A stretch of 64,000 bases of DNA from sequence record LR756504.1; one strand, given 5' to 3'. This document shows, one piece after another, positions 1-64,000 of this stretch. A program made the translations under genes and the position numbers. A model generated the notes under the pieces. That model did no database searches. It saw nothing but the letters and a program-made list of their open reading frames with translations, and had not been told where the DNA came from. Every line of letters begins with the position of its first letter. The stretch's first letter is position 1.

Positions 1-693
1 TGGTTTATTGTGCTTACCTTCTTTTTGTAATCTATTTATGTTATGTTCTTTATAAGCATTTAATATTTCATAAAATTCATTACCAAATCTATACCCTTCA
101 TCATATTTAATAGTGATAGAAATATTACTCATTTTAGGGTATAATGTAGCTGTTATATTTTGTTCAATATTATCTTCTTTTTTAAAAGAAAATGAACATA
201 CCGTATATGTAGTATCGTCAAATACAGTTTCTTCAAATATATTGAGATTAATTACTTTATATTTAGATAGAAATTCTTTTCTAAATTCATTATCTTCATC
301 AGAGAAGAAATTTATTGGTATAATTACAATACCACCATCACAACTAATAAATGATTTAAGAGAAGCTTTGTATAAGTCCGAGACATTCCATTTTTCGTAT
401 AATGATTTATCTTTATTCTTATTTTTTGCAAGATACGGTGGGTTTGTTATAACCCATTTATCTGTATAATCTAATGGATTATTTAATGTATCTCTTTGAA
501 TAGTGCCTTCAATTTTAGGTTCAATATCATATATATCAAAGAAGTGTGTAGGAAACAATTTTACTAAATCTCCAGCACCAACAAAAGGCTCAATAAGCAT
601 AGTATCTGAGGGGACATCATTTATTAGAGTGTTTATTATATAATGGCTATTTGTAGTATAGAATTGACCATATTGCTTTTTTAAATTAGACAT
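1..693 (-). CDS. N6-adenine DNA methyltransferase, 3'-partial (runs off window start; missed by ORF track)
   Basis: Manual translation from ATG at 693: MSNLKKQYGQFYTT...LIEPFVGAGDL (motif I)...WVITNPPYLAK (motif IV NPPY)...IIPINFF...FEETVFDDT; open to position 1. Confidence 0.88.
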   Translation of the reverse strand, partial: MSNLKKQYGQFYTTNSHYIINTLINDVPSDTMLIEPFVGAGDLVKLFPTHFFDIYDIEPKIEGTIQRDTLNNPLDYTDKWVITNPPYLAKNKNKDKSLYEKWNVSDLYKASLKSFISCDGGIVIIPINFFSDEDNEFRKEFLSKYKVINLNIFEETVFDDTTYTVCSFSFKKEDNIEQNITATLYPKMSNISITIKYDEGYRFGNEFYEILNAYKEHNINRLQKEGKHNKP

Positions 694-744
694 TAATTAA
701 CAATATTTTCTAATTATATAGAAAATGTATAATTAGTTTTAAAT

Positions 745-774
745 AAAAAAAGGCTAAATTACTTTAGCCTTTTT
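745..774. terminator. Bidirectional intrinsic terminator
   Basis: aaaaaaaggctaaa-ttac-tttagccttttt hairpin with A/T tracts on both sides. Confidence 0.75.
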
Positions 775-792
775 CATAAATGTAAGCATTTA

Positions 793-1473
793 TTACAATG
801 CTTTATCAATATCAGCTTTGAAGCTATAAGAATCTGTAATAACGATGTTAGTTTTATTAGAGAACCTTTCTTTCAAATCTGCAATTACTCGTGGAGTATA
901 ATATGTTCCATCAAGTACAGCTACAAATAAATTATTATTGCTTCTTGATTTAGAGCCTTCTGTTAGGAAGTTCAAAACATTTCCAAATTGTCTATCTTGT
1001 CCACCACCTTGACCAGTAGTGAATTTTAGAGTGCTATATACATTAACACCTTTGTATGTATATGCTGTATCGACAGAAGTACTTTCTTTTCTAGCTCTTA
1101 CAGTTTTAATAGAACCATTTTCCACATAAATGTTACCTGACAATTTTTCAAAATCAGTTGTAGATTTTAGTTGTCTTTCAATAATGCTAATTTGATACTT
1201 TTCAGCATGATTTTGTTTTGTTGTGCTTTTAGCATAATTGCGAGCAAGTCTTTCGCTTTTTTTCATTTCACGGAAAATTGCACTTGGATCATCATTCATT
1301 CTTTTTGCATCATTGTTGATTCTTGTTTGAGCATCCAATGGAAGTTGAGTGATGGTTCTTGCTGTTGCAACCTCATTTAAAAAATTGTTAACATTTTTCA
1401 TTCTTCTGTTATCCATGATTCTTTTGATAATAGAATTGAATTTTAATCGATTTGTGCTTTTAGTTTTTTTCAT
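793..1473 (-). CDS. Putative type II restriction endonuclease (PD-(D/E)xK-like)
   Basis: Directly upstream of the MTase on the same strand; SVD...STLK followed by GQGGGQDRQ and VAVLDG resembles REase active-site spacing; family not firmly identified. Confidence 0.45.
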   Translation of the reverse strand: MKKTKSTNRLKFNSIIKRIMDNRRMKNVNNFLNEVATARTITQLPLDAQTRINNDAKRMNDDPSAIFREMKKSERLARNYAKSTTKQNHAEKYQISIIERQLKSTTDFEKLSGNIYVENGSIKTVRARKESTSVDTAYTYKGVNVYSTLKFTTGQGGGQDRQFGNVLNFLTEGSKSRSNNNLFVAVLDGTYYTPRVIADLKERFSNKTNIVITDSYSFKADIDKAL

Positions 1474-1615
1474 TTGCTTAATTTTTAATAATTGAAAATT
1501 GTTTTAATTATGACTTCTACACAAAATTTAATATTAGTTTTAAAAAAATATAATAAAAAAAGTTTTATAACTATATAAGTTATTTTTTAAAATATATTAA
1601 ATTATATATACTATT

Positions 1616-3016
1616 ATGAATATTTTATCATTTTTATATGGATTGTTACAAGAAAAAGAAATTATTTTAAGTGATAACCTCCTTTCGCTTCTTAAAGATA
1701 TGAATGATGTTATTGCAAATCATTTAATAGAATTGCAAGGTAAATCGGATATGGCTTATAGTTTTATTGACATAGCAGATGATGGTATGGTATCATATTT
1801 ACCATCTAATAGAGAAAAAGGTTTATCTGATGATGAAAAATGGAGTAAAGGCAGACAAAAAGTTAAAATTGGAAGATTCGTTAGAGCAGTATTAGAAAAA
1901 GAAAATATCAAATATACAGATTATCAAATTGATTTATTCGTAAATAAGTATTTAGCAATACAGAGAAAAAATAATAATCAATACACTTTTAAATTAGTTA
2001 GTGGTAATGAAATTCCTAAATGGTATCTACAAGATAACTATCATGGAAATTTCGAAGAATCACATACATTATGGAATAGCTGTATGAGATATGATTCATG
2101 TCAAACATACTTTAAAGTGTATGAAAGAACACCATCAATCAAACTATTAATACTTTTAGATAATACTACTCAAAAACTTGTAGGAAGAGCTTTAGTATGG
2201 ACTAAATGTGAACCATTGGATGGAGATGTTACAAATACATTCATTTTTATGGATAGAATATATTGTTATAAAACATATATGGAAGAATTGTTTAAGAATT
2301 ATGCTAAAGAAAATAATTGGTGGTGGAAAGAACAACAAGATTCAGGAGCAGGAACAGGAATCACTAATGGTAGAATAGGTAAAGTTAGAAAATTTAAAGT
2401 TGAAATTAGTGATTTAGAAACTGGTGAAGATAGACCTTTCATGGATACACTCAAATACTATGTTCCACACGAAGGTATATTAACAAACGACGGATCTTAT
2501 GATAGCATTACAGAAATATGGGAAAGTACCGATGGATTTTACACAACACCTATGGACGAATATGATAGTGATCCATGGGATGATGAAGATGATTATTTAA
2601 ATGAAAATATATCTAAGTTTAAATATCTAAAAACTTTTGAATCTTTTCATGAAGATGAAGAAGAAGAAGAAGAAGAGGATGATATTTATCAAATATTTAA
2701 TAGTATTGGTAAAACGATGTATGTTGATGTACCTAAACTAACAGAGTATATTAAAAAAATTGATAATAGAGTTAATAATATTCATGTATCATTTTATAAT
2801 TCAACTTTCGACGATAGTGTCTATTTAAAATTAGAATTTTTTGATAATGGTAAAAAAATGCAAGGTGAAATAGTAAATATTGTGTATTATAATTTTATTA
2901 AAGATATAAAACATGAACATATTGTATATGTACAACGAATTGTTAATAATTCGATTACTGGTAATTTAATGTTAAAATTCACATTTAATATAGAAGAAGT
3001 AAAACTTATAAATTAA
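1616..3016 (+). CDS. Conserved phage protein with SCMR...GRALVW...MDRIY domain, acidic linker and a second C-terminal domain
   Basis: 466-aa ORF; motifs WNSCMRY, VGRALVW, FMDRIY; preceded by TTATATATA. Confidence 0.6.
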   Translation: MNILSFLYGLLQEKEIILSDNLLSLLKDMNDVIANHLIELQGKSDMAYSFIDIADDGMVSYLPSNREKGLSDDEKWSKGRQKVKIGRFVRAVLEKENIKYTDYQIDLFVNKYLAIQRKNNNQYTFKLVSGNEIPKWYLQDNYHGNFEESHTLWNSCMRYDSCQTYFKVYERTPSIKLLILLDNTTQKLVGRALVWTKCEPLDGDVTNTFIFMDRIYCYKTYMEELFKNYAKENNWWWKEQQDSGAGTGITNGRIGKVRKFKVEISDLETGEDRPFMDTLKYYVPHEGILTNDGSYDSITEIWESTDGFYTTPMDEYDSDPWDDEDDYLNENISKFKYLKTFESFHEDEEEEEEEDDIYQIFNSIGKTMYVDVPKLTEYIKKIDNRVNNIHVSFYNSTFDDSVYLKLEFFDNGKKMQGEIVNIVYYNFIKDIKHEHIVYVQRIVNNSITGNLMLKFTFNIEEVKLIN

Positions 3017-3017
3017 T

Positions 3018-3371
3018 TTATTCATAACTTGATAATAGTATCATATCACCATCAGTTTTGTTAACTATTAATGCCCCACCATTATCATTAACTATAGTAC
3101 AGAATTTTTTAGCATTTTCTCTATCAATTTTAAGAAGAATTTCCATTACATACCTATAATTTTGACCATCACAATAAATAATAGCTACTTCTAATATGTC
3201 AAGATTTTTCAAGAAATCAATAGCATTGTTAGTAAAATGAAGTTTATCCTCTTCCCCACAGACAGTTTTATAGTATTCTAAATCTGAAATTGGAATTAAT
3301 CGTATATCCGCATCCTCTTCGTTCAATAATTTTTGAGTATATCCAGAAATTCTTAATAAGTTTTCTATCAT
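3018..3371 (-). CDS. Hypothetical protein
   Basis: 117-aa ORF, convergent with the previous gene and filling the gap. Confidence 0.6.
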   Translation of the reverse strand: MIENLLRISGYTQKLLNEEDADIRLIPISDLEYYKTVCGEEDKLHFTNNAIDFLKNLDILEVAIIYCDGQNYRYVMEILLKIDRENAKKFCTIVNDNGGALIVNKTDGDMILLSSYE

Positions 3372-3475
3372 ATTTCATAAATATACATGTTTTTATGTAT
3401 ATACCACAAATATAATGAAAAAATGAAACAAATACAATATTTCCCATATAATAGTTTCAAACATATTTAAAAACC

Positions 3476-4207
3476 ATGAAAAACTATCTAATATATGACT
3501 GGGATGATAATTTGTTACATATGGATACCGAAATCTTTGTTGAATTTAATGATAATGGTGTATGGAAGGAGATTGCTATCACATCTTCACATTATAGAAT
3601 AGCAAGAAAAAGTCCTTTATATCGCCCCACAGAAAATGGATATAGAAATTGTCATGGTAATGGTCCTGAGTTCTTAAATGACGTTAAGAAGGCTATTAAA
3701 GCGAAGGCTTTTGGCCCAAGTTTCGATTCACTTATTAAATCTCTAATAAGTGGTAATATATTATCTATAATTTCAGCTAGGGGACATGATTCTAAAACAA
3801 TTAGAAGTGGTATTGAATACATAATTTCGCATTGTCTATCAAAAGCAAATATTGAAGATATGTTAGAAAATCTTAAACAAATAAACATAAATACCATAGA
3901 AGAATATTTAGATACTTGCATTTATGTAGGAGTTTATTCGCCTGAGTTTTTAAAAACTATATCAAGTGATATAGAAGACAATACAGAAAGTTATAAAAGA
4001 ATTGCAGTAGAAAGAAGTTTCGATTTTTATTTAAAACATAGCACTCAATTTGATTCTACTATTAGTATCGGATTTTCAGACGATGATAAACACAATGTTA
4101 TTAAAATAACTGAATACTTTAAAGAACTTAAAGTTAAGTATCCACATATAGAACTCGCTATATTTGACACATCCGAAAAGAAACACGAAAAATTAATTAT
4201 CGACTAA
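3476..4207 (+). CDS. HAD-superfamily phosphatase-like protein
   Basis: Motif I YDWDDNL, motif II ISARGH, motif IV FSDDDKHN. Confidence 0.7.
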   Translation: MKNYLIYDWDDNLLHMDTEIFVEFNDNGVWKEIAITSSHYRIARKSPLYRPTENGYRNCHGNGPEFLNDVKKAIKAKAFGPSFDSLIKSLISGNILSIISARGHDSKTIRSGIEYIISHCLSKANIEDMLENLKQININTIEEYLDTCIYVGVYSPEFLKTISSDIEDNTESYKRIAVERSFDFYLKHSTQFDSTISIGFSDDDKHNVIKITEYFKELKVKYPHIELAIFDTSEKKHEKLIID

Positions 4208-5012
4208 GTAATAATTTTATGTGTGTTTCATCCTTTAACTCAATATTAAAATCATTCTCTACTTGTCTTTTTAAAAATGGTAGAGTAAATGATTCATAAT
4301 ATAATTTAGTCCAACTAGCAGGAATTTTTCTTTCTAATGTTTCTCTTGTTATAGGAACATAATTTTCTATAAGTTCTCTATCCCAATTGTCATAATAGCG
4401 ATACTTTAATAAAAAGTGAATGAAATTTCTTCTATTGGAATTTATTGGCCCCCAATAATTTTCAAATGTTGTAATAATATCTTTGTTAGAAATATTAGAT
4501 TTTATTTTTTCATAGTCACTATCAGAAACGGGCATTCTTTCAAGTTTTGATGATGGTATCATATCTCTGATAGCAATATATTTAAAATTAGATTTAAATA
4601 CTCTATTCCAAAATAAAGAAATATCAGCACTATTACTATATGAGTATACTTCGTGTATAACACTAGATAGAAGTAATAGAGGTGAATTATATTGACTAAT
4701 GATAGATAATATATCTTCCCATTTAGTAGTAAAATATCCATTTGGAACTTTTTGTTTAGCTTTATCTAACATATTTGCATTTAAATCATAACCAATAAGT
4801 TTAATGTTAGGATTTACATTTTGAATTTCTTTTAATGTAGAACCATCAGCACAACCAAAATCAACAATGACATCAGGAGTAACATAATTCAAGAAAAATA
4901 TTTTATCATCAATTGTTTTAGACATAGCAACATTGTAATCATCCATATCTTGGATATAATGTTTTTGATTACCCCATCTTTCTAAAATATATTCAGCAAA
5001 ATTTTTCAACAT
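4197..5012 (-). CDS. Class I SAM-dependent methyltransferase with capsid-targeting-like N-terminus
   Basis: VIVDFGCADG (motif I), IGYDLNANML (motif II), LSSVIHE; N-terminus MLKNFAEYILE. Confidence 0.8.
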   Translation of the reverse strand: MLKNFAEYILERWGNQKHYIQDMDDYNVAMSKTIDDKIFFLNYVTPDVIVDFGCADGSTLKEIQNVNPNIKLIGYDLNANMLDKAKQKVPNGYFTTKWEDILSIISQYNSPLLLLSSVIHEVYSYSNSADISLFWNRVFKSNFKYIAIRDMIPSSKLERMPVSDSDYEKIKSNISNKDIITTFENYWGPINSNRRNFIHFLLKYRYYDNWDRELIENYVPITRETLERKIPASWTKLYYESFTLPFLKRQVENDFNIELKDETHIKLLLSR

Positions 5013-5013
5013 A

Positions 5014-6582
5014 TTATACTAATTCATATATTTTATAATCACCTACAATATGATATTTTCTATCTTTAGTATAAAATGTCAAGAAGTATGGGTGGTTATC
5101 ACCTATCATTTTTTTAACTATTAAGCAATCTTGATTTTCTCTAATAAAATCTATAACACTATTTTCGTAATAATCTTTTATTATTTCATTAACCTTACGT
5201 TTAATTACAGTCTCATTACCTTTTATCCCATCATCTTTTCCAAATTTTTTGAAATCAAAGTAATTTAAAATATTTGATTCGATAGATTTTATTATTTTTT
5301 TAGATAATGGTTTTTTAAAATAAAAATCACCATTAATACATTTTTCAACAAAATTGTCTGTATTTTTAGTGATATAAAATAGTCTATCATTTTTTGTATT
5401 TGCACGATAAACACCATCGCCACATTCTTCAATATCTTCAATATCAAATTTGTATAGTGATAATAAGGCTTTAACCTCTTCATTATTTGGATTTTTTACA
5501 CTATTTAAGCTATCTAAATATGGGTAATCCAATTCATCAGGAATATTAAAATAATAATCAATTCCGCTATAATTAGATTTCATACCAGTATATTTAGTTA
5601 TAATTCCGTAAAACATTTTTTGTAATTTAGTCCAATTATTATCCAAATATGGATATATCTGATCAAAGAATATTTTACCTTTAATATTTCTAATTATACA
5701 TCTTGATACTGATGTTATAGGATTTATATTACCTTCTTTGTCTGTAAATGGTGTATTGAAAATTAAATATGCAACTTTCATATTATTATCAAATACATTT
5801 GATAATAATCGGCTATTGTATTCACCATTATACAAATTTTGACAAGAATCATAGAAACGAGAAATAGACATATTTAAAATATCAGATGGTTTAGATGTTA
5901 TGTATAATTCCATATCGAAATTTTTAAACATATCCATATCTAAAATTTCTTTAGATACTGAATAAAAATTATTAACAGTATAATCATCTAAAGGATTTGG
6001 AATATTCGCAGATGTGAAAATTTCATCATACACATCAATGAATGTATTGAACGAGGATTTGTTTTTATTAAAAACTATTTCATTAGGTTTTTTAGAAACT
6101 TTTTGTATTTCACCATCTTTAGTAATTGGAACACCATTACTATCTCTTAAAATTTTTTCAGATGATTTTGTTTCTTTAACATTTATTGTATAAAAGTTAT
6201 TACTATAAAATTTATCCAGCATTACAGCTACATCTATTGCATTCTTAGGTAAAACAAATGATATACTATTATCTGTTTTAGATGCATTAAAAGCATTTAT
6301 GAATTGTGTATTCATTTGCGATAAACATGATTTAAATACTCTAAAAACATTTTTTATATCGATGTCATCGAATATTAATCCAATGATAGCATCCTTTTCT
6401 TCTTTAGATAACACCCATTTTCCTTCTTTAATATTTTCTGTTTTAGAAGGTACATCCATATCTAAGAATTTTTTAGAATCTTCACCATAAATGTATTCTA
6501 AAGCATTTATATGATGTTTAGGTAATTCATCTCTTAAAGCTTCTCTTTCTAATAAAAATTGATAGAATTTTAAAATACTCAT
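5014..6582 (-). CDS. SCQ-family protein, paralog 1 (unknown function)
   Basis: LYITSKPSDILNMS..FYDSCQ..Y, SRCIIR, KIFFDQIYP; colinear with the ORFs at 21852 and 23525. Confidence 0.7.
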   Translation of the reverse strand: MSILKFYQFLLEREALRDELPKHHINALEYIYGEDSKKFLDMDVPSKTENIKEGKWVLSKEEKDAIIGLIFDDIDIKNVFRVFKSCLSQMNTQFINAFNASKTDNSISFVLPKNAIDVAVMLDKFYSNNFYTINVKETKSSEKILRDSNGVPITKDGEIQKVSKKPNEIVFNKNKSSFNTFIDVYDEIFTSANIPNPLDDYTVNNFYSVSKEILDMDMFKNFDMELYITSKPSDILNMSISRFYDSCQNLYNGEYNSRLLSNVFDNNMKVAYLIFNTPFTDKEGNINPITSVSRCIIRNIKGKIFFDQIYPYLDNNWTKLQKMFYGIITKYTGMKSNYSGIDYYFNIPDELDYPYLDSLNSVKNPNNEEVKALLSLYKFDIEDIEECGDGVYRANTKNDRLFYITKNTDNFVEKCINGDFYFKKPLSKKIIKSIESNILNYFDFKKFGKDDGIKGNETVIKRKVNEIIKDYYENSVIDFIRENQDCLIVKKMIGDNHPYFLTFYTKDRKYHIVGDYKIYELV

Positions 6583-6587
6583 AATAC

Positions 6588-6608
6588 TATATATTTAAAT
6601 AATATATA
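6588..6608. promoter_or_regulatory. Back-to-back putative late promoters (AATATATA on each strand)
   Basis: tatatatt at 6588-6595 and aatatata at 6601-6608, 5-6 nt upstream of two divergent ATGs. Confidence 0.55.
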
Positions 6609-6614
6609 CATAAT

Positions 6615-7478
6615 ATGGACGAAATAATTTTCTTTGATATTGATTATACTTTAATTATACCCGAATCAAAATTATCTATTATTGATAAAGAAAATCCAGG
6701 TGAGGTAATAATGAGAATTAGTAGTTCTGATATACCACTTTTAACATCAGTGTGGAAAAAATTTGACATTATGATAGAATATAATGGTAAAACTTTTTGG
6801 TTAAGTCCTGATTTACTCAAATCAATAAAAAGGAAAGTTAATGGTATTACATCTAAAAGAATAGGTATTAGTTATAGAGAATGGTCAGATAAAGAAATTT
6901 TAGAAAAACAATCAAAAGGATTAGAATTCTTACTTTACAATTTACAGAATTTAAAAGATAGTGGAATACCAGTAGTTCTTTTAACAGCAAGAGGTTCTAA
7001 AGAAAATCATGATAAATTCATTAATAAAATTAAAGATGAAATATACACAAAGCTTAGATTACCTGTTATAAAAGAATACTTTATTAATGATATAGAATCT
7101 CAAACAAATTCAGATTTGATAGCATCGAGAAAATCTAAAATAATATTAGAACATCTTATTGGATATAAAATAAAAAGCAATCGTTTTATAGATTTAAAAC
7201 AAAGTGAATACGATAAAGTTAAATTTTATGATAGTGATGATAAAAATATTGAGGCAGTTAAAAATTTACAAACATTGCTTGAGATATGTTTAAATAATAC
7301 AGATAAATCATTAAAATCTCAAATAATGCAAAGACTTAAATATTCTAAATTAGAATGGGAAACAAATTTAGTTACAAATAATGACTTGAATCCATTTATA
7401 ATTAATACTAATTCTTTAATTTATCCTTATGATTCAACTGTTGATTTATTTGAAAATTTTGGGAGAAAAGGATTTTAA
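6615..7478 (+). CDS. HAD-superfamily phosphatase-like protein
   Basis: IFFDIDYTL (DxDxT), LLTARGS, FYDSDDKN. Confidence 0.7.
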   Translation: MDEIIFFDIDYTLIIPESKLSIIDKENPGEVIMRISSSDIPLLTSVWKKFDIMIEYNGKTFWLSPDLLKSIKRKVNGITSKRIGISYREWSDKEILEKQSKGLEFLLYNLQNLKDSGIPVVLLTARGSKENHDKFINKIKDEIYTKLRLPVIKEYFINDIESQTNSDLIASRKSKIILEHLIGYKIKSNRFIDLKQSEYDKVKFYDSDDKNIEAVKNLQTLLEICLNNTDKSLKSQIMQRLKYSKLEWETNLVTNNDLNPFIINTNSLIYPYDSTVDLFENFGRKGF

Positions 7479-7964
7479 TTTTTTAGTAATTACTACTTCA
7501 CTAGTTGTGAAAAAAACAGATACGTTATATCCCTTCCAAGAATAAATATCTTCACCTACAAATTTTAATACCTTATTTGGTATAATATAGTCATTATTTT
7601 TATTATGATATTCTGCAATAAATTGTAGAACATACCATTTCGCCCTCATTTCATATTTGAAGTTGTATATTCCATGCTTTTTAGCTGTATCTATAGCCCA
7701 CTTATCGGCTAAATATTCAAACATGTAATCAGGTGAACTATCATCTATTTTTTGACCAGTTACAATATGTCCAATTTCATGTAAACAAACTAAAAAATCT
7801 TCAATTGAATCAATAACGGGTATTTTAATCTCTTTGCTATCTACCCAAGCTCTTCCAACGGATGTTGTGAAACGGTCATTTAATATACTGACTTTGTAGC
7901 GTTTAGCGTAACGCCAAACAATAGCCTCAAGTTCATCGTATTTATTTTTAACTGATCTTTTCAC
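7446..7964 (-). CDS. Zincin-like metallopeptidase (ImmA/IrrE-like)
   Basis: CLHEIGH (HExxH) plus downstream EYLADKWA. Confidence 0.7.
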   Translation of the reverse strand: MKRSVKNKYDELEAIVWRYAKRYKVSILNDRFTTSVGRAWVDSKEIKIPVIDSIEDFLVCLHEIGHIVTGQKIDDSSPDYMFEYLADKWAIDTAKKHGIYNFKYEMRAKWYVLQFIAEYHNKNNDYIIPNKVLKFVGEDIYSWKGYNVSVFFTTSEVVITKKLKSFSPKIFK

Positions 7965-8041
7965 TAAGGTTATATATAAAAATGACAGTAGAGTTTTGCT
8001 TTATGTGATTAATTTTTGAAAATAATTGCTTAAAAATCACA

Positions 8042-8218
8042 TTATTTTAAATTATTTTCTGTAGATGTTGGATTTATTGTATTTAGAGCATCCTTACCTT
8101 CATCATTTATCATATCAATAAAAGTTTGAAATTTCCACATTTGCCAATTATCTATTGTATCATCTGATAAATTATAAGGATATTGGTATAACACCTTCTT
8201 ATTTCTTAATAAGTACAT
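8042..8218 (-). CDS. Small baseplate hub assembly protein (gp51-like); likely start 8218 overlapping the upstream stop
   Basis: Position after the gp26-like gene; YNLSDDTIDNWQMWKFQTFIDM resembles such chaperones. Confidence 0.45.
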   Translation of the reverse strand: MYLLRNKKVLYQYPYNLSDDTIDNWQMWKFQTFIDMINDEGKDALNTINPTSTENNLK

Positions 8219-9206
8219 CAAAGGCATTTGGAAGCATGAAAAGATTTTTGAGTCTGATGGGGTATATTTTATTGGTGGTAATTGTTCGCTTACCCACATT
8301 TTTTTTTAGTCCTCTAATTCCTATTTTTAGATGATTTGTTATTAAGTCGTGAAGAAAGGAGAACTCATCGGGTGTTATATGATTCTCAAACCAATGATAA
8401 AATTCATCAAGCTCTTCATAAGACATATAAGAAACGTGTGGTTGTAAATATGGACATATTCTAAAGAATTCTTTATTTATACTTTCACCATTCTCAATTT
8501 TAGATTTTGCATAAACATCAAAACACCTTTGAATACCTATTGTAGGAGGTGCTATAACGTAAGAATCCTCTTTTAATTCAGTTTCAAAGACAAATGCTTT
8601 CTTTTCTTTAGAAAACCATCCCATTATATCCTCATTTCTATAAATATCCATATTAGCTCTAACTAATTCAATATCAACATTTTTAATATTTTCATCTTCT
8701 TTATATTCTACATTTACAGTAAGAACTTTACCTTTTGGAAATGTTTTTTCTCTAATCATGTAAATCATCCACAATCTATCACCATTGAATAAATTTGTGT
8801 AATCACCTGGTGTTCCATCTGGATGATTAAATAAAATGCAATTTTCTAAAATGTCATTTATTTTATCTTTAAAATCTAAAATGCTTGATTCATCCAATGT
8901 GGCAAAATGTTCGATTTCTTTTACTTTTAAATCTCTAAATTGAATTCTTGTACCAGTATAATAAAAATCACCCATAGGCAAATCTGATAATATAACATCT
9001 TCAAACATTATAGATTTCGCATTATTAGCTATCACGCTTGGTTTTGGTATAACCCTTGGTTTTTCTGCTTTAGGAATAAAAGGAGATACTACGGACTCTT
9101 TAGGTTGTGTATTAGGTAATGATGGTGGCGGTGTAGCATTATTATTTGGTTGAGATAATAAATTATCCAAATAATCTTTATATGAGTCTTCTTTTTTACT
9201 TGACAT
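8199..9206 (-). CDS. Baseplate hub subunit (gp26-like)
   Basis: IQFRDLKVKEIE and DRLWMIYMIREKT motifs; directly downstream of the tail tube gene. Confidence 0.65.
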   Translation of the reverse strand: MSSKKEDSYKDYLDNLLSQPNNNATPPPSLPNTQPKESVVSPFIPKAEKPRVIPKPSVIANNAKSIMFEDVILSDLPMGDFYYTGTRIQFRDLKVKEIEHFATLDESSILDFKDKINDILENCILFNHPDGTPGDYTNLFNGDRLWMIYMIREKTFPKGKVLTVNVEYKEDENIKNVDIELVRANMDIYRNEDIMGWFSKEKKAFVFETELKEDSYVIAPPTIGIQRCFDVYAKSKIENGESINKEFFRICPYLQPHVSYMSYEELDEFYHWFENHITPDEFSFLHDLITNHLKIGIRGLKKNVGKRTITTNKIYPIRLKNLFMLPNAFDVLIKK

Positions 9207-9255
9207 CGGTAAAAGAGATTTTTAGTTATATATTTGGTTTATGTGGTCTCCATAA

Positions 9256-9280
9256 AAAAACCTCTTAAAAAGAGGTTTTT
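9256..9280. terminator. Bidirectional intrinsic terminator
   Basis: aaaaacctct-taaaa-agaggttttt. Confidence 0.75.
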
Positions 9281-9290
9281 ATTATTTTAA

Positions 9291-9854
9291 TTATTGTTTA
9301 ATATCGTAATATTGGTCAACCGCATAATCTGCAACGAATTTAGCTGTACCACTAATAAATTCATTGTTTGTCCAGTTAAATGACATACCATTTAATCCTG
9401 TCAATTGAACGTTTTTGAATTCAGTTCTTCTAACAACTACACCTTCTCTATCATGAATATGCGCTACAATAGAACCTATCATATCTCTTTTGTAGTGAAG
9501 TTCACCTGTTTGTGTATTATGTGCTAAGTCATACCACTTCTTCATATAGTTCCAAGTTCTGATTGAAAATTGATTATCTACGTTAATGTTGAAGTTTATG
9601 TCAAAACTAAATGAAGTTTTTTCAGGTTGTTTCAAATAAACTCTATCACTAAATTTAAACTTTTGTGTACCTGTAGAAATATCTGGTGTTAAATCCAATG
9701 TAATATTCAAAGCATTGAGCATCATTATTCTGAAATCATCCTGTGTCAGGCCTAAAATAGTTGGAAATGTGAAAGTAACTTCAAACAAATTACCATATAA
9801 AGGCTCGTGTAAATCTGTTCCTGTTGGTGTCTGGCTTGTAAAATGTGGCAACAT
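9291..9854 (-). CDS. Tail tube protein (gp19-like)
   Basis: MLPHF...EPLYGNLFEV, WYDL..N..TG..HYK.D motifs; 187 aa; downstream of the sheath gene. Confidence 0.85.
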   Translation of the reverse strand: MLPHFTSQTPTGTDLHEPLYGNLFEVTFTFPTILGLTQDDFRIMMLNALNITLDLTPDISTGTQKFKFSDRVYLKQPEKTSFSFDINFNINVDNQFSIRTWNYMKKWYDLAHNTQTGELHYKRDMIGSIVAHIHDREGVVVRRTEFKNVQLTGLNGMSFNWTNNEFISGTAKFVADYAVDQYYDIKQ

Positions 9855-9912
9855 ATTTAAAACATTTTAATTTTAATTATATATAAAGTATCGAAATCGG
9901 AAAAAAGAAAGG

Positions 9913-10182
9913 ATGCGAGATAGATGTTGGAGAAGACATACAGAAGATAAAAAAGTGCTTAAAAGACTCAAAAACTCAAGAATTTATCAGTTTTATGTCT
10001 ATTACCCACACTTCTGTGTACATACTATAAAATGGTATAATTTAATAGGAACACCAACGCATCACTTATATAAAACAACTGTTTCTAAGTATAAAAATAA
10101 GTGGAGGTGGGATAATAAGTATTATAGAACATCACATAAACAAGAATTTATTAACACATTAAAATATGAAGGAGTTTTATAG
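9913..10182 (+). CDS. Hypothetical basic protein
   Basis: 89-aa ORF overlapping the start of the next ORF. Confidence 0.5.
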   Translation: MRDRCWRRHTEDKKVLKRLKNSRIYQFYVYYPHFCVHTIKWYNLIGTPTHHLYKTTVSKYKNKWRWDNKYYRTSHKQEFINTLKYEGVL

Positions 10183-10714
10183 CTTTGAAGATTTTATTAT
10201 ATTTTGGTTAGAAAATCCAAATGGTAGTTTTACATTTAAAAAATATCATACAAATAAAAATATGTTATACATTAGTAATATAGCATTACTACCATTAGCT
10301 AGAATAACAGAGAATGTAGTTTATTTAGATTTTTCTATAATACATAAAAAAGCAATAAAGCTTATAATACCTATTTTTAAAAAATTGAATATCGAATTTT
10401 ATTTAGTTAGAAATTTTACTAAGTTCCATTTAAACAAAGATGAATTTTCTATTAGATACGAAGATTTAGATAACATGTTAGACAATTATATCAATAAAGA
10501 ATTCTATGATTTATTTAAAATGATTGAATTTGATATACAAATGCACATATTTAATTATATCAATACTTTTAATTGTCATTCATCATGGGAACAAATAAAT
10601 AATGAGAGGATTAAAAAAATAAAGAATAATAGTTATAGAAATATTGATAAAGAAATTGTGTCGGAAATATTATCACTTGATAGAAATTTTAAGATTTTCT
10701 CATTATTAATGTGA
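10166..10714 (+). CDS. Hypothetical protein with C-terminal RxxKIxxLL motif
   Basis: 182-aa ORF ending DRNFKIFSLLM. Confidence 0.6.
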   Translation: MKEFYSFEDFIIFWLENPNGSFTFKKYHTNKNMLYISNIALLPLARITENVVYLDFSIIHKKAIKLIIPIFKKLNIEFYLVRNFTKFHLNKDEFSIRYEDLDNMLDNYINKEFYDLFKMIEFDIQMHIFNYINTFNCHSSWEQINNERIKKIKNNSYRNIDKEIVSEILSLDRNFKIFSLLM

Positions 10715-10744
10715 ACGAATAATATAGAAAATAACAAAAGTCTA

Positions 10745-12586
10745 TTATGCACTCGGTTGTATAATAATTTCATCTCTTTCCCACACCCATTTAATATTTC
10801 CAGAATTCCAATACCTATACATACTAATATCAGACATAATTTGCTCTTCTGTTAATTTCGGATCAAATCCCATTTTAATTAATTTACCTTTAAAAAAATT
10901 AAATCTATGATGCCTTTTCATATATGCATCTATATAATAATAACCAGGTTTTGTAACACCATTGTCATCAAAACCTAAATTTGCATAAAAACCAACTCCC
11001 CAATTATTATCAGAGTATGATATTATACGCTTAACTTCTACCGCATTTAAAAAATGTTTAAATAACTTGGATGCTCCACCAACTACGGTTGTGTATTTTT
11101 TATTACAAAATCTTATTAATTCAAAATTACCCTCCACTCTTTCATGATTCATAAATTTTCTTAAACCACAAAATGACATAATTGACACAAGTTCATCATT
11201 ATAAAATAATCCATATTTATATTTACTATGCGCATATCCTTGAATATGATTTTCCTCTAGAAATTTTCTATATTGATTATTATTAAGTTCTCTAATTATT
11301 GTTTTTCTTGCCCAAATTTTTTCATTACTTTTACATAATAAATTATGTAATCTAGACATTATAATATCTTTTTTATTATTCCACTCATCTTGCCATATTT
11401 GTATTAATTTAATACCAAGTTCTCTACAATGTTTAAATTTATTTATATGATATTGCGTACTTTTAAAATCCTCATTGTGGTAATACATACCATTACATTC
11501 AATGGCAATATTTAATTCAGGTATATAAATGTCCAATTCTTTAGGTTTTATAATACTCCTATTACTTGATATAATTTCACCATTGTAAATTGATTTGACA
11601 TATTCCAATACTTTTAATTCAAAATCTGAAGAACTTTTAGGATTATTACACACTGTACATAATGCATGCATATCTTTAAATCTATTTAAAAATAATCCTA
11701 ATGAAATTCTGAAAGATTTATGTTCACATCTACTATTATTAGTAATGTCGAAAAAAATACTATAATTATTACTATTATAAATACCTCTATTTATATTTGA
11801 TATGTCTATATTATAGACAGTTTTCATTTTTTCTATTAATTTTAAATTAAAAGTGTTTCTAAAGTTTATTCTAAAATTTTCAACACTTTTAGCTCTATTA
11901 ATAATAGATTTTTTCTTTATCCCATCATTCAACATGGGATATTCAACACCATATAATTTTTTACTGGTTATCTTACATTTTTCGTAAATATTTTTGTTTG
12001 ACCAGGGATGTTCAACACCGTACTTTTCATTACTAGTATTTTTATAAGATTCTTTCCAACTATCAATATTTAATTTAAAAGAATTTATTCTTTTTTCTAC
12101 AAAATCTGGATTTTTACTAGGATTATCATATCCAAAATTAATTAAATTTGTAGATTTTCTTTTTTCATTTATTTCAGTTTGTTCATCCTGTGTTCTATTT
12201 TCTAATTTAGATTTAAACATCATCATCTTATCTTCATTAAAAATCGCATATTCAACACCATATTTTTCAATATTGGTATTTTTCCTCTTATTCATTATTT
12301 CATCAGAAGAACTTTGACATTTATTAGAACAATACCTTAAATATCCTAAAGTTTTATTTTTGAAATTTGTTTTATTGTTGCATTTAGAATTATTACAAAC
12401 TCCTACAGTTTTTAAATCGTGTATATACAGATAAACTCGCTCTTTAAATGGAATTTCATACAAATCATAGATTTTTGTATAATTTATGATTTCATCATAA
12501 GCATCTTTATTATTGGTTAAAATCCATTTTTCTTTTGATAGTTTACCATTGTTATCAGGTTGATCTAAAAATTCTTTTGTAGTCAT
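10745..12586 (-). mobile_element. Free-standing Hef-like homing endonuclease gene, copy 1
   Basis: N-terminal YCS..C and (K)YG(V) repeats, CTVC, ELDIYIPELNIAIECNG.YYH nuclease motif, C-terminal NHIQG...ELIRFC...GGASKL domain. Confidence 0.7.
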
Positions 12587-12623
12587 AATAATATTATATT
12601 ATGTTATTAATAAAAAGTTTTAA

Positions 12624-12658
12624 AAATAAAGGGGAATATAAATTATTCCCCTTTATTT
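12624..12658. terminator. Intrinsic terminator after the sheath gene
   Basis: aaataaaggggaata-taaat-tattcccctttattt. Confidence 0.8.
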
Positions 12659-12662
12659 GAAT

Positions 12663-15600
12663 TTATCTAAAACCACCCGCTGCAATATCACCAGTTTTTA
12701 ATATTGTGATGTTGTTAACAATAATTCCCATACTTTTTACTGGTTCTACAAAAGTATCAAGCACGCCAATTTGTGCATCTATAATATCAGGAGTATTGTT
12801 TGTTTCGTCTATTACGTTGAAGAAATCGTATAAACCATTATCTCTAACATATCTTTGACAGATAGCATCAGCTTTAGCTTTAATTTCTTCTCTAACATCT
12901 TTAGTGTTAAATCTCCATTGATAAGTTAATAACATTTGGTATAATTCTTCTTCAAGTTCTACTAACACTTCTCTCACGTGAATGTAAGATAATGCTGAAC
13001 GTGGAGAAACTTGTGCAGTATTATCAGTTTCTATACAAAATCCTCTGTTCATTTTATAAACAATAGGGTTAGCATTCATTAAGTTTAAATTTTCAATGTC
13101 ATCTGGAGTTAAGTCCATTTCAACATTTCCGAAACCCGTTAAGAATCCATTTGTTAAACCCGCTGCAACAGTCCAAGGTTTAACAGATGCTAATCTTATT
13201 ATATGTTTTCTCATAAATGTATTAGCAACAAATGAAGATGGTGGTACATCTATTGGTCTACCATTATCATCAAGTGAAACGTGCGGGAAGAAATAACCTA
13301 CGTTTGATTGACCTTTACCTTGTCCGAATTCATATAAGAATGATGGACTCGACTCAGGATCACCACCTAATCTTATGAATTCAGTATTTAAAGTTTTATC
13401 AGAATTTATAAATATAGTAGATGTACTATTTTTAAATGCTTTAGCAGATGGCATATTTAATATACCAAAACATGTTAATTTATCACCACAAAGATCAACT
13501 AATTGTTGTTTTGAATTTGATGTTAAACCATTGCTCCATGGATCTACTAAATATCTCCAAGTAATTTTATTTCTATTAATTAATCCTTTTGATAAAGGAG
13601 TTCCTGGTGCAAGAACATCAAGAATATCACTTTGTCTTTTCTCGGAATTATCAGGCATTGAATCAGCCCTCATTTTAAATCCACCTAAAACTATAGCATT
13701 ATATGTATTTACATAAGATTCCATAGCTGTAAATCTGAATGTTTGCAAATCAGCACCAAATGATAATACATCAATTTGAGCATCAGTTGTAATTTCAACT
13801 AATGTTGGATCAGCAGCATAAAGTTTTTTACCTACTATTCTTGTGAGCTTTTTACCAATTTCACCTGTTTGTAATAAATCATCATTAACAAATGCTTGTA
13901 AATAATCGCCAATTTTAACACCATTATATCTAGCGCTATTGATTAAAACTTTATTAGTTGCTAATACAGCTTCTATTTCTAAACTTTCTTTAAAATTATT
14001 TCTCTTAGAGAATATTTTTATTGATTCGAGATTGAATGTGTCTGATATAGTAACAGGATTAAATAATTTATCAGAATATTGTACTGTTAAATTACTCCCA
14101 ATAAAATACATTTTCAAATATGTTATATCGGAATCATTAGCACCATGAATAGTAACATTACCATTTAATACTGCTTCAGTTTTTATTAATTCATTTACAA
14201 TAATGTCTAATTTTAAGTTGTATGTTCTTCCGTTAAAATTATATAATGGTTGTGATGAAGTATTAGTATCTGTTAATGTCATGTTAAGAACAGTGAATAT
14301 TTGATCATTACCAACTGAACCGAATAATCTTATTTTTCCAGACATTAATCCATGAACAATGCTATCAGCATCATTATAATATAATGTAATTATATCATTA
14401 CCACTCACTCTTTTGAACTCAACGTCGGGGAACTCATGGAAATATAAGTTAGGGAAGAAATAATCACCAGAATTAATCATACCATCTTTATATGATTTAT
14501 ATAGAGATGAATTAGAAGAAACAACACCATATCCAGAAGATGATGATGTAGGCTCAGTTTTAGTACCAGCTGGATCACCAGTGCTAGATCTAAATGTTAA
14601 TTCATCGTCCACAAAGAAAATCTCAGGTGTACCTGAAGTGCTTGTGTTAATATTAATTGATGGTGCAACAACAATTGTTACACTTTTATTATCAGAACCA
14701 TCTGTTCCAAATGTAATATCAGTAAGAATTATCTTTTGATTAGATACATTTTTAATTATAGAAATACCTGCTTTTAATTTAGATTGTAATTGATTGAATA
14801 TTGCTAATAATCTAGTTTTTCTATAGTTAAAATCACTATCAGAATTTTTAGTACCTGTAAATACAAATTCTATTACATTAGAAGATGCGTTATTAATACC
14901 ATAACTTATCAATATATCAGCAGAGTTTGTACCATTTGATACTTCGAAATCAATTGCACCTAATACTTGTATTGGCGCGGTAATACTTAATGTACCACTA
15001 GAACCTTGGCTACCTATATAAACTATTGCTACAGGTAGAACACCTGATGCAAGTGGTTTTAATGGCACATCATCCCATTGTGTTTGATTAGACACCTCGA
15101 ATCCATGCTCAACACCTAAATTACCATTAGCATCAAAGTATAAAGTATCTTTTCTAATTTTTCCAATTACAACATCATTAACTAAAATACTATTATTTAA
15201 AGCGTTGACTTTAACACCACTTAATATATAATTAAGAGATGTTGGAATTAAATTAATTTCAGAAGAATTAACTCCTGTAGTAATTAGAAAATCTGTAAAA
15301 GCTAAAGAACTTAATATTTTACCTTCATGATTAACGCCTTCGTGTCCAAATGCATTTCCAGCTCTATCAAGAACTTGTTCGGTAAATGTTAAATTTTCAC
15401 TAATAGATTCTTTATAAGATAAATATTCAATTGTTTCAGTATCTTCATCAACTAAATTAGAACCAATTAAGTCCAATAAACCTTTTGAATAATCAGATCC
15501 TTCTACAGCATCAATATCATATGCTACAAAAACACCAGTAGTATCAGTATCTCTATTAACTACAGTTTCAATGAAAATATCTCTACTATTAGCATTGTTA

Positions 15601-16409
15601 GCTTCTGCTTTGAAATAAGGTATTATTGATAAATCTGAATATATTTTTAATACATTTACTGATGGATCATTATAGAAATTAGCTATTTGATCTTTTCTCA
15701 AACCATTTGGATTAAAATATCTTGACCATTTAGTATCTACTGATAATGTTTTATAATCTGACCAATCACCCGAAACGACAAGCATAGAAACAACGTAATC
15801 CGATGCTAAATCCGATGGATGTAAATAAGGCGGAACTTTTGATTTTCCACCATACCAAACTTCTAATGTTTCATCATAACCTCTTGCAGTAGATTTAAAT
15901 AAGAAAACAGAAACTTTTCTATCACTCATATTTGTAATATGAAAGATATGTCTATTATCAGTTATATTCTCTTTTGCTACTGACAAGAAAGAATCAGTGT
16001 CTCTATACCAGAAATCAGATTTATTGAAAAATTTTGAATAAGCAGATTTTTTAACAATATCATTAGCAACATTTGATGCAACAGAAACAGTCTTCCATTC
16101 TAATAAATCTAAATCGTCATCTGTTTTTAATAAGTTTAATGCCCACACTGGACCATTACCTAAAATGTTAAGAATAGTTCTATGGAAAAAACAGCCTTTT
16201 TTCTCTAAAAATCTATCAATGTCTCCAAAAATTTCAATCAACTGTTGTGGATTTTCTATGAAAATAGGTCTATTTACAGGTCCTTTTCTAGAAAAGCCAG
16301 GAACAAGATTTATTAATGTAGTTTGCGCAGGAATCTGTCTAACTGAGGCATCAATTTCCCTGATATAAATACCAGGTCTTTTAAAATCTGCAATATTAAT
16401 GTTAGCCAT
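12663..16409 (-). CDS. Contractile tail sheath protein (gp18-like), unusually large
   Basis: N-terminal RPGIYIREID...GPVN; C-terminal PPS..VA, W...AG...G, YIHVREVL, FNVIDETNNTPDIID sheath motifs. Confidence 0.92.
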   Translation of the reverse strand: MANINIADFKRPGIYIREIDASVRQIPAQTTLINLVPGFSRKGPVNRPIFIENPQQLIEIFGDIDRFLEKKGCFFHRTILNILGNGPVWALNLLKTDDDLDLLEWKTVSVASNVANDIVKKSAYSKFFNKSDFWYRDTDSFLSVAKENITDNRHIFHITNMSDRKVSVFLFKSTARGYDETLEVWYGGKSKVPPYLHPSDLASDYVVSMLVVSGDWSDYKTLSVDTKWSRYFNPNGLRKDQIANFYNDPSVNVLKIYSDLSIIPYFKAEANNANSRDIFIETVVNRDTDTTGVFVAYDIDAVEGSDYSKGLLDLIGSNLVDEDTETIEYLSYKESISENLTFTEQVLDRAGNAFGHEGVNHEGKILSSLAFTDFLITTGVNSSEINLIPTSLNYILSGVKVNALNNSILVNDVVIGKIRKDTLYFDANGNLGVEHGFEVSNQTQWDDVPLKPLASGVLPVAIVYIGSQGSSGTLSITAPIQVLGAIDFEVSNGTNSADILISYGINNASSNVIEFVFTGTKNSDSDFNYRKTRLLAIFNQLQSKLKAGISIIKNVSNQKIILTDITFGTDGSDNKSVTIVVAPSININTSTSGTPEIFFVDDELTFRSSTGDPAGTKTEPTSSSSGYGVVSSNSSLYKSYKDGMINSGDYFFPNLYFHEFPDVEFKRVSGNDIITLYYNDADSIVHGLMSGKIRLFGSVGNDQIFTVLNMTLTDTNTSSQPLYNFNGRTYNLKLDIIVNELIKTEAVLNGNVTIHGANDSDITYLKMYFIGSNLTVQYSDKLFNPVTISDTFNLESIKIFSKRNNFKESLEIEAVLATNKVLINSARYNGVKIGDYLQAFVNDDLLQTGEIGKKLTRIVGKKLYAADPTLVEITTDAQIDVLSFGADLQTFRFTAMESYVNTYNAIVLGGFKMRADSMPDNSEKRQSDILDVLAPGTPLSKGLINRNKITWRYLVDPWSNGLTSNSKQQLVDLCGDKLTCFGILNMPSAKAFKNSTSTIFINSDKTLNTEFIRLGGDPESSPSFLYEFGQGKGQSNVGYFFPHVSLDDNGRPIDVPPSSFVANTFMRKHIIRLASVKPWTVAAGLTNGFLTGFGNVEMDLTPDDIENLNLMNANPIVYKMNRGFCIETDNTAQVSPRSALSYIHVREVLVELEEELYQMLLTYQWRFNTKDVREEIKAKADAICQRYVRDNGLYDFFNVIDETNNTPDIIDAQIGVLDTFVEPVKSMGIIVNNITILKTGDIAAGGFR

Positions 16410-16541
16410 TATAATGATACTTTATTTTGTTTATATATTAAAATCTATATGCCAAAAATATCAATATAATCATTTTTAATAGGGTACTTATTCAAACTTA
16501 TCCTTAATGCGTAGTATAATACTGTGTAAAATAATAGATAT

Positions 16542-17363
16542 ATGAGAAATTTTTTTAAAATAAAAAGTATAAAACAATTTAAACTGTTCATAAAAAATAC
16601 AAAAATGAATAGTATAATTAAAGAAGATTTTCTAAAGTTGAAGGAATTTGCACCTTATAATAGCGAGAAGATAAATGAATTGAAAGATTTAAGAAAACTT
16701 GGTTTATATGTTTCTGAGTTAGTTACTTTGGAAATTTGGGAAAAACAAAAAGATATTAAAAAGAAAGTCTTAGCTGATTTTATGTATTTTAAAAATAGAT
16801 ATCCCGACTATTCGTATATTAGTGAAGACACACTGAATAATCTTCTAATCGAATACAATATTACTAAATCAAAAACAAATTCACATAAATTTAGTCTAAA
16901 TAATAGAGTTAGAACAAATTTAATGAATTTTAATTTAGATGATAGTGATGTTCATTTTTATATAGAATCTACTATATCATTTTGGTCAGCCTATAGTAGT
17001 ATAAGTAACTCATCCTACACACTAAGGTACATTAAACAAAATCCAACATCATTTACTCAAATAAATGAAAGTACTTATACATCAAATAGTGTAAATTATA
17101 ATAGGGATACCATGTATATTTTATATAGCCCACTTTATTCCGATTATATTATACTTCACCCAATATCAAGAGAAAGTAGAAAAGGCTTTTTAATAGTTGC
17201 AACATCACATGATATTAAAAATGAAATCAAAAATAGAACTAATGTAAATAATCGTGATGATAATATGACCACTCTTATAGAAGGGATAAAAGTAAAAAGA
17301 GGAAAGGATTTATCAGAAAATTTAACTGATGAAGAAATAATGGAATTGATAGATAGTCTATAA
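16542..17363 (+). CDS. Hypothetical protein
   Basis: 273-aa ORF between the sheath and terminase genes. Confidence 0.6.
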   Translation: MRNFFKIKSIKQFKLFIKNTKMNSIIKEDFLKLKEFAPYNSEKINELKDLRKLGLYVSELVTLEIWEKQKDIKKKVLADFMYFKNRYPDYSYISEDTLNNLLIEYNITKSKTNSHKFSLNNRVRTNLMNFNLDDSDVHFYIESTISFWSAYSSISNSSYTLRYIKQNPTSFTQINESTYTSNSVNYNRDTMYILYSPLYSDYIILHPISRESRKGFLIVATSHDIKNEIKNRTNVNNRDDNMTTLIEGIKVKRGKDLSENLTDEEIMELIDSL

Positions 17364-17382
17364 TTTTTTGATATATAATAAG

Positions 17383-17838
17383 ATGAAGAAAAATGATACT
17401 AAAAATTTTATAGAAAGATCTTTAATAATCCATAATGGTTTGTACGGCTACAATAAAACTGAATATATTAAAAGTACTGATAAGGTTTTGAATAATTGTC
17501 CAAATTGCTTATTATCAAAAGGTGAATTATTAGTAGAAAAGATATTAATAATGGAAAAAATAAATTTTATAAAACAAATGAAATTTGAAAAATGTGTGCA
17601 TAAAAAAATGTTAATGTTTGATTTTTATTTACCTGATTATAATATATGTATTGAATTTAATGGACTTCAACATTATAAACCCATTAAAATATTTGGTGGA
17701 GAAGATAATTTAAAGATAATTAAAATAAGAGATGCTATAAAAGTAGAATTTTGTAAGAAAAATAATATAAAATTAATTAATATTCCATATAAAGATATGG
17801 CTAATGTAGAAACCATTATAAAAAATAATTTAATTTAA
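17383..17838 (+). CDS. Minimal or internally deleted Vsr/DUF559-like endonuclease
   Basis: CPNC..SKGE, FDFYLPDYNICIEFNGLQH, RD..K..FC motifs; its stop overlaps the terL ATG (taatg). Confidence 0.65.
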   Translation: MKKNDTKNFIERSLIIHNGLYGYNKTEYIKSTDKVLNNCPNCLLSKGELLVEKILIMEKINFIKQMKFEKCVHKKMLMFDFYLPDYNICIEFNGLQHYKPIKIFGGEDNLKIIKIRDAIKVEFCKKNNIKLINIPYKDMANVETIIKNNLI

Positions 17839-20144
17839 TGGCAGATAATCAAAATAAATTTGTATTTAATACTAAAACAATAGATGAGATAAAAAATAAA
17901 GCAGACTTAGGATTTAAAACACCCAGACATGAGAAATATTGGCTTAATAATTTACAGCTTGTAAAAAAAGAGAATATTATTTTTGAGCGTACTGATGTAG
18001 AAATTGAAGAGTACATGAAATGTATGATGGGTATTAATAATGTCGAGTATATTAATACCTATACAACTGATGGTATATTATTAGTACTTAGCGGAACATT
18101 ACATACTGATAGTAATAAAAATCCAGAAATGTCAGGGTTACTATACTTTTCGGAAAAATATTGTAAAATTAAAAGAGAAGATGGATCAATTGGTCAAATG
18201 AAATTAAGAGATTATCAGAAAGATATTTTAAATCTTTATGATAATAATAGATTCAGTATCCTTATGTCTTCTAGACAATCTGGAAAAACTGTTTCAGCAG
18301 CAATTACAATTCTTCATTATATTATTTTTAATAACGATAAGACAATTATGATTGTTGCTAATAAACTTGATACTGTTGTTGAAATTGTTGACAAAATTAA
18401 AGCTATTTATTATTTATTACCGTGGTTTATAAAACCAGGTGTATCAAATTGGACTCAATCACAAATAACTTTTGATACTGGTTGTAGAATTAGAACAGCA
18501 GCCGCTACAAAATCAGCAGCGATCGGTTTTAGTTGTGACCTAATATTTCTTGACGAGATGGCACATATACAAGCAAATATAATAGAGGATTATTACAGAT
18601 CTGTATTTCCAACTATTGCAGCAATTAAAAATTCAAAGATTATTATTACATCAACACCGAATGGTTATAATCTATTTTATAAAATTTTAACTTCTGCCGA
18701 AAAACCTGTGGGTGACAAAGAAAAAAATAATTATAATGCATTAAGAGTGTATTGGTGGCAAGTACCTGGTAGATATGTTACATATATTCGTTTAGATACA
18801 TTCTTGTGTGAAAAATTTAAAATTGATAATACTATATTCCATAAATGGATTTCTGATATGGGATTTAAAACGGAATTGATATATTCTAAACAAGATATGA
18901 AGTATGAAATACACATACAAAATAAAAAAGAATTCTTACCAGAATATATAAAAGAAGAAATGAAGGGTAAAGAAACTGACGATATTCTTTCTAATTATTT
19001 TAGAAGTTTAATTTATGAAGTTGATGATAATAAATATAGAATAAAAGATTTTGCCGATATTTCATCTTGGAAAGAAGATGCTATAAAAGATATTGGTGGT
19101 GAGGATAATTTTAATCAAGAATTTGATCTTCAATTTGCAAATGGTAATAAAGTACTTTTTGACTCTCAGACATTAGATAAATTAACAAATGATAAAGTTC
19201 CATTTGTTTATCAACAAATAGATAAAATAGACAGAAGAACTTTTTTAAAATATGAAGATTTGACATGGATAAAAGATATGCCAGATATTTTTGATTTGAG
19301 TCAAGTACGTAATTATCATATGGTATTGGCTGTTGATTTATCTGAAGGTTTAGGACAAGATTTTTCTGTAATTAATATTTTTAGAATAATGAATAAACCT
19401 ATGGATGAGTGGCCTAAAAGTGTTGAATGTTTATATGACATGTTTAAATTAGAGCAAGTTGGAATATTCAAAAGTAATATAATGAGTGTGAGTGAAATTG
19501 CTGAAATTCTTTATTTACTCTCTTTTGAAGTTTTTAATTCCAATAATATTGGAGTTGTATTAGAAGTTAATGCATTTGGTGGTGAATTAATTTCAAATAT
19601 GAGAGAATTATGGAATGGTAGAAATGAATTTAGCAATCATATATTTTTTAGATATAAACATAGAGAAGATGCAATTAAGAAAGATATTGGATTGAAAATT
19701 AGAACAAATAAAAATATTTTTGTTAGAAATTATCAAAAGAGAATTAAAACTGGTGATATTATAATACATGAGGAAGGTACTTTAAAAGAAATGACCACTT
19801 TCGTTAAGAAAGAAACTAGATCTGGTAATATAGTGTTTGAGGCTGATGCAGGTGGACACGATGATTCTGTAATGACTATTGTCGCAACAGCAACAACATT
19901 TGACAATACTTTATTACATGAATTAATGTCAAACTATATGAATGGTTTAAGCGAAAGTATTAAAAATGCTATGGAAAAGAAAATAGGAGAAAATCCTAAT
20001 ATAAATGGTGCTGATTATTCAGTATTATTTAAAGCGCAACAACGCTCTAATAATATAGGAACATCAAATAATCCATGGAAGACGAATTGGAATAATGACG
20101 ATTTTAATTTAGGAACAGGCTCTAATCCATGGAGTAACAAATAA
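17838..20144 (+). CDS. Terminase large subunit (gp17-like)
   Basis: LRDYQ, SRQSGKT (Walker A), IFLDE (Walker B), ITSTPNG, AVDLSEGLGQDFS, HDD nuclease motifs. Confidence 0.95.
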   Translation: MADNQNKFVFNTKTIDEIKNKADLGFKTPRHEKYWLNNLQLVKKENIIFERTDVEIEEYMKCMMGINNVEYINTYTTDGILLVLSGTLHTDSNKNPEMSGLLYFSEKYCKIKREDGSIGQMKLRDYQKDILNLYDNNRFSILMSSRQSGKTVSAAITILHYIIFNNDKTIMIVANKLDTVVEIVDKIKAIYYLLPWFIKPGVSNWTQSQITFDTGCRIRTAAATKSAAIGFSCDLIFLDEMAHIQANIIEDYYRSVFPTIAAIKNSKIIITSTPNGYNLFYKILTSAEKPVGDKEKNNYNALRVYWWQVPGRYVTYIRLDTFLCEKFKIDNTIFHKWISDMGFKTELIYSKQDMKYEIHIQNKKEFLPEYIKEEMKGKETDDILSNYFRSLIYEVDDNKYRIKDFADISSWKEDAIKDIGGEDNFNQEFDLQFANGNKVLFDSQTLDKLTNDKVPFVYQQIDKIDRRTFLKYEDLTWIKDMPDIFDLSQVRNYHMVLAVDLSEGLGQDFSVINIFRIMNKPMDEWPKSVECLYDMFKLEQVGIFKSNIMSVSEIAEILYLLSFEVFNSNNIGVVLEVNAFGGELISNMRELWNGRNEFSNHIFFRYKHREDAIKKDIGLKIRTNKNIFVRNYQKRIKTGDIIIHEEGTLKEMTTFVKKETRSGNIVFEADAGGHDDSVMTIVATATTFDNTLLHELMSNYMNGLSESIKNAMEKKIGENPNINGADYSVLFKAQQRSNNIGTSNNPWKTNWNNDDFNLGTGSNPWSNK

Positions 20145-20159
20145 CAAATATATACTTTT

Positions 20160-20792
20160 ATGAGTAATCAAGATAGAAAAAATAAGATTAGCGAATTAGA
20201 AAGTCTTTATCAAGAAGCTTTGAATAGTAGTGTACCTGAAGCTCAGGTTGTAAATGAGTTATCTAATTTAGCACAGAAATTACCTGAAATAGAATTATAT
20301 GATTACGATAAGGATATAAAGGAGTCTAAACAAGAAGGAAACCAAGTTATAGAAAACATGGCGAATCTTTATTTAGGAACTACACCAGATGTATTAAACC
20401 ATCCTTATATTAAGAAGAAGAAAGAACACGATGCAATCAACCAAGCAGACATGTTATTTTTAAAGAAAATGGCTATGAGAGCTTTGATAATTCAATTAAA
20501 ACAGATGGATATGGGTGATACTTCACATAGAAACTTTGAGACGTTCTATACAGGTTTAAAAGAGATTAGAGACATAGTTAAACAATCTACATCAACACAA
20601 AATTTACAAGAAACTTTTTATAAACAATTAAAAGAAGATTTGGGTATTACTACTCAACCTACTGTTTCAACAGACGGTAGTAATGGTACAGGAAATAACG
20701 GTAATATAACGGATGCTAAAAGCTTGAATGAAACTATAAGAAGAATGATGGAGAAAAAGAAATTAGACGCTGAGGATGATGAAAATAAATAA
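20160..20792 (+). CDS. Possible terminase small subunit
   Basis: Adjacent to terL; helical protein with HRNFETF segment; preceded by AATATATA. Confidence 0.4.
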   Translation: MSNQDRKNKISELESLYQEALNSSVPEAQVVNELSNLAQKLPEIELYDYDKDIKESKQEGNQVIENMANLYLGTTPDVLNHPYIKKKKEHDAINQADMLFLKKMAMRALIIQLKQMDMGDTSHRNFETFYTGLKEIRDIVKQSTSTQNLQETFYKQLKEDLGITTQPTVSTDGSNGTGNNGNITDAKSLNETIRRMMEKKKLDAEDDENK

Positions 20793-20795
20793 TCC

Positions 20796-21077
20796 TTATC
20801 TTTTTTTAATCCACTCTACAAAGTTATTTATTAGTTCATTTGATAAAAGAAGTTCTTTAGTATTATAATATTTTCCTAATTCTTTTTCGTCTATAAAACG
20901 ATGTATATTAGAATGACAATCTTTACAAAGCATCAAACCATTTGTTCTCATATCACACTTTTTGAAATTTTTTAAGAACCATTTATTATTATGTAAAGTT
21001 TTAGGTATTAGATGATGGAATGATAAATTTCTCTCTCTTTCACACAATTCACATACGTTAATATTTTTATTCACCAT
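20796..21077 (-). CDS. Small HNH endonuclease
   Basis: CELC...HHLIP...LCKDCHSNIH. Confidence 0.85.
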   Translation of the reverse strand: MVNKNINVCELCERERNLSFHHLIPKTLHNNKWFLKNFKKCDMRTNGLMLCKDCHSNIHRFIDEKELGKYYNTKELLLSNELINNFVEWIKKR

Positions 21078-21330
21078 TCAATTCTTCTATTTTCATTTGT
21101 CTGAAAATTCCATTTAATCCTGTAAATTTATTATTTATGAATATTTTTTCATCTGTAATAGTACAAACCAAATGTTGGGATGCTCTGTAATCATTACAAT
21201 ATATTTTAATCATATTTGGTTCAATAATAGTTCTTACATTATAATATTTTATACTAGTGATATAAGAACGTATTATTTCATCATATTGATTATTTTTGTC
21301 ATGTAAAAATATAGTAAATAATCCTTTCAT
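21067..21330 (-). CDS. Hypothetical protein with C-terminal RQMKIEEL motif
   Basis: 87-aa ORF tightly coupled to its neighbours. Confidence 0.6.
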   Translation of the reverse strand: MKGLFTIFLHDKNNQYDEIIRSYITSIKYYNVRTIIEPNMIKIYCNDYRASQHLVCTITDEKIFINNKFTGLNGIFRQMKIEELNGE

Positions 21331-21761
21331 TCAGTTTCCTTTACGATGAAATTTAATATTTCTTTTTGTCTCCAAAAAATTTTATCTTCCGCTTCGTTTA
21401 CTGTGAAAAATCTTGCTTTAGAGATTTCTCTTGGTTGCAATTGTTCTTTTGGTATTTTTTCACTTTCTAATCCCAATTCAGATAAATTTGCAACTTCACA
21501 AACATAATAAATTACCTTTTTGTAATTCTTATTAGTTTTTTTATTTCTATAAATTATAGTATAAGCATCTTTGATTATTTTATCTATTGGGACATCAATA
21601 CCAATTTCTTCTTTAGTTTCTCTAATAGCTGCATCAATTAATAATTCACCCTCTTCCACTTTACCTTTTGGAATTCCCCACATAGCTTTAGTGCCTTTAG
21701 TTGGTTTTGCCAATAAAACCTTATTACCAAATATTATAAGTAGTCCTGCTGATATTTCCAT
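21327..21761 (-). CDS. Nudix hydrolase
   Basis: Nudix box GKVEEGELLIDAAIRETKEEIG. Confidence 0.92.
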   Translation of the reverse strand: MEISAGLLIIFGNKVLLAKPTKGTKAMWGIPKGKVEEGELLIDAAIRETKEEIGIDVPIDKIIKDAYTIIYRNKKTNKNYKKVIYYVCEVANLSELGLESEKIPKEQLQPREISKARFFTVNEAEDKIFWRQKEILNFIVKETE

Positions 21762-21851
21762 TTTAATGTTTTAAATTATTTATTATTATGTATTAAAATA
21801 GAAAAGTTTGGTTTCTACAAAAAATAATTATTTTTAATCATATTTCTAAAA

Positions 21852-23480
21852 TTATTTGTAGGCTATTAAACCATCACCAATATCAAGTTTTTCACCCATT
21901 TTTTTATTGTTGATTTTGGGTATTTTATCTTGATTTTCTTCTATGTATTTAGCTTTCTTCTTATCAACAATATTATCAGAAAGCTTGGTTTTCCAAAAAT
22001 CTTCTGTTAAATAAGGTTTAAATACTCTATAAATGTTGTGCTTAGATATTTTATTTTCTTCTGCCCATTTAGATATACTACCAAAAATCATATCACCATT
22101 ATAATCCTTTAAGAATTTATCTTTTTCCTTAGTTCCGAATTCATTCATATCAATATGATTCTTATAAATATCTTGTTTATAAACCATATCTTTTATATTT
22201 TTAATTGTATCGTCGTTTACTTGTTTATTAAATTTATTCACTCTTTCATTATATTCTTTTTCATCTTTAGCTAATCTATTAGCATCTTCCTCTTCTGTAA
22301 AAATTGTATATACTGAATTTTGAGTTTGATACACATTTTTTTGATGATTTTCGATATCAGTGGGTTCTATTTTTAGATATTCTGATAAAGTTTTTAATTT
22401 AGTATCTTTAATGAGTTCTGATGATAGAACTTCTTTTTTCCAAGAAGGAGCTAAAATGTCCATATATGAATGTTGAGCATATGCATCAGATGTAGTATAA
22501 TTATAAGTTTCTCTATGAACAGTAGGCTCATTTTTCATTGTTGTATATTTTTCAGCCATTTTATGCAGAAAATTTTTCAAATTATTTGGATACACACAAT
22601 CAAAAAAAATCTTTCCTTTATGTAATCTTATAAACATTCTTGAAAATGCTGTAAATGGATACATCTTACCGTGATGATCCGTCCAAGGTGTGTCAAATAT
22701 TAAATAGCAAATTTTAGTATTCTTATCGAATAAATTTGCCATTAATGGTTTTATATCACTAAATCCTTTTTCTTCTCTATAAAGAGTTTGACATGATTGA
22801 TAAAATTTAGACATCGATTGATTTAACATGTCTTCTGGTTTACATGTAATGTATAGATGCAAATCAAAATTATTAAATAAATTAATATCAAAATGTTCTT
22901 TTGTTAATCTTGATGGAAGACTTGGTATAATACCATTTCCTGCATATGGATTATAAAAGTTTTTGTTAAACGCACTTTTATATGCCGTAATGAAATCATT
23001 TATGTTTCCCTTATTAGAACTCCACACTATTTTACCTGATTCTTTATGTTCAGTTTTCATAGTAGCATCACCATTTCTTAATGGTATTCCTGCTTCATTT
23101 TTTAGAATTATTTTATTATCTTTTGTCTCACCAACACTAATTATTCTAAATGTATCTTTTTCATAGAAATATTTTATATCTAATAATGATGGTTTCTTAA
23201 CATTAATCAATTTGTGTTCATTACTTTTTAAATAAGCTTCATTTATTATGTTAATAAAATGTTCATCCACATCAAATTTAGACATTTCAATAGCAGCATT
23301 TTCATATGCGAAACCAAAGAAAACTTTCAATGCCTCATCTTTATCTTCGGGTGTTAATGTCCATTTACCTTCCGTGATTAATTCTGTCTTTTTAGGTACA
23401 TTAAAATCTAAAAGGTGTTCTGCTTTATAGTGCTTGATTCTATCAATTTGATGTTGTGATACTTCGTCTCTTAGTGCCAT
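21852..23480 (-). CDS. SCQ-family protein, paralog 2, with MVYKQ C-terminal domain
   Basis: LYITCKPEDMLNQS..FYQSCQ, FSRMFIR, KIFFDCVYP; IKDMVYKQDIY. Confidence 0.7.
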   Translation of the reverse strand: MALRDEVSQHQIDRIKHYKAEHLLDFNVPKKTELITEGKWTLTPEDKDEALKVFFGFAYENAAIEMSKFDVDEHFINIINEAYLKSNEHKLINVKKPSLLDIKYFYEKDTFRIISVGETKDNKIILKNEAGIPLRNGDATMKTEHKESGKIVWSSNKGNINDFITAYKSAFNKNFYNPYAGNGIIPSLPSRLTKEHFDINLFNNFDLHLYITCKPEDMLNQSMSKFYQSCQTLYREEKGFSDIKPLMANLFDKNTKICYLIFDTPWTDHHGKMYPFTAFSRMFIRLHKGKIFFDCVYPNNLKNFLHKMAEKYTTMKNEPTVHRETYNYTTSDAYAQHSYMDILAPSWKKEVLSSELIKDTKLKTLSEYLKIEPTDIENHQKNVYQTQNSVYTIFTEEEDANRLAKDEKEYNERVNKFNKQVNDDTIKNIKDMVYKQDIYKNHIDMNEFGTKEKDKFLKDYNGDMIFGSISKWAEENKISKHNIYRVFKPYLTEDFWKTKLSDNIVDKKKAKYIEENQDKIPKINNKKMGEKLDIGDGLIAYK

Positions 23481-23524
23481 TATTCTTTGATTTTTGATTT
23501 TTTAAATGTTTTTACTAAATAAAT

Positions 23525-25189
23525 TCACTTCTTTTTCAAAGCTGCTATAACAACACCTTTATCATTTAGAATTTGAATTCTAAATACTTTTGCATCAATT
23601 AGTAATGGTTTTATTTTCTTCTTAACTTCTTTAACAGGTTCAACATAAGCTTGTTTATATTGTGGTTGTGCTGTTTTCTTTTCTTCAATAGCGGGTTTAT
23701 ATGCTTTGAAATTATCACCTATTTCTAAAGGTTCTTCTGTAGAAAGAGCTTTTATTTTTAATTTAACTTTATCTTCATTTAATCGCTCATTCCAAAATTC
23801 AGGAACTAAATATGCTTTTAATTGTCTATATAAATCATGTTTTTTAATTTTATTTTTTTCTGACCATAATACCAAAGATTCGAAATTTTTATCACTCTCA
23901 TATCCTTTTAGAAAGGTAACAGCATCTTTATCCTTACTTGCAAAAAAATCATCAATTTTCAAATATTTAGAATAGACATCTTGTTTATACACCATAGTTT
24001 TGATAGATTCTACAGTATCATTATAAACTTCTTCATCGGTATAAATAATATATTTACCTTTTTCAGTTTCATAAACTTTATCCTCTATCTTATCAATAGA
24101 CATAGGATCAATTTTGAAATGTTCTGCGAGATTTTTTAATCGTAAATCTTTAAGTAATTCTTCGAGTGAAACTTCCCTTTTCCATTGAGGTTTAAGAATA
24201 TCCATATATGAGTGGATTGCATATCCATCGGGTGTAGTATAATGATAAGTATTTCCTTTATATTCATTTTTCATACCCGTTCTATTCTCTATTATTTTAT
24301 GTAAGAACGTTCGTACTCTATCAGGATAAACATTATCAAAGAATATTTGACCACCAGCAACTCTAACAAACATTCTTGAAAATGCTGTAAATGGGTATTC
24401 CTTTTTCTTAACATCAACCCAAGGCACATCAAACATTAAATATGCAATTTTTGTATTTTTATCCATAGCATTAGCTAGTATTGGACGAAAATCTTCACGA
24501 TAAATTGTTTGACATGAATTGAAAAATCCTGTCATAGATTGATTCATAATATCCATGGGTCTACCAGATATGTAGAGATACATATGATTTTTAGCAAACA
24601 AATCAATATTAAAAGTTCCTGTCATTGAAGGAATTGAAGAAAATGGTGCATGTGCAAATGGATTATATATGTTTTCTTCTGGATATGCAATATTATATGT
24701 GTTGATGAAGTCGTTTATATTTCCTTTATTATTAGTCCATACTAATTCACCAATTGGTTTTTCAACACGAGTAATTTTACCATCTTCACCTAAAACAGGT
24801 TTTCCTTCCTCGTCTTTTAAAACTTTAGTAGCTTCTTTTGTTTCACCACCAATAGTTTTAAAATTATTTTTACCATAAAGATATGTTAAATCCAATAAAC
24901 TAGGATTTTGTATATTCAATTGATATTCTTCTGCATTGATGAATGCTAATCTAAGTGTATTTAAAAATTGTTCAGATGGTTTGAATTTTGCCATTAAAGC
25001 TTTTGATTCATTAAATTTTAAGCCATAATAATTATTTATAGCTTGCATTTTTTCTTCTTCCGTGAGTTGCCACTTACCCTCTACAATCTTATCATTTTTT
25101 GGTGGAACTTCCATATCAAGAAAACGTGAAACCTTAAAATGTTTTATTCTTTCTTCATGTACAGGTGAAATTTCGTCTCTTAAAGGCAT
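23525..25189 (-). CDS. SCQ-family protein, paralog 3, with MVYKQ C-terminal domain
   Basis: LYISGRPMDIMNQS..FFNSCQ, FSRMFVR, QIFFDNVYP; tandem duplicate of 21852..23480. Confidence 0.7.
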   Translation of the reverse strand: MPLRDEISPVHEERIKHFKVSRFLDMEVPPKNDKIVEGKWQLTEEEKMQAINNYYGLKFNESKALMAKFKPSEQFLNTLRLAFINAEEYQLNIQNPSLLDLTYLYGKNNFKTIGGETKEATKVLKDEEGKPVLGEDGKITRVEKPIGELVWTNNKGNINDFINTYNIAYPEENIYNPFAHAPFSSIPSMTGTFNIDLFAKNHMYLYISGRPMDIMNQSMTGFFNSCQTIYREDFRPILANAMDKNTKIAYLMFDVPWVDVKKKEYPFTAFSRMFVRVAGGQIFFDNVYPDRVRTFLHKIIENRTGMKNEYKGNTYHYTTPDGYAIHSYMDILKPQWKREVSLEELLKDLRLKNLAEHFKIDPMSIDKIEDKVYETEKGKYIIYTDEEVYNDTVESIKTMVYKQDVYSKYLKIDDFFASKDKDAVTFLKGYESDKNFESLVLWSEKNKIKKHDLYRQLKAYLVPEFWNERLNEDKVKLKIKALSTEEPLEIGDNFKAYKPAIEEKKTAQPQYKQAYVEPVKEVKKKIKPLLIDAKVFRIQILNDKGVVIAALKKK

Positions 25190-25290
25190 GTCTATATTAA
25201 GTTATATCTTCAATTTCATCAAATATAATTAAAATGTTACAGAATTCCAATAAAAATTAAAAAAATATTTTATATAACAATATATAGGGT

Positions 25291-25845
25291 ATGTTAAGAA
25301 GAGATGAACTAATAAATAAGCTTGCTGGATTAAATAGTGGTAGTTATTTAAATACTAAAATGGACGAATTAGAAGCCTTTATAGATATACAGCTATCTAA
25401 GGATGAAAATATTATAAAAATGGTTAGTCTCAATACTCAGGGTATTTTAACATCTGGTATAGAAGCGACAACATCGTTTGAACCTACTTATGCAGTACAC
25501 AATGATATTAATGTTAAGATTGGTGTTGATGGAACTGCTGGCTCAGGTAAAAAAATATGGAATGAAACTCTTCAATATCAATCAGGTGCATTCGCAACTC
25601 AAAGTCCATGGATAGATTTAGTTATTGATCAAGCCCCATTTATAAGCGGTGATTTTAATGGCTATATTAAAATAGAATTACCAGAAAATACAAATAAGAA
25701 CGTTGCATATTTATTGGCTGTAAAATATGAAAGTACTGATATGAATGGTATATTACCAAAAGGTGGCTTTTGGGGAAATAATAATGTATCGGTATCATAT
25801 GATACCACAATTAATAAAATGTACATGACATTCAAATTATTTTAA
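25291..25845 (+). CDS. Hypothetical protein, probably late/structural
   Basis: 184 aa, G/S/T-rich, preceded by AATATATA. Confidence 0.6.
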   Translation: MLRRDELINKLAGLNSGSYLNTKMDELEAFIDIQLSKDENIIKMVSLNTQGILTSGIEATTSFEPTYAVHNDINVKIGVDGTAGSGKKIWNETLQYQSGAFATQSPWIDLVIDQAPFISGDFNGYIKIELPENTNKNVAYLLAVKYESTDMNGILPKGGFWGNNNVSVSYDTTINKMYMTFKLF

Positions 25846-25900
25846 TTTATTTTCAAAACAATAGTTTATATTTTTACTATAATTCGAAACGTATAAAACA

Positions 25901-26248
25901 ATGTTTCTTAAATACTATCAAATAATCATCAACTTATTTAAAAGTTTATCAATACCAATCTATAGAATCAAAATAGAGCATTCTAAATTGGATAGTAAAT
26001 ATTTTCCACAATATAAAAAATATGGTATATGGATATTTTTTTACGAAACAAAAACAGTTGGATATTCTTCAACAACTAAATATACAGAAATAGTATCATT
26101 TTCAACCGAAAATAAAGCAAATATTTTTATTTTAAATTCAGAAAAAAATAGAGTTGATGTAATACAGAAAAAAATTGATTCTAAGAAAACTGTTGAATAT
26201 AAAAGAATCTATTTAAATAGACAAGAAAAAATAAAAAATCTTATATAA
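25901..26248 (+). CDS. Hypothetical protein with C-terminal RQEKIKNLI motif
   Basis: 115-aa ORF whose stop overlaps the rnhB ATG. Confidence 0.6.
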   Translation: MFLKYYQIIINLFKSLSIPIYRIKIEHSKLDSKYFPQYKKYGIWIFFYETKTVGYSSTTKYTEIVSFSTENKANIFILNSEKNRVDVIQKKIDSKKTVEYKRIYLNRQEKIKNLI

Positions 26249-26820
26249 TGCTCAGAGAAATGGAAGGAATAGATTTTTTATGTGGAACAGATGAGTCTGG
26301 CGTTGGTTGCTTGGCTGGTCCCGTCATTGCATCTGCTGTAATATTACCAAAAGATTACTATAATAAAGATTTAAATGATAGTAAAAAAATGACAACTAAA
26401 AAACGTGATATTGTTTATAACGATATTATAAAAAATGCAATAGAATATTCAATAACAGAGGTTGATATTCATACAATTGATAAAATTAATATTTTATGGG
26501 CTAGAATAATGGCTATGGATTTAAGTGTTAAAAAACTTATTAATCCACAATATTTATTAATAGACGGTAATAAATTTTATAAAGAATATCACATACCATT
26601 TGATACTATAGTAAAGGGTGATGGAAAATGGGCTTGTATAGCAGCAGCTTCTGTATTAGCTAAAGTGTACAGAGATGAATTAATGTTAAATTTACATATT
26701 AAGTTTCCGCAATATAATTGGAGTTCTAACAAAGGATATGGTACTAAAGAACATTATAAGGCTATTGAATCTAATGGAATAACTGAGTTTCATAGATTAT
26801 CTTTTCTTAAAAATTTGTAA
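26248..26820 (+). CDS. rnhB: Ribonuclease HII
   Basis: GTDESGVGCLAGP, LNDSKK, LIDGN, KGD, AASVLAKV.RD, KGYGT..H, HR.SF. Confidence 0.95.
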   Translation: MLREMEGIDFLCGTDESGVGCLAGPVIASAVILPKDYYNKDLNDSKKMTTKKRDIVYNDIIKNAIEYSITEVDIHTIDKINILWARIMAMDLSVKKLINPQYLLIDGNKFYKEYHIPFDTIVKGDGKWACIAAASVLAKVYRDELMLNLHIKFPQYNWSSNKGYGTKEHYKAIESNGITEFHRLSFLKNL

Positions 26821-26829
26821 TAATTTGTA

Positions 26830-27636
26830 TTAATAATTAATAACTAAAATTTCTTGGGTAATTCCAATTTGCTTTTTAGATACTTTATCATAATCATGTT
26901 CTATATTTATAATTTTATAATCCGTCAATCTATCAAAAAATGGATTTTTTTTATCTTTATGTATAGAAACACCGCTTAATGCAAACTTTATATTATTTTT
27001 ATTTAGTATATCTAAAAAATAATATATTTTTTCTTCTAATTCTTTACTCCAGTATGTATTATATCCAGAAAGAGTACCAAAATAAGGAGGATCTAGATAC
27101 ACAAAGCTTTTTCTTTTATCTTCTAATATTATAGGCAGTAAATCTATATAATTAATGTTATAAAACTCTACATTTTTATCTTTAAGCTTTTCCCAGTAAG
27201 CAAAAAGTTTCTCTTCTGTTTTCTTACCGAAGCCTCTATTACCCCATGTTTGATTAAATTCAAATTTTTTATTAAATCGCATCATATTATTTGTGCAGGA
27301 TTGAATAAGTGAAAAAAAGTGATATGGTGTTTGATTAGCATTAAATAAACTCCTACTTTTAGAATACGCCTCTTTATCAGATTTATCTAATATAAAAGGC
27401 TTTAGATTAGTTAAAATAGTTTCCCAATCATTTACCTTCAACTCTTTATAAAAATCAATTAGAGGCTTTATAACATCATTTGCTACTATATTTTGATAGT
27501 TAGAGTTAATAAATACTGATCCACCACCACAAAAAACATCATAGAAAATTTCAACATCATTAGGAAAATGTGTAAATATTTGTTCTAAAATAGGATATTT
27601 AGCTCCTGTATAATTAAAAGCACTTTTAAGATACAT
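26830..27636 (-). CDS. dam: Dam-family (D12 class) adenine DNA methyltransferase
   Basis: FNYTGAK, DVFCGGGSV, NDV, YLDPPY. Confidence 0.9.
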   Translation of the reverse strand: MYLKSAFNYTGAKYPILEQIFTHFPNDVEIFYDVFCGGGSVFINSNYQNIVANDVIKPLIDFYKELKVNDWETILTNLKPFILDKSDKEAYSKSRSLFNANQTPYHFFSLIQSCTNNMMRFNKKFEFNQTWGNRGFGKKTEEKLFAYWEKLKDKNVEFYNINYIDLLPIILEDKRKSFVYLDPPYFGTLSGYNTYWSKELEEKIYYFLDILNKNNIKFALSGVSIHKDKKNPFFDRLTDYKIINIEHDYDKVSKKQIGITQEILVINY

Positions 27637-27684
27637 GTTCTATTTATAAGGAAAAATAGTTTCCCTATAAATACATTCTTATTG

Positions 27685-28059
27685 CTAATCTAATAATATT
27701 TTTATTTTTTCATCCCTAATTTTAGACTTTGGAAGTTTAAAAACAATATTTGTCGGAATATTAATAGACTGTTTTCCAAATTCAGGTATAATAATTTCTA
27801 CTTTTTTCCATAAAAAATTAATATCTATCATTTTTATTGCATATACTCTACTTAAAGTTCTTATAGGATTATTTAATCTTTGTAAATTACAAGCAGAGAA
27901 ACAATTATCTTTGTATTCACAAGTTATTTTTAAATTATAATCTTTTTTTATTGTTAATGTACCATCATTGGATGTTATATTAACATGATATTTCAACACA
28001 ATCTTCTTGTAAGATATTTTTCTGACTACTATTTCCATATAACTATTATATAATTTCAA
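27685..28059 (-). CDS. Hypothetical protein with C-terminal RDEKIKILL motif
   Basis: 124-aa ORF. Confidence 0.55.
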   Translation of the reverse strand: MKLYNSYMEIVVRKISYKKIVLKYHVNITSNDGTLTIKKDYNLKITCEYKDNCFSACNLQRLNNPIRTLSRVYAIKMIDINFLWKKVEIIIPEFGKQSINIPTNIVFKLPKSKIRDEKIKILLD

Positions 28060-28090
28060 AACTAAAATGTTTTATTCCATATAATAATTT

Positions 28091-28378
28091 ATGGGAGAGA
28101 TAACTATAAAAACTTCATTAATTGATTATATCGGAGAATTAAATGGTGGTGTATCTATAGCTATAAGTCTAACTGTTGAAGATGATTTTAGTTTTGAATC
28201 TATTTATTGGATACACCCTGATGGTAAATATTTATTAGAAACAGATGACAATTTTTTAAAATTGTTTGGAATAAGCGATTCGAACGATTTACCATTTATA
28301 AATGAATTAATTGTTGATATAGATTCTATATTAGCTAGTAAAGAAGAAATATTTGAAACTTTTTTAAATGGAAACTAA
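28091..28378 (+). CDS. Hypothetical acidic protein
   Basis: 95-aa ORF. Confidence 0.65.
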   Translation: MGEITIKTSLIDYIGELNGGVSIAISLTVEDDFSFESIYWIHPDGKYLLETDDNFLKLFGISDSNDLPFINELIVDIDSILASKEEIFETFLNGN

Positions 28379-28532
28379 AAATAATACAGTAAGAAAATTA
28401 CGAGTAACATGGACTCCTTTTGTCTACGATTTTGTGGCGAATCCTGGATTTAGTGATGCTATGTTTAAATCACAAAAAGAAGATGTTATAAAAAGAAGAA
28501 ATAGACTTATAAAAATTTTTAATATGTCTTAA
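28368..28532 (+). CDS. Small hypothetical protein (54 aa, not in ORF track)
   Basis: METKNNTVRKLRVTWTPFVYDFVANPGFSDAMFKSQKEDVIKRRNRLIKIFNMS; start overlaps the upstream gene end. Confidence 0.5.
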   Translation: METKNNTVRKLRVTWTPFVYDFVANPGFSDAMFKSQKEDVIKRRNRLIKIFNMS

Positions 28533-28582
28533 ACTAGTTATTAGTTTCATCTATAATAGTAAATTGATGTAACTCTATATAC

Positions 28583-30250
28583 ATGATAGTTAAGAATATA
28601 AAAATAAAGAATTTCAAAAGCTTTGGTAATAATATCAATGAAATAGTATTGAACCCTACTAAAGGTGAATTGATACTATTACACGGAATTAATGGGGGGG
28701 GTAAGTCTAGCACTTTAGAATCTATTGATTTCGCATTATATGGTAAAGTGAGAGGTAAAAAGAAAAAATATGTCACTAGTGATTGTTTACCTAATCGTTA
28801 TAATGGTGATATGTTGGTCGAAATAGAATTCGATATTTCATCAAGTAATATAAAAATTATCCGTTCAAGTTCTAAATTAGAATTATATATCGATGGCCAA
28901 AAATACGATAGAGCAGGTAAAGCAAATATTCAACAAAAAATTGAAGAAATAGTAGGCGTAGATATTGAAACATTTAAGTCATTTATATCAATGTCTATTA
29001 ATGATTTTAAAAATTTCATGGTTCTTTCACCTGATGAAAAACGCATGCTACTTGATAAATTATTTAATCTTGAAATGATAAATGAATTAAGTAAAATTCT
29101 TAAAGAAAAAAAGAAACAAACTAAACATGAAGAAGAGATATTTCTGAGAGAGATTTCTACATATCAATCTAATTTAGATTCTTTTAAAGAAGGTGTTAAT
29201 AAAATTAAAGAGGCTTCTAAGGTAAATATTGATAAAGAAAGAGAAGAAATAAAGAATCAAATGTTTGATAAAAAAACAGAGTTTGATACTTTAAAAGATA
29301 GATTGGATAAAGGCACACAAAAAGAAGTTGAAATTAGTGTTAAAATAAGAGAAATTTCTCAAAAGATTAATGAATTAGACTATCAAATAAGAACTAAACA
29401 AGAAAAAGTAAAACTTATTAGTGCTGGTAAATGTCACACTTGTGAATCAGATTTATCTACTGATATACATCTTTCTTTTAAACACGAAACTGTTGAATCA
29501 ATATCTAAATTAAAAGAAGTTAGAGATGAACTATCTAAAGAGTATGTTAGTTTAGAAACAAAGAAATCTACATTGGTAACTATCATTAGAAATACTAATC
29601 AAACATTTGGTGAATTAAAAGCATATCTTTCACAACTAAAAACTAAATTATCTTCACTACAAGAAGATAATGCAGAAGAAACAGCGTCTATAAATGAGAT
29701 GATCAATACTATTGAAAAAATAGAAAAAAGAAAAGAAAATAGTGAAGATAATTTAGTTAAAATGAAACATACATCAGATTTATTAAATCAATTAGATAAA
29801 ATGTTTTCAGAAGATGGGATTAAGAAATCAATAATTTCAAAAATAGTTAAGCCCATAAATCATTTCATTAAAGAAAACCTTGAAACTATGGGTATGAATT
29901 TTTCTGTACAATTAGACGATCAATTCTCTGCTGAAATAAAGATTTTGGGACAAGAAATTGATCCAGATACTTTATCAACTGGTGAAACTAAGAAAGTAAA
30001 TATTGCTATTATGTTAGCATATTTAAAACTAATAAGAATGAAAAAACACATAAATCTTCTATTTTTAGATGAGGTATTCAGTTCTATTGATATTCAAGGG
30101 ATTTATGATATTTTAAAGCTTTTGAAAGAATTTGCAAGAGAATTTAATATTAATACATTTCTTATTCATCACGCTCTTTTAGAGAAAAGTTGCTTCGATA
30201 GAGTACTAAAAATAGAAAAAAATATTACAAGTCAGATAATAGAAGAATAA
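28583..30250 (+). CDS. SbcC/Rad50-like recombination endonuclease ATPase subunit (gp46-like)
   Basis: KNFKSFGN, GINGGGKSS (Walker A), coiled coil with CHTC hook, LSTGE signature, LFLDE, IHH. Confidence 0.93.
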   Translation: MIVKNIKIKNFKSFGNNINEIVLNPTKGELILLHGINGGGKSSTLESIDFALYGKVRGKKKKYVTSDCLPNRYNGDMLVEIEFDISSSNIKIIRSSSKLELYIDGQKYDRAGKANIQQKIEEIVGVDIETFKSFISMSINDFKNFMVLSPDEKRMLLDKLFNLEMINELSKILKEKKKQTKHEEEIFLREISTYQSNLDSFKEGVNKIKEASKVNIDKEREEIKNQMFDKKTEFDTLKDRLDKGTQKEVEISVKIREISQKINELDYQIRTKQEKVKLISAGKCHTCESDLSTDIHLSFKHETVESISKLKEVRDELSKEYVSLETKKSTLVTIIRNTNQTFGELKAYLSQLKTKLSSLQEDNAEETASINEMINTIEKIEKRKENSEDNLVKMKHTSDLLNQLDKMFSEDGIKKSIISKIVKPINHFIKENLETMGMNFSVQLDDQFSAEIKILGQEIDPDTLSTGETKKVNIAIMLAYLKLIRMKKHINLLFLDEVFSSIDIQGIYDILKLLKEFAREFNINTFLIHHALLEKSCFDRVLKIEKNITSQIIEE

Positions 30251-30290
30251 TTTGTTTTTATTTATAAATTTTATTATATTTATTCTTTAT

Positions 30291-30518
30291 ATGAAAAGAG
30301 ACGATAGTATTATTAATAAGATAAGTCTATTAGTAGAAACAAAAAATGAATGGTATATATTACATTCTAAAATAATGCGTAAATATAAATTAGATTTTCT
30401 TGATAAAGCAAGAGCAAGAAGATGTCGTGTTGAAATTGTGATGCTTGATAAAAGAATATCTAATCTTAAAGAACTATATCGAAATAACTGCAAAATAAAA
30501 TATAAAAAGAATAATTAA
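30291..30518 (+). CDS. Hypothetical basic protein
   Basis: ATG at 30291, ends just before a terminator. Confidence 0.5.
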   Translation: MKRDDSIINKISLLVETKNEWYILHSKIMRKYKLDFLDKARARRCRVEIVMLDKRISNLKELYRNNCKIKYKKNN

Positions 30519-30538
30519 TATTGAAAAGTTTATAAAAT

Positions 30539-30566
30539 AAAAAAACCTCAATAAAGAGGTTTTTTT
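30539..30566. terminator. Bidirectional intrinsic terminator between convergent units
   Basis: aaaaacctc-aataaa-gaggttttt. Confidence 0.75.
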
Positions 30567-30587
30567 ATTTATTAATTTATGTATAGA

Positions 30588-32279
30588 TTAGTTCAACATA
30601 TTGCTTGCATCTATTACATTAATAGTCATATACTGCTTGTGAGGGAAGAAACCTACCTCAGTTACCGCATATCTAGATCTTAACAACATTCTAGGAGCCC
30701 AAGTAGCTTCACTAATTAAGCTAATTGATTGCGCCATTAAGTATGGTACGAAAATGATACCTGGTTGATCAGGATTATTTTTTCTACCCAACAAGATTCT
30801 CTTGTCGTCATACTTCATGAATGGATCTACATATACAGTCATACCTGCAACTTTACCCATTGGGTACAATTGACCGCTTCCGTTGACAGAAGAATCAACT
30901 GGATTCAAGCTGTAATTAGAACCTTCTGTTAATACAGCAGCTAAAGTGTGGTTAGTTACAAGATATGTAGCGGGCCCAATTCTACCTTCTGTTGAAATAA
31001 ATCCAGAAGCGTTTTTCACTTTAGTGATAAGCTTTCTTTGTAAAGATTGAGTAGTTTCACCACTACCTGCGTTAGCACCGAAAGCTGCTAAGTGTGCGGC
31101 TACGTCAAAGTCAAAGATAGTTGTACCTGATGAATAACCAGGAGCAGCTTGTCTGTTCAAATCACCCATTGAGAATACTCTATAAACGATTTCTTTTGAA
31201 ATTGTTTGAGACAATTCATTTACTAAAACTGCTTCAAGTTTTTGAACGATGTCAATACCTGTTTGAGCTTTAATATCTTCAATCTCAGTTCTTTTCAAAG
31301 CTGATGATACTTCAATTGTACCAACTTGTACTCTTTTAGTAGTAACATTTGGAGCGATAATTCCTGGATAGAATGCTTCGTCTTCTTGTCTTGTCATAGC
31401 ACCTTTGTTACCGTTAGCAACAAATCCTGGGATATGATCTTCAAGCGCAGATACTAATGAAATAGTTACACCTGACAAATCTCCGATTTGGAAGTTAGCA
31501 TTGATGTAAACACCACCTGATGTACCGTTAGCTAAACTGAACGCTGCAACAACTGTTTCTAATTCAGCAAATGTATTCTTAGTATTTTTGAATGACCAAG
31601 AGTTCATTGCTCCAATTTGGTTAGCTTGTCTGTAAGCTGCGAACATTGGAAGTCCGTCAATTCTTGAGAAACCTAAGAATTCAACAACACCTTCTTTAGA
31701 ATCAGAAGGAAGTGGAACAGTTACTACGTCAGTTCTGTTACCTGCTGCTCTTGATGGTGAGCTGTTTACTGGTAAGTTAAAGAACAATCTTTTAGTTAAA
31801 CCACCTTGAGTTTCTTTAACACCTGCTGATGCAAAGAATGCTCTAATTTCAGCAGACAAAGCTGCAACTTGAGTAGCATTAACTTTGAATATAACTGGGT
31901 TAGCTTCGTCAGTATTTACATCATCATATTTGTAATCAACATACATTAAGTCGATTACTGGACCTGGTGTAGGTTTTACAGCAACTAAGTCCAAACCGAT
32001 TGTCTGACCAGCTACTTTCATAGCTACAGGCAACAATGCTTGACCCAAATCTCCTGAACCACCCGCACTTGGAACACCTGGTGTTCCTGGATTTCCTGGA
32101 GTTGTTACAGGACCCATACCATTAAGTAAACCATTGTTTACATAACCTACGTTTTCATGGATTTGGTGGTACTCAGCGTACTCAGACATCCACTCTCTTC
32201 TTGTAGGATCTTGGATATTCATTTTCTCCAAAATTGGAGACCATTTATCCATAACTTTCTTTTTATTGATATTAATCAT
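30588..32279 (-). CDS. Major capsid protein (gp23-like)
   Basis: KW.PILE N-terminus, IGLDLVAVKP..GP, NELSQTISKEI, G.FVPY, RYAV motifs; likely maturation cleavage at IHE|N. Confidence 0.95.
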   Translation of the reverse strand: MININKKKVMDKWSPILEKMNIQDPTRREWMSEYAEYHQIHENVGYVNNGLLNGMGPVTTPGNPGTPGVPSAGGSGDLGQALLPVAMKVAGQTIGLDLVAVKPTPGPVIDLMYVDYKYDDVNTDEANPVIFKVNATQVAALSAEIRAFFASAGVKETQGGLTKRLFFNLPVNSSPSRAAGNRTDVVTVPLPSDSKEGVVEFLGFSRIDGLPMFAAYRQANQIGAMNSWSFKNTKNTFAELETVVAAFSLANGTSGGVYINANFQIGDLSGVTISLVSALEDHIPGFVANGNKGAMTRQEDEAFYPGIIAPNVTTKRVQVGTIEVSSALKRTEIEDIKAQTGIDIVQKLEAVLVNELSQTISKEIVYRVFSMGDLNRQAAPGYSSGTTIFDFDVAAHLAAFGANAGSGETTQSLQRKLITKVKNASGFISTEGRIGPATYLVTNHTLAAVLTEGSNYSLNPVDSSVNGSGQLYPMGKVAGMTVYVDPFMKYDDKRILLGRKNNPDQPGIIFVPYLMAQSISLISEATWAPRMLLRSRYAVTEVGFFPHKQYMTINVIDASNMLN

Positions 32280-32341
32280 AGTTATTTTTCTTATTTTTTT
32301 TATATATTTTTTTTGAAAAGTGGCTTTTTTCCACTTTCTAA

Positions 32342-34480
32342 TTAAATGCCTTTAAATCTATTTGTAAAGAAATTTATCTGTTCTTCGCTTAATCTTTCAG
32401 TTGATTCCAAAGGATTAGAAGTTTCGATTAAATTTGCTTTGTTTTCATTCAAAGACTTGTTGAATTTTCTGGTTGTCCAGAAGTAATTTTTTAAATCATC
32501 AGTTGATAAGTCATAATATCTCGCTTGCGCCAATATTGATTTCTTACCAGAAACTTCTAATGATTCCCAGATAGGCTTAATATCTTCTGGCATTACCTCA
32601 AGTAAAACTTGTTCATTTGATGGTTTATCAATCTCAATCGCTTGTTTAATGATGTTCAACACATCACGATTTGAGTAGTATCCAACAGACTCGTTAAGTG
32701 CTACTTTTGATTTTTCCTGATCTTCATCAGATAGAGACTCAAATGTCTCTATGTCTTGCGGAGTAAGAAATGCGAAAAACGCTGGTTTCTTATCCTTAGA
32801 AGCTTCTCTTTTCTTAGCTTCTTCGATTAATATATCTATCTTAGATGTTATTTCCCCTTCGGTATATTTTTCATTTTTAATTTCAGATTTTTCTTCTTCT
32901 TCATCCTCTTCAGTAGTTTTAGACATAGCATTTTCTTCATCCTCAGTACCATCTTCTGCTACATCAGTTTGACTTGTTGGTGCATCTACTAAACTTTCAT
33001 TAAGTTTTTTAAGAGGCTCAACATTTTTTTCAGAAACTAAAAATTCTTTTGCTGTAAGAATTGATTCCGTAAGAATTGAACCACTTGCAGAATTAAATTT
33101 CTCAGCAATCATGTTAGCATATGACATTGTTTTATCTGCACATTCAGCAACATATTCGGAATAGTTAATTGCACTGTCTATACTTTCTGCTAAATACTCA
33201 CCATATCCGATGTTAGCATCTAAATTTTCTGCTAAATATTCAGTATATCCGATGTTAGCATCAAGATGTTCAGCAATGTATTCTGAGTATGCTATGTTTT
33301 TATCCAACGCTTCTGCAATGTATTCTGAATACGCAATATTCTTATCTAAATTCTCAGCGATATATTCAGAGTAAGCAATATTCTTATCTAAACTTTCAGC
33401 TAAATAATTAGAATAATCAATTGATTTATCTAAACTTTCTGCAACATATTCAGAGTATTCGATAGACTTATCTAATTGTTCTGCGATGTAATTTGAGTAA
33501 TCAATTGATTTATCTAAACTTTCTGCCAAATAATTAGAATATTCAACAATCTTATTAGTTTTCTCTTCAAGTTTTTCGCCTTTGTTAATAGAAACAGAAA
33601 CTTTCTCAGCTAAATAATCAAGATATTTAATAACACTTGATTGTTGCTTATGTACTTCTTCTAAATAGTTAGCTAATTTTTCAATATCGCCTTTGTTTTC
33701 AACACTCTTACTCTCTTTAATTTGAGATGTAATTATAGTTTCTATTTTGCTAATTTCACTTGTTAGATAGTTTGAGTAATCAGCTAATTGTTTTTTGGTT
33801 ACAAAATCTTTTTTATTCATATTAAATAGTTCATTTGTTTTTTCGGTATCACTTAAATCAAAAATCTTAGTATTAGAAGCTTTGTCGAATTTATCGGTTA
33901 ACTTACCGATAGAATCTTTATCAGCTTCATAAATTTTGAAATTTGTATCATTTGTAAAGCCACAACTTTCGTTTAAGCTTTTAATGCTCATTTTTGCTGA
34001 TACGAATCCTGGATCAGCAACTATGTCATATGTAAATAATTTTTTTAATTTCACTAGACCGTTAGATTCAGTAACTCCAGCAGCTCTTGAACTTACGAAA
34101 AGTGGGCATCCATCATCGATGATTGCTTTAGCTTCTTTACCCCATTGAGTATTTAGTAATCTAATTTCACCATCAATTCTATTTTTATCTTTATTAAAAG
34201 ATGCGCTTTCTATCGTATGTGAGACATATTTCATTGAAATATCAAACACATCGGGATGGTCAAATTCGCCGTATATAACACCCCAATTTTTTCTCTCCAT
34301 CATTTCGTGTACATGTGGTACAAATTCGGTAGAAGTATAAATTCTTTCATTTCTATTCTTAATATCAAATTCAGTAAAAATACCTTCTAACACTACTCTA
34401 CTATGTCCTGTGGATACTGTAGCACTTTCATTTACCTTTAACCTTTCATTTGAATTCTCAATAATTAAAACTGGCTTCAT
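32342..34480 (-). CDS. Prohead protease (gp21-like) fused to scaffold/core region; true start probably 34480 (MKPVLIIE)
   Basis: LEGIF, NRNERIY, GEFDHP, SH.I, VSSRAAG, TYDIVADPGF; long C-terminal repeat and acidic region. Confidence 0.88.
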   Translation of the reverse strand: MKPVLIIENSNERLKVNESATVSTGHSRVVLEGIFTEFDIKNRNERIYTSTEFVPHVHEMMERKNWGVIYGEFDHPDVFDISMKYVSHTIESASFNKDKNRIDGEIRLLNTQWGKEAKAIIDDGCPLFVSSRAAGVTESNGLVKLKKLFTYDIVADPGFVSAKMSIKSLNESCGFTNDTNFKIYEADKDSIGKLTDKFDKASNTKIFDLSDTEKTNELFNMNKKDFVTKKQLADYSNYLTSEISKIETIITSQIKESKSVENKGDIEKLANYLEEVHKQQSSVIKYLDYLAEKVSVSINKGEKLEEKTNKIVEYSNYLAESLDKSIDYSNYIAEQLDKSIEYSEYVAESLDKSIDYSNYLAESLDKNIAYSEYIAENLDKNIAYSEYIAEALDKNIAYSEYIAEHLDANIGYTEYLAENLDANIGYGEYLAESIDSAINYSEYVAECADKTMSYANMIAEKFNSASGSILTESILTAKEFLVSEKNVEPLKKLNESLVDAPTSQTDVAEDGTEDEENAMSKTTEEDEEEEKSEIKNEKYTEGEITSKIDILIEEAKKREASKDKKPAFFAFLTPQDIETFESLSDEDQEKSKVALNESVGYYSNRDVLNIIKQAIEIDKPSNEQVLLEVMPEDIKPIWESLEVSGKKSILAQARYYDLSTDDLKNYFWTTRKFNKSLNENKANLIETSNPLESTERLSEEQINFFTNRFKGI
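33101..33541 (-). repeat. Coding tandem repeat, 42 nt / 14 aa, about 11 copies: Y(S/T)(N/E)Y(L/I/V)AExLDx(S/N)Ix
   Basis: Read directly from the translation and DNA. Confidence 0.95.
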
Positions 34481-34571
34481 TGAATGTTTTTTTATTTTAT
34501 TTATATATTTATTTAGATATATGTCTTTTTTCCATTTTTTAAACTTTTTGTATAAAATATCTATAAATAAA

Positions 34572-36248
34572 ATGATTGAAGATTTAATAAAAGAAATATT
34601 AAGTGATACGAGTAGAAAAATGAATGAAAATTTCATAAAGAAAACAGAAATTTATGATTCATTAATGGTATATAAAAAAAAATATAACTTCGATGGATAT
34701 TCTTTCGGTGAGGTGTTCTATCATTATATAAACAAATTAGAACCTATTAAATGTTCTAAGGACTATTGTAACAATAAACCTACATACGAATCCATATTTA
34801 GAGGATATAGAAANNNNNNNNNNNNNNNNNNNNNNNCAAACGATAAAGAGTGGAGGGACAAAGTTGAGAAAACTAATTTAGCTAAATACGGTGTAAAAAA
34901 CCCATTTCAATCAAAAGAAATACAAGAAAAAATAAAAAAAACATTAATAGAAACATTAGGTGTTGATAATCCATCCAAATGTAATATTATTAAAGAAAAG
35001 ATTGAAGTAAGTAAAAGTAAATTAAATCAAGACGACATTAATAAAAAGAGAGAGGATACTTGTCTGATTAAATATGGTCAGTTTAATGTATCACAATCTA
35101 AAATAATAAAAGATAAAATTAGCAATAAAACTAAAAAAAATTGGATAGATAAAAAACTTAAAAATAAAGTTAGAAAATCCACATATCACAAATTAAATAG
35201 AATTAAATTATTAGAATCTTGCAATTTATCTTTAATAAATTACGATGATGAAACAGACATTATATCAGTAATTAGTAATAAATGTAATCATAGTTTTGAT
35301 ACTAGAACCAAAACCATATCAAATAGAAAATCTAATAATGTTGAACAGTGTTTAATATGTACCCCATTAAATAGCTTTAAATCTACTCCAGAAACAGCAA
35401 TATATGAATTTATTAAAGAAAATTATAATGGTACTATTATAAGGTTAAATAAATCTATCTTGGATGGTAAAGAATTGGATATTTATTTACCAGAACTAAA
35501 TTTAGCATTTGAGCATAATGGTTTGTATTGGCACTGTGAAAAATATTACAATAATAAGTATCATATGGAAAAAACAAACAATTGCTTAAAAAAAGGAATT
35601 AAACTAATACATATATGGGGGGATGATTGGATTTATAGAAAAGATATAGTTAAATCTAGAATTTTAAATTTACTAAATAAATCCAATAGAATATGGGCTA
35701 GAAAATGCATTATAATGAATATAAATAATAAAGATGCTAATATTTTTTATTCACTAAATCATATTCAAGGAAATATAATGGCATCTAAATATAATGTCGG
35801 ATTATTTTATAATAATGAATTAGTTTCTTTAATGTCTTTTGGCTCATATCGAAAAAATTTAAATCATAAAAAGAAAGCTAATTCTTATGAATTGACAAGA
35901 TTTTGTAATAAAATAAATACTTCCGTAATTGGCGCAGCATCTAAATTATTTACATATTTTGTAAAAACGTATGATCCATTAGAGATATTAAGTTGTGCCG
36001 ATAGAAGTTGGAGTAATGGTGATTTATACGATAAAATAGGTTTTAACTTTTTGCATAATACCAAAGAAAATTATTATTATATTATAGATGGTATGAGGCA
36101 GAATAGATTTCTATTTCAAAAACATAAATTAGTTAAAGAAGGATTCGACAAATCTAAAACAGAACACCAAATTATGTTAGATAGAAAAATATTTAGAGTA
36201 TATGATTCGGGTAGTAAAATATACATATGGAATAAAAAAGGGAGTTAA
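34572..36248 (+). mobile_element. Free-standing Hef-like homing endonuclease gene, copy 2, antisense between portal and protease; spans an N gap
   Basis: YGVKNPFQ/LGVDNPSK repeats, CLIC, ELDIYLPELNLAFEHNG.YWH, NHIQG, ELTRFC, GAASKL; TATAAATA at 34562-34569 before the ATG at 34572. Confidence 0.7.
34814..34836. other. Assembly gap (23 N)
   Basis: Run of n in the sequence. Confidence 0.99.
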
Positions 36249-36265
36249 AAACTCCCTTTTTTATT
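36231..36265. terminator. Bidirectional intrinsic terminator
   Basis: aataaaaaagggagt-taaaa-actcccttttttatt. Confidence 0.8.
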
Positions 36266-37963
36266 TTAAAAATCAAAATTAGTTTCACCGCCTTCTGGTG
36301 CAGGTGCTTCTGGTGTAGTTGGAGTCTCTGCTGGAGCAGGAGTTTCAATTGGTGATGCTTCTGGAGCAGGACTAAATTCATTTGCACCACCACCAAATTC
36401 TGATGGTCCAGGTCCAACTCCACCACCTTCTGGAGGGATAGCTGTACCCGATGCTGATGCTTTCTTCCATCTATCGTTTTCTTCAATGGTTTCTTCATCA
36501 AGTTTAAGAATTTCTCTAACAAGCCATTCTATATGGAAATATGGTTTACCTTCCGAATCTAGAATACTTGACGATAAACTACCTAAAATTTCAGAACGTT
36601 TAGAAAGGTTTGTTAATTTTTTCCACTCATGAAATAAGTTTACACCATTAAATTCGGCATTTATAGAATTTAAAAAATTCTCATCATCTTTTAATTCAGG
36701 AAAATCAAGAATCATTTTTATTTTCCAAGGCTTTAATAATATTTCTTTAAAGATAGCTCTCAATCTCGATACAAAATTATAGAAAGACACTTCATCTCTT
36801 GATACATCATTTTGATCGGAAAATACATTTCCACCACCATTATTTTTATCAAAGCGAGTGAATGGTATTTTACTAGATCTTTTTAAAGCATTAAAAAACC
36901 AAGTTAACATATCATTTTCATTAAGATTATGTCCCTCTTGTTTTACTATTTCTACTTTTGGTGTTCCACCTTCTCCTTCAGGAAACCAATATTCTTTTGA
37001 ATATGGTATATGTGGTGATCCATTAATTTGGACAGTACCCATTTGGTCATCCCATGTAATTTCATCTTTATAGTTAGCTATAAGTTTAGCAATTTGTTCT
37101 TCTGCCATTTGTTTAGATAATCCACCAACTGGTATAGTAAATTGTTTATATGACATAGCATTCACAATATTAAACATGATTCTTGTTTGTTCAAGAAGTT
37201 TTAATTGATTATAAGGTCTTATCAAATTTTCAACATATGAAGTTTCCGAATACTCTAGTCCAGTTGAATACGAAATGTATATTATCTGAGAATCGAGTAA
37301 TATAGTTCTATATTCAGGGCTTTCTGGATATTGTATCCATATTCTTTCTGCTGACATTGGATCAACACCTGGTACTAAAGTAGTAGTATCAAGTTCTTTA
37401 AATCCAATAATTTCTCTCTGTTTATCATCATACACTATCTCAAATGCTAAATACCCATCTACCAAAAGCTTTTTGAAATAATTCCAAGCATTAATACCTT
37501 CAGAAAATCCAAAACGATTGTATATAGAATCGAAGTTTTCTAAATATTTCTTTTTAATGTTTTCGCTAAATTCTTCTGATAATCCTATGGGTATTAAAAA
37601 TTTTGTATTTTCATCGTATACAACGGACTCATCTGAAATCATGGTAACAAAATCTCTTATCTCATCCTTTCTAGAATACTCTCTCAATATTTGTCTTTTC
37701 TGTGGATATGATACATCCAAATATGAAATAGATTTCTTATTAAATAAATTTGATGATGCATTACTTGAAAAGAAGTCATACATATTTCTCGCATCACCAT
37801 TATTTGTCATTGGTATTTGATTCAAACCTATAGCGACTGAATTTTTAATTAACATATCATCAAAATTCTGTCCCCAAGAAGGCATATTTCTTAATAATTT
37901 ATTAAAAAATTTCCTACCGTTATTATTTAAACCATCGTCTTTATTAACATTGTACGAAGCCAT
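36266..37963 (-). CDS. Portal protein (gp20-like)
   Basis: DE..VYD, VDG.L.F, PYNQL.LLE...I, YWFP..EGG, ALK.SSKIPFTR, RDEV.F..FV.RL..F motifs. Confidence 0.93.
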   Translation of the reverse strand: MASYNVNKDDGLNNNGRKFFNKLLRNMPSWGQNFDDMLIKNSVAIGLNQIPMTNNGDARNMYDFFSSNASSNLFNKKSISYLDVSYPQKRQILREYSRKDEIRDFVTMISDESVVYDENTKFLIPIGLSEEFSENIKKKYLENFDSIYNRFGFSEGINAWNYFKKLLVDGYLAFEIVYDDKQREIIGFKELDTTTLVPGVDPMSAERIWIQYPESPEYRTILLDSQIIYISYSTGLEYSETSYVENLIRPYNQLKLLEQTRIMFNIVNAMSYKQFTIPVGGLSKQMAEEQIAKLIANYKDEITWDDQMGTVQINGSPHIPYSKEYWFPEGEGGTPKVEIVKQEGHNLNENDMLTWFFNALKRSSKIPFTRFDKNNGGGNVFSDQNDVSRDEVSFYNFVSRLRAIFKEILLKPWKIKMILDFPELKDDENFLNSINAEFNGVNLFHEWKKLTNLSKRSEILGSLSSSILDSEGKPYFHIEWLVREILKLDEETIEENDRWKKASASGTAIPPEGGGVGPGPSEFGGGANEFSPAPEASPIETPAPAETPTTPEAPAPEGGETNFDF

Positions 37964-38011
37964 TTTTACTTTCTACTTTTTTCTACTTTATATATTAAAA
38001 ACACATTCTTC

Positions 38012-38743
38012 CTATATTTTTCCAAATTTTTTCTCTAAATTTTTGAATCTTTCTTGTAAGTCTTTTAATATTTCTTCGTAGTTTGATTTAACTTGATAGA
38101 GTTCTTTCTGTAAATTTTCTACACCTTCATTCTTTAATTTTCCTCTAAGAACTTTAAGTATTCCTTCATCATCCATACCAGAAATTGGTTTTACATCTAA
38201 TGAAATTAGTTTATCTAAATTTTTAGTTGATATACCATATATTTTTAATAATAAATCTAAATGATATGATCGTATACTCTTTGAATACAATAAACCGCCC
38301 TCAGTACCAAATATTTCTATAAATGCTCTTATTATTTTATCTTCTGATATACCAGTAAATGGAAGTTCGTCTAACCAATCTTTTTTATTATCATTATTAT
38401 TAAATAATCCATCATATTTTGTATTACCTAATACCTTTAAAAAAAATATCTTTCTTATTTCAGAAGGAAGAAAATTAAAATTAATAGCTCTTATTATTTT
38501 ACTATTAATTAGAGGTTTGTAATCAACAATAAAAACTATTGATTTTTGTTCTATTTTAGTAGACTTATTTATTTTACCTGGATCATAATCAAAAAAGTAA
38601 AATCCCCCTATTCTTATATAATTTGGAGAAACTTCTCTAAATTCTAAATTTGGTTTTAATAAATTTTTATTGAACCATTCATTAGAAACTTTAACGTAAT
38701 CTTTTAACTTCTTAAGTTTAACATATTTTTCTAGTAAGCTCAT
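38012..38743 (-). CDS. DNA end protector protein (gp2-like)
   Basis: GGFYFFDYDP, AINFNFLP..IR; between gp4 and portal. Confidence 0.6.
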   Translation of the reverse strand: MSLLEKYVKLKKLKDYVKVSNEWFNKNLLKPNLEFREVSPNYIRIGGFYFFDYDPGKINKSTKIEQKSIVFIVDYKPLINSKIIRAINFNFLPSEIRKIFFLKVLGNTKYDGLFNNNDNKKDWLDELPFTGISEDKIIRAFIEIFGTEGGLLYSKSIRSYHLDLLLKIYGISTKNLDKLISLDVKPISGMDDEGILKVLRGKLKNEGVENLQKELYQVKSNYEEILKDLQERFKNLEKKFGKI

Positions 38744-39276
38744 TATTTAAATAGTGTACTTATTGTTTTTTCTGTGAATACAAAGAAAAACATACCTCTT
38801 TGTCTACACCATTCTTTAGCGAATGTCCACTTCTGTTTATTTTTAATATATTCTTTTAATGCGTATTCCCAATTTTTTAAACTTTTTGGTGTTGTTTTTT
38901 CTGGTTTTTCTGGTGGTATACCATTAATTACTCGTTGGTATTCTACATCAGGCTTTACTTCTATCACCCATCTCTCTATTAAGTCTGGATCTTTCAGGCT
39001 TTTAACTTCCATATAAAAGTCAACGTGATATGTTCTTTCTACCATTTTTTGATTTCCATAATTATCAAACTCTATGTTTTTATACGGTATTGAAATTACT
39101 TCAGATCCCCATCTTACTACTTTATCTGACTTATCCGCATAAATGCAGAATTTATATTCCAATGAAGATCTATATACTATTTGTTGAAGATTTGAAATAT
39201 ACTTCGATACGTTCTGCGGCGCGAAATAGCCCTGTTTATACTGATTTGGTTTATTGGGCCTTGCGTGATATGCCAT
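38743..39276 (-). CDS. Head completion nuclease (gp4-like, TnsA-like)
   Basis: G.F.P.N..KY, YRSSLE..F, W.SE...IPY, Y.VDF, IEVKP, N..KW..A..WC. Confidence 0.9.
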   Translation of the reverse strand: MAYHARPNKPNQYKQGYFAPQNVSKYISNLQQIVYRSSLEYKFCIYADKSDKVVRWGSEVISIPYKNIEFDNYGNQKMVERTYHVDFYMEVKSLKDPDLIERWVIEVKPDVEYQRVINGIPPEKPEKTTPKSLKNWEYALKEYIKNKQKWTFAKEWCRQRGMFFFVFTEKTISTLFK

Positions 39277-39390
39277 ATCAAAATAATTATATTTCAATTA
39301 TATATAATAGATTAGTGAACAGGTATATACTTTTTTGCTATATAAAAAAAGTAATATTTTCAAACTTTTCAAAAAAATAACATACAATAG

Positions 39391-39795
39391 ATGTACGAAA
39401 GCTTAAAACCAAAAAAAGATGAGAAATCGGTGTATTTAAAGAACAAAGATTTTGTTGTAGAAATTTTAATTTCTAAAGAACAAAAAGAATTGACTTATAA
39501 AGCTCAACAAATGATGATTCTATTGGCAAATAAAACCATTAAAAAAATGAGATATTACAATCCTATAGATAGAGAGGATTGTTTACAAACTGGATTATTA
39601 GTGATGTTTTCAAATTGGCATAATTTCGACGTTAGTAAATCTACTAACGCTTTCGCCTATTTTACCGAAGTATTTAAGAGAGGTATTGCCAGGGGATTTA
39701 ACGAGTTGCATAAATATAAAGGTGATCCTGATGGTGATGTGAGAATGATTTCATTACACAGTTCAAATGAAGGTGATGGTATGTATAATATTTAA
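39391..39795 (+). CDS. Late-transcription sigma factor (gp55-like), compact
   Basis: YLKNKDF, W.NFD..KSTNAFAYFTE motif. Confidence 0.8.
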   Translation: MYESLKPKKDEKSVYLKNKDFVVEILISKEQKELTYKAQQMMILLANKTIKKMRYYNPIDREDCLQTGLLVMFSNWHNFDVSKSTNAFAYFTEVFKRGIARGFNELHKYKGDPDGDVRMISLHSSNEGDGMYNI

Positions 39796-39854
39796 TTTTA
39801 TACTTTTTAAAACAAAATGAACAAATTAACGTTTAATGATGTAAACCTATATCA

Positions 39855-41807
39855 ATGACCATTAAAGAAGAAATTTTAAAATTATCTAAAGGTAAAAGAA
39901 CAGAGACTTATATTAAAAAATGGTTTCCTATATTATATTTACATGTATTAGATTACAATAAAAATTTTGATGGCATTCAATTTGGTCAAATGATATTTAA
40001 TATTATATCTGATATTAATTGTCCGATTAAATGTAAAATGTGCAAAAATAGTGTTAAGTATATGTTAGGAAAATATAACACGTATTGCACTAGTACCTGT
40101 TCAAGTAGAGATCCAGTTAACATTAAGAAGAAACAAGAAACAATGTTAAAAACTTATGGTTTTACTACACCTTTCGCAAAAAAAGAAGTAAGAGAGAAAA
40201 TATTAAATACCGTTAAAGAAAAATATGGTGTAGATAATATTGCTAAATTAAATAATATTAAAGAAAAAATAAGTGATACAAAAAATAATCAAGATTGTAC
40301 CGAATCTAACGAAAAAAGAAAACAAACAAATTTAGCTAAATATGGTGTAGATAATATTGCTAAAAATGTTGATGTTCAAAATAAAACAAAACAAACTAAT
40401 ATTATAAAGTATGGTACTGAATATCCGCTATTAAACGATGAAGTTAAACAAAAACGTGATAATACATTTAAATTAAATTGGGGTATGCACCCATTATCAT
40501 TTAAAGATAATATAGATAAAAGAATTAAAAAAAAGATAGATACAACTGTTGATAAAACTAAAAATAAAATAATATCAATTTTAAAAGATAAATGCACCTT
40601 ATTAAATTATGATCATACTGAAGATAATGTTGAAATATTATGTAATAAATGTAAAAATATAAGCACTGTCAAATATTATACAATATTACAGAGACGTGAT
40701 TTTAGTAATTTTTGTAAAATTTGTGTTCCTTCATATTCAGAGCATAAAAATAAAAATGAAAAAACTCTTTTAAAATATAAAGAACTTAATTTACCAGATA
40801 TAGAATTTATCGAATATTCAGATAATATGTTTGTTTGTAAACATATAAGTAAGGAACATACATTTGAAATAACAAGAAAAAATATTTATGATAGAGAAAG
40901 AGATGAATCTGGTATGATTTGTACTATATGTAATCCAATTAATTCGGATGATTCTTCTCAACAAATTGAAATAAAACATTTTTTAGAAGAGCATAATATT
41001 GATTTTATTTATAATAATAAAGATTTTTTTGAAAATTCAAAAGAACATTTGGATATTTATATACCAACACATAATTTGGCTATTGAATTTAATGGTGTCT
41101 ATTGGCATTCTGAAATATATAAAAGTGAAAAATATCATTTAAACAAATCTCTTTTATGCAAAGAAAAAAATATTAATTTACTTCATATATTTGAAGATGA
41201 TTGGATTCATAAAAAAGATATAGTAAAATCTATTATTCTAAATAAATTGAATAAAATAGAAAATAGAATTTTTGGAAGAAAATGTGAAATTAAAGGAGTT
41301 CAATCTAATGATGCAATAAAATTTTTAGATGATAATCACATTCAAGGCGGTTGTAAGAGTACTTATAAATTAGGTTTATACTTCGAAAATGAATTAGTTA
41401 GCCTAATGACATTTGGATACAGATATACTAATGGTAAAAAGGAGTTTGAATTGATTAGATTTTGTAATAAAATTAATACTAATGTTGTTGGTGCTTCTTC
41501 TAAATTATTCAAATACTTCATTAATAACTATAAAGTAGAAGAAGGGTACATATTATCATATTCCGAATTATCTTTATTTGATGGTAAGATGTATGAAATG
41601 TTAGGATTTGAATATAAACATTTATCGAAACCAAATTATTTTTGGGTGGTTGATAAAAAAAGAGAACATAGATGGAAATTTAGAAAAGATAATTTAATAA
41701 AAGAAGGATTTGATCCAAATAAAACAGAGGTAGAAATTATGCACGAAAGAGGTTATTATAGAATATTTGGATGTGGACAAGTTAGATGGGAATACCATTA
41801 TAAATAA
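39855..41807 (+). mobile_element. Free-standing Hef-like homing endonuclease gene, copy 3
   Basis: KYGVDNIAK repeats, CTIC, LDIYIP.HNLAIEFNG.YWH, NHIQG, ELIRFC, GASSKL. Confidence 0.7.
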
Positions 41808-41809
41808 AC

Positions 41810-41845
41810 AATAAAAAGGGTAACTTAATAGTTACCCTTTTTATT
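41810..41845. terminator. Bidirectional intrinsic terminator
   Basis: aataaaaagggtaac-ttaata-gttaccctttttatt. Confidence 0.8.
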
Positions 41846-41861
41846 TCTTTAAAGATATTAA

Positions 41862-43169
41862 TTATTTCAAATTTTTATTTCCCAAGAAAGCTTCTTTAAT
41901 TGTAATATGTTCTTGTTCTAATTCTGATTTTTCTGATTTTAAAGCAACATAAGCACCTTTAACTTGCTCGTTTATTTCTAATAATCCACTATATTCAAGT
42001 TTAGTGATATTCTCATTAATTTCTGATATTTTAGTTAAAACAACTTTTTCTCTTCTTTCCAAATCATGTCTAACTTGTACTTCTTTGCTAAATTTGTTTT
42101 TAAAGAAATCTGACATATCAAATCCTAATTGATTATTCATTTCATTACAAAGCATAGTAGCTGAATCATATTCATAGAATGTATTACCAAATCTTTTATC
42201 CATTGAATAAACATACATTGCATCCTTATAATTGAATGCAAAGCATTCTAAGAATGGATTAGTGATATTAGAAACTTTTTGTACAATATCTAATTCTACG
42301 AATTTATCCAAACCATTTACACAGTTAAAAATAACTGGATACATATCATGTCTCATATAAGGAATTATAGGAGAACTAAATATAGATTCCAGTGTAGTTG
42401 CTTTATCACATTTCTCACCATTTAAGAACAAATCACCATTTTTGAATGATACACCTAAAGATAAACCTTCTTCAATTTGGAAATTTATTTGATCACCATC
42501 GATATCGCCAATTCTTAAAGCTTTTTCAAGCATAGTCAATTGTAATAACAATCCTGTATCACTGATGTGATTAGAAGGTGTTGAAGGTTCAATAGATTTT
42601 TCAGTTAAATGAAACCATTTATCTCCAACAAAAGTTAAGAAACCATCTTGAACTTTTTCAACAACTGAATATACTTCTTGTGTTCTTCCACCTGCACTAG
42701 AAAGATTAGCTCTATCTGATGGCTTAGTTGTATATTTAAACATGAAGTTTTTAACTTGTCGAATCCAAGTATATTGTGATAACTCATTAAGAATTTTAAT
42801 TTGCTTATCTCTATCATCACCTTCGTTGATAATATTAAGAATAACTTGCATAGGGTGTCTATAAATCATACCCTGATTTGCATTTTCCAATGCACGATAT
42901 AAATCATCTAGTTCGTAGAACAATTCTTCATCACCTATAGCAGCACTAACACTTTCTACTAATGCTTTCACAGTTTCATCATATGAAAATTTCTTTAATC
43001 CTTCTGATAAAGATGAAATAATCTGTTTTTGAGAAGGTGTTTTACCTGTTTCATCACAGTTGAATAATCCCAAATGATAATTCACCACTCTTTCTACATC
43101 AGCTTGATCGTGTGATAAGCTTTTTTTGTAGTTGAATAATTCTAAAACTAATTTGCTATTATTTATCAT
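41862..43169 (-). CDS. Hypothetical protein, likely virion-associated
   Basis: 435 aa, follows the gp15-like gene, preceded by TTATATATA, C-terminal coiled coil. Confidence 0.6.
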   Translation of the reverse strand: MINNSKLVLELFNYKKSLSHDQADVERVVNYHLGLFNCDETGKTPSQKQIISSLSEGLKKFSYDETVKALVESVSAAIGDEELFYELDDLYRALENANQGMIYRHPMQVILNIINEGDDRDKQIKILNELSQYTWIRQVKNFMFKYTTKPSDRANLSSAGGRTQEVYSVVEKVQDGFLTFVGDKWFHLTEKSIEPSTPSNHISDTGLLLQLTMLEKALRIGDIDGDQINFQIEEGLSLGVSFKNGDLFLNGEKCDKATTLESIFSSPIIPYMRHDMYPVIFNCVNGLDKFVELDIVQKVSNITNPFLECFAFNYKDAMYVYSMDKRFGNTFYEYDSATMLCNEMNNQLGFDMSDFFKNKFSKEVQVRHDLERREKVVLTKISEINENITKLEYSGLLEINEQVKGAYVALKSEKSELEQEHITIKEAFLGNKNLK

Positions 43170-43238
43170 TTTCTGATATATTATTTTTTATTATATATAA
43201 AAACCAAATTCTGTAAAAAATCGATTTTTTGTTATATT

Positions 43239-43979
43239 TTAATCAAAACTTGTACCACCAAGCCACTTTCTTTCTCTATTTTGTTTTCTTAATTCCCACA
43301 TAGAACCCCTAAATTCTACTTTCTTTCTTGATGATGAAATTGGTGCTTGTACGGGTTCTATCGGATAAAATGTATTAACATCAATAGATAATTTTATAGT
43401 TTTTTTATCTTCTCCCGAAAACCCTTGTATTTCTCTTGGTATTTCAGCACTAACTGAATCTGGAATAGACATCGTACAATCTATTCTATAATAATTCCAC
43501 TCAAAATTAAAATATTTATAAGGATATAATGTATTCCATATAGCTTGTTCACATTTAAACATTTCTGCTTCAGTTGATAATTTTATAGTTATATCATAAG
43601 TTAATTTTAAAGGTAGTATACGTTGATTTTGGATAGTAACCTTTTGTAATTGACCATCAATTTCTTTATATACTTGTATAGGAACATTTGGATTAGCAAA
43701 TTCTGCGGTTTTGGTACTTCTTGAAGTTAATAATACAATAGCTCTTTGTAATTGTTCTATATTTAATTCTGGACGTGTTCCATAAGTATCATCCATGAAA
43801 GCATCCATTAAATATCTTTCATCTCCAACCAATGAGTATTGAAATGGTATAGAAACTAATACTTTTTTATCTTCAAATGTATTATACCATCTTAATCTAT
43901 TGTGAAGTTGTGAAATTAAAGAAACTGTTGCACTTCTTAAAAAAACATCATCATAATTATAACTCTTTTCAAAATCCAT
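43239..43979 (-). CDS. Tail terminator / sheath stabiliser (gp15-like)
   Basis: YNYDD.FLR....L...L, V.IPF.Y....ERYL, PL.L.Y.I.I motifs. Confidence 0.7.
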   Translation of the reverse strand: MDFEKSYNYDDVFLRSATVSLISQLHNRLRWYNTFEDKKVLVSIPFQYSLVGDERYLMDAFMDDTYGTRPELNIEQLQRAIVLLTSRSTKTAEFANPNVPIQVYKEIDGQLQKVTIQNQRILPLKLTYDITIKLSTEAEMFKCEQAIWNTLYPYKYFNFEWNYYRIDCTMSIPDSVSAEIPREIQGFSGEDKKTIKLSIDVNTFYPIEPVQAPISSSRKKVEFRGSMWELRKQNRERKWLGGTSFD

Positions 43980-44019
43980 AATATTATATATTAATTTCTT
44001 AAATTTTTTTTATGTGATA

Positions 44020-44064
44020 TTGTATTTCTCATAAAAAATGCATACCTTTGTACTATAATACAAA
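44020..44064 (+). promoter_or_regulatory. Bacteroidota-type promoter (TTG-N20-TACCTTTG) overlapped by the palindrome TTTGTA-N6-TACAAA
   Basis: ttg at 44020-22, tacctttg at 44043-50; matches the established -33/-7 consensus. Confidence 0.7.
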
Positions 44065-44069
44065 TTTAT

Positions 44070-44375
44070 ATGGTAGATAAAATAATTTACACTAAAACTT
44101 TAGGAAAAAATATAATTAATATTGTATTAAACTATGCATCGAACACGTTATACATTGTAGTAGCTACTCCTATTGGAAATAGTGAGTTTGCTGGTAAGCG
44201 TGTTGGAAACACATTTAAAATAGAAGATGAAGAAAAAGCTATACAATTAGTGAATAACATTCATGATAAATGGCTTACTATTTATAGAAATATTGAGAAG
44301 AATGTGCATGTAGATTTAAATGGAAACTTAAAATCATTAGCATTATCTTCTTCAAAATCATTTTGTTATAATTAA
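44070..44375 (+). CDS. Hypothetical protein
   Basis: 101-aa ORF behind a host-type promoter. Confidence 0.65.
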   Translation: MVDKIIYTKTLGKNIINIVLNYASNTLYIVVATPIGNSEFAGKRVGNTFKIEDEEKAIQLVNNIHDKWLTIYRNIEKNVHVDLNGNLKSLALSSSKSFCYN

Positions 44376-44379
44376 TTTC

Positions 44380-44823
44380 TTATCTTACAAGTGGTGGATA
44401 TACACCTCTTTCGTTATAACTCCAACCAAGAATTTTTATTGGCTCTAAAAAAGATTCGTCTTTAATTGAATAATATTGTATTCTACAAGCTTCTAACATC
44501 GTGTGTAATACTTGCTCAGATACTAAAGTCTGCCCTTTCATAACATTATCAGTAACATAATCTCCTACTATTTTAGCAAGTCTAGGTGAAGTAGCCTTTT
44601 TATTCTTTTTTAAAATTTCAGCCAAATCAATCACCCAATCAGTTTTCTTAAAAAATTCAGGGTTATTTGTTACTAAATCTTTTTCTAGACTTAATGTTTT
44701 ACCCCTCACTTTAAAAATAAAGAAGCCTTCTTTTTCGTTATCAACTTTAGTTCCTTTGGGAAGAGTTAGAATTTGTTTCTTATCATTAATGTACTGGAAA
44801 TCCTGTACTAATTCATATGCCAT
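44380..44823 (-). CDS. Hypothetical protein
   Basis: 147-aa ORF. Confidence 0.65.
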   Translation of the reverse strand: MAYELVQDFQYINDKKQILTLPKGTKVDNEKEGFFIFKVRGKTLSLEKDLVTNNPEFFKKTDWVIDLAEILKKNKKATSPRLAKIVGDYVTDNVMKGQTLVSEQVLHTMLEACRIQYYSIKDESFLEPIKILGWSYNERGVYPPLVR

Positions 44824-44897
44824 ATATCAACACATTTTTATATTATTACAAAAAAATCAAAAATGTTTAATTAATATATAAAAATAAAAGAATAATT

Positions 44898-45110
44898 ATG
44901 AAAAAATTCATTAATTTTTGTAACAAAGCATTTGATTTCATTGCAAAAATATTTGACTTACTTTTCTTAATTATGATGGCACTTTTTATATTTCTTTTAA
45001 TAATAGAGCTTATAAAAGAACCTTCGTCGGGAGTATGGTTTGGACTTGTATTTTGTATAGTATCATCAGTATCTTTTATTTACTTTAGATTTATAAGGAA
45101 TAAAAAATAA
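44898..45110 (+). CDS. Small two-helix membrane protein
   Basis: Two hydrophobic stretches and a basic C-terminus. Confidence 0.6.
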   Translation: MKKFINFCNKAFDFIAKIFDLLFLIMMALFIFLLIIELIKEPSSGVWFGLVFCIVSSVSFIYFRFIRNKK

Positions 45111-45138
45111 AAGGATTCTTTCGAATCCCTTTATTTTT
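45103..45138. terminator. Bidirectional intrinsic terminator
   Basis: aaaaataaaaggattc-tttc-gaatccctttattttt. Confidence 0.75.
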
Positions 45139-46912
45139 ACCATGTTTTTCCACCACCACCGCCACCAAATTCTCCGCCACCATAACTATTGCCTCCACTA
45201 CTACCCCCAGAAATATTTCCACTGTTGTTATTTGAATAGCTATAACTCGAACTTACACTTTGTTGACTAGCAACGTGATTTTTATGTTCTCTTTCTATTT
45301 TGCTCAATATATCTTTTATATCATTGTGTAAAGTGAAGAGTGTTGATGATAATTTAATAGCATCTAATGTAGCTAACCCATCAGCATTCTTTCTTGTTTT
45401 TTCCCATTTAGTTAAAAAAGATTCGTAGCAATTTTTTGACATTGAACTAACACCACTATTAGTAATTTTATTTGAACAATCTATTACTGTACACGCAACA
45501 TTAGATGCTCTACTAGGGATATTTTTTAATGCTGTTTTATAATCGCTTTCAATAGTTAATATAGTATTTGCTTTAGTATAATAATCATTGAGCTTCTTAA
45601 CTGTAGACAACCACAGTTCTCTTACTATAGTCCAATTTTTTTCTAAATCTCCATTATTTTTGTAATTATCAATTTTAGACAAAACATTTTTAGACTCTTC
45701 AATAATTATATCAGAACCAATAAAATTTAATGATAAATCTCTTGAAATAACTTTGGCTTTATCATTCATTTTAATATATTTAGACAAATCCATACCAGAC
45801 TCTATATCTAATCTCACATTTATATCATTTTTTACTTCGGTATATCTCGTTTTTATATTATCGTAGCTATATGTTATAGTAGTATTTAATTTAATATTTC
45901 CTACCATACTTTGCAAATTAGTAAGCATTGGTAAAACATTAGGATGCGTAGTCCATTTAGATAGATAATCTATCATGGAATTGACATCAACTTCCATTAT
46001 ATGTTTAATATCAATTAAACTACATATTTTATTATAATTAATGGCAACTTCCGTATATTCCTTTTTTAATTCAAATGTTTGTTGTTGTATGTGATTTATT
46101 TTTAGAGGATTTGATTTTTTAACAGATTCTTCAAGTTTATTTGTATCTAACACTAATTTTTTAATCAAATCGGTATCATTGTATGGTATAGTTTTATTAG
46201 ATTTTCTAATAGCTTCAATATCAGTGTTTATTTTATTTTTAATTTTTCTATATTCATTTTTTATTTTAATAAATTTATAAATTTTATAGATTACAAAGCC
46301 TAAAATAAAAGCTAATACTAAACATATGAAGAAATTTTTAGTATTTTCTGCTGCTTTTTCTGTCTGTCTTTGTTGTTCTAATACACGAGCTTCTTCTTCA
46401 CGAATTCTCCAATCTTCTCTATCGGATTCACTCATTTTGCCTATTTTTTCATGAATTAAATCAATAAGCTTTAGAGTACCATTATCAAATTCACCCGCTT
46501 TTAATTCTTCTATTGGATATGCAATGTTACATAAATGATTTGCATCAGCATCCGTAATAATAGCTTCTATACCATATCCAGTGGCTACCCATATTTTATG
46601 TTCGTTTGGTGCTATTAATATAACAATACCATTATTAGAGCCATTTTTACCGACACCCCATCTATAGCCTACTTCGGTTGCATATGATGCAACGTCATAT
46701 CCTTCAAGAGATTTTACAGTGATTACAGCATATTCAACACCTGTGTTGTACTGTTCTTCCCATTGAAGCAACATTTGACTTATTTCTTCATCTTTATTAA
46801 GAACATTAGCATCATCTACTACCCATGTAATAGGATTTGGTTCAGGGATACTATCTTGCCCAAATACAGTGATTGAAATTAATGTTAATAAAACTATAAA
46901 TATTTTTTTCAT
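45137..46912 (-). CDS. TPM-domain (DUF477/YgcG-like) membrane protein with long cytoplasmic helical region
   Basis: Signal peptide, VVDDANVL, WGVGK...NNG..ILIA, TGYG.E..ITD, TM helix, C-terminal GGG.FGGGGGG..W. Confidence 0.85.
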   Translation of the reverse strand: MKKIFIVLLTLISITVFGQDSIPEPNPITWVVDDANVLNKDEEISQMLLQWEEQYNTGVEYAVITVKSLEGYDVASYATEVGYRWGVGKNGSNNGIVILIAPNEHKIWVATGYGIEAIITDADANHLCNIAYPIEELKAGEFDNGTLKLIDLIHEKIGKMSESDREDWRIREEEARVLEQQRQTEKAAENTKNFFICLVLAFILGFVIYKIYKFIKIKNEYRKIKNKINTDIEAIRKSNKTIPYNDTDLIKKLVLDTNKLEESVKKSNPLKINHIQQQTFELKKEYTEVAINYNKICSLIDIKHIMEVDVNSMIDYLSKWTTHPNVLPMLTNLQSMVGNIKLNTTITYSYDNIKTRYTEVKNDINVRLDIESGMDLSKYIKMNDKAKVISRDLSLNFIGSDIIIEESKNVLSKIDNYKNNGDLEKNWTIVRELWLSTVKKLNDYYTKANTILTIESDYKTALKNIPSRASNVACTVIDCSNKITNSGVSSMSKNCYESFLTKWEKTRKNADGLATLDAIKLSSTLFTLHNDIKDILSKIEREHKNHVASQQSVSSSYSYSNNNSGNISGGSSGGNSYGGGEFGGGGGGKTW

Positions 46913-47027
46913 AAGTATTTAATTATCAATCTATTAAATAACGGAATTGTAATATTGTAGAAATTCTATTATTACTTCTTACAAAAATAAATAAAAAAAT
47001 CAAGATTTCAAAATTTATATGGATAAT

Positions 47028-47312
47028 TTATTCTATTTTAGCATCTAATCCATTTTCAGTAAGTGCATCTCTAATTGGTCTTAATTCATCATATTCGCCA
47101 TGTTTAACAGCATATTTCTGTTTTTCATGAATAAACATAGCACATTGCTCTGCCTGGTGGGGTGTGTGTTTACAATAAGAAATAAGACATCTTATTACAT
47201 GTTGAAATGTGTTATAATCATCATTATAAACAACTATCTTTTTTGATAGATTATCTTCCAATAAAACATCTGTGTCTTCTTGTATTTCTGTGAGTATTCC
47301 TAATTTAATCAT
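47028..47312 (-). CDS. clpS: ATP-dependent Clp protease adaptor ClpS
   Basis: IVVYNDDYNTFQHVI..L, AEQCA..IH, VK.G, L...GL.A.I. Confidence 0.9.
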   Translation of the reverse strand: MIKLGILTEIQEDTDVLLEDNLSKKIVVYNDDYNTFQHVIRCLISYCKHTPHQAEQCAMFIHEKQKYAVKHGEYDELRPIRDALTENGLDAKIE

Positions 47313-47398
47313 ATTTTATTAATTATTTCTTAGCCTATTATAGCATTTTATATCTTAAAAGTTTTATTTTTAGAGAACTTGTATATAATATATACAAT

Positions 47399-48055
47399 AT
47401 GAAATATTTCAAAAATTTCGATTTGTTTGAAAAAAGAATTACTGATAGAGTAATTTCTGCCAAAGATTTGTTAAATTCTGTTGATTCTGATGATATGTTG
47501 GAATTAGGTTACCCATATAAAGAAATGCTTGGTGATATATCAAAAACATTTACGCTTTTTTTACACGGTCGTCCATCTTCGGGGAAATCAACATTTTTGT
47601 TAAAATTTGCACATGATTTAGCACTCACACAAGGAAAAGTTTTATATGTTAGTTCCGAAGAATTTGGCTCTGTTACGCTTGTTAAAAAATTAAAAGATAT
47701 GATGGGTAAGGAGGAAGAGGATGAATTTGAATTACCTGAAAATTTATTCTTCGCTAAGGGACTTACAGATTTAACGGATTATCCTTTTGTAATTTTAGAT
47801 TCTGTTAATGATTTAGGATTAGAAATAGAAGATTTTAAAGAATTAAAAACAATTTATTCCAATACTGCATTTATATTGGTATTACAAAATACAAAATCTG
47901 GTGATTATAGAGGTGGTAAAGAGTGGGAACACGAAGTTGATATTGCTGGTGAAATAGAACATGGCGTTATTAACATATTTAAAAATAGATTTGGTGTATA
48001 TTCTAAGTATGATTTTTTTAATGATGAATTTTTAGATAAAAATGATGATGAATAG
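47399..48055 (+). CDS. RadA/Sms-like ATPase domain protein with capsid-targeting-like N-terminus
   Basis: GRPSSGKST, LYVSSEE, ILDSV, EH.VD, KNRFG; no Lon-like C-terminal domain. Confidence 0.8.
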   Translation: MKYFKNFDLFEKRITDRVISAKDLLNSVDSDDMLELGYPYKEMLGDISKTFTLFLHGRPSSGKSTFLLKFAHDLALTQGKVLYVSSEEFGSVTLVKKLKDMMGKEEEDEFELPENLFFAKGLTDLTDYPFVILDSVNDLGLEIEDFKELKTIYSNTAFILVLQNTKSGDYRGGKEWEHEVDIAGEIEHGVINIFKNRFGVYSKYDFFNDEFLDKNDDE

Positions 48056-48170
48056 GTTTTTGAAACGTTGATTTAATCATTTTAAAGCTTTTTTTAAATC
48101 AAAAGTGAAACTTTCCACATTTTTATTAGCATATGTTGTAAAAAATTAGTATTTTTGTATTATGAATAAT

Positions 48171-48545
48171 ATGAAACATATAAATAACTTCAAATCTGTC
48201 AATAATAAAAGCAGATTGAATAAAGATACAACTGAAGAATCTAAATTAAGAGCTTCTTATAAAGAACGTATTGAAAAGTTTATGAATACTTTTTCTGACA
48301 ATCCTGAACATTGGGGTAAAGCTACTAGTGAGTTACCTGATATACATCATCGAATGTCCGATACATACAATGAATTTGTAAATGAGGGGGAAATAGATGG
48401 TGATATTTATACTGGTTATGAAGGACGCAGTAAAACACCAAAAGAATATATCACTAAAGCAAAAAGAGGTATACGCTATTTATCAGATAGACTACCTATA
48501 TACTTATTAAAAGATATAATTAAATTTTATGAAAGTTGGTTTTAA
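48171..48545 (+). CDS. Hypothetical protein
   Basis: Start MKHINNF; TATTTTTG promoter box at 48150-48157. Confidence 0.6.
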   Translation: MKHINNFKSVNNKSRLNKDTTEESKLRASYKERIEKFMNTFSDNPEHWGKATSELPDIHHRMSDTYNEFVNEGEIDGDIYTGYEGRSKTPKEYITKAKRGIRYLSDRLPIYLLKDIIKFYESWF

Positions 48546-48733
48546 AAATCTAAATCAATATCATATTCAATAATAGTATCTTTATCACATTCTATACAAG
48601 AAAATATAGCGCAAGAAGAAAAATATTCAATTGATGTTCCTGTATCATCGGCAATAAATTTAATACCATATTCATTGGTATCACCATTATTTTTTATATT
48701 ATTTGATCCACATTTTGGACAAAACTTTACCAT
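48542..48733 (-). CDS. Small zinc-ribbon protein
   Basis: CPKC...CIEC. Confidence 0.65.
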   Translation of the reverse strand: MVKFCPKCGSNNIKNNGDTNEYGIKFIADDTGTSIEYFSSCAIFSCIECDKDTIIEYDIDLDF

Positions 48734-48736
48734 TTT

Positions 48737-49057
48737 TTATTCTTTAGTATTTTCTTTGTCTTTATTCAATCCTTGTAAGAAGATTAAATAATTAATTGCA
48801 TCTGTTATTCTACTTTCAATAGGTTCTGATTGCGAAGCACCATCAGTCTTAATATAATGATAAATAGCATCTATGTGTTTTTTTAAACCAAATCCTAAAT
48901 ATTTTTCTGGTGCTACATCAAATGATTCTCCACCGTGTTTAAAAGCATATAACATATCTACATTTCCTTTAGTATAATCCTTACCTTTAGTATCTGTTAA
49001 TTGGATACATTTTTTAATAAGGTCTTTTCTCATTTCATTAAACTCTTCTGCTTTCAT
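48737..49057 (-). CDS. DUF1599/Nmad1-like all-alpha nucleotide-processing protein
   Basis: K..DY, K..R/H, E.I..RI.D.INY pattern. Confidence 0.6.
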   Translation of the reverse strand: MKAEEFNEMRKDLIKKCIQLTDTKGKDYTKGNVDMLYAFKHGGESFDVAPEKYLGFGLKKHIDAIYHYIKTDGASQSEPIESRITDAINYLIFLQGLNKDKENTKE

Positions 49058-49749
49058 AATAATTCTTCTATTTTATTTTTTCTAAATACTTTACTTGGTA
49101 AATCTACAGATATTACCATATCTGAATCTTTTGCTATTATAGCAAACATTGTAGTAAAAGTTTGGTTGCCATTATCAATATTTTTATAAACTAAACATAC
49201 ATTACCATGTGATATAGTATCATTTGATACATTGGTAAAAATCATTTTATTTCTAGGTAAATTATTATTTATAGTTACATTAATATTTAATAATTTATGT
49301 ATATTAAAATCAAATTTATTATAAATATAATCTTTAGCATCAATATGTAAAGAAATATTTGTTATATTATTATATCCAAATCCTATTTTAGATGCTTTGA
49401 GTTTAACTTCAAGATAAGCCATTTGCATAAGATGATGAAATGTACCAATTGATTTTTTTGTTGAACTCTCTATTGGTGGTACTATTTCTCTAACTGATGA
49501 TGTAATTGTTTCAAAATTTTTTATATGTTCCCATACGAAATATTTTAATTGTTCTTCTATTTCTTCAATTGTACCAATTACGCTATTTGTTAAATTAACA
49601 TTAGTACTTGCTAAATGCATTGAAAAATTATTTAAACCATGTGAGCCTTCTTCCACACCATCTACAATTTCTAAATAATAATACTTAGGTACGATTTCAT
49701 CAGCAATATTAAAAATATTAATACCAATATTATTAGGATTTAAAATCAT
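49054..49749 (-). CDS. Hypothetical protein with C-terminal RKNKIEELL motif
   Basis: 231-aa ORF. Confidence 0.6.
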   Translation of the reverse strand: MILNPNNIGINIFNIADEIVPKYYYLEIVDGVEEGSHGLNNFSMHLASTNVNLTNSVIGTIEEIEEQLKYFVWEHIKNFETITSSVREIVPPIESSTKKSIGTFHHLMQMAYLEVKLKASKIGFGYNNITNISLHIDAKDYIYNKFDFNIHKLLNINVTINNNLPRNKMIFTNVSNDTISHGNVCLVYKNIDNGNQTFTTMFAIIAKDSDMVISVDLPSKVFRKNKIEELL

Positions 49750-50738
49750 AGTATAGCCTTTGCTTTTTCTAAAATTTGCTTTGGATAATGTTTAATATCA
49801 AAGTGTACAAGTTTTCTGTTAAATTGTACATTGTTTTTTATAAGAGCTTCCATTTCAGTAGATAATTCTACTTTCTTATATTCAGCAACATAAGGTATTA
49901 AATTATCTATCCATTTATCTTCAGAAAATATAATTTGATTAGGATAGTGTAATTTATAACTCTCCCATATTTTATTTGCACCAGCTTCACCTATACCTCT
50001 TTTTATGCCAGATTTTTGCTCAGTTATTAATATAGATTTTATATTATCTCCTACATCACCACTTACGATTTTAATAAATAATCTATGTTCACTATCAACT
50101 TCTTCTACAGGACATCTATCAGTTAATGTGTTATAATACGATAAAAATAAATCATTATCATTTAGATTAAATAAATCTTGTTCCGCTGTTTTTAATTCTC
50201 TTAAAAATAATTTATAGCCTTGTGGAACATATAATTTAGGGCGATATGCATCATCTTTTAATTGAATATTAATCCACGTTGGATTTAATCTATAATCCAG
50301 CAATTGTATTATATCTCCATCGGATGCTACTATTACATTTGATTCTCCTTTTTTATTGGCTCTCTTAGTTAGAAAATGAATAAAATCATCACCTTCTAAT
50401 CCTTCACTTTGTAGTACTGTTACTCTTTTATTTGTTTCTTTTAATTCCTCTTTAAATTGATCGAATGTATTGAAACAAAAATCCCAATCAATGTTTTCAT
50501 CTTTCTTTCTTTGTTCTTTATATGCAGAATATATTGATTTTCTCCAACTAGCTGAACGAGTATCAGAAACTAAATATATTTTTTCGAAAGGGTATTGCTT
50601 AATGTGTCTATTTATTGATACTTCTAGTGAAGTTAGTAAATCTCCAAAAAGTGTTTTGGTTTTGTGTAGAGAAAATATATTTCTATACAACATGTAATTA
50701 CCATCAATTATTAAATTAACTTTTATATTCATATACAT
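49746..50738 (-). CDS. T4-type RNase H / 5'-3' flap exonuclease
   Basis: IIDGN, D..SWRK..Y..YK..RK, EGDD.I, SDGD..QL, GD.GDNI, G.GE. Confidence 0.88.
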   Translation of the reverse strand: MYMNIKVNLIIDGNYMLYRNIFSLHKTKTLFGDLLTSLEVSINRHIKQYPFEKIYLVSDTRSASWRKSIYSAYKEQRKKDENIDWDFCFNTFDQFKEELKETNKRVTVLQSEGLEGDDFIHFLTKRANKKGESNVIVASDGDIIQLLDYRLNPTWINIQLKDDAYRPKLYVPQGYKLFLRELKTAEQDLFNLNDNDLFLSYYNTLTDRCPVEEVDSEHRLFIKIVSGDVGDNIKSILITEQKSGIKRGIGEAGANKIWESYKLHYPNQIIFSEDKWIDNLIPYVAEYKKVELSTEMEALIKNNVQFNRKLVHFDIKHYPKQILEKAKAIL

Positions 50739-50761
50739 GATATTAAAAAATTAGTAAAAGT

Positions 50762-51043
50762 TTAAATAAAATATGTAAATGAATGTACTTTTGGAGTACC
50801 ATCAGGATTATCACCATCTGTTATAGCAACACTTATAGACTTAACACTTTCTACAACTTTAGTGCCACTTTTAACTTCGTTCATTATATCATCTTTTTTC
50901 CATTTTACATCAATACCAGGAGTCTCTTTAATTATTCTTCTTAAATCCTCTTTGATTTGTTTTATTGAAAAATTATCTTTGAAATTAACTTTCATGATAT
51001 ATTCTCTTATCATTTGTTCTTTGTATAGTGCTGATGTATTCAT
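50762..51043 (-). CDS. Hypothetical protein
   Basis: 93-aa ORF in an operon-like run. Confidence 0.65.
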   Translation of the reverse strand: MNTSALYKEQMIREYIMKVNFKDNFSIKQIKEDLRRIIKETPGIDVKWKKDDIMNEVKSGTKVVESVKSISVAITDGDNPDGTPKVHSFTYFI

Positions 51044-51060
51044 TGTATATAATTATTTTT

Positions 51061-51339
51061 TTAAAATATCCCTATAATTCCAGTTACTACATTCTCTTCT
51101 ATAGCAACATTAATTCTTTTTTCATTTACTTCTTTGGTATATGAAATTTCCTCATTATTTTCTTTAACAATTCTCATATCGTGTCCAGTACTTTGTAAAA
51201 GCATTATAGCATCAATATCACTCATACCTAATATTTCACGACATAATAATGTTATGTCATTACCATCTACTCTATCTTCAAAATATGGTATATTACTCCA
51301 TATTGCATTACTTCTTTCTAACTCGTACTTTCTTCTCAT
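51061..51339 (-). CDS. Peptidase inhibitor I78 / potato inhibitor I-like small protein
   Basis: ILGMS..DA......G..MRIV......YT.EV..KRINV.I....V pattern. Confidence 0.55.
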   Translation of the reverse strand: MRRKYELERSNAIWSNIPYFEDRVDGNDITLLCREILGMSDIDAIMLLQSTGHDMRIVKENNEEISYTKEVNEKRINVAIEENVVTGIIGIF

Positions 51340-51373
51340 ATTATATATCTATTTATTGTTCTACTTTTTTCTA

Positions 51374-52318
51374 CTATTTAAAAATCTGTTGTAATTTGCA
51401 TACAAGAGCATAAAATGTTATGAAGCTATCCATTGCATGTGGTAATCTAACATCTGAATATTCAGATATTGTTATTAAAGCATCACCTAACTTATTCGTA
51501 TATTCAGGTTTTCTAACTTTTACCCATGTGAAAAATTCTCTACCTAATTTTGTAAATCCTACCGACACTTTATCCGACCAATTGATGTGTAAATAATCCC
51601 ATATATCTACTGTACTACTATTATTGAATATAATTTCATATAGTTTATCATCGGCTATATTTGTTTTAGCAATATTAAAACCAGATAAATGATAGTATTG
51701 TACATGTTGCCAAATTTTTCTAAAGTCAGGAAAACTTTTTATAATAATGTCTTTGACATCTTCTTTTGGTATATTAAGACTCTCTGAATTTATTATATCA
51801 ACAAGTCTTTTTGCATATTGTCTTTTAAGTTCTGTTGTTTCTTCTTGTCCTACTGGTGAAAAATCTATTATATTAAATCTGCTCTGTATAGGCTCATTAA
51901 TTTGACTTATTGTATTACACGTTGCGATAAATCTAACTCTAGATGAATGTTCTTCAATAAATGATTTTAGTTCTTCTTGTAATTGATTTGTTGCTCTATC
52001 GAACTCTTCAAAATAAACTACTCTGACTCTTTTGTCTTTCTCTCTATCTTTTTCATCCATTGATACTATCATCTTTTTACAGAAGTTATCAATATCATTT
52101 CTCAAAACATCTACACCTTGTTTAGCTGTAATTATTTTATGATGGTAGTCTTGTAATAAAATCCTTGCACATGTAGTTTTACCACAACCAGGTGGTCCTG
52201 TAAATATCATATTTGTATGGATCCCTTTCTCTATCATCCTTCTAATTCTATCAGGAATAATTACATCTTCTAGTTTAGTTGGACGATACTTCTCCCAAAA
52301 TAAATTTTCAGTTATCAT
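51374..52318 (-). CDS. Sliding-clamp loader ATPase subunit (gp44/RFC-like)
   Basis: WEKYRP, GPPGCGKTT, EEFD, FIATCN, I.SRF, PDFRK. Confidence 0.93.
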   Translation of the reverse strand: MITENLFWEKYRPTKLEDVIIPDRIRRMIEKGIHTNMIFTGPPGCGKTTCARILLQDYHHKIITAKQGVDVLRNDIDNFCKKMIVSMDEKDREKDKRVRVVYFEEFDRATNQLQEELKSFIEEHSSRVRFIATCNTISQINEPIQSRFNIIDFSPVGQEETTELKRQYAKRLVDIINSESLNIPKEDVKDIIIKSFPDFRKIWQHVQYYHLSGFNIAKTNIADDKLYEIIFNNSSTVDIWDYLHINWSDKVSVGFTKLGREFFTWVKVRKPEYTNKLGDALITISEYSDVRLPHAMDSFITFYALVCKLQQIFK

Positions 52319-52331
52319 ATTGATTATATTA

Positions 52332-52523
52332 CTATTCGTCTAAAAGTTGATTGATAATTTCTGTTCTATTTAAATATAAATCATCTTGATGTATTATAAG
52401 AATTCCTATTTCTGTAATTATGGAGCAATTATCATCAAAAGTGTAGTGGCTGAATATAGCAGGTACATTATCTAATGTGCATTTAACTTTAACCAGATCG
52501 CCTCTTTTAAATTTTCTATTCAT
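52332..52523 (-). CDS. Small hypothetical protein (SH3/KOW-like) with C-terminal RTEIINQLL
   Basis: FKRGDLVKVK start; 63 aa. Confidence 0.5.
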   Translation of the reverse strand: MNRKFKRGDLVKVKCTLDNVPAIFSHYTFDDNCSIITEIGILIIHQDDLYLNRTEIINQLLDE

Positions 52524-52578
52524 GTGTGAGTGTAAAGTATCATATATACTAAAAAACTTAAAATAGTTTTAATATATT

Positions 52579-53232
52579 ATGAAAGAAAGTTATTTAGCTA
52601 GTGTTATCATTGATTATTTTGAGAGGATGGGATATGAATCATATAAAGAAGTCATGTCCGATAAGGGTAGTAGAAGGAGTGATTGTTTTTTTGTTAAGAG
52701 AAATGAAAATGGTGATATTGAAGAAGGTATTATTGTTGAAACAAAAATTGCATATTCATTAAAAGTTTTTGAACAAGCTTTTAAACATAAAAATGAGGCA
52801 AATAAAGTTTTCATAGGTGTTCCAAAAGCAAAAAGAAAAGAATGGAAACTTAGAAAATTTGGAAATGATATTTGTAAAAATTATTTAAAAATTGGTGTGA
52901 TAGAAGTTGATAGTAACGATGTAGTTTATGAAACAGTTCAATCTGAGTATAATCCAAAGCCACAGTATCCTACTTTATATGAAGAACAAAAACTTAATAT
53001 TGCAGGAGATAAAGGAAAATACTTCACACTTTTTAAGAAGACTATAACGCTTATAAATGAATATTTACAAGACAAAGAAAAAGTGGAGTATAAAATTCTA
53101 ATAGAAAATATACACCACCATTATGCATCTAAAGCAAGTGCAACTAAAAGTTTGAAATCATACTTCGGTAGTTTGATACCTGGATATTTATTAATACAAG
53201 AAGGAAATAAATTATTTGTAAAAAAAGTTTAG
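52579..53232 (+). CDS. DUF2161-like PD-(D/E)xK nuclease
   Basis: E..L...V..YF...GY..Y.EV, SDCFFV, IVETK, EQA, V..GVP. Confidence 0.6.
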   Translation: MKESYLASVIIDYFERMGYESYKEVMSDKGSRRSDCFFVKRNENGDIEEGIIVETKIAYSLKVFEQAFKHKNEANKVFIGVPKAKRKEWKLRKFGNDICKNYLKIGVIEVDSNDVVYETVQSEYNPKPQYPTLYEEQKLNIAGDKGKYFTLFKKTITLINEYLQDKEKVEYKILIENIHHHYASKASATKSLKSYFGSLIPGYLLIQEGNKLFVKKV

Positions 53233-54425
53233 ACAGGTTTTGTTTCTTCTTTAATTTTAATATCTAAACTTTTAATTTTATTTTGAATGTTTTCTTCTGT
53301 TAATCGAATACTCCAAAATTCTTTTTTAAGATAAGGTTTTAGTTTATCATAAATTGCTGGTTTTCCAAGATTTTGAATATTCTCCATCCATTTAATAATT
53401 TCATTAATGTTTGGCTCTTTTTTAAGATTATATTTAACAAAATATGGATCGAACATTAAAGCTGATATATTTACGAAGGATTTATAAACTTCTTGTTTAT
53501 AAACCATATCTTTTATTTTACTAATAGCTATATCTCTTGCTTCTTCTACAGATACTTTTTTATTCTTGTTTTTAATATATTGTGTCGATTTATCGGAATC
53601 AATCCATATTCTTTTCTGTGTAGTTGTTGCAAAAGCAGGATGTGATGATAATATTCCTTTATGTAATATATTAGAATTCCAACTAGTAAACATCTTAGGA
53701 GTTCTTTCTGTAGGTAGATTTTCCCAATCAATTTGTGCGGATGCTTTTGCGACAGCTTCGGTATAAGTAATATCTACATATTCATCTTTCGTATGTTCAC
53801 CAAATACACCAGAAGAAATATTTGTACATTCGGGAATAACGCCCATAAATACAGCGGTATCGGTGAATATTCCGTAATTGTCTGGTTTGAATTCCATACC
53901 ATATTTACCAAATTCTTCTGAAAGTTTATTTGCGAAAATTAAACTTGTGGACTTACTACCTTTTTGATGTGTAATAATAGAACCATATTTTTTTCTATCA
54001 AAAGCAACTGCTCTATTAAATTTTGAAAAGAACTTCCTATTATTATTTAGAGCCCAATTAGAGCCTATAGCACCTACTTCTTCACCCACAAAGAAGTAAT
54101 ATGTACCAGGAACATTTTGTTCAATTAGATACATCAAAATACATACACCAGCTTTATTGTCACCACCTAATATTGTTGTGCCATCAGTACTTATAAAGGT
54201 AGTATCACCAACATTGTGAATATTATGTTTGACTTTACTTCTTTTTCTTGAAACAGTGTCTAAATGACATGTGAATAGAGTTTTACTATTTTCTCCAATA
54301 GTGATAAAATAATTACCTTTTTTATCTTTTTGAAGTCCTTTTGGTAAAAGATGTGATATACTATCTTCAGTACCATATGGTATAGTATATTCGGTTAGTG
54401 CTACAAATGTTTTTATAAAGTCCAT
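53229..54425 (-). CDS. M20/M28/M42-like zinc peptidase with MVYKQ C-terminal domain
   Basis: CHLDTV, LGGDNKAG, GEEVG, AFDRK, H..DE; IKDMVYKQEVY. Confidence 0.8.
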   Translation of the reverse strand: MDFIKTFVALTEYTIPYGTEDSISHLLPKGLQKDKKGNYFITIGENSKTLFTCHLDTVSRKRSKVKHNIHNVGDTTFISTDGTTILGGDNKAGVCILMYLIEQNVPGTYYFFVGEEVGAIGSNWALNNNRKFFSKFNRAVAFDRKKYGSIITHQKGSKSTSLIFANKLSEEFGKYGMEFKPDNYGIFTDTAVFMGVIPECTNISSGVFGEHTKDEYVDITYTEAVAKASAQIDWENLPTERTPKMFTSWNSNILHKGILSSHPAFATTTQKRIWIDSDKSTQYIKNKNKKVSVEEARDIAISKIKDMVYKQEVYKSFVNISALMFDPYFVKYNLKKEPNINEIIKWMENIQNLGKPAIYDKLKPYLKKEFWSIRLTEENIQNKIKSLDIKIKEETKPV

Positions 54426-54432
54426 AAAATTC

Positions 54433-54452
54433 TGTATTATAATACAAATTTA
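54433..54452 (-). promoter_or_regulatory. Bacteroidota-type -7 box TAAATTTG overlapped by the perfect palindrome TGTATTATAATACA
   Basis: caaattta at 54445-52; palindrome at 54433-46. Confidence 0.6.
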
Positions 54453-54492
54453 AGGAAATTTTATTAGAAATCCAAAAATATTAGAAAATTAT

Positions 54493-54861
54493 TTAATGTG
54501 ATTGTGATATAAGCTTCTTTCTTGATTTGGTATCAAAGATATAATTATGATTATATTCGAAGTATATGTAAAAATGATTCGTAGTTAAATTTTTAATGTG
54601 TACTATCTTAAATCCTATTTCTTTTTCCAAAATATCTACTAATTCTTTAATAGATTTCCTCTTTTCGATAGAATCTGTACTAAAACAGGTAGATATAAAG
54701 TTTTGACTATTGGACAATTCCTTTAATTTGTTCTTAACAGGCTTATCCATATGATAATTAACATCGAATATGTTAATATCAAAAGCCTTAATATTCCAAA
54801 TAGAGGAATCATTAAAGCTATTTAAGCTGTTAAATATTATATTTTTTATATTTTCTACCAT
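54493..54861 (-). CDS. Hypothetical protein (start probably 54861)
   Basis: TAATTTTG box at 54874-81 places the start at MVENIKN. Confidence 0.55.
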   Translation of the reverse strand: MVENIKNIIFNSLNSFNDSSIWNIKAFDINIFDVNYHMDKPVKNKLKELSNSQNFISTCFSTDSIEKRKSIKELVDILEKEIGFKIVHIKNLTTNHFYIYFEYNHNYIFDTKSRKKLISQSH

Positions 54862-54915
54862 ACAAATAATATACAAAATTAGTGATATTTTTTGACATTT
54901 CCAAATAAATATATA

Positions 54916-55020
54916 GAAATATAAGTAGTTAAATAATTACAAAGATATAGCGTTAGGACCGTTATGGCACGGCAATGTGTCTGAAAACCCATCAATTCGC
55001 TCCTGATGGGTTTTCTCATT
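54916..55020 (+). ncRNA. Candidate small RNA containing a segment complementary to 23S rRNA H69
   Basis: AATATATA motif at 54908-15, no ORF, locally GC-rich 54950-54983, terminator at 54983-55015. Confidence 0.35.
54983..55015. terminator. Bidirectional intrinsic terminator
   Basis: gaaaacccatca-attcgctcc-tgatgggttttc. Confidence 0.75.
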
Positions 55021-55024
55021 TTTG

Positions 55025-57184
55025 TTATTCGTCTTTAACTATAATTTGTTTCACTTTTCCGTTCGACACCGATATCGGACATTCTACACTATTCGAAATA
55101 ATTAGAACTTTACCTTTTATTTTACCTAAATTTAGATTATCGACGTAGCCATCAGTAATTAAAAGTGTATTAAATTCATTATATTTTTCCGCAATTAATT
55201 CAAATGCTGGATTAATCACAGTTCCACCACCACCCTTCGGCACAACTCTCTGTAGTTCTGCCATAGACTTAACGTTTTCTACAGAATGCACTTTTGTATC
55301 ACAGAAGATAAGATTTATTTCAATATCACTTCTAAATATAAAGGATAATGCTTTACTGTAATAACCACTCATAGAACCAGATGTATCGAGAATACAGTTT
55401 ATCTTAGCACCTAATTTTTTATTACCTTTTAACCCAGATATACCTTTACGGTTAGGTCTTGTAATAGATTTAGTTTTTACATGTCCTTTTATAAATGATA
55501 CACCTCTCTTAATTTCTTTAAGATAATCTTTCTTCTTTTTTTGAAGTTTTTCAAGAGTTCTTTCAATATCACCTGAAATCAAACCACGTGCTTTTAATTT
55601 TTCTTGAACATCTTTAACCATCTGTTCTCTCAATTCATCAGGTACACCATCTTGAATATGTGAATCTAAAAATTGTCCACCATTTTCATCTATATCCCTT
55701 AGAATATCTTCTACGCTATGACATTCTTGGTCATTTTTACCATTTTTGCCATATCCACTCTTATTTCCTTGATTTTCCGAATTTGCATCTGATCCACCTC
55801 CCATATTATCATCTTGAGATTTATCAAATTTATATTCAATGCGTCTATTTATACCCCTTTTATATTCTGATTTAAGCAATTTCTTATAAGTAGCATATTC
55901 TGGATTGTTGGCTACTTCTGCTCTTAGAATAGCAAGTGTATTATCATCAGTATCATTTTCAATAATTAATTCTGTATCCCCTTTACCTGATGCTTGAATC
56001 AAATTATTAGCAAGTCCAATAATTGTAGTCTTAGACTGTGCCATATTAGGTAGTGTAAGTCCTTTAACTCTCAAAATATTTCTAAGAGTATTTTCGTCCA
56101 TTTTATCCAATTCGGTAAAGCGATATTCTTTAAAAAGCATATCTATTTTATCACCTTGTTGACCATCTTCAACTTTTTTTAGTTCAACTTCTCTTTGTTT
56201 TTGTACTGTTTTATTTGCAATTTCTTCATATTTGAAAATAAATTCTAATTTATCATTTTCAGATTGGGTGGCTTCTTGTTCCATAATTGCCATACATAGT
56301 GTATATTTATCTATGTACATGTCAATATTTTCAATTACAGCATTTTTAAATAAATTAGCTCTTCTTTCTGATAAATCTTGATTATAATTAGCAGGAGAAC
56401 CATCAGGTATGAAACTATCAGTGTGTCCTATTACTTGGAAAGGAATACCTTGTTGCAAAGAAACTAATGCCTTTCTAGTAAAATTACCAATATATTTTTC
56501 ATACTCAGTTTTACTTTTTTCTATTAGAATGTCAGTAAAAATGGCGTGTTGTCCGTGATATTTTGTAGTCAATTCTATATGAGTTGGTCTATCTTCTTTT
56601 ACAAATAGTTCTCCAAATATTCTATTATCTTCTTTCTTTTGCTTTCTTTTTACAAATTCTTCTTTTCTACCTTTAAGGTAATCATATAGAATTTCAAATA
56701 CCCATTCACCCTCGTATTCTTTTGGTATAAATAATGCACTATTTCTACCAAAATGATCTTTTGGTATATCTACGAAATCGGGTTTAATATCTTGGATAAT
56801 AATCTGATTAATAATCATATCCTGTGCGATATTAGATAGCTCGTGATCAAATCCACCCATCCTAGTTCTTCTAGGGTGATTTAAAAGTAAATGGAAAAGC
56901 TCGTGTATATTCAAAAAATTTACTTGTTCTTGAGTTAGTTTGTCAATAAACTCAGGATTGTAGTAATAATTCATACCCTTCGATGTTACATTTACACCCG
57001 CTGTTTGTAGTTGTGGATCATTTGGGCGACAAAAGAAATTAACATGTAGTAAAAATTCACCATAATAAGGTAAATTTATTTTAGAATTTAACAACATCAT
57101 TTCAATGTTGTGTATGATTTTAGGGTGAAGTTCTGATGTTGCTACTGACATGCTATATTCCTCTTTATTTATACCTTTTATCAT
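55025..57184 (-). CDS. DUF2201-type metallopeptidase-vWA protein with inserted OmpA-like domain
   Basis: TAGV, HELFH (HExxH), NIAQD..IN; IGHTD, N..LSERRA, NRRIE; LDTSGSMS, GGGT, TDG. Confidence 0.8.
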   Translation of the reverse strand: MIKGINKEEYSMSVATSELHPKIIHNIEMMLLNSKINLPYYGEFLLHVNFFCRPNDPQLQTAGVNVTSKGMNYYYNPEFIDKLTQEQVNFLNIHELFHLLLNHPRRTRMGGFDHELSNIAQDMIINQIIIQDIKPDFVDIPKDHFGRNSALFIPKEYEGEWVFEILYDYLKGRKEEFVKRKQKKEDNRIFGELFVKEDRPTHIELTTKYHGQHAIFTDILIEKSKTEYEKYIGNFTRKALVSLQQGIPFQVIGHTDSFIPDGSPANYNQDLSERRANLFKNAVIENIDMYIDKYTLCMAIMEQEATQSENDKLEFIFKYEEIANKTVQKQREVELKKVEDGQQGDKIDMLFKEYRFTELDKMDENTLRNILRVKGLTLPNMAQSKTTIIGLANNLIQASGKGDTELIIENDTDDNTLAILRAEVANNPEYATYKKLLKSEYKRGINRRIEYKFDKSQDDNMGGGSDANSENQGNKSGYGKNGKNDQECHSVEDILRDIDENGGQFLDSHIQDGVPDELREQMVKDVQEKLKARGLISGDIERTLEKLQKKKKDYLKEIKRGVSFIKGHVKTKSITRPNRKGISGLKGNKKLGAKINCILDTSGSMSGYYSKALSFIFRSDIEINLIFCDTKVHSVENVKSMAELQRVVPKGGGGTVINPAFELIAEKYNEFNTLLITDGYVDNLNLGKIKGKVLIISNSVECPISVSNGKVKQIIVKDE

Positions 57185-57334
57185 TTAAAAAGCGAAATGT
57201 TTTAAATTTTCAATTATTTTTTTGGGATTTTAAACTACTTGTGGTTATATCACAAAGTTAAAATAACTAAAACATGAAGATTTTAAAGTATTCATGTTTT
57301 ATAACGTAAAAAAGTGTGAAATTGTTAAGTAACT

Positions 57335-57366
57335 AAAAACCCTGATTTAAAAAGTCAGGGTTTTTT
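57335..57366. terminator. Intrinsic terminator
   Basis: aaaaaccctga-tttaaaaag-tcagggttttt. Confidence 0.75.
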
Positions 57367-57385
57367 ATTATGCTAAAATGCATAA

Positions 57386-58651
57386 TTATTTTTTTCTTTG
57401 GTTCATAAATTTAGAAAAATTTAAAAGTGAAGATTCGTTTGTTTTTTTACATTTACAATTTTCACAACCTTTTTTACCACAACCGTTAGATTCATTTGTA
57501 AGCTTAACTGGATTTGGTTTTGTCATAGGAGTTTCAGTTCTGTTATTACAAATGTTATTATTATAGTCATAGTAATAGCCTTCTTCCTCTTCTTCCATTG
57601 ATTTTTCATCAGATTCATCATCATCTTCAAAGTTTTCCTCTTCGCCATCAAATTCATCGAAGTTATTTAATTTCGAATCTTCTTCAGTTGAAGTTTTTTC
57701 TGTTTCTGTTTCATCATCTTCCTCTTCTTCACCATCATCATCATATTCCGAATCATCAGAATTTTCATCTTCTTTATTTTCAAAGTTGTCAAAATTTAAA
57801 ATTGTTGATATAGCCGTAGGTTTAGTATCATCAACTAAAGGTGTCATAGTTTCCACTGTACCACGAATAGATGCTGTAGCATGACATAATTCTTTAATGC
57901 AAGTAGATGCACTTGTTGTATCAGTTTCAAAATTGTTATCGCAATCACCTAAAGTTTCTCCTTCTGAAATAGGGCAGAAAACATTACAATCTCCACCAAC
58001 AATCATAGCCATATTATTAGCAAAATTCAATAGTGATGATTTAACACTTTGATGTGCGTCTTCTTCACCTGTAATTACAGAGCCGAATACTTTATTTCTT
58101 AATTCTTTGTTTTTAAAATGGTTAGATAATCTTTCTAATGTAGTTTGTAATACTGAAGATATTTGTCCTTTCTTTAAATCAGAACAAACTATTATAGCAT
58201 CAGCTTCTTTAACAGCATCATAAACTTGAACCATACCGTCCATAGGTTCATCACCTTCTGATGCTGGTTGAATATTTAATTGAAAAAGTTGTACATCTTT
58301 GCAATTATCACTACAAAGTTTGTCTTTAAGTTTTGCGCTAATGATACTATTTACATTTTCTTTACCTATTGTAGATACCACACCAGACAAAAAAACTACT
58401 TTACATTCAGTATTAACAGAATTAACAGAAGGTACTGATGTGTGTTCAACAGATGGTTTAACTATTTCTTTTTGCTCATCTTTTGCGTCTTCTGTGTCTG
58501 TTTCTTCTTCAGAAGCATCCACATTTTCACCAGAAATGTTATTATCAGAAACGTTATCATCATCTTCTACTACATCATCAACAAACTCTTCTAATTTATT
58601 TGACCAATTTTCCTTTAAAAAAATGGAGAAATTTTTAAGAGATTTACTCAT
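57386..58651 (-). CDS. Flavodoxin-like (NADPH-dependent FMN reductase fold) domain between acidic low-complexity arms
   Basis: DGM..VYDAV.EADAIIV.S, LERL, L.NKVFGSVITG; D/E-rich flanks; Cys cluster near the C-terminus. Confidence 0.65.
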   Translation of the reverse strand: MSKSLKNFSIFLKENWSNKLEEFVDDVVEDDDNVSDNNISGENVDASEEETDTEDAKDEQKEIVKPSVEHTSVPSVNSVNTECKVVFLSGVVSTIGKENVNSIISAKLKDKLCSDNCKDVQLFQLNIQPASEGDEPMDGMVQVYDAVKEADAIIVCSDLKKGQISSVLQTTLERLSNHFKNKELRNKVFGSVITGEEDAHQSVKSSLLNFANNMAMIVGGDCNVFCPISEGETLGDCDNNFETDTTSASTCIKELCHATASIRGTVETMTPLVDDTKPTAISTILNFDNFENKEDENSDDSEYDDDGEEEEDDETETEKTSTEEDSKLNNFDEFDGEEENFEDDDESDEKSMEEEEEGYYYDYNNNICNNRTETPMTKPNPVKLTNESNGCGKKGCENCKCKKTNESSLLNFSKFMNQRKK

Positions 58652-58740
58652 TGAATTGAATTATATTTTTAGTATATATAAAATATCATATTTTACTTTT
58701 TACACGATGATACTCACAACTTTACCTTAATTATCAACTA

Positions 58741-59406
58741 TTATTCTACTGGGATAAGAGAACCATTTCTTTTAATAAGAAGTTCGGGTTGTTCATCATC
58801 ATGAATATTAATAATATATTGACCATCCCACATTTTTACTGGATCATAATTTATTACAGTATGTACGATTATATCATATTCACTAAAGCTTTTATATACA
58901 ACATTAATAGGAATTTGTAAATCGTTGGTATGATTGTGTAAATATCTTATCATGAATGAATTGTTATTAACATTATTAACATCAATATTTTTTAAAATAT
59001 GAAACTTATATTTAAATGCGAAATATACCATAGGCTTTATAGAACTCTTAATTAAATTTATTATTTCTGTTTCTGTGATGTTTCTTTCTTCCATTCTTTG
59101 TTTAACATGCTCTTCTTTAAAATAAATATTAAATTTGCAGTTAAATTCTTCAGTAAAATGTTTTCTAATTAAACTATTAGTATTTTTTGGCTCTTCAACA
59201 ACTTTTACAGTATTAGCCATTATTTCTGAATTGTTTAATCTCTTTCTTTTCTTGTTTTCTATATCATCAATATTAACTTTACCCAAAACTTTATATTCGG
59301 GTACTTGTGTTTTAAATGCTACTTCATCATTTTCTAAAATAATAGAAAATGATTCTTTTATAGTTAATTGATTGATATAATAGAAATAGTGTTTTAAATA
59401 CTTCAT
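58741..59406 (-). CDS. Hypothetical protein with DUF4258/BECR-like H..RM.ER.I motif and capsid-targeting-like N-terminus
   Basis: EHVKQRMEERNI...I..I, IIVHTVI; start MKYLKHY behind AATATATA. Confidence 0.5.
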   Translation of the reverse strand: MKYLKHYFYYINQLTIKESFSIILENDEVAFKTQVPEYKVLGKVNIDDIENKKRKRLNNSEIMANTVKVVEEPKNTNSLIRKHFTEEFNCKFNIYFKEEHVKQRMEERNITETEIINLIKSSIKPMVYFAFKYKFHILKNIDVNNVNNNSFMIRYLHNHTNDLQIPINVVYKSFSEYDIIVHTVINYDPVKMWDGQYIINIHDDEQPELLIKRNGSLIPVE

Positions 59407-59457
59407 AAAGTATATATTTATTTTAAAGTCAAACAAAATGCACTTTTATCTAATAAA

Positions 59458-60258
59458 TTAGAGATTTCTCAATCCTTGTAAAAATTTATCAAAATTTGTA
59501 TATACTGAACAATTTTTGTAGACATTATCTTTAAAATCCAAAAAATTATGATTGAAATATACTACATTTTCCATATAGTTGATTGATTTTCCAACTGAGC
59601 TACTTATTGACAAATTACCGCCCGCACCTACATTTATTGTACATACAGCACTCCTCATTAATGATGCATCATATTTTAGTTTCTCTAAATTTGATTCAGT
59701 ATTTCCTAGTTTATCCACAGTTAAATCTATACATTTTATATCTTTAATATATGGATACATACTATAAACTAAATTGGGTAATTTATTATATTCAATTGTT
59801 TTTTCAACTTCTTTCTCACCCATTAATATTATATTATATTTTAAAGATAGTTCATTTAGAACTGTTTTAAAGAATGGTAATAATTTTAAAAATTTATCAT
59901 GATGTAAATCTCTAATTTTAGTATTAATACAAATATAATTAGAATATTGAACTTCATATGGAGCTAAAACTGATGATAAATCAATTATACTTTCTGGTAC
60001 TTTTCTGTTTCTAAGATCTGACCAATTTAAAGGGTTTTCGTGTAAGGTGGGGGATTTAGATATTGAAAATCCATGTTCGTGATAAACAGTTTTTAAAAAT
60101 TCGTATGAAAAATCTACTATTTTAGGATTAGAAATATAACTTTTAATTATAGCATCATGAAACCCAACTTCTATTGGTTGAGTTTTAAGAATATGTAGTA
60201 AATAAGACTTGGTTAATATAATATCACCTATTCCAAGAAACAACTTTATCTTAAACAT
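59458..60258 (-). CDS. Glycosyltransferase family 9-like protein
   Basis: GIGD N-terminus, IILMGE, GAGGNL; inside the sugar cluster. Confidence 0.5.
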   Translation of the reverse strand: MFKIKLFLGIGDIILTKSYLLHILKTQPIEVGFHDAIIKSYISNPKIVDFSYEFLKTVYHEHGFSISKSPTLHENPLNWSDLRNRKVPESIIDLSSVLAPYEVQYSNYICINTKIRDLHHDKFLKLLPFFKTVLNELSLKYNIILMGEKEVEKTIEYNKLPNLVYSMYPYIKDIKCIDLTVDKLGNTESNLEKLKYDASLMRSAVCTINVGAGGNLSISSSVGKSINYMENVVYFNHNFLDFKDNVYKNCSVYTNFDKFLQGLRNL

Positions 60259-61366
60259 TGAAAAACTTAACTACCTTTTCACCTATATATTTAATCTGAC
60301 TACCAGATAATTCTGGATATGATGGTAATATAAGACACTGAGAATTTAGTAAATCTGCATTTTTAGTTTCACATTTAATATTCTTTAAATGTTCATGATG
60401 TTTTATTGAATAGAACATTGGTCTTGATTCAATAGAATTAGAATATAAATATAATTCCAATTCTTTTTTTATCTTTTGATTAATAGTAGGAAATCTGACA
60501 CCGAACATCCACATTGAATGTTGAGTACCATCTTCACTTTTTTGATATTGTAGCAATCCTTTTTCGACTAAATAATCCAACTTAATTTTATATTCTGTTA
60601 TTACATTATGTTTCAATGATGTTATAGTTTCCAAGTCTTCCATTTGACCGTAAAGTAGAGCAGCTTGAATATTAGTCATTCTATAATTATATCCAAGATA
60701 TTTATGAATATATCTAATATTGGATTGACCCTGTGATTTGATATTGTTGATATATTCGAATAATTCTTCGTCTTGTATTAAAACCGCACCTCCTTCACCA
60801 CATGTAATTGTTTTATTCCCAAAGAAACTAATTGAACTCATTAATGATTCTGTACCAGAATGCACTAAATTACCATCTTTAGAATATTTACCTAAAAATC
60901 CTTCACAATTATCTTCTAGTATTGGTGTGTTTGGAAATCTCTCTTTAAGTTTTGGTATGTTAATAATATTTCCAACATTATGAACTGCTAATATTGCAGT
61001 ATATTCATCAATATGTTTTTCTATTTCATCAAGATTGTAATTCCAAGTATCTAAATCTGCATCAATTGGAATTAACTTATATTTAGGACCAAATATAAAA
61101 CTGTTCCAAGCAGCTACATAAACGTTGTTTGGAACAATTATTCTATTGATTTTCGGGTGTTTAAATTTTAAACCTAATGCTAATAAATGTGTAGCCGTAG
61201 TACCATTATTTGTTAGCACTACATATTTACTATTGGTGATTTCTTTTAGTTTATTTTTTGATAAATCTAAATAATCGCCAACAGATGAAATCCAAGTAGA
61301 ATCTATTGCTTTATGGGCATGATATAAATTCTTTTCGTTTAAAAAAGGTTTATAAATTGGTATCAT
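60251..61366 (-). CDS. DegT/DnrJ/EryC1/StrS sugar aminotransferase (perosamine synthetase-like)
   Basis: WISSVG, NGT.A.HL, EDNCE, SFFGNKTITCGEGG, GYNYRMTNIQAA, LPSYP. Confidence 0.92.
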   Translation of the reverse strand: MIPIYKPFLNEKNLYHAHKAIDSTWISSVGDYLDLSKNKLKEITNSKYVVLTNNGTTATHLLALGLKFKHPKINRIIVPNNVYVAAWNSFIFGPKYKLIPIDADLDTWNYNLDEIEKHIDEYTAILAVHNVGNIINIPKLKERFPNTPILEDNCEGFLGKYSKDGNLVHSGTESLMSSISFFGNKTITCGEGGAVLIQDEELFEYINNIKSQGQSNIRYIHKYLGYNYRMTNIQAALLYGQMEDLETITSLKHNVITEYKIKLDYLVEKGLLQYQKSEDGTQHSMWMFGVRFPTINQKIKKELELYLYSNSIESRPMFYSIKHHEHLKNIKCETKNADLLNSQCLILPSYPELSGSQIKYIGEKVVKFFNV

Positions 61367-61674
61367 TAATATGTTTTATGTTTTCTTTGGATATTTTTAC
61401 CATCATCTAAATCATCACCTCTAAATTTAGCTTCTACTAAATTAACTATTTTTTGATCAATTTCATCAATTAATTGATTTCTTTGAACATTAAGGTCACA
61501 TGCTTTTTTTAAACCCTCCCATAATAATTCAGCACCTTTTTCATCTGCGAAATATTTAGTTTTATACTCATCAAATGTCATTCTTCTGATTTCATATAAC
61601 AATTCTTGATTATCCCACATTTTCATATCAACTGTTATGAGTTTGTCCATTAAACTTCCTAAAGTGTCTGCCAT
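61366..61674 (-). CDS. DUF4254-like helical protein
   Basis: TLGSL.DKL.....K.W, LN.QRN.LI.EID; start MADT at 61674. Confidence 0.7.
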   Translation of the reverse strand: MADTLGSLMDKLITVDMKMWDNQELLYEIRRMTFDEYKTKYFADEKGAELLWEGLKKACDLNVQRNQLIDEIDQKIVNLVEAKFRGDDLDDGKNIQRKHKTY

Positions 61675-61691
61675 AGTTTTATATTTATTTT

Positions 61692-62294
61692 TTATTTTAT
61701 TATTTTTGTAGCAGGTATTCCAACATAAACACCTGGTTCGATTATACTTTTTAAAACACATGCACCTGCTCCTATAGTTGAATCAGATGTAATGTTTATT
61801 CTTTCTTTTGATGATGACCCTGTACCAAAATATACTCTATCTCCTATTAAACAATTACCACTTATATGAACACCTGGTGCAGTGGTAAAATAATCACCTA
61901 TAATACAATCATGTCCTATAGTAGTAGCTAAATTCAATTGTACAAAATCTCCTATTTTTATATCTGCTGTTATTATACTATTTGCACATATAACAGCACC
62001 CTTACCTATTTGTATATTTAAAGATGATATAACAGCATTTGGATGAATTAGTGAAATCCATTCAACATTTGGATTTTCTCTTACTATTTTTTCTCTTATT
62101 TTTGGAGAACCTATACCTAATACACCGTAATGTTTATACGTATCGTAATATTCAACTGTTTTTACTGGTAATCCTAAAATATCACTATTTTCTTTAACAT
62201 CTATAAAGGCATCTACGATATATTTACAATCAAGTGCTAATGCATACACTTCTTTAGCAAATCCACCTGAACCAAAAATACATATTTTTTTCAT
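61692..62294 (-). CDS. NeuD/PglD/PerB-family sugar acetyltransferase
   Basis: IFGSGGFAKE, LIHP.A, hexapeptide repeats, IGHD, GIPA. Confidence 0.92.
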   Translation of the reverse strand: MKKICIFGSGGFAKEVYALALDCKYIVDAFIDVKENSDILGLPVKTVEYYDTYKHYGVLGIGSPKIREKIVRENPNVEWISLIHPNAVISSLNIQIGKGAVICANSIITADIKIGDFVQLNLATTIGHDCIIGDYFTTAPGVHISGNCLIGDRVYFGTGSSSKERINITSDSTIGAGACVLKSIIEPGVYVGIPATKIIK

Positions 62295-62299
62295 GTATA

Positions 62300-63190
62300 T
62301 TAATTATTTTTTATAACTGACGCTATAACATTAAAAATATCTTGATAAGAATTCATATTGCGACTATGTAATATTTTAGCCGTTCTTTTTTCATACCAAT
62401 TTGTTATAATATTATTATAACTAAAACTCAAAAAAGTTTTGTCAGGATTTAGTATATTTTCTTTTATATAGCAAAATGTATATGTTCCTGAATCTCTTCC
62501 TATAATAATATTACATTTTAATGAAATATATGAATTTTCATTTAAGTCATTTTCTGATGATTTAATAATATCTTCCGTATAGAAAACATTGCTTTCATTT
62601 ACAATATTCCCCATTTTATTACTTAATAAGAAGTTATGTTCTGGAAATGTTTTAGATAGTTGTAATATCAGTGGATTAAAATCAAAATTAAATGATTGCC
62701 CAGATAAAGTATTACCATTTGATATTAAAATACATGGATTGTTCTTTTTATTAAAAAATTCATCTATATGTTCAGTTAAACATTTACTAAAATCTATAGA
62801 TGGTAAAAATGTTTGTTCATCAAAATCATTAATATTTATTCCAAATATTTCTTGAAAATAAAAACCAAATAGATTGTATAAACTAATAAATGTGCATTCT
62901 TGAAAAAATTTTCTATGTCCTGAACAATACCAAGTATTTATATAAATAGTATCATCTACTTTTTTATATGACATTAATTCTTCTTGAATAATAGTATTAT
63001 TTTTTATATCATTGGGTAAGAATGTTAAATTCAAATCTTTTGTTAAATTACTATCATTTTTATGTGTATAGAAATAATTGAATTGTGGAAATTTATCAAT
63101 AATAAATTTTAAAAATCCTCTTGAAACATGCACATCACCATTATGAAAATGATTAAAGAATACTATATTTTTTATATTATCTAAAATCAT
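62300..63190 (-). CDS. Putative glycosyltransferase
   Basis: HNGDVH.SR N-terminus, IGRDSG C-terminal motif (GT-B/GT9-like); cluster context. Confidence 0.5.
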   Translation of the reverse strand: MILDNIKNIVFFNHFHNGDVHVSRGFLKFIIDKFPQFNYFYTHKNDSNLTKDLNLTFLPNDIKNNTIIQEELMSYKKVDDTIYINTWYCSGHRKFFQECTFISLYNLFGFYFQEIFGININDFDEQTFLPSIDFSKCLTEHIDEFFNKKNNPCILISNGNTLSGQSFNFDFNPLILQLSKTFPEHNFLLSNKMGNIVNESNVFYTEDIIKSSENDLNENSYISLKCNIIIGRDSGTYTFCYIKENILNPDKTFLSFSYNNIITNWYEKRTAKILHSRNMNSYQDIFNVIASVIKNN

Positions 63191-63507
63191 ATGATACCAT
63201 CTATTTTTCTTTTTCTTTGTTCTGCTTTAGCAATATTAAATATATCTTTTTGATTTATATTAATAATTTTTATTTTTTTAAAATATTCATTAAAATTTTC
63301 ATCAAAGATTTTAAACTTGATTTCAAATGTATTTAAATCAATATATGATGTATTAAGTTTAATAATATTAATATTAGACAATTCACGAATCATAATACTA
63401 CTTGGGCTTACCATTAATAACACATCATCATATATAAAACATTTACATTTCTCATCAGTAGTTCCAAAATATGTTAATTTACTAACATCTATATTATCTA
63501 TTTTCAT
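63187..63507 (-). CDS. Hypothetical protein with C-terminal RKRKIDGII motif
   Basis: 106-aa ORF. Confidence 0.55.
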   Translation of the reverse strand: MKIDNIDVSKLTYFGTTDEKCKCFIYDDVLLMVSPSSIMIRELSNINIIKLNTSYIDLNTFEIKFKIFDENFNEYFKKIKIININQKDIFNIAKAEQRKRKIDGII

Positions 63508-64000
63508 TAAATATTTTTATAAATTATTCTTGTATCGTCATCGATGATTAAATCTAAATCATACCCTATTCCCCATAAACCTCTGCTATCGGAATTGGAA
63601 TAAACTGGAAAATGAATAGTGTGTGCATCACCTAAATAAGCTGCCCACCAACTGAATGTGGAATGTGATATTACTAATTTTTTTGCATTTCTAAGAAAAT
63701 AATAATCTTCTAATGCACTATTACTAATTATTTTACATCCTTCTGATTCTAATTTTTTAATATCTTCGTGTGTTGGTTCATCAGTGACTATGTAACAATT
63801 ATCGAACGATTCTGATTTTATAGTATTATAATAATAGTCAAACCCTAAATAGTTTTTACCTATATTTTTATAATCACCCAATCTTATATGAACGACTAAA
63901 TCATTATTACCTGGTTTTTTCCAAGTATCATTTTCGATATAAAACCAATTTTTAAGTTTTTCTTTATGTCCTTTAATTAATTCATATCTTTGAAAATATC
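63507..64000 (-). CDS. GT11 (alpha-1,2-fucosyltransferase-like) glycosyltransferase, 5'-partial
   Basis: The frame stays open beyond the tracked TTG: YFQ...VHIRLGDY...D...L...K.LVISHSTFSWWAAYL. Confidence 0.85.
   Translation of the reverse strand, partial: YFQRYELIKGHKEKLKNWFYIENDTWKKPGNNDLVVHIRLGDYKNIGKNYLGFDYYYNTIKSESFDNCYIVTDEPTHEDIKKLESEGCKIISNSALEDYYFLRNAKKLVISHSTFSWWAAYLGDAHTIHFPVYSNSDSRGLWGIGYDLDLIIDDDTRIIYKNI

What the first reader, a model, noticed from the sequence alone, without database searches (positions are those of the whole stretch)
10166..63507. Shared C-terminal motif R-x-x-K-I-x-x-(L/I)-(L/I) on seven unrelated small proteins
Seen in sequence, within the last ~12 residues: RNFKIFSLLM (10166..10714), RQMKIEELNGE (21067..21330), RQEKIKNLI (25901..26248), RDEKIKILLD (27685..28059), RKNKIEELL (49054..49749), RTEIINQLLDE (52332..52523) and RKRKIDGII (63187..63507); weaker RNRLIKIF (28368..28532). 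The rest of these proteins show no evident similarity. Inference: a common docking peptide or degron. The x-x-I-x-x-L-L register resembles PIP-box clamp-binding peptides, and T4 gp45 partners also dock through C-terminal peptides; this phage encodes a gp44 clamp loader and ClpS. Several of these genes sit beside nucleic-acid enzyme genes.
Basis: partly seen in the sequence, partly recalled or inferred. Interest (0 to 1): 0.75.

Follow-up and report, generated by a model that had tools for sequence, protein, structure and literature searches.

The report
Shared C-terminal tag on huge-phage proteins
More than a hundred otherwise unrelated small proteins of this 636-kb phage, seven of them in the window, end in the same short helix-like tail (R-x-x-K-I-x-x-L-L), which looks like an address label read by one still unidentified partner and appears not to have been described.

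Summary
All seven tails are at the stated coordinates. In the 288-kb assembly, 7 of 8 strict matches lie within one residue of a C-terminus (0.01-0.03 expected).

- **Extent.** The window belongs to LR756504.1, a 636-kb "Mahaphage". A scoring matrix finds the tail on 115 of 878 predicted proteins (0.56 expected).
- **Relatives.** LR745206 and LR756502 carry R-[DEN]-x-K-[IL]-x-x-[IL]-L on 6-8% of proteins. LR756501 carries R-T-x-L-I-D-x-M-L. LR756500, Lak-A1 (first 220 kb) and Tenacibaculum phage PTm1 carry none.
- **Level of selection.** Synonymous codons follow genome usage. Arg is never replaced by Lys. Conserved residues fall on one helical face. So selection acts on the peptide.
- **Carriers.** They are small proteins without known relatives (238 bodies form 210 BLAST clusters), lie in tandem arrays and rarely follow late-type promoters.
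- **Clamp idea: not supported.** The phage's DNA polymerase ends in a T4-like tail (...TLSLF, ...MDIFGG).
- **Broad idea.** A common docking peptide or degron remains the best reading, but the receptor is not identified.
- **My pick.** The phage's own Clp machinery, on circumstantial evidence only.

The N gap lies inside an unrelated endonuclease-like gene and keeps its frame.

The parts
10166..10714 (+). Gene for a 182-aa protein without known relatives. Tail RNFKIFSLL+M is encoded at 10682-10711.
   Evidence: matrix score at least 10 bits; no PHROG match
21067..21330 (-). Gene for an 87-aa protein. Variant tail RQMKIEELNGE is encoded at 21070-21102. It lies just upstream of a Nudix hydrolase gene.
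   Evidence: matrix score at least 10 bits
25901..26248 (+). Gene for a 115-aa protein. Tail RQEKIKNLI runs to the very C-terminus and is encoded at 26219-26245.
27685..28059 (-). Gene for a 124-aa protein. Tail RDEKIKILL+D is encoded at 27688-27717. It is followed by a hairpin-like stretch and an oppositely oriented methyltransferase gene, so there is no coupled downstream gene.
49054..49749 (-). Gene for a 231-aa protein. Tail RKNKIEELL is encoded at 49057-49083. Its start overlaps the stop of a 5'-3' exonuclease (FEN/RNase H-type) gene. The only homologue found (64% identical, another metagenome) keeps RKNKIDELL.
52332..52523 (-). Gene for a 63-aa SH3/KOW-like small barrel with tail RTEIINQLL+DE, encoded at 52335-52367. 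It lies 13 nt upstream of the gp44 clamp-loader gene. A syntenic related contig has no such gene.
63187..63507 (-). Gene for a 106-aa protein. Tail RKRKIDGII is encoded at 63190-63216.
28368..28532 (+). I do not count it as a member.
   Evidence: Below the 10-bit matrix threshold. It also misses the register of the strict motif.
47028..47312 (-). ClpS homologue (94 aa). It belongs to the phage's own Clp set, my candidate receptor system for the tail.
   Evidence: ClpS signature seen in the sequence. The orthologue on a related contig carries Pfam PF02617 ClpS.
48542..48733 (-). 63-aa zinc-ribbon protein ending ...DIDLDF. This acidic/aromatic tail is of the T4 clamp-binding style. It is listed as a contrast to the R..KI..LL tail.
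   Evidence: the orthologue ends ...DDEIGFDF
34814..34836 (.). Masked run of 23 N inside a homing-endonuclease-like ORF. It is not part of the feature.

Best explanation
The tail is a portable recognition tag of about 11-13 residues at the extreme C-terminus, most likely an amphipathic alpha-helix. Its conserved face is R(0), K/D/T(+1), K/R(+3), I/L(+4) and L/I(+7, +8). It is attached to more than 100 unrelated, fast-evolving small proteins that are not late genes, and one common receptor reads it.

Shown:
- The tail is conserved at the amino-acid level.
- It is tied to the C-terminus.
- It is carried by unrelated bodies.
- It is kept in orthologues.
- Its flavour differs between lineages.

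Inferred:
- It is helical.
- It docks on a partner.
- The partner co-evolves with it, and is therefore probably phage-encoded.

My pick for the receptor is the phage's own Clp-type AAA+ machinery (the ClpA-like unfoldase with ClpP). In that case the tail would be a degron or tether that lets the phage clear or process its early proteins together. That last step is a guess from circumstantial evidence. My odds are about 0.55-0.6 for a tag read by a common receptor and about 0.2-0.25 for the Clp receptor. The score given is for the combined statement.
For: Position and frequency:
- 115 of 878 proteins of this phage carry the tail, against 0.56 expected from the internal hit rate.
- The same matrix finds 1/520, 0/298 and 0/195 in LR756500 (first 400 kb), PTm1 and Lak-A1 (first 220 kb).

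Selection on the peptide:
- Codons at R, D, K, I and L positions follow genome-wide synonymous usage.
- Arg is coded by AGA, AGG, CGA, CGC and CGT, and positions +7/+8 by TTA, CTA, CTT, TTG, ATA and ATT.
- Given the rest of the motif, position 0 is Arg in 80/85 and 88/100 cases and Lys in only 2 and 1, although Lys is three times commoner.

Unrelated bodies:
- 238 trimmed bodies form 210 BLAST clusters, 196 of them singletons.
- Six multi-member families are mostly unrelated by hhalign.
- 107 members give only four weak PHROG matches.

The tail outlasts the body:
- Within families, tail identity is 57-70% and body identity 29-50%.
- Orthologues at 25-41% identity in other phages keep a tail, mostly in the host genome's own flavour, for example ...IREEKIKAVL against ...VRDEKIDQILS.
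- A 64% homologue keeps RKNKI[ED]ELL.

Lineage flavours: K at +1 here, D/E/N in LR745206 and LR756502, and R-T-x-L-I-D-x-M-L in LR756501.

Timing: members follow the late-type promoter found before the sheath, tube, capsid and portal genes in 10% of cases, against 33% for other genes (odds ratio 0.23, p 6e-10). They are enriched behind an AAAC-N-TATAAT class (odds ratio 3.7, p 3e-10).

Clp lead:
- The phage has a ClpX-like gene (412 bits), a ClpA-like gene (641 bits), two or three ClpP genes and ClpS.
- Strong ClpA-like hits occur only in the four tail-carrying genomes.
- One ClpP gene overlaps the start of a tail gene, which is followed by further same-strand tail genes.
Against: - No receptor was shown. 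The one complex prediction gave no answer, and the two structure models were too poor to show even that the tail is a free helix.
- No flexible linker precedes the tail. Residues -6 to -1 are often hydrophobic, so the helix may pack on its own domain.
- Known Clp degrons are short and unstructured, not a conserved helical face with an invariant Arg.
- In LR745206 and LR756502 one to three polar residues follow the motif.
- LR756501 has the variant tail but no ClpP hit.
- The ClpX-like gene has a homologue in tail-less Lak-A1 and none in the stretches of LR745206, LR756502 and LR756501 that I fetched.
- The ClpA-like/tail co-occurrence covers only seven genomes, and the four carriers are each other's closest relatives, so shared descent alone could explain it.
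Confidence: 0.35

Rival explanations
1. Self-association or structural cap. The helix is a portable oligomerisation element, pairing with itself or with other tails, or a C-terminal cap that packs on each small domain and stabilises it. No separate receptor would exist.
For: - The tail follows the last hydrophobic strand directly, without a linker, for example ...HFITIAEYRKSIIEELL on SH3/KOW-like barrels.
- Charges are + +. + at the start and - - after the Ile in this genome, which would suit antiparallel pairing.
- Carriers are very small (median 97 aa), a size at which oligomerisation is common.
Against: - The same face, with an Arg that Lys cannot replace, is conserved on all-beta, all-alpha, 231-aa and 847-aa bodies. 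Packing on so many different cores is unlikely.
- About 12 residues is short for a stable coiled coil.
- The genome-wide change of flavour between lineages is more easily explained by one shared partner.
Confidence: 0.17
2. Virion-loading signal. The tail takes the proteins into the procapsid or tail so that they are injected with the DNA, as the T4 capsid-targeting sequence and encapsulin cargo-loading peptides do for their cargo.
For: - Two tail-bearing small proteins are paralogues of pieces of the major capsid protein: 178 aa against capsid residues 121-285 (E 3e-17), and 65 aa against residues 82-107.
- The 231-aa member has weak HK97/encapsulin-like neighbours (score 0.88, TM 0.45), which is a lead only.
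- A short terminal peptide shared by unrelated cargo is how such systems work (established knowledge).
Against: - Members are strongly depleted behind the late-type promoter that precedes all structural genes tested.
- Most lie in arrays that look like early genes.
- 115 different cargo species would be unprecedented.
Confidence: 0.1
3. Nucleotide-level constraint. The conserved 3' end is really the translation-initiation region of the overlapping downstream gene (A-rich, ending ...TTATGA), and the peptide is a by-product.
For: - 44% of members overlap the next same-strand gene, against 19% of other small genes.
- TGA stops are 31% against 13%.
- Tail frequency is 18.9% among tightly coupled genes and 9.3% among the rest.
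- Ile at +7 prefers ATA.
Against: - 49 of 115 members have no coupled downstream gene.
- Synonymous codons otherwise follow genome usage.
- Substitutions keep hydrophobicity while changing the first base (TTA, CTA, ATA).
- Arg is kept across AGR and CGN codons.
- The distance from motif to stop varies from 0 to 7 residues.
- The conservation has the period of a helix, not of a DNA site.
Confidence: 0.05
4. PIP-box-like peptide that docks on the phage sliding clamp.
For: - The hydrophobic spacing I-x-x-L-L at a C-terminus loosely recalls clamp-binding peptides.
- A gp44 clamp loader is encoded next to one member.
Against: - The T4-type DNA polymerase of this phage ends ...LTFTLSLF, and its orthologues end ...VMDIFGGFK and ...VMDIFGGSGF. 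This is the T4 gp43 style, not the R..KI..LL tail.
- The tail has no Q and no aromatic pair.
- There are about 115 carriers, most of them in arrays of genes without known relatives.
- A small zinc-ribbon protein nearby ends ...DIDLDF, a better candidate for a clamp tail.
- No gp45-type or DnaN-type clamp gene could be located to test.
Confidence: 0.03
5. Chance or composition in a 26% G+C genome rich in K, I, L and N.
For: Tails in general are enriched in K (1.5x), R, E and I.
Against: - Expectation is 0.008-0.025 against 7 observed, and no shuffle of 20,000 reached 7.
- Two hits lie outside the window.
- 115 observed against 0.56 expected genome-wide.
- Three equally A+T-rich relatives have 0-1 hits.
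Confidence: 0.005

Closest known systems
T4/RB69 gp45 clamp-binding C-terminal tails and PIP boxes
   Same: A short hydrophobic peptide at the extreme C-terminus, used by several proteins to dock on one hub.
   Different: Those motifs rest on aromatic residues (SLDFLFG, Qxx[ILM]xx[FY][FY]) and are carried by a handful of replication and late-transcription proteins. This phage's own polymerase carries that type of tail, not the R..KI..LL tail.
C-terminal Clp degrons and tethers (ssrA tag and ClpX C-motifs; the ClpX-binding tail of SspB)
   Same: A terminal tag that lets one AAA+ machine handle unrelated proteins. In this genome the tail mostly ends in LL or LI at the free C-terminus, and the phage encodes ClpX-like, ClpA-like, ClpP and ClpS proteins.
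   Different: Known tags are 3-10 unstructured residues without an invariant Arg or helical periodicity. The phage's ClpX-like protein lacks the zinc-finger domain that binds SspB-type tethers. Nothing here shows degradation.
Helical docking motifs for N-domains of AAA+ ATPases (MIM1 of ESCRT-III for the Vps4 MIT domain; VIM/VBM for p97)
   Same: A C-terminal amphipathic helix with essential Arg and Leu residues on one face. This comparison is from my own knowledge and was not tested.
   Different: These are eukaryotic and archaeal systems. No MIT-like domain was looked for or found here. The ClpA-like protein of this phage starts at its first ATPase domain, without an N-domain.
T4 capsid-targeting sequence and encapsulin cargo-loading peptides
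   Same: A short terminal peptide shared by unrelated cargo and read by an HK97-fold shell or its core.
   Different: The T4 signal is N-terminal and is cleaved off, and its cargo is made with the head proteins. The carriers here are depleted behind late-type promoters.
C-terminal modules of viral and bacterial effector repertoires (poxvirus PRANC/F-box-like ends; Legionella Dot/Icm C-terminal signals)
   Same: Many fast-evolving proteins, often in arrays near genome ends, share only a C-terminal element that connects them to one machine. A comparable share of the proteome is involved.
   Different: The hosts, machines and sequences are different, so this is an analogy of logic only.

Membership tests
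PIP-box / T4 gp45 clamp-binding peptide | Consensus with Q and an aromatic pair (Qxx[ILM]xx[FY][FY]), or a T4-type L-D-F-L-F hydrophobic/aromatic tail | tested here: not met
   The tail consensus is R-x-x-[KR]-[IL]-x-x-[LI]-[LI]. There is no Q, and aromatic residues are rare at +7/+8.
PIP-box / T4 gp45 clamp-binding peptide | The phage's canonical clamp clients (DNA polymerase) carry the same tail | tested here: not met
   The C-terminal half of the polymerase ends ...LTFTLSLF. Orthologues end ...VMDIFGGFK and ...VMDIFGGSGF.
PIP-box / T4 gp45 clamp-binding peptide | Physical binding to the sliding clamp | not testable with these tools
   The clamp gene was not located: phrog_223 and TIGR00663 gave no hit in LR756504.1.
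ssrA-like / ClpX C-motif degron | Non-polar last residues with a free carboxylate | tested here: inconclusive
   In this genome most tails end at LL, LI or II. In LR745206 and LR756502 one to three mostly polar residues follow.
ssrA-like / ClpX C-motif degron | A matching AAA+ protease is available | tested here: met
   ClpX-like 412 bits, ClpA-like 641 bits, ClpP 283 and 237 bits with Ser and His motifs, plus ClpS.
ssrA-like / ClpX C-motif degron | Tail-dependent degradation | not testable with these tools
   This needs a reporter half-life assay.
Capsid or encapsulin cargo-targeting peptide | Cargo is made together with the shell (late expression) | tested here: not met
   Only 10% of members lie behind the late-type promoter, against 33% of other genes (p 6e-10). 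Promoter classes are my inference from sequence.
Capsid or encapsulin cargo-targeting peptide | Short terminal peptide shared by unrelated cargo | tested here: met
Capsid or encapsulin cargo-targeting peptide | Carriers are present in virions | not testable with these tools
   The phage is uncultured and no proteome exists. The cultured relative PTm1 lacks the tail.
Single paralogous protein family | Similarity along the whole protein | tested here: not met
   238 bodies form 210 BLAST clusters. hhalign probabilities between six families are mostly below 10%, with two pairs at 42-55%. Bodies include SH3/KOW-like barrels (by structural neighbours); by sequence they also include a helix-rich 138-aa protein, capsid fragments and an 847-aa WG-repeat protein. 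Some true paralogue arrays do exist inside the class.
Repeated DNA element / translated repeat | Conservation at the nucleotide level, including synonymous sites | tested here: not met
   Synonymous codon usage at motif positions equals genome usage, except Ile at +7.

The most novel reading that the evidence does not exclude
The largest known phages run a proteome-scale address code. More than 100 early or middle proteins, about 13% of all genes here, carry a C-terminal helix read by a phage-encoded machine. That machine could be a ClpA-like/ClpP protease that clears the early proteome on schedule or uses these proteins as adaptors. It could instead be a phage-built compartment or a loading system. 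Tag and reader would co-evolve between phage lineages.
Probability: 0.3. Interest if true: 0.9.

Novelty: new variant of a known kind. Interest (0 to 1): 0.8.

Why it matters
Huge phages have hundreds of small genes with no known relatives and no handle for study. A shared tag on about 13% of them gives one. It defines a functional class from sequence alone, and it predicts a single receptor that a pull-down could identify. It also offers a portable peptide for testing sorting or timed degradation in phage-infected Bacteroidota, the host phylum predicted for these phages (PMC7162821).

If the reader of the tag is the phage's own Clp system, this would be a virus-encoded system for controlling the lifetime or fate of a large part of its own proteome. 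I know of no example of that in phages. Three full-text literature searches and the paper that described these genomes gave no mention of the motif.

Tried and rejected
- **Complex prediction.** The 115-aa and 106-aa members were folded together to test tail-tail contact. The result was no answer (score 0.00, partner fold uncertain, controls not run). It counts neither for nor against.
- **Structure models.** AlphaFold2 gave pLDDT 34.6 for the 231-aa member (two-sequence alignment) and 49.0 for a 138-aa member (single sequence). Both are unusable, so I ran no fold search.
- **Family searches.** PHROGs gave nothing useful for the window's members, the out-of-window members, ten larger members from relatives, or 107 members at once.
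- **Homologue searches in 5.8 billion proteins.** The 231-aa member has one homologue. The 63-aa member has none.
- **Structure-bank search.** A sequence search of the 231-aa member found nothing.
- **Atlas look-ups.** These gave only leads: HK97-like for the 231-aa protein, and NERD/nuclease-like for the 217-aa neighbour that I had considered as a clamp candidate.
- **Clamp search.** TIGR00663 (DnaN) and phrog_223 (gp45) gave no hit in LR756504.1. Regex searches for polymerase motifs were uninformative.
- **Phage tmRNA.** I looked for one whose tag could be compared with the tail. None is present in the fetched stretches of the four tail-carrying genomes. LR756500 has one with tag GNNAEMRMAA.
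- **Strict DNA pattern for R-D-x-K-I-x-x-I-L.** It gave 0 hits in LR756504, LR756501, LR756500, PTm1 and Lak-A1. This showed that the flavour is lineage-specific.
- **ClpX-like protein as the common receptor.** Rejected, because it has a Lak-A1 homologue and none in the fetched stretches of LR745206, LR756502 and LR756501.
- **Not done.** I made no read or expression look-up.

Full report
**What the window is.** The window has 26% G+C and carries T4-like genes:
- tail sheath, tail tube and large terminase;
- major capsid protein, prohead protease and portal;
- a gp44 clamp loader, an SbcC-like protein and a 5'-3' exonuclease.

It is 100% identical to LR756504.1, an unannotated 636,363-bp uncultured phage. 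The assembly held for the window is 288,572 bp and corresponds to LR756504.1 positions 89,861-378,432.

By capsid protein its nearest relatives are:
- LR745206 (52% identity), LR756502 (50%) and LR756501 (48%);
- then LR756500 (32%), the Lak phages (about 30%) and Tenacibaculum phage PTm1 (27%).

These are the 'Mahaphage' genomes of PMC7162821, which predicts Bacteroidetes hosts for the genomes above 634 kb. The standard code applies: stops are TAA 248, TGA 33 and TAG 32, and coding density is 91%.

**The gap.** The 23 N at 34814-34836 lie inside one homing-endonuclease-like ORF. The same frame is open on both sides with the gap length as written. No tail gene is within 6 kb. I did not look at the letters that other copies hold there. 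The details are in the observation check.

**The observation.**
- The strict motif R..KI..[LI][LI] occurs eight times in 313 predicted proteins of the assembly. Seven of these are 0-1 residue from the C-terminus.
- Expectation at the C-terminus is 0.008-0.025. None of 20,000 tail shuffles reached seven. Internal matches (1) are at expectation (0.75).
- Two of the seven are outside the window, so they serve as an independent sample.
- A scan of all gapped three-residue patterns, with no prior motif, ranks R...I..L first in each part of the genome (p 1e-15 to 1e-91).

**Extent in this genome.** I fetched the rest of LR756504.1, leaving out the stretch already held. A matrix built from strict tails, at 10 bits, marks 115 of 878 predicted proteins.
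- The internal hit rate predicts 0.56.
- 73 of the 115 lie between 600 kb and 80 kb, across the record ends. In the first 90 kb a looser pattern marks 64 of 214 genes.
- Members have a median length of 97 aa, against 153 for other proteins. They are not enriched in hydrophobic segments.

**Relatives.**
- LR745206 has 72-77 of 905 proteins ending in [IL]-R-[DEN]-x-K-[IL]-[ND]-x-[IL]-L followed by 0-4 residues.
- LR756502 (first 400 kb) has 40-45 of 561.
- LR756501 (first 400 kb) has about 13 proteins ending in R-T-[KE]-L-I-D-[KE]-M-L.
- LR756500 (first 400 kb), PTm1 (whole genome) and Lak-A1 (first 220 kb, read with TAG as sense) show no enrichment.

The tag is therefore a trait of the four largest genomes, and each lineage has its own flavour.

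**Peptide, not DNA.**
- At the R, D, K, I and L positions, synonymous codons occur in genome-wide proportions. The one exception is Ile at +7, which prefers ATA.
- In this genome Arg is coded by AGA 89, AGG 16, CGA 5, CGC 1 and CGT 1.
- Positions +7/+8 use TTA, CTA, CTT, TTG, ATA and ATT.
- Given the rest of the motif, position 0 is Arg in 80 of 85 and 88 of 100 cases, and almost never Lys.
- Placed on a helical wheel (my inference), R0, +1, +3, +4, +7 and +8 fall within about 160 degrees, while the variable +2 and +6 face away.
- Members overlap the next gene more often than other small genes do (44% against 19%). However, 49 of 115 have no coupled downstream gene. A translation-initiation constraint therefore cannot be the main cause.

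**The carriers.**
- After trimming the tail, 238 members from all genomes form 210 BLAST clusters, 196 of them singletons.
- Six multi-copy families in this genome are mostly unrelated by profile comparison.
- Structural neighbours place the 63-aa window member among SH3/KOW-like barrels. By sequence, other bodies include a helix-rich 138-aa protein, an 847-aa WG-repeat protein and two fragments paralogous to the major capsid protein.
- PHROGs and a 5.8-billion-protein search find essentially nothing.
- Within families the tail is more conserved than the body (57-70% against 29-50% identity).
- The few orthologue groups across phages keep a tail. In most pairs it has the flavour of the genome in which it sits.

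**Timing (inferred from sequence).** A motif (T/A)(A/T)ATATATA(A/C) lies about 30 nt upstream of the sheath, tube, capsid and portal genes. I take it to be the late promoter.
- Taking the nearest upstream promoter on the same strand, 10% of members and 33% of other genes are 'late' (odds ratio 0.23, p 6e-10).
- A class AAAC(T/A)(T/G)-N12-19-TA(T/A)AAT is enriched for members: 34% against 12%.
- This test used a looser member definition (167 genes), which includes perhaps 20 chance hits.

**The clamp idea.**
- The T4-type DNA polymerase is split into two genes.
- Its C-terminal half ends ...LTFTLSLF. The orthologues in LR745206 and LR756502 end ...VMDIFGGFK and ...VMDIFGGSGF. That is the style of the T4 gp43 tail (established knowledge).
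- No other protein of this genome ends that way.
- A zinc-ribbon protein in the window ends ...DIDLDF.

The R..KI..LL tail is therefore not this phage's clamp peptide. I could not find the clamp gene itself.

**The degron idea.**
- The phage encodes a ClpX-like protein without the N-terminal zinc finger.
- It has a ClpA-like protein that starts at its first ATPase domain.
- It has two or three ClpP proteins with Ser and His motifs.
- ClpS is at window 47028-47312.
- Strong ClpA-like matches occur in all four tail-carrying genomes, in none of LR756500 or PTm1, and only weakly in Lak-A1.
- One ClpP gene overlaps the start of a tail gene, and further tail genes follow on the same strand.

This evidence is suggestive only. 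Four of the seven genomes form one clade. LR756501 has no ClpP hit. The ClpX-like gene does not track the tail.

**Verdict.** The feature is real and statistically overwhelming. It is specific to one clade, and as far as three full-text searches and the source paper show, it is unreported. The best reading is a portable C-terminal recognition helix for one common, co-evolving receptor. I rank the phage's Clp machinery as the first candidate receptor. The rivals, in falling order, are a self-association or capping helix, a virion-loading signal, a nucleotide-level by-product and the clamp. The receptor is not established.

Noticed in passing
LR756500.1 (fetched as L128-L147), e.g. 11601-17016, 180972-181730, 198758-199531: This tail-less relative has its own shared C-terminal motif. 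About 12 proteins of 127-369 aa end in H-L-x-N-A-D-D-F-G-F-(F/L)-D-N. They may be one paralogue family or a second kind of tag.
   Followed up: partly
LR756504.1 256124-257341 (+) and 538040-539203 (-); loci L106, L107: The T4-type DNA polymerase is split into two genes about 280 kb apart: an exonuclease/N-terminal half of 495-499 aa and a palm/thumb half of 408 aa. The second half carries a T4-like clamp tail...LTFTLSLF.
   Followed up: partly
window 47028-47312 (-); LR756504.1 37587-38744, 534578-536446, 291828-292400, 370840-371409: The phage has its own Clp set: ClpS, a ClpX-like protein without a zinc finger, a ClpA-like protein without an N-domain, and two or three ClpP proteins.
   Followed up: partly
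window upstream regions, e.g. before 16409 (sheath), 9854 (tube), 32279 (capsid), 37963 (portal): Three upstream motif classes appear. (1) A late-like (T/A)(A/T)ATATATA(A/C) about 30 nt before structural genes. (2) AAAC(T/A)(T/G)-N12-19-TA(T/A)AAT before many small genes, the Nudix gene and ClpS. (3) A Bacteroidetes-like TAnnTTTG.
   Followed up: partly
LR756504.1 about 472629-473165 and 415901-416098 (loci L075:14197-14733, L072:17469-17666): Two small tail-bearing proteins are paralogues of fragments of the major capsid protein: residues 121-285 (E 3e-17), and the conserved N-terminal L-P-[IV]-A...[LV]-V-[AS]-V-[KQ]-P segment.
   Followed up: partly
window 48542-48733 (-): A 63-aa zinc-ribbon protein ends ...EYDIDLDF, and its orthologue ends ...DDEIGFDF. 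This acidic/aromatic C-terminus is of the T4 clamp-binding style. It lies near the FEN-type exonuclease and gp44 genes.
   Followed up: no
window 10745-12586 (-), 39855-41807 (+), 55025-57184 (-), 34623-36248 (+): Several large HNH or homing-endonuclease-like genes are scattered among core genes. The last of them contains the masked gap.
   Followed up: no
tails in LR745206 and LR756502: Ile at motif position +7 is coded by ATA far more often than genome usage predicts: 41 against 26 expected, and 20 against 12. It is the only synonymous bias seen in the tail.
   Followed up: no
window 26248-26820 (+): The 190-aa gene that overlaps the stop of tail gene 25901-26248 matches phrog_19422 (unknown function, E 1e-52). 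It begins with a G-T-D-E-S-G-V-G stretch that recalls RNase HII; that comparison is from memory and was not tested.
   Followed up: no

Follow-up and report, generated by a model that had tools for sequence, protein, structure and literature searches.

Small RNAs that derive from 3' untranslated regions and share the terminator of a parent mRNA, such as CpxQ, SroC, and DapZ, pair with mRNAs, need Hfq or ProQ, and come from Proteobacteria. The phage element described here would resemble them as a short RNA at an mRNA end, with a seed near its 5' end and the intrinsic terminator of the parent as its 3' end, but both of its modules match rRNA, one of them within the terminator loop, and its carriers are predicted Bacteroidota phages or relatives of such phages. 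While a base-pairing RNA sharing a terminator is a known kind of RNA, what appears to be new is the apparent target, H69-H70 of 23S rRNA, together with the second module borne by a loop and the phage carriers. To our knowledge, natural RNAs that control ribosomes by pairing with bacterial rRNA are essentially unknown, and the take-over of translation by phages is understood mainly via proteins. H69-H70 forms bridge B2a and represents a stretch of 23S rRNA that no host can mutate; it is also a target of homing endonucleases. The group I introns at L1917 to L1931 in 23S and the R2 site in 28S are located in what we take to be the same invariant large-subunit stretch. The phage element has in common with the I-CeuI site, these introns, and R2 the stretch of rRNA or rDNA that is exploited, and its modules are split at the I-CeuI cut; unlike these systems, which use contiguous DNA, its halves are permuted and separated and display an RNA-like strand bias.

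Further comparisons concern the arrangement of the two modules. The box C/D and H/ACA guides of archaea and eukaryotes likewise possess short stretches complementary to conserved rRNA, which are bipartite in H/ACA RNAs, but the phage element is devoid of boxes and its guide order is the reverse of that in an H/ACA pocket; we know of no box C/D- or H/ACA-type guides in bacteria or phages. Inspection of the aligned members for ACA and RUGAUGA/CUGA boxes revealed none, and the guides did not follow the order anti-3' then anti-5'. Arrangements of the H/ACA, C/D, group I guide, and hammerhead type were rejected because of the wrong guide order and the absence of boxes. In group II introns (EBS2/EBS1-IBS2/IBS1) and in the T-box-tRNA interaction, as in the phage element, a 5' guide faces the 5' part of the target and a 3' guide the adjacent 3' part, with the guides presented in loops; the phage element, however, has no ribozyme or riboswitch body and comprises ~80 nt with a terminator at its end. 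PeSL cassettes of T4-type phages are present in many copies per genome and show no rRNA resemblance. The element shares with them the character of a conserved intergenic promoter/stem-loop unit beside varying genes, but it is single-copy and rRNA-matching. Finally, an antisense PNA is able to invade H69 and thereby block translation (Kulik et al. 2017, cited in PMC12828698). This PNA has the same target, the H69 strand of 23S, but is synthetic and contiguous, whereas the phage element would be a natural RNA, bipartite and permuted.

LR756504.1 (= WNFQ01000001.1) is the genome of an uncultured phage, with 636,363 bp in GenBank. Al-Shayeb et al. 2020 list it among their largest phage genomes, as a member of the Mahaphage clade with a predicted host in the Bacteroidetes (PMC7162821). 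The stretch analyzed here, referred to as the window, comprises 64,000 nucleotides of this record, to which it is 100% identical, and contains 23 N letters, all of which are outside the region studied. The IMG/VR record that includes the window (G000) is 288,572 bp long, and its classification there is 100% complete, with inverted terminal repeats; it probably represents a partial or fold-back assembly of the 636-kb genome. A previous sequence-only reading of the window had proposed an intergenic phage small RNA complementary to H69, framed by a late promoter and a terminator. The letters and positions it quoted (TTAGGACCGTTATGGCACGGC at 54953-54973, AATATATA at 54908-15, and the hairpin at 54983-55015) proved correct; on the plus strand, TCATTTTT lies 3' of the hairpin. 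The E. coli 23S sequence it had given, including the 13 Watson-Crick pairs, agrees with rrlH, which reads GCCGTAACTATAACGGTCCTAAGG and has ATAACGGTCCTAA at 1916-1928, within GCCGTAACTATAACGGTCCTAAGGTAGCGAAATTCC. The region is also locally GC-rich, as had been stated (49% at 54950-55016 versus 26.6% for the window), and it is overlapped by trivial ORFs only. The features of the element and its neighbors are collected in Table 1.

Table 1. Coordinates of the window copy of the element, its parts, and the two adjacent genes
Feature	Position in window	Strand	Description
Whole element	54941-55023	+	~80 nt
Module A, UUAGGACCGU	54953-54962	+	complementary to 23S 1919-1928 (ACGGUCCUAA, the 3' strand of H69 plus CCUAA)
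Hairpin A	54959-54973	+	CCGU 54959-62, loop UAUGGC 54963-68, ACGG 54969-72, plus C54973
Spacer, AAUGUGUCU	54974-54982	+	
Terminator hairpin	54983-55015	+	12-bp stem 54983-94/55004-15; loop AUUCGCUCC 54995-55003
Module B, UCGCUCC	54997-55003	+	family consensus UCGCUAC, complementary to 23S 1930-1936 (GUAGCGA)
U-rich tail, UCAUUUUU	55016-55023	+	
Upstream neighbor, 719-aa protein	55025-57184	-	phrog_1314 'HNH endonuclease' over residues 469-694; outside element
Downstream neighbor, 122-aa ORF	54493-54861	-	no family match; outside element

On the plus strand, residues 54953-54973 are complementary to E. coli 23S 1907-1928, with a 3-for-4-nt difference in the loop. Hairpin A of the window is overall an antisense image of H69 (1907-1923), its ACGGC arm being antisense to 1907-1911. 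The sequence-only reading had missed that the terminator loop holds another conserved module, with the consensus UCGCUAC. This module corresponds to 23S 1930-1936, and the window copy matches it at 6 of 7 positions, with a single A-to-C mismatch.

Taken as an isolated similarity to 23S, the flagged site is not significant. Similarity was assessed with blastn-short and with seeded Smith-Waterman alignments against 60 dinucleotide shuffles. The window shares six exact 13-mers and one 15-mer with 23S, and the gapped score of the flagged site (15) was only tied third within the window; the shuffles contained a mean of 2.85 matches at least as good as the site, and 88% of them had one or more, so the caveat already voiced, that the 23S match alone could be due to chance, was well placed. 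Within the CDS of the 719-aa protein, positions 55767-55786 match E. coli 23S 1492-1511 at 19 of 20 nt, which is better as a plain match and evidently arose by chance. The predicted hybridization energy of the flagged site is an outlier: RNAduplex gave -34.1 kcal/mol for 54951-54975 against 23S 1906-1930, approximately 4 SD below the mean of 60 composition-matched shuffles (-24.6 kcal/mol; SD, 2.3; minimum, -31.9), and the minimum for 400 random 25-mers of the window was -27.4 kcal/mol. The proposed pairing thus stood out against shuffled controls in energy but was equaled by them in similarity.

The decisive evidence beyond chance is the recurrence of the element in other phages. The two modules are found again in the nearest relative contig (L007), whose orthologue of the 719-aa protein is 56% identical; there they are located 2.6 kb away from this orthologue and beside unrelated genes, in the form of a hairpin with ..GTAGCGAC.. 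in its loop, followed by CAAACACCTT and by GCCGT-AACAAGTA-ACGGTCCTAA. It was the only one of 112 loci with 719-aa orthologues in which a synteny check detected the element. A scan of IMG/VR with the pattern GCCGT-N5-9-ACGGTCCTAA yielded at least 119 loci, making 121 hits with the window and L007. Approximately half of the pattern hits represent chance, as expected for 15 fixed bases. Module B was absent from the search pattern, and TCGCT was used to sort the members. Among the matches listed, TAGCGA was present within 60 nt on the H69-5' side in 61 of 121 hits, versus a single case on the other side, and the 36 unique members possessed 22 different terminator arms. The element recurs in dozens of unrelated uncultured phage contigs, representing ~16 lineages among the matches listed. 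Pure chance resemblance in an intergenic hairpin, to which the roughly three equally good 23S matches per shuffled window would lend some plausibility, has next to no probability in view of a bipartite element in ~16 phage lineages, the bias of module B by 61 to 1 among the matches listed, and member scores of 55 to 78 bits (see below); at the level of the family, this explanation is refuted.

On the antisense strand, the family plan consists of UUAGGACCGU, a loop of 5 to 9 nt, ACGGC, a spacer, the terminator hairpin, and a U-run. Module A was identical in every family member retrieved; as both module A and the ACGGC arm were demanded by the search pattern, the invariance of these two segments partly follows from the search itself. 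The loop of hairpin A is variable, often resembling UAUAGUU or UAUAGCU (the H69 antisense being UAUAGUU), and the spacer spans 2 to 9 nt in most members but is longer in the L119/L130 type, the second hairpin following 2 to 26 nt downstream of hairpin A. This terminator hairpin has 5 to 12 bp, and its loop always contains UCGCU, followed by A in 34 of 37 and C in 35 of 37 cases among the matches listed. Covariation, named in the sequence-only reading as a check, was found for all 7 of 7 pairs of the terminator stem, whereas hairpin A comprises 4 invariant pairs; RNAalifold recovered both hairpins. The MAFFT alignments (A1 and A2) are imperfect in the terminator loop, and a covariance model-based alignment (A3), which mixes members with pattern-only hits, was excluded from the pair counts. 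With the covariance model R1, members scored 55 to 78 bits and pattern-only hits at most 25 bits. Each member locus has one copy of the element. The window copy, which contains module A, a loop in the 5- to 9-nt range, and ACGGC exactly (54953-54973, plus strand), scored 48 bits with an E value of 6e-7 under R1, the window having been part of the training set; on sequence grounds, we regard its membership in the family as firm.

Searches against Rfam 15 gave no match at gathering score for the window region or 15 member loci, with unrelated or terminator-driven weak matches at E values of up to 1, and a full-text literature search that included the motif letters did not find a description of the element. 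Four members (L119, L130, L150, and L146) have module A extended by CC, pairing with G1929-G1930, and feature a downstream word GTTCTTTA(C/T) in sense orientation, with a short module B hairpin far from hairpin A. This subtype may be a distinct branch of the family.

The two modules match adjacent parts of 23S. The 36-nt H69-H70 stretch is the same in E. coli and in 28 of 28 Bacteroidota genomes with an assembled copy (61 sampled). The tip of H68 happens to read GTAGCGA in 23S of some taxa; an origin of module B as a copy of this tip was rejected, since the tip is variable and mostly lacks GTAGCGA in the 61 sampled Bacteroidota genomes. Given this variability versus the identity of the H69-H70 stretch, module B corresponds to 23S 1930-1936. 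By our own estimate, the chance of a 10-mer and a 7-mer matching adjacent same-strand segments of 23S is of the order of 1e-6, and the relation to 23S is therefore real, by descent, function, or both. Together, the modules cover the I-CeuI recognition sequence TAACTATAACGGTCCTAAGGTAGCGA, in permuted order, and their split coincides with the I-CeuI cut, which divides the recognition sequence into the halves ACGGTCCTAA and GGTAGCGA (PMC2790883). A contiguous antisense would place module B 5' of module A; contiguous complementarity or identity across the junction of CCTAA and GGTAGCGA was not found, the modules being permuted and 20 to 45 nt apart.

The correspondence with the two I-CeuI half-sites (PMC2790883) raises the question of a DNA-level site, i.e., a hot spot of recombination or a split or decoy 23S target of the I-CeuI type that would serve a homing endonuclease of the LAGLIDADG or another type. 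Bacterial 23S genes with introns exactly at this position (L244, L246, L253, L266, and L280), a homing-endonuclease gene that in L172 separates the element from the stop codon of the tail-tube gene, and the match of a window neighbor to a PHROG annotated as HNH endonuclease are in line with this idea. However, because the half-sites are misordered and 20 to 45 nt apart, they form no known homing enzyme site; an adjacent endonuclease gene occurs in only 1 of ~16 lineages; the strand bias, the U-tails, and the display of the modules in loops indicate RNA; and many elements may target H69-H70 simply because it is invariant. We therefore consider a DNA-level site unlikely. The gene in L172 (1091-1996) encodes a 278-aa homing-endonuclease-like protein (phrog_559/3339), and in its relatives L121, L128, and L230 the element directly follows the tail-tube gene. 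Regarding the introns, the 23S genes of the Acidobacteriota metagenome-assembled genomes (MAGs) L244, L246, L253, and L266 are interrupted after CCTAAGGT and that of the Acidimicrobiales MAG L280 after GGTAG; these interruptions look like introns at an L1931-type site, beside the stretch mirrored by the phage element.

The orientation of neighboring genes and the position of U-tails provide information on the transcribed strand. Of 44 unique contexts among the matches listed, 32 have flanking ORFs on both sides that run opposite to the H69-sense strand, and tails of at least five U were present in 22 members in the antisense orientation versus 1 in the sense orientation. In the comparison of flanking ORFs, the ORF beside CCUAA ends at a distance of 8 to 36 nt, and according to an ORF table a same-strand ORF of at least 50 aa stops up to 41 nt upstream of module A in most members, the upstream genes encoding tail-tube protein, prohead protease, the large subunit of RNR, a thioredoxin-like protein, several unknown proteins, and one homing endonuclease. 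From gene orientation and U-tails, it follows that the transcribed strand of the family is the strand antisense to 23S.

For one marine member (L120), module A is co-transcribed with the RNR mRNA, at its 3' end. The RNR end was present in 21 seawater metatranscriptome runs, and four of these, each from a different study, contained contigs that were identical to the RNR gene, extended through module A and hairpin A, and ended at 8768-8775, at the foot of the terminator, i.e., before the terminator. The contig of the next gene ended at 8688, and the intergenic region 8689-8767 was uncovered in 4 of 4 runs, which argues for RNA and not DNA as the source. Metatranscriptome contigs carry neither strand nor true ends; the stops within 8 nt across four studies possibly reflect a processing site, a dropout of reads where the hairpin is stable, or a break caused by strain variation. 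Within the downstream gene of L120 (8516-8598), 81 nt are replaced by 87 other letters in a contig found in 4 of 4 runs, suggestive of either strain variation or a related gene.

These orientations also bear on a second proposal of the sequence-only reading, an H69 look-alike decoy RNA made from the minus strand, the coding strand in the window, that would titrate an H69-binding factor or defense. The gene-sense strand of the window indeed has GCCGU-GCCAUA-ACGGU-CCUAA past a terminator with only four U, and read-through would include it. In the family, however, the H69-sense strand is the noncoding strand in 32 of 44 contexts among the matches listed and is not transcribed in most members, variability within the element is highest in the H69 loop, where function and modified bases reside, and GUAGCGA is located 5' of the hairpin, as opposed to 3' in 23S. 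A decoy is accordingly very unlikely, and this part of the earlier proposal is not supported.

The window copy is atypical in two respects, namely, its module B (UCGCUCC) and its orientation opposite to both neighbors. The family context, with the element 8 to 41 nt after a same-strand stop codon, is found in L007 but not in the window. As both neighbors are encoded on the minus strand, a family-type RNA of the window needs its own plus-strand promoter between 54862 and 54950; none was identified in this interval, nor is there a plus-strand gene upstream in the window. None of the RNA runs searched for the LR756504.1 phage contains this phage. For the antisense RNA originally proposed, transcription of the antisense strand holds for the family, with module A joined to an mRNA in the marine member, but in the window itself the plus strand lacks both an upstream gene and a recognizable promoter. 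The window copy may be a stand-alone small RNA gene, or it may have become inverted and at present act chiefly to terminate the 719-aa gene.

The word taken for a late promoter turned out to be nonspecific and AT-rich: the window has 19 occurrences of AATATATA, distributed over both strands. A T4-type late promoter was rejected, since the word is unlike the T4 consensus TATAAATA; its frequency and its deviation from the consensus leave it with zero weight as promoter evidence. Words of the form TAnnTTTG start at 54947 and 54881 on the minus strand, upstream of the 122-aa ORF, but upstream of the window genes this Bacteroidetes-type motif was not clearly enriched (12 same-strand versus 10 opposite occurrences), and consequently no promoter was called on either strand. 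A tRNA-like reading of the element was rejected because ARAGORN detected neither tRNA nor tmRNA genes in the window. Elsewhere in LR756504.1, at ~136,380-136,460 (L366, minus strand), there is a tRNA-like sequence, Glu-like by eye, whose D-arm GGCUUAGGACGGU is similar, not complementary, to module A.

The hairpin at 54983-55015 has the hallmarks of an intrinsic (Rho-independent) terminator, with a GC-rich stem and a U-run, and folds on both strands; a simple terminator scanner missed it because of its 9-nt loop. With an A-run on one flank and a U-run on the other, it can terminate transcription in both directions, the plus-strand tail (UCAUUUUU after UUUUC) being more U-rich than that of the minus strand, and since it begins 10 nt past the stop codon of the 719-aa gene, it is also usable as terminator of this gene. 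The 719-aa protein shows a weak OmpA-like match at residues 214-285. Its ends are conserved and its middle is variable, the orthologues having 435 to 494 aa or ~715 aa, and it is common in huge-phage contigs (75 metagenome and 37 IMG/VR loci, L003 to L117). Relatives of the 122-aa ORF were sought in IMG/VR and in phage records, and none were found.

The member contigs resemble phages of Flavobacterium and Cellulophaga and megaphages, and judged by sequence, the carriers are uncultured phages related to phages of Bacteroidota. The 634- to 735-kb relatives LR756501, LR756502, and LR745206 were searched without finding a copy, so that the conservation expected by the sequence-only reading was borne out by the core kept in ~16 phage lineages (among the matches listed) but not by these three genomes. 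Two exact 10-mers in LR756501 were rejected, being coding-like and having neither hairpin nor module B. In Flavobacterium phage immuto and Cellulophaga phage phi14:2, no element follows the RNR and tail-tube genes, and a match in Flavobacterium FCL-2 was rejected as chance, inside a CDS. The absence from the three large relatives and from the cultured Flavobacterium and Cellulophaga phages implies that the element is dispensable. With a strict two-module pattern, 54 of 55 matches in GTDB representative genomes were true 23S genes, the exception being a Thermoplasmata MAG (L283). The element is present as a single copy both in G000 (288 kb) and in the full 636-kb LR756504.1. As a single copy beside varying genes, it has the appearance of a small gene making use of the 3' end of another, unlike a generic terminator.

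These data also have to be weighed against an ordinary bidirectional terminator plus promoter spacer without rRNA-directed function, in which the 23S letters would be either an old rDNA relic spread as a mobile regulatory cassette or the seed of an mRNA-targeting small RNA. Such a view accommodates the location of the hairpin directly 3' of the 719-aa gene, whose orthologues in LR756502 and LR745206 likewise have a terminator at their 3' ends, the unrelated genes beside the element across phages, including the L139 group with varying upstream genes and a constant element, and the antisense match to 23S beyond the modules in L146, L149, and L182, which would fit descent from rDNA. A generic cassette, however, is expected to recur within a genome, whereas one copy was observed in 636 kb and one per locus in other members; stems, loops, and spacers have fully diverged (22 arms), while 10 + 5 + 7 nt remained fixed in loops and single strands; and if a seed is conserved among phages whose hosts differ, its target must be conserved to the same degree, for which rRNA is the obvious candidate. 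We judge an element without a function directed at rRNA to be rather improbable.

The reading we prefer, to which we assign a probability of about 0.45 and which draws on comparative sequence data, is that the window element is a single copy of a conserved phage RNA that base-pairs with 23S rRNA, either as a small RNA or as a 3'UTR element, and is linked to a terminator. Both conserved modules are predicted to be unpaired, one in a 5' tail or small loop and the other in the terminator loop, while all else drifts. In most phages, the element would form the very 3' terminus of an mRNA, from which it may be released as a 3'UTR-derived small RNA; in the window phage, it would be a stand-alone plus-strand transcript. 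Module A and its hairpin would pair with H69 and the following CCUAA (1907-1928), and module B with GUAGCGA (1930-1936). For the permuted modules to pair simultaneously, a pseudoknot-like topology and the melting of H69 would be required, which speaks against rRNA pairing. The likeliest action would be pairing in free 50S subunits or nascent pre-23S rRNA, with the consequence that large subunits may be tethered, sequestered, or blocked in maturation. The outcome may be a tethering of 50S subunits to the ends of phage mRNAs, a sequestration of free 50S subunits, or a disturbance of late 50S assembly or of the cleavage of nascent 23S by RNase III. Transcription in this phage, pairing with rRNA, and any effect on the ribosome are what we infer from the family.

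In its boldest form, the proposal says that Bacteroidota phages encode, in one copy, a small RNA dedicated to docking via two loops on the universally invariant H69-H70 stretch of 23S, which thereby captures, silences, or re-routes large subunits or blocks their assembly; we put this forward as a tentative idea with the odds clearly against it. If true, it would be the first natural virus-encoded antisense RNA against a functional center of the bacterial ribosome. A phage RNA aimed at H69-H70 would mean that phages have a further way of manipulating their hosts, and it would offer anti-H69 antisense antibacterials a precedent in nature and research on 50S assembly and recycling a handle. Even if the link to rRNA is a relic, the element constitutes an undescribed RNA family with a clear anatomy that is open to modeling and survey.
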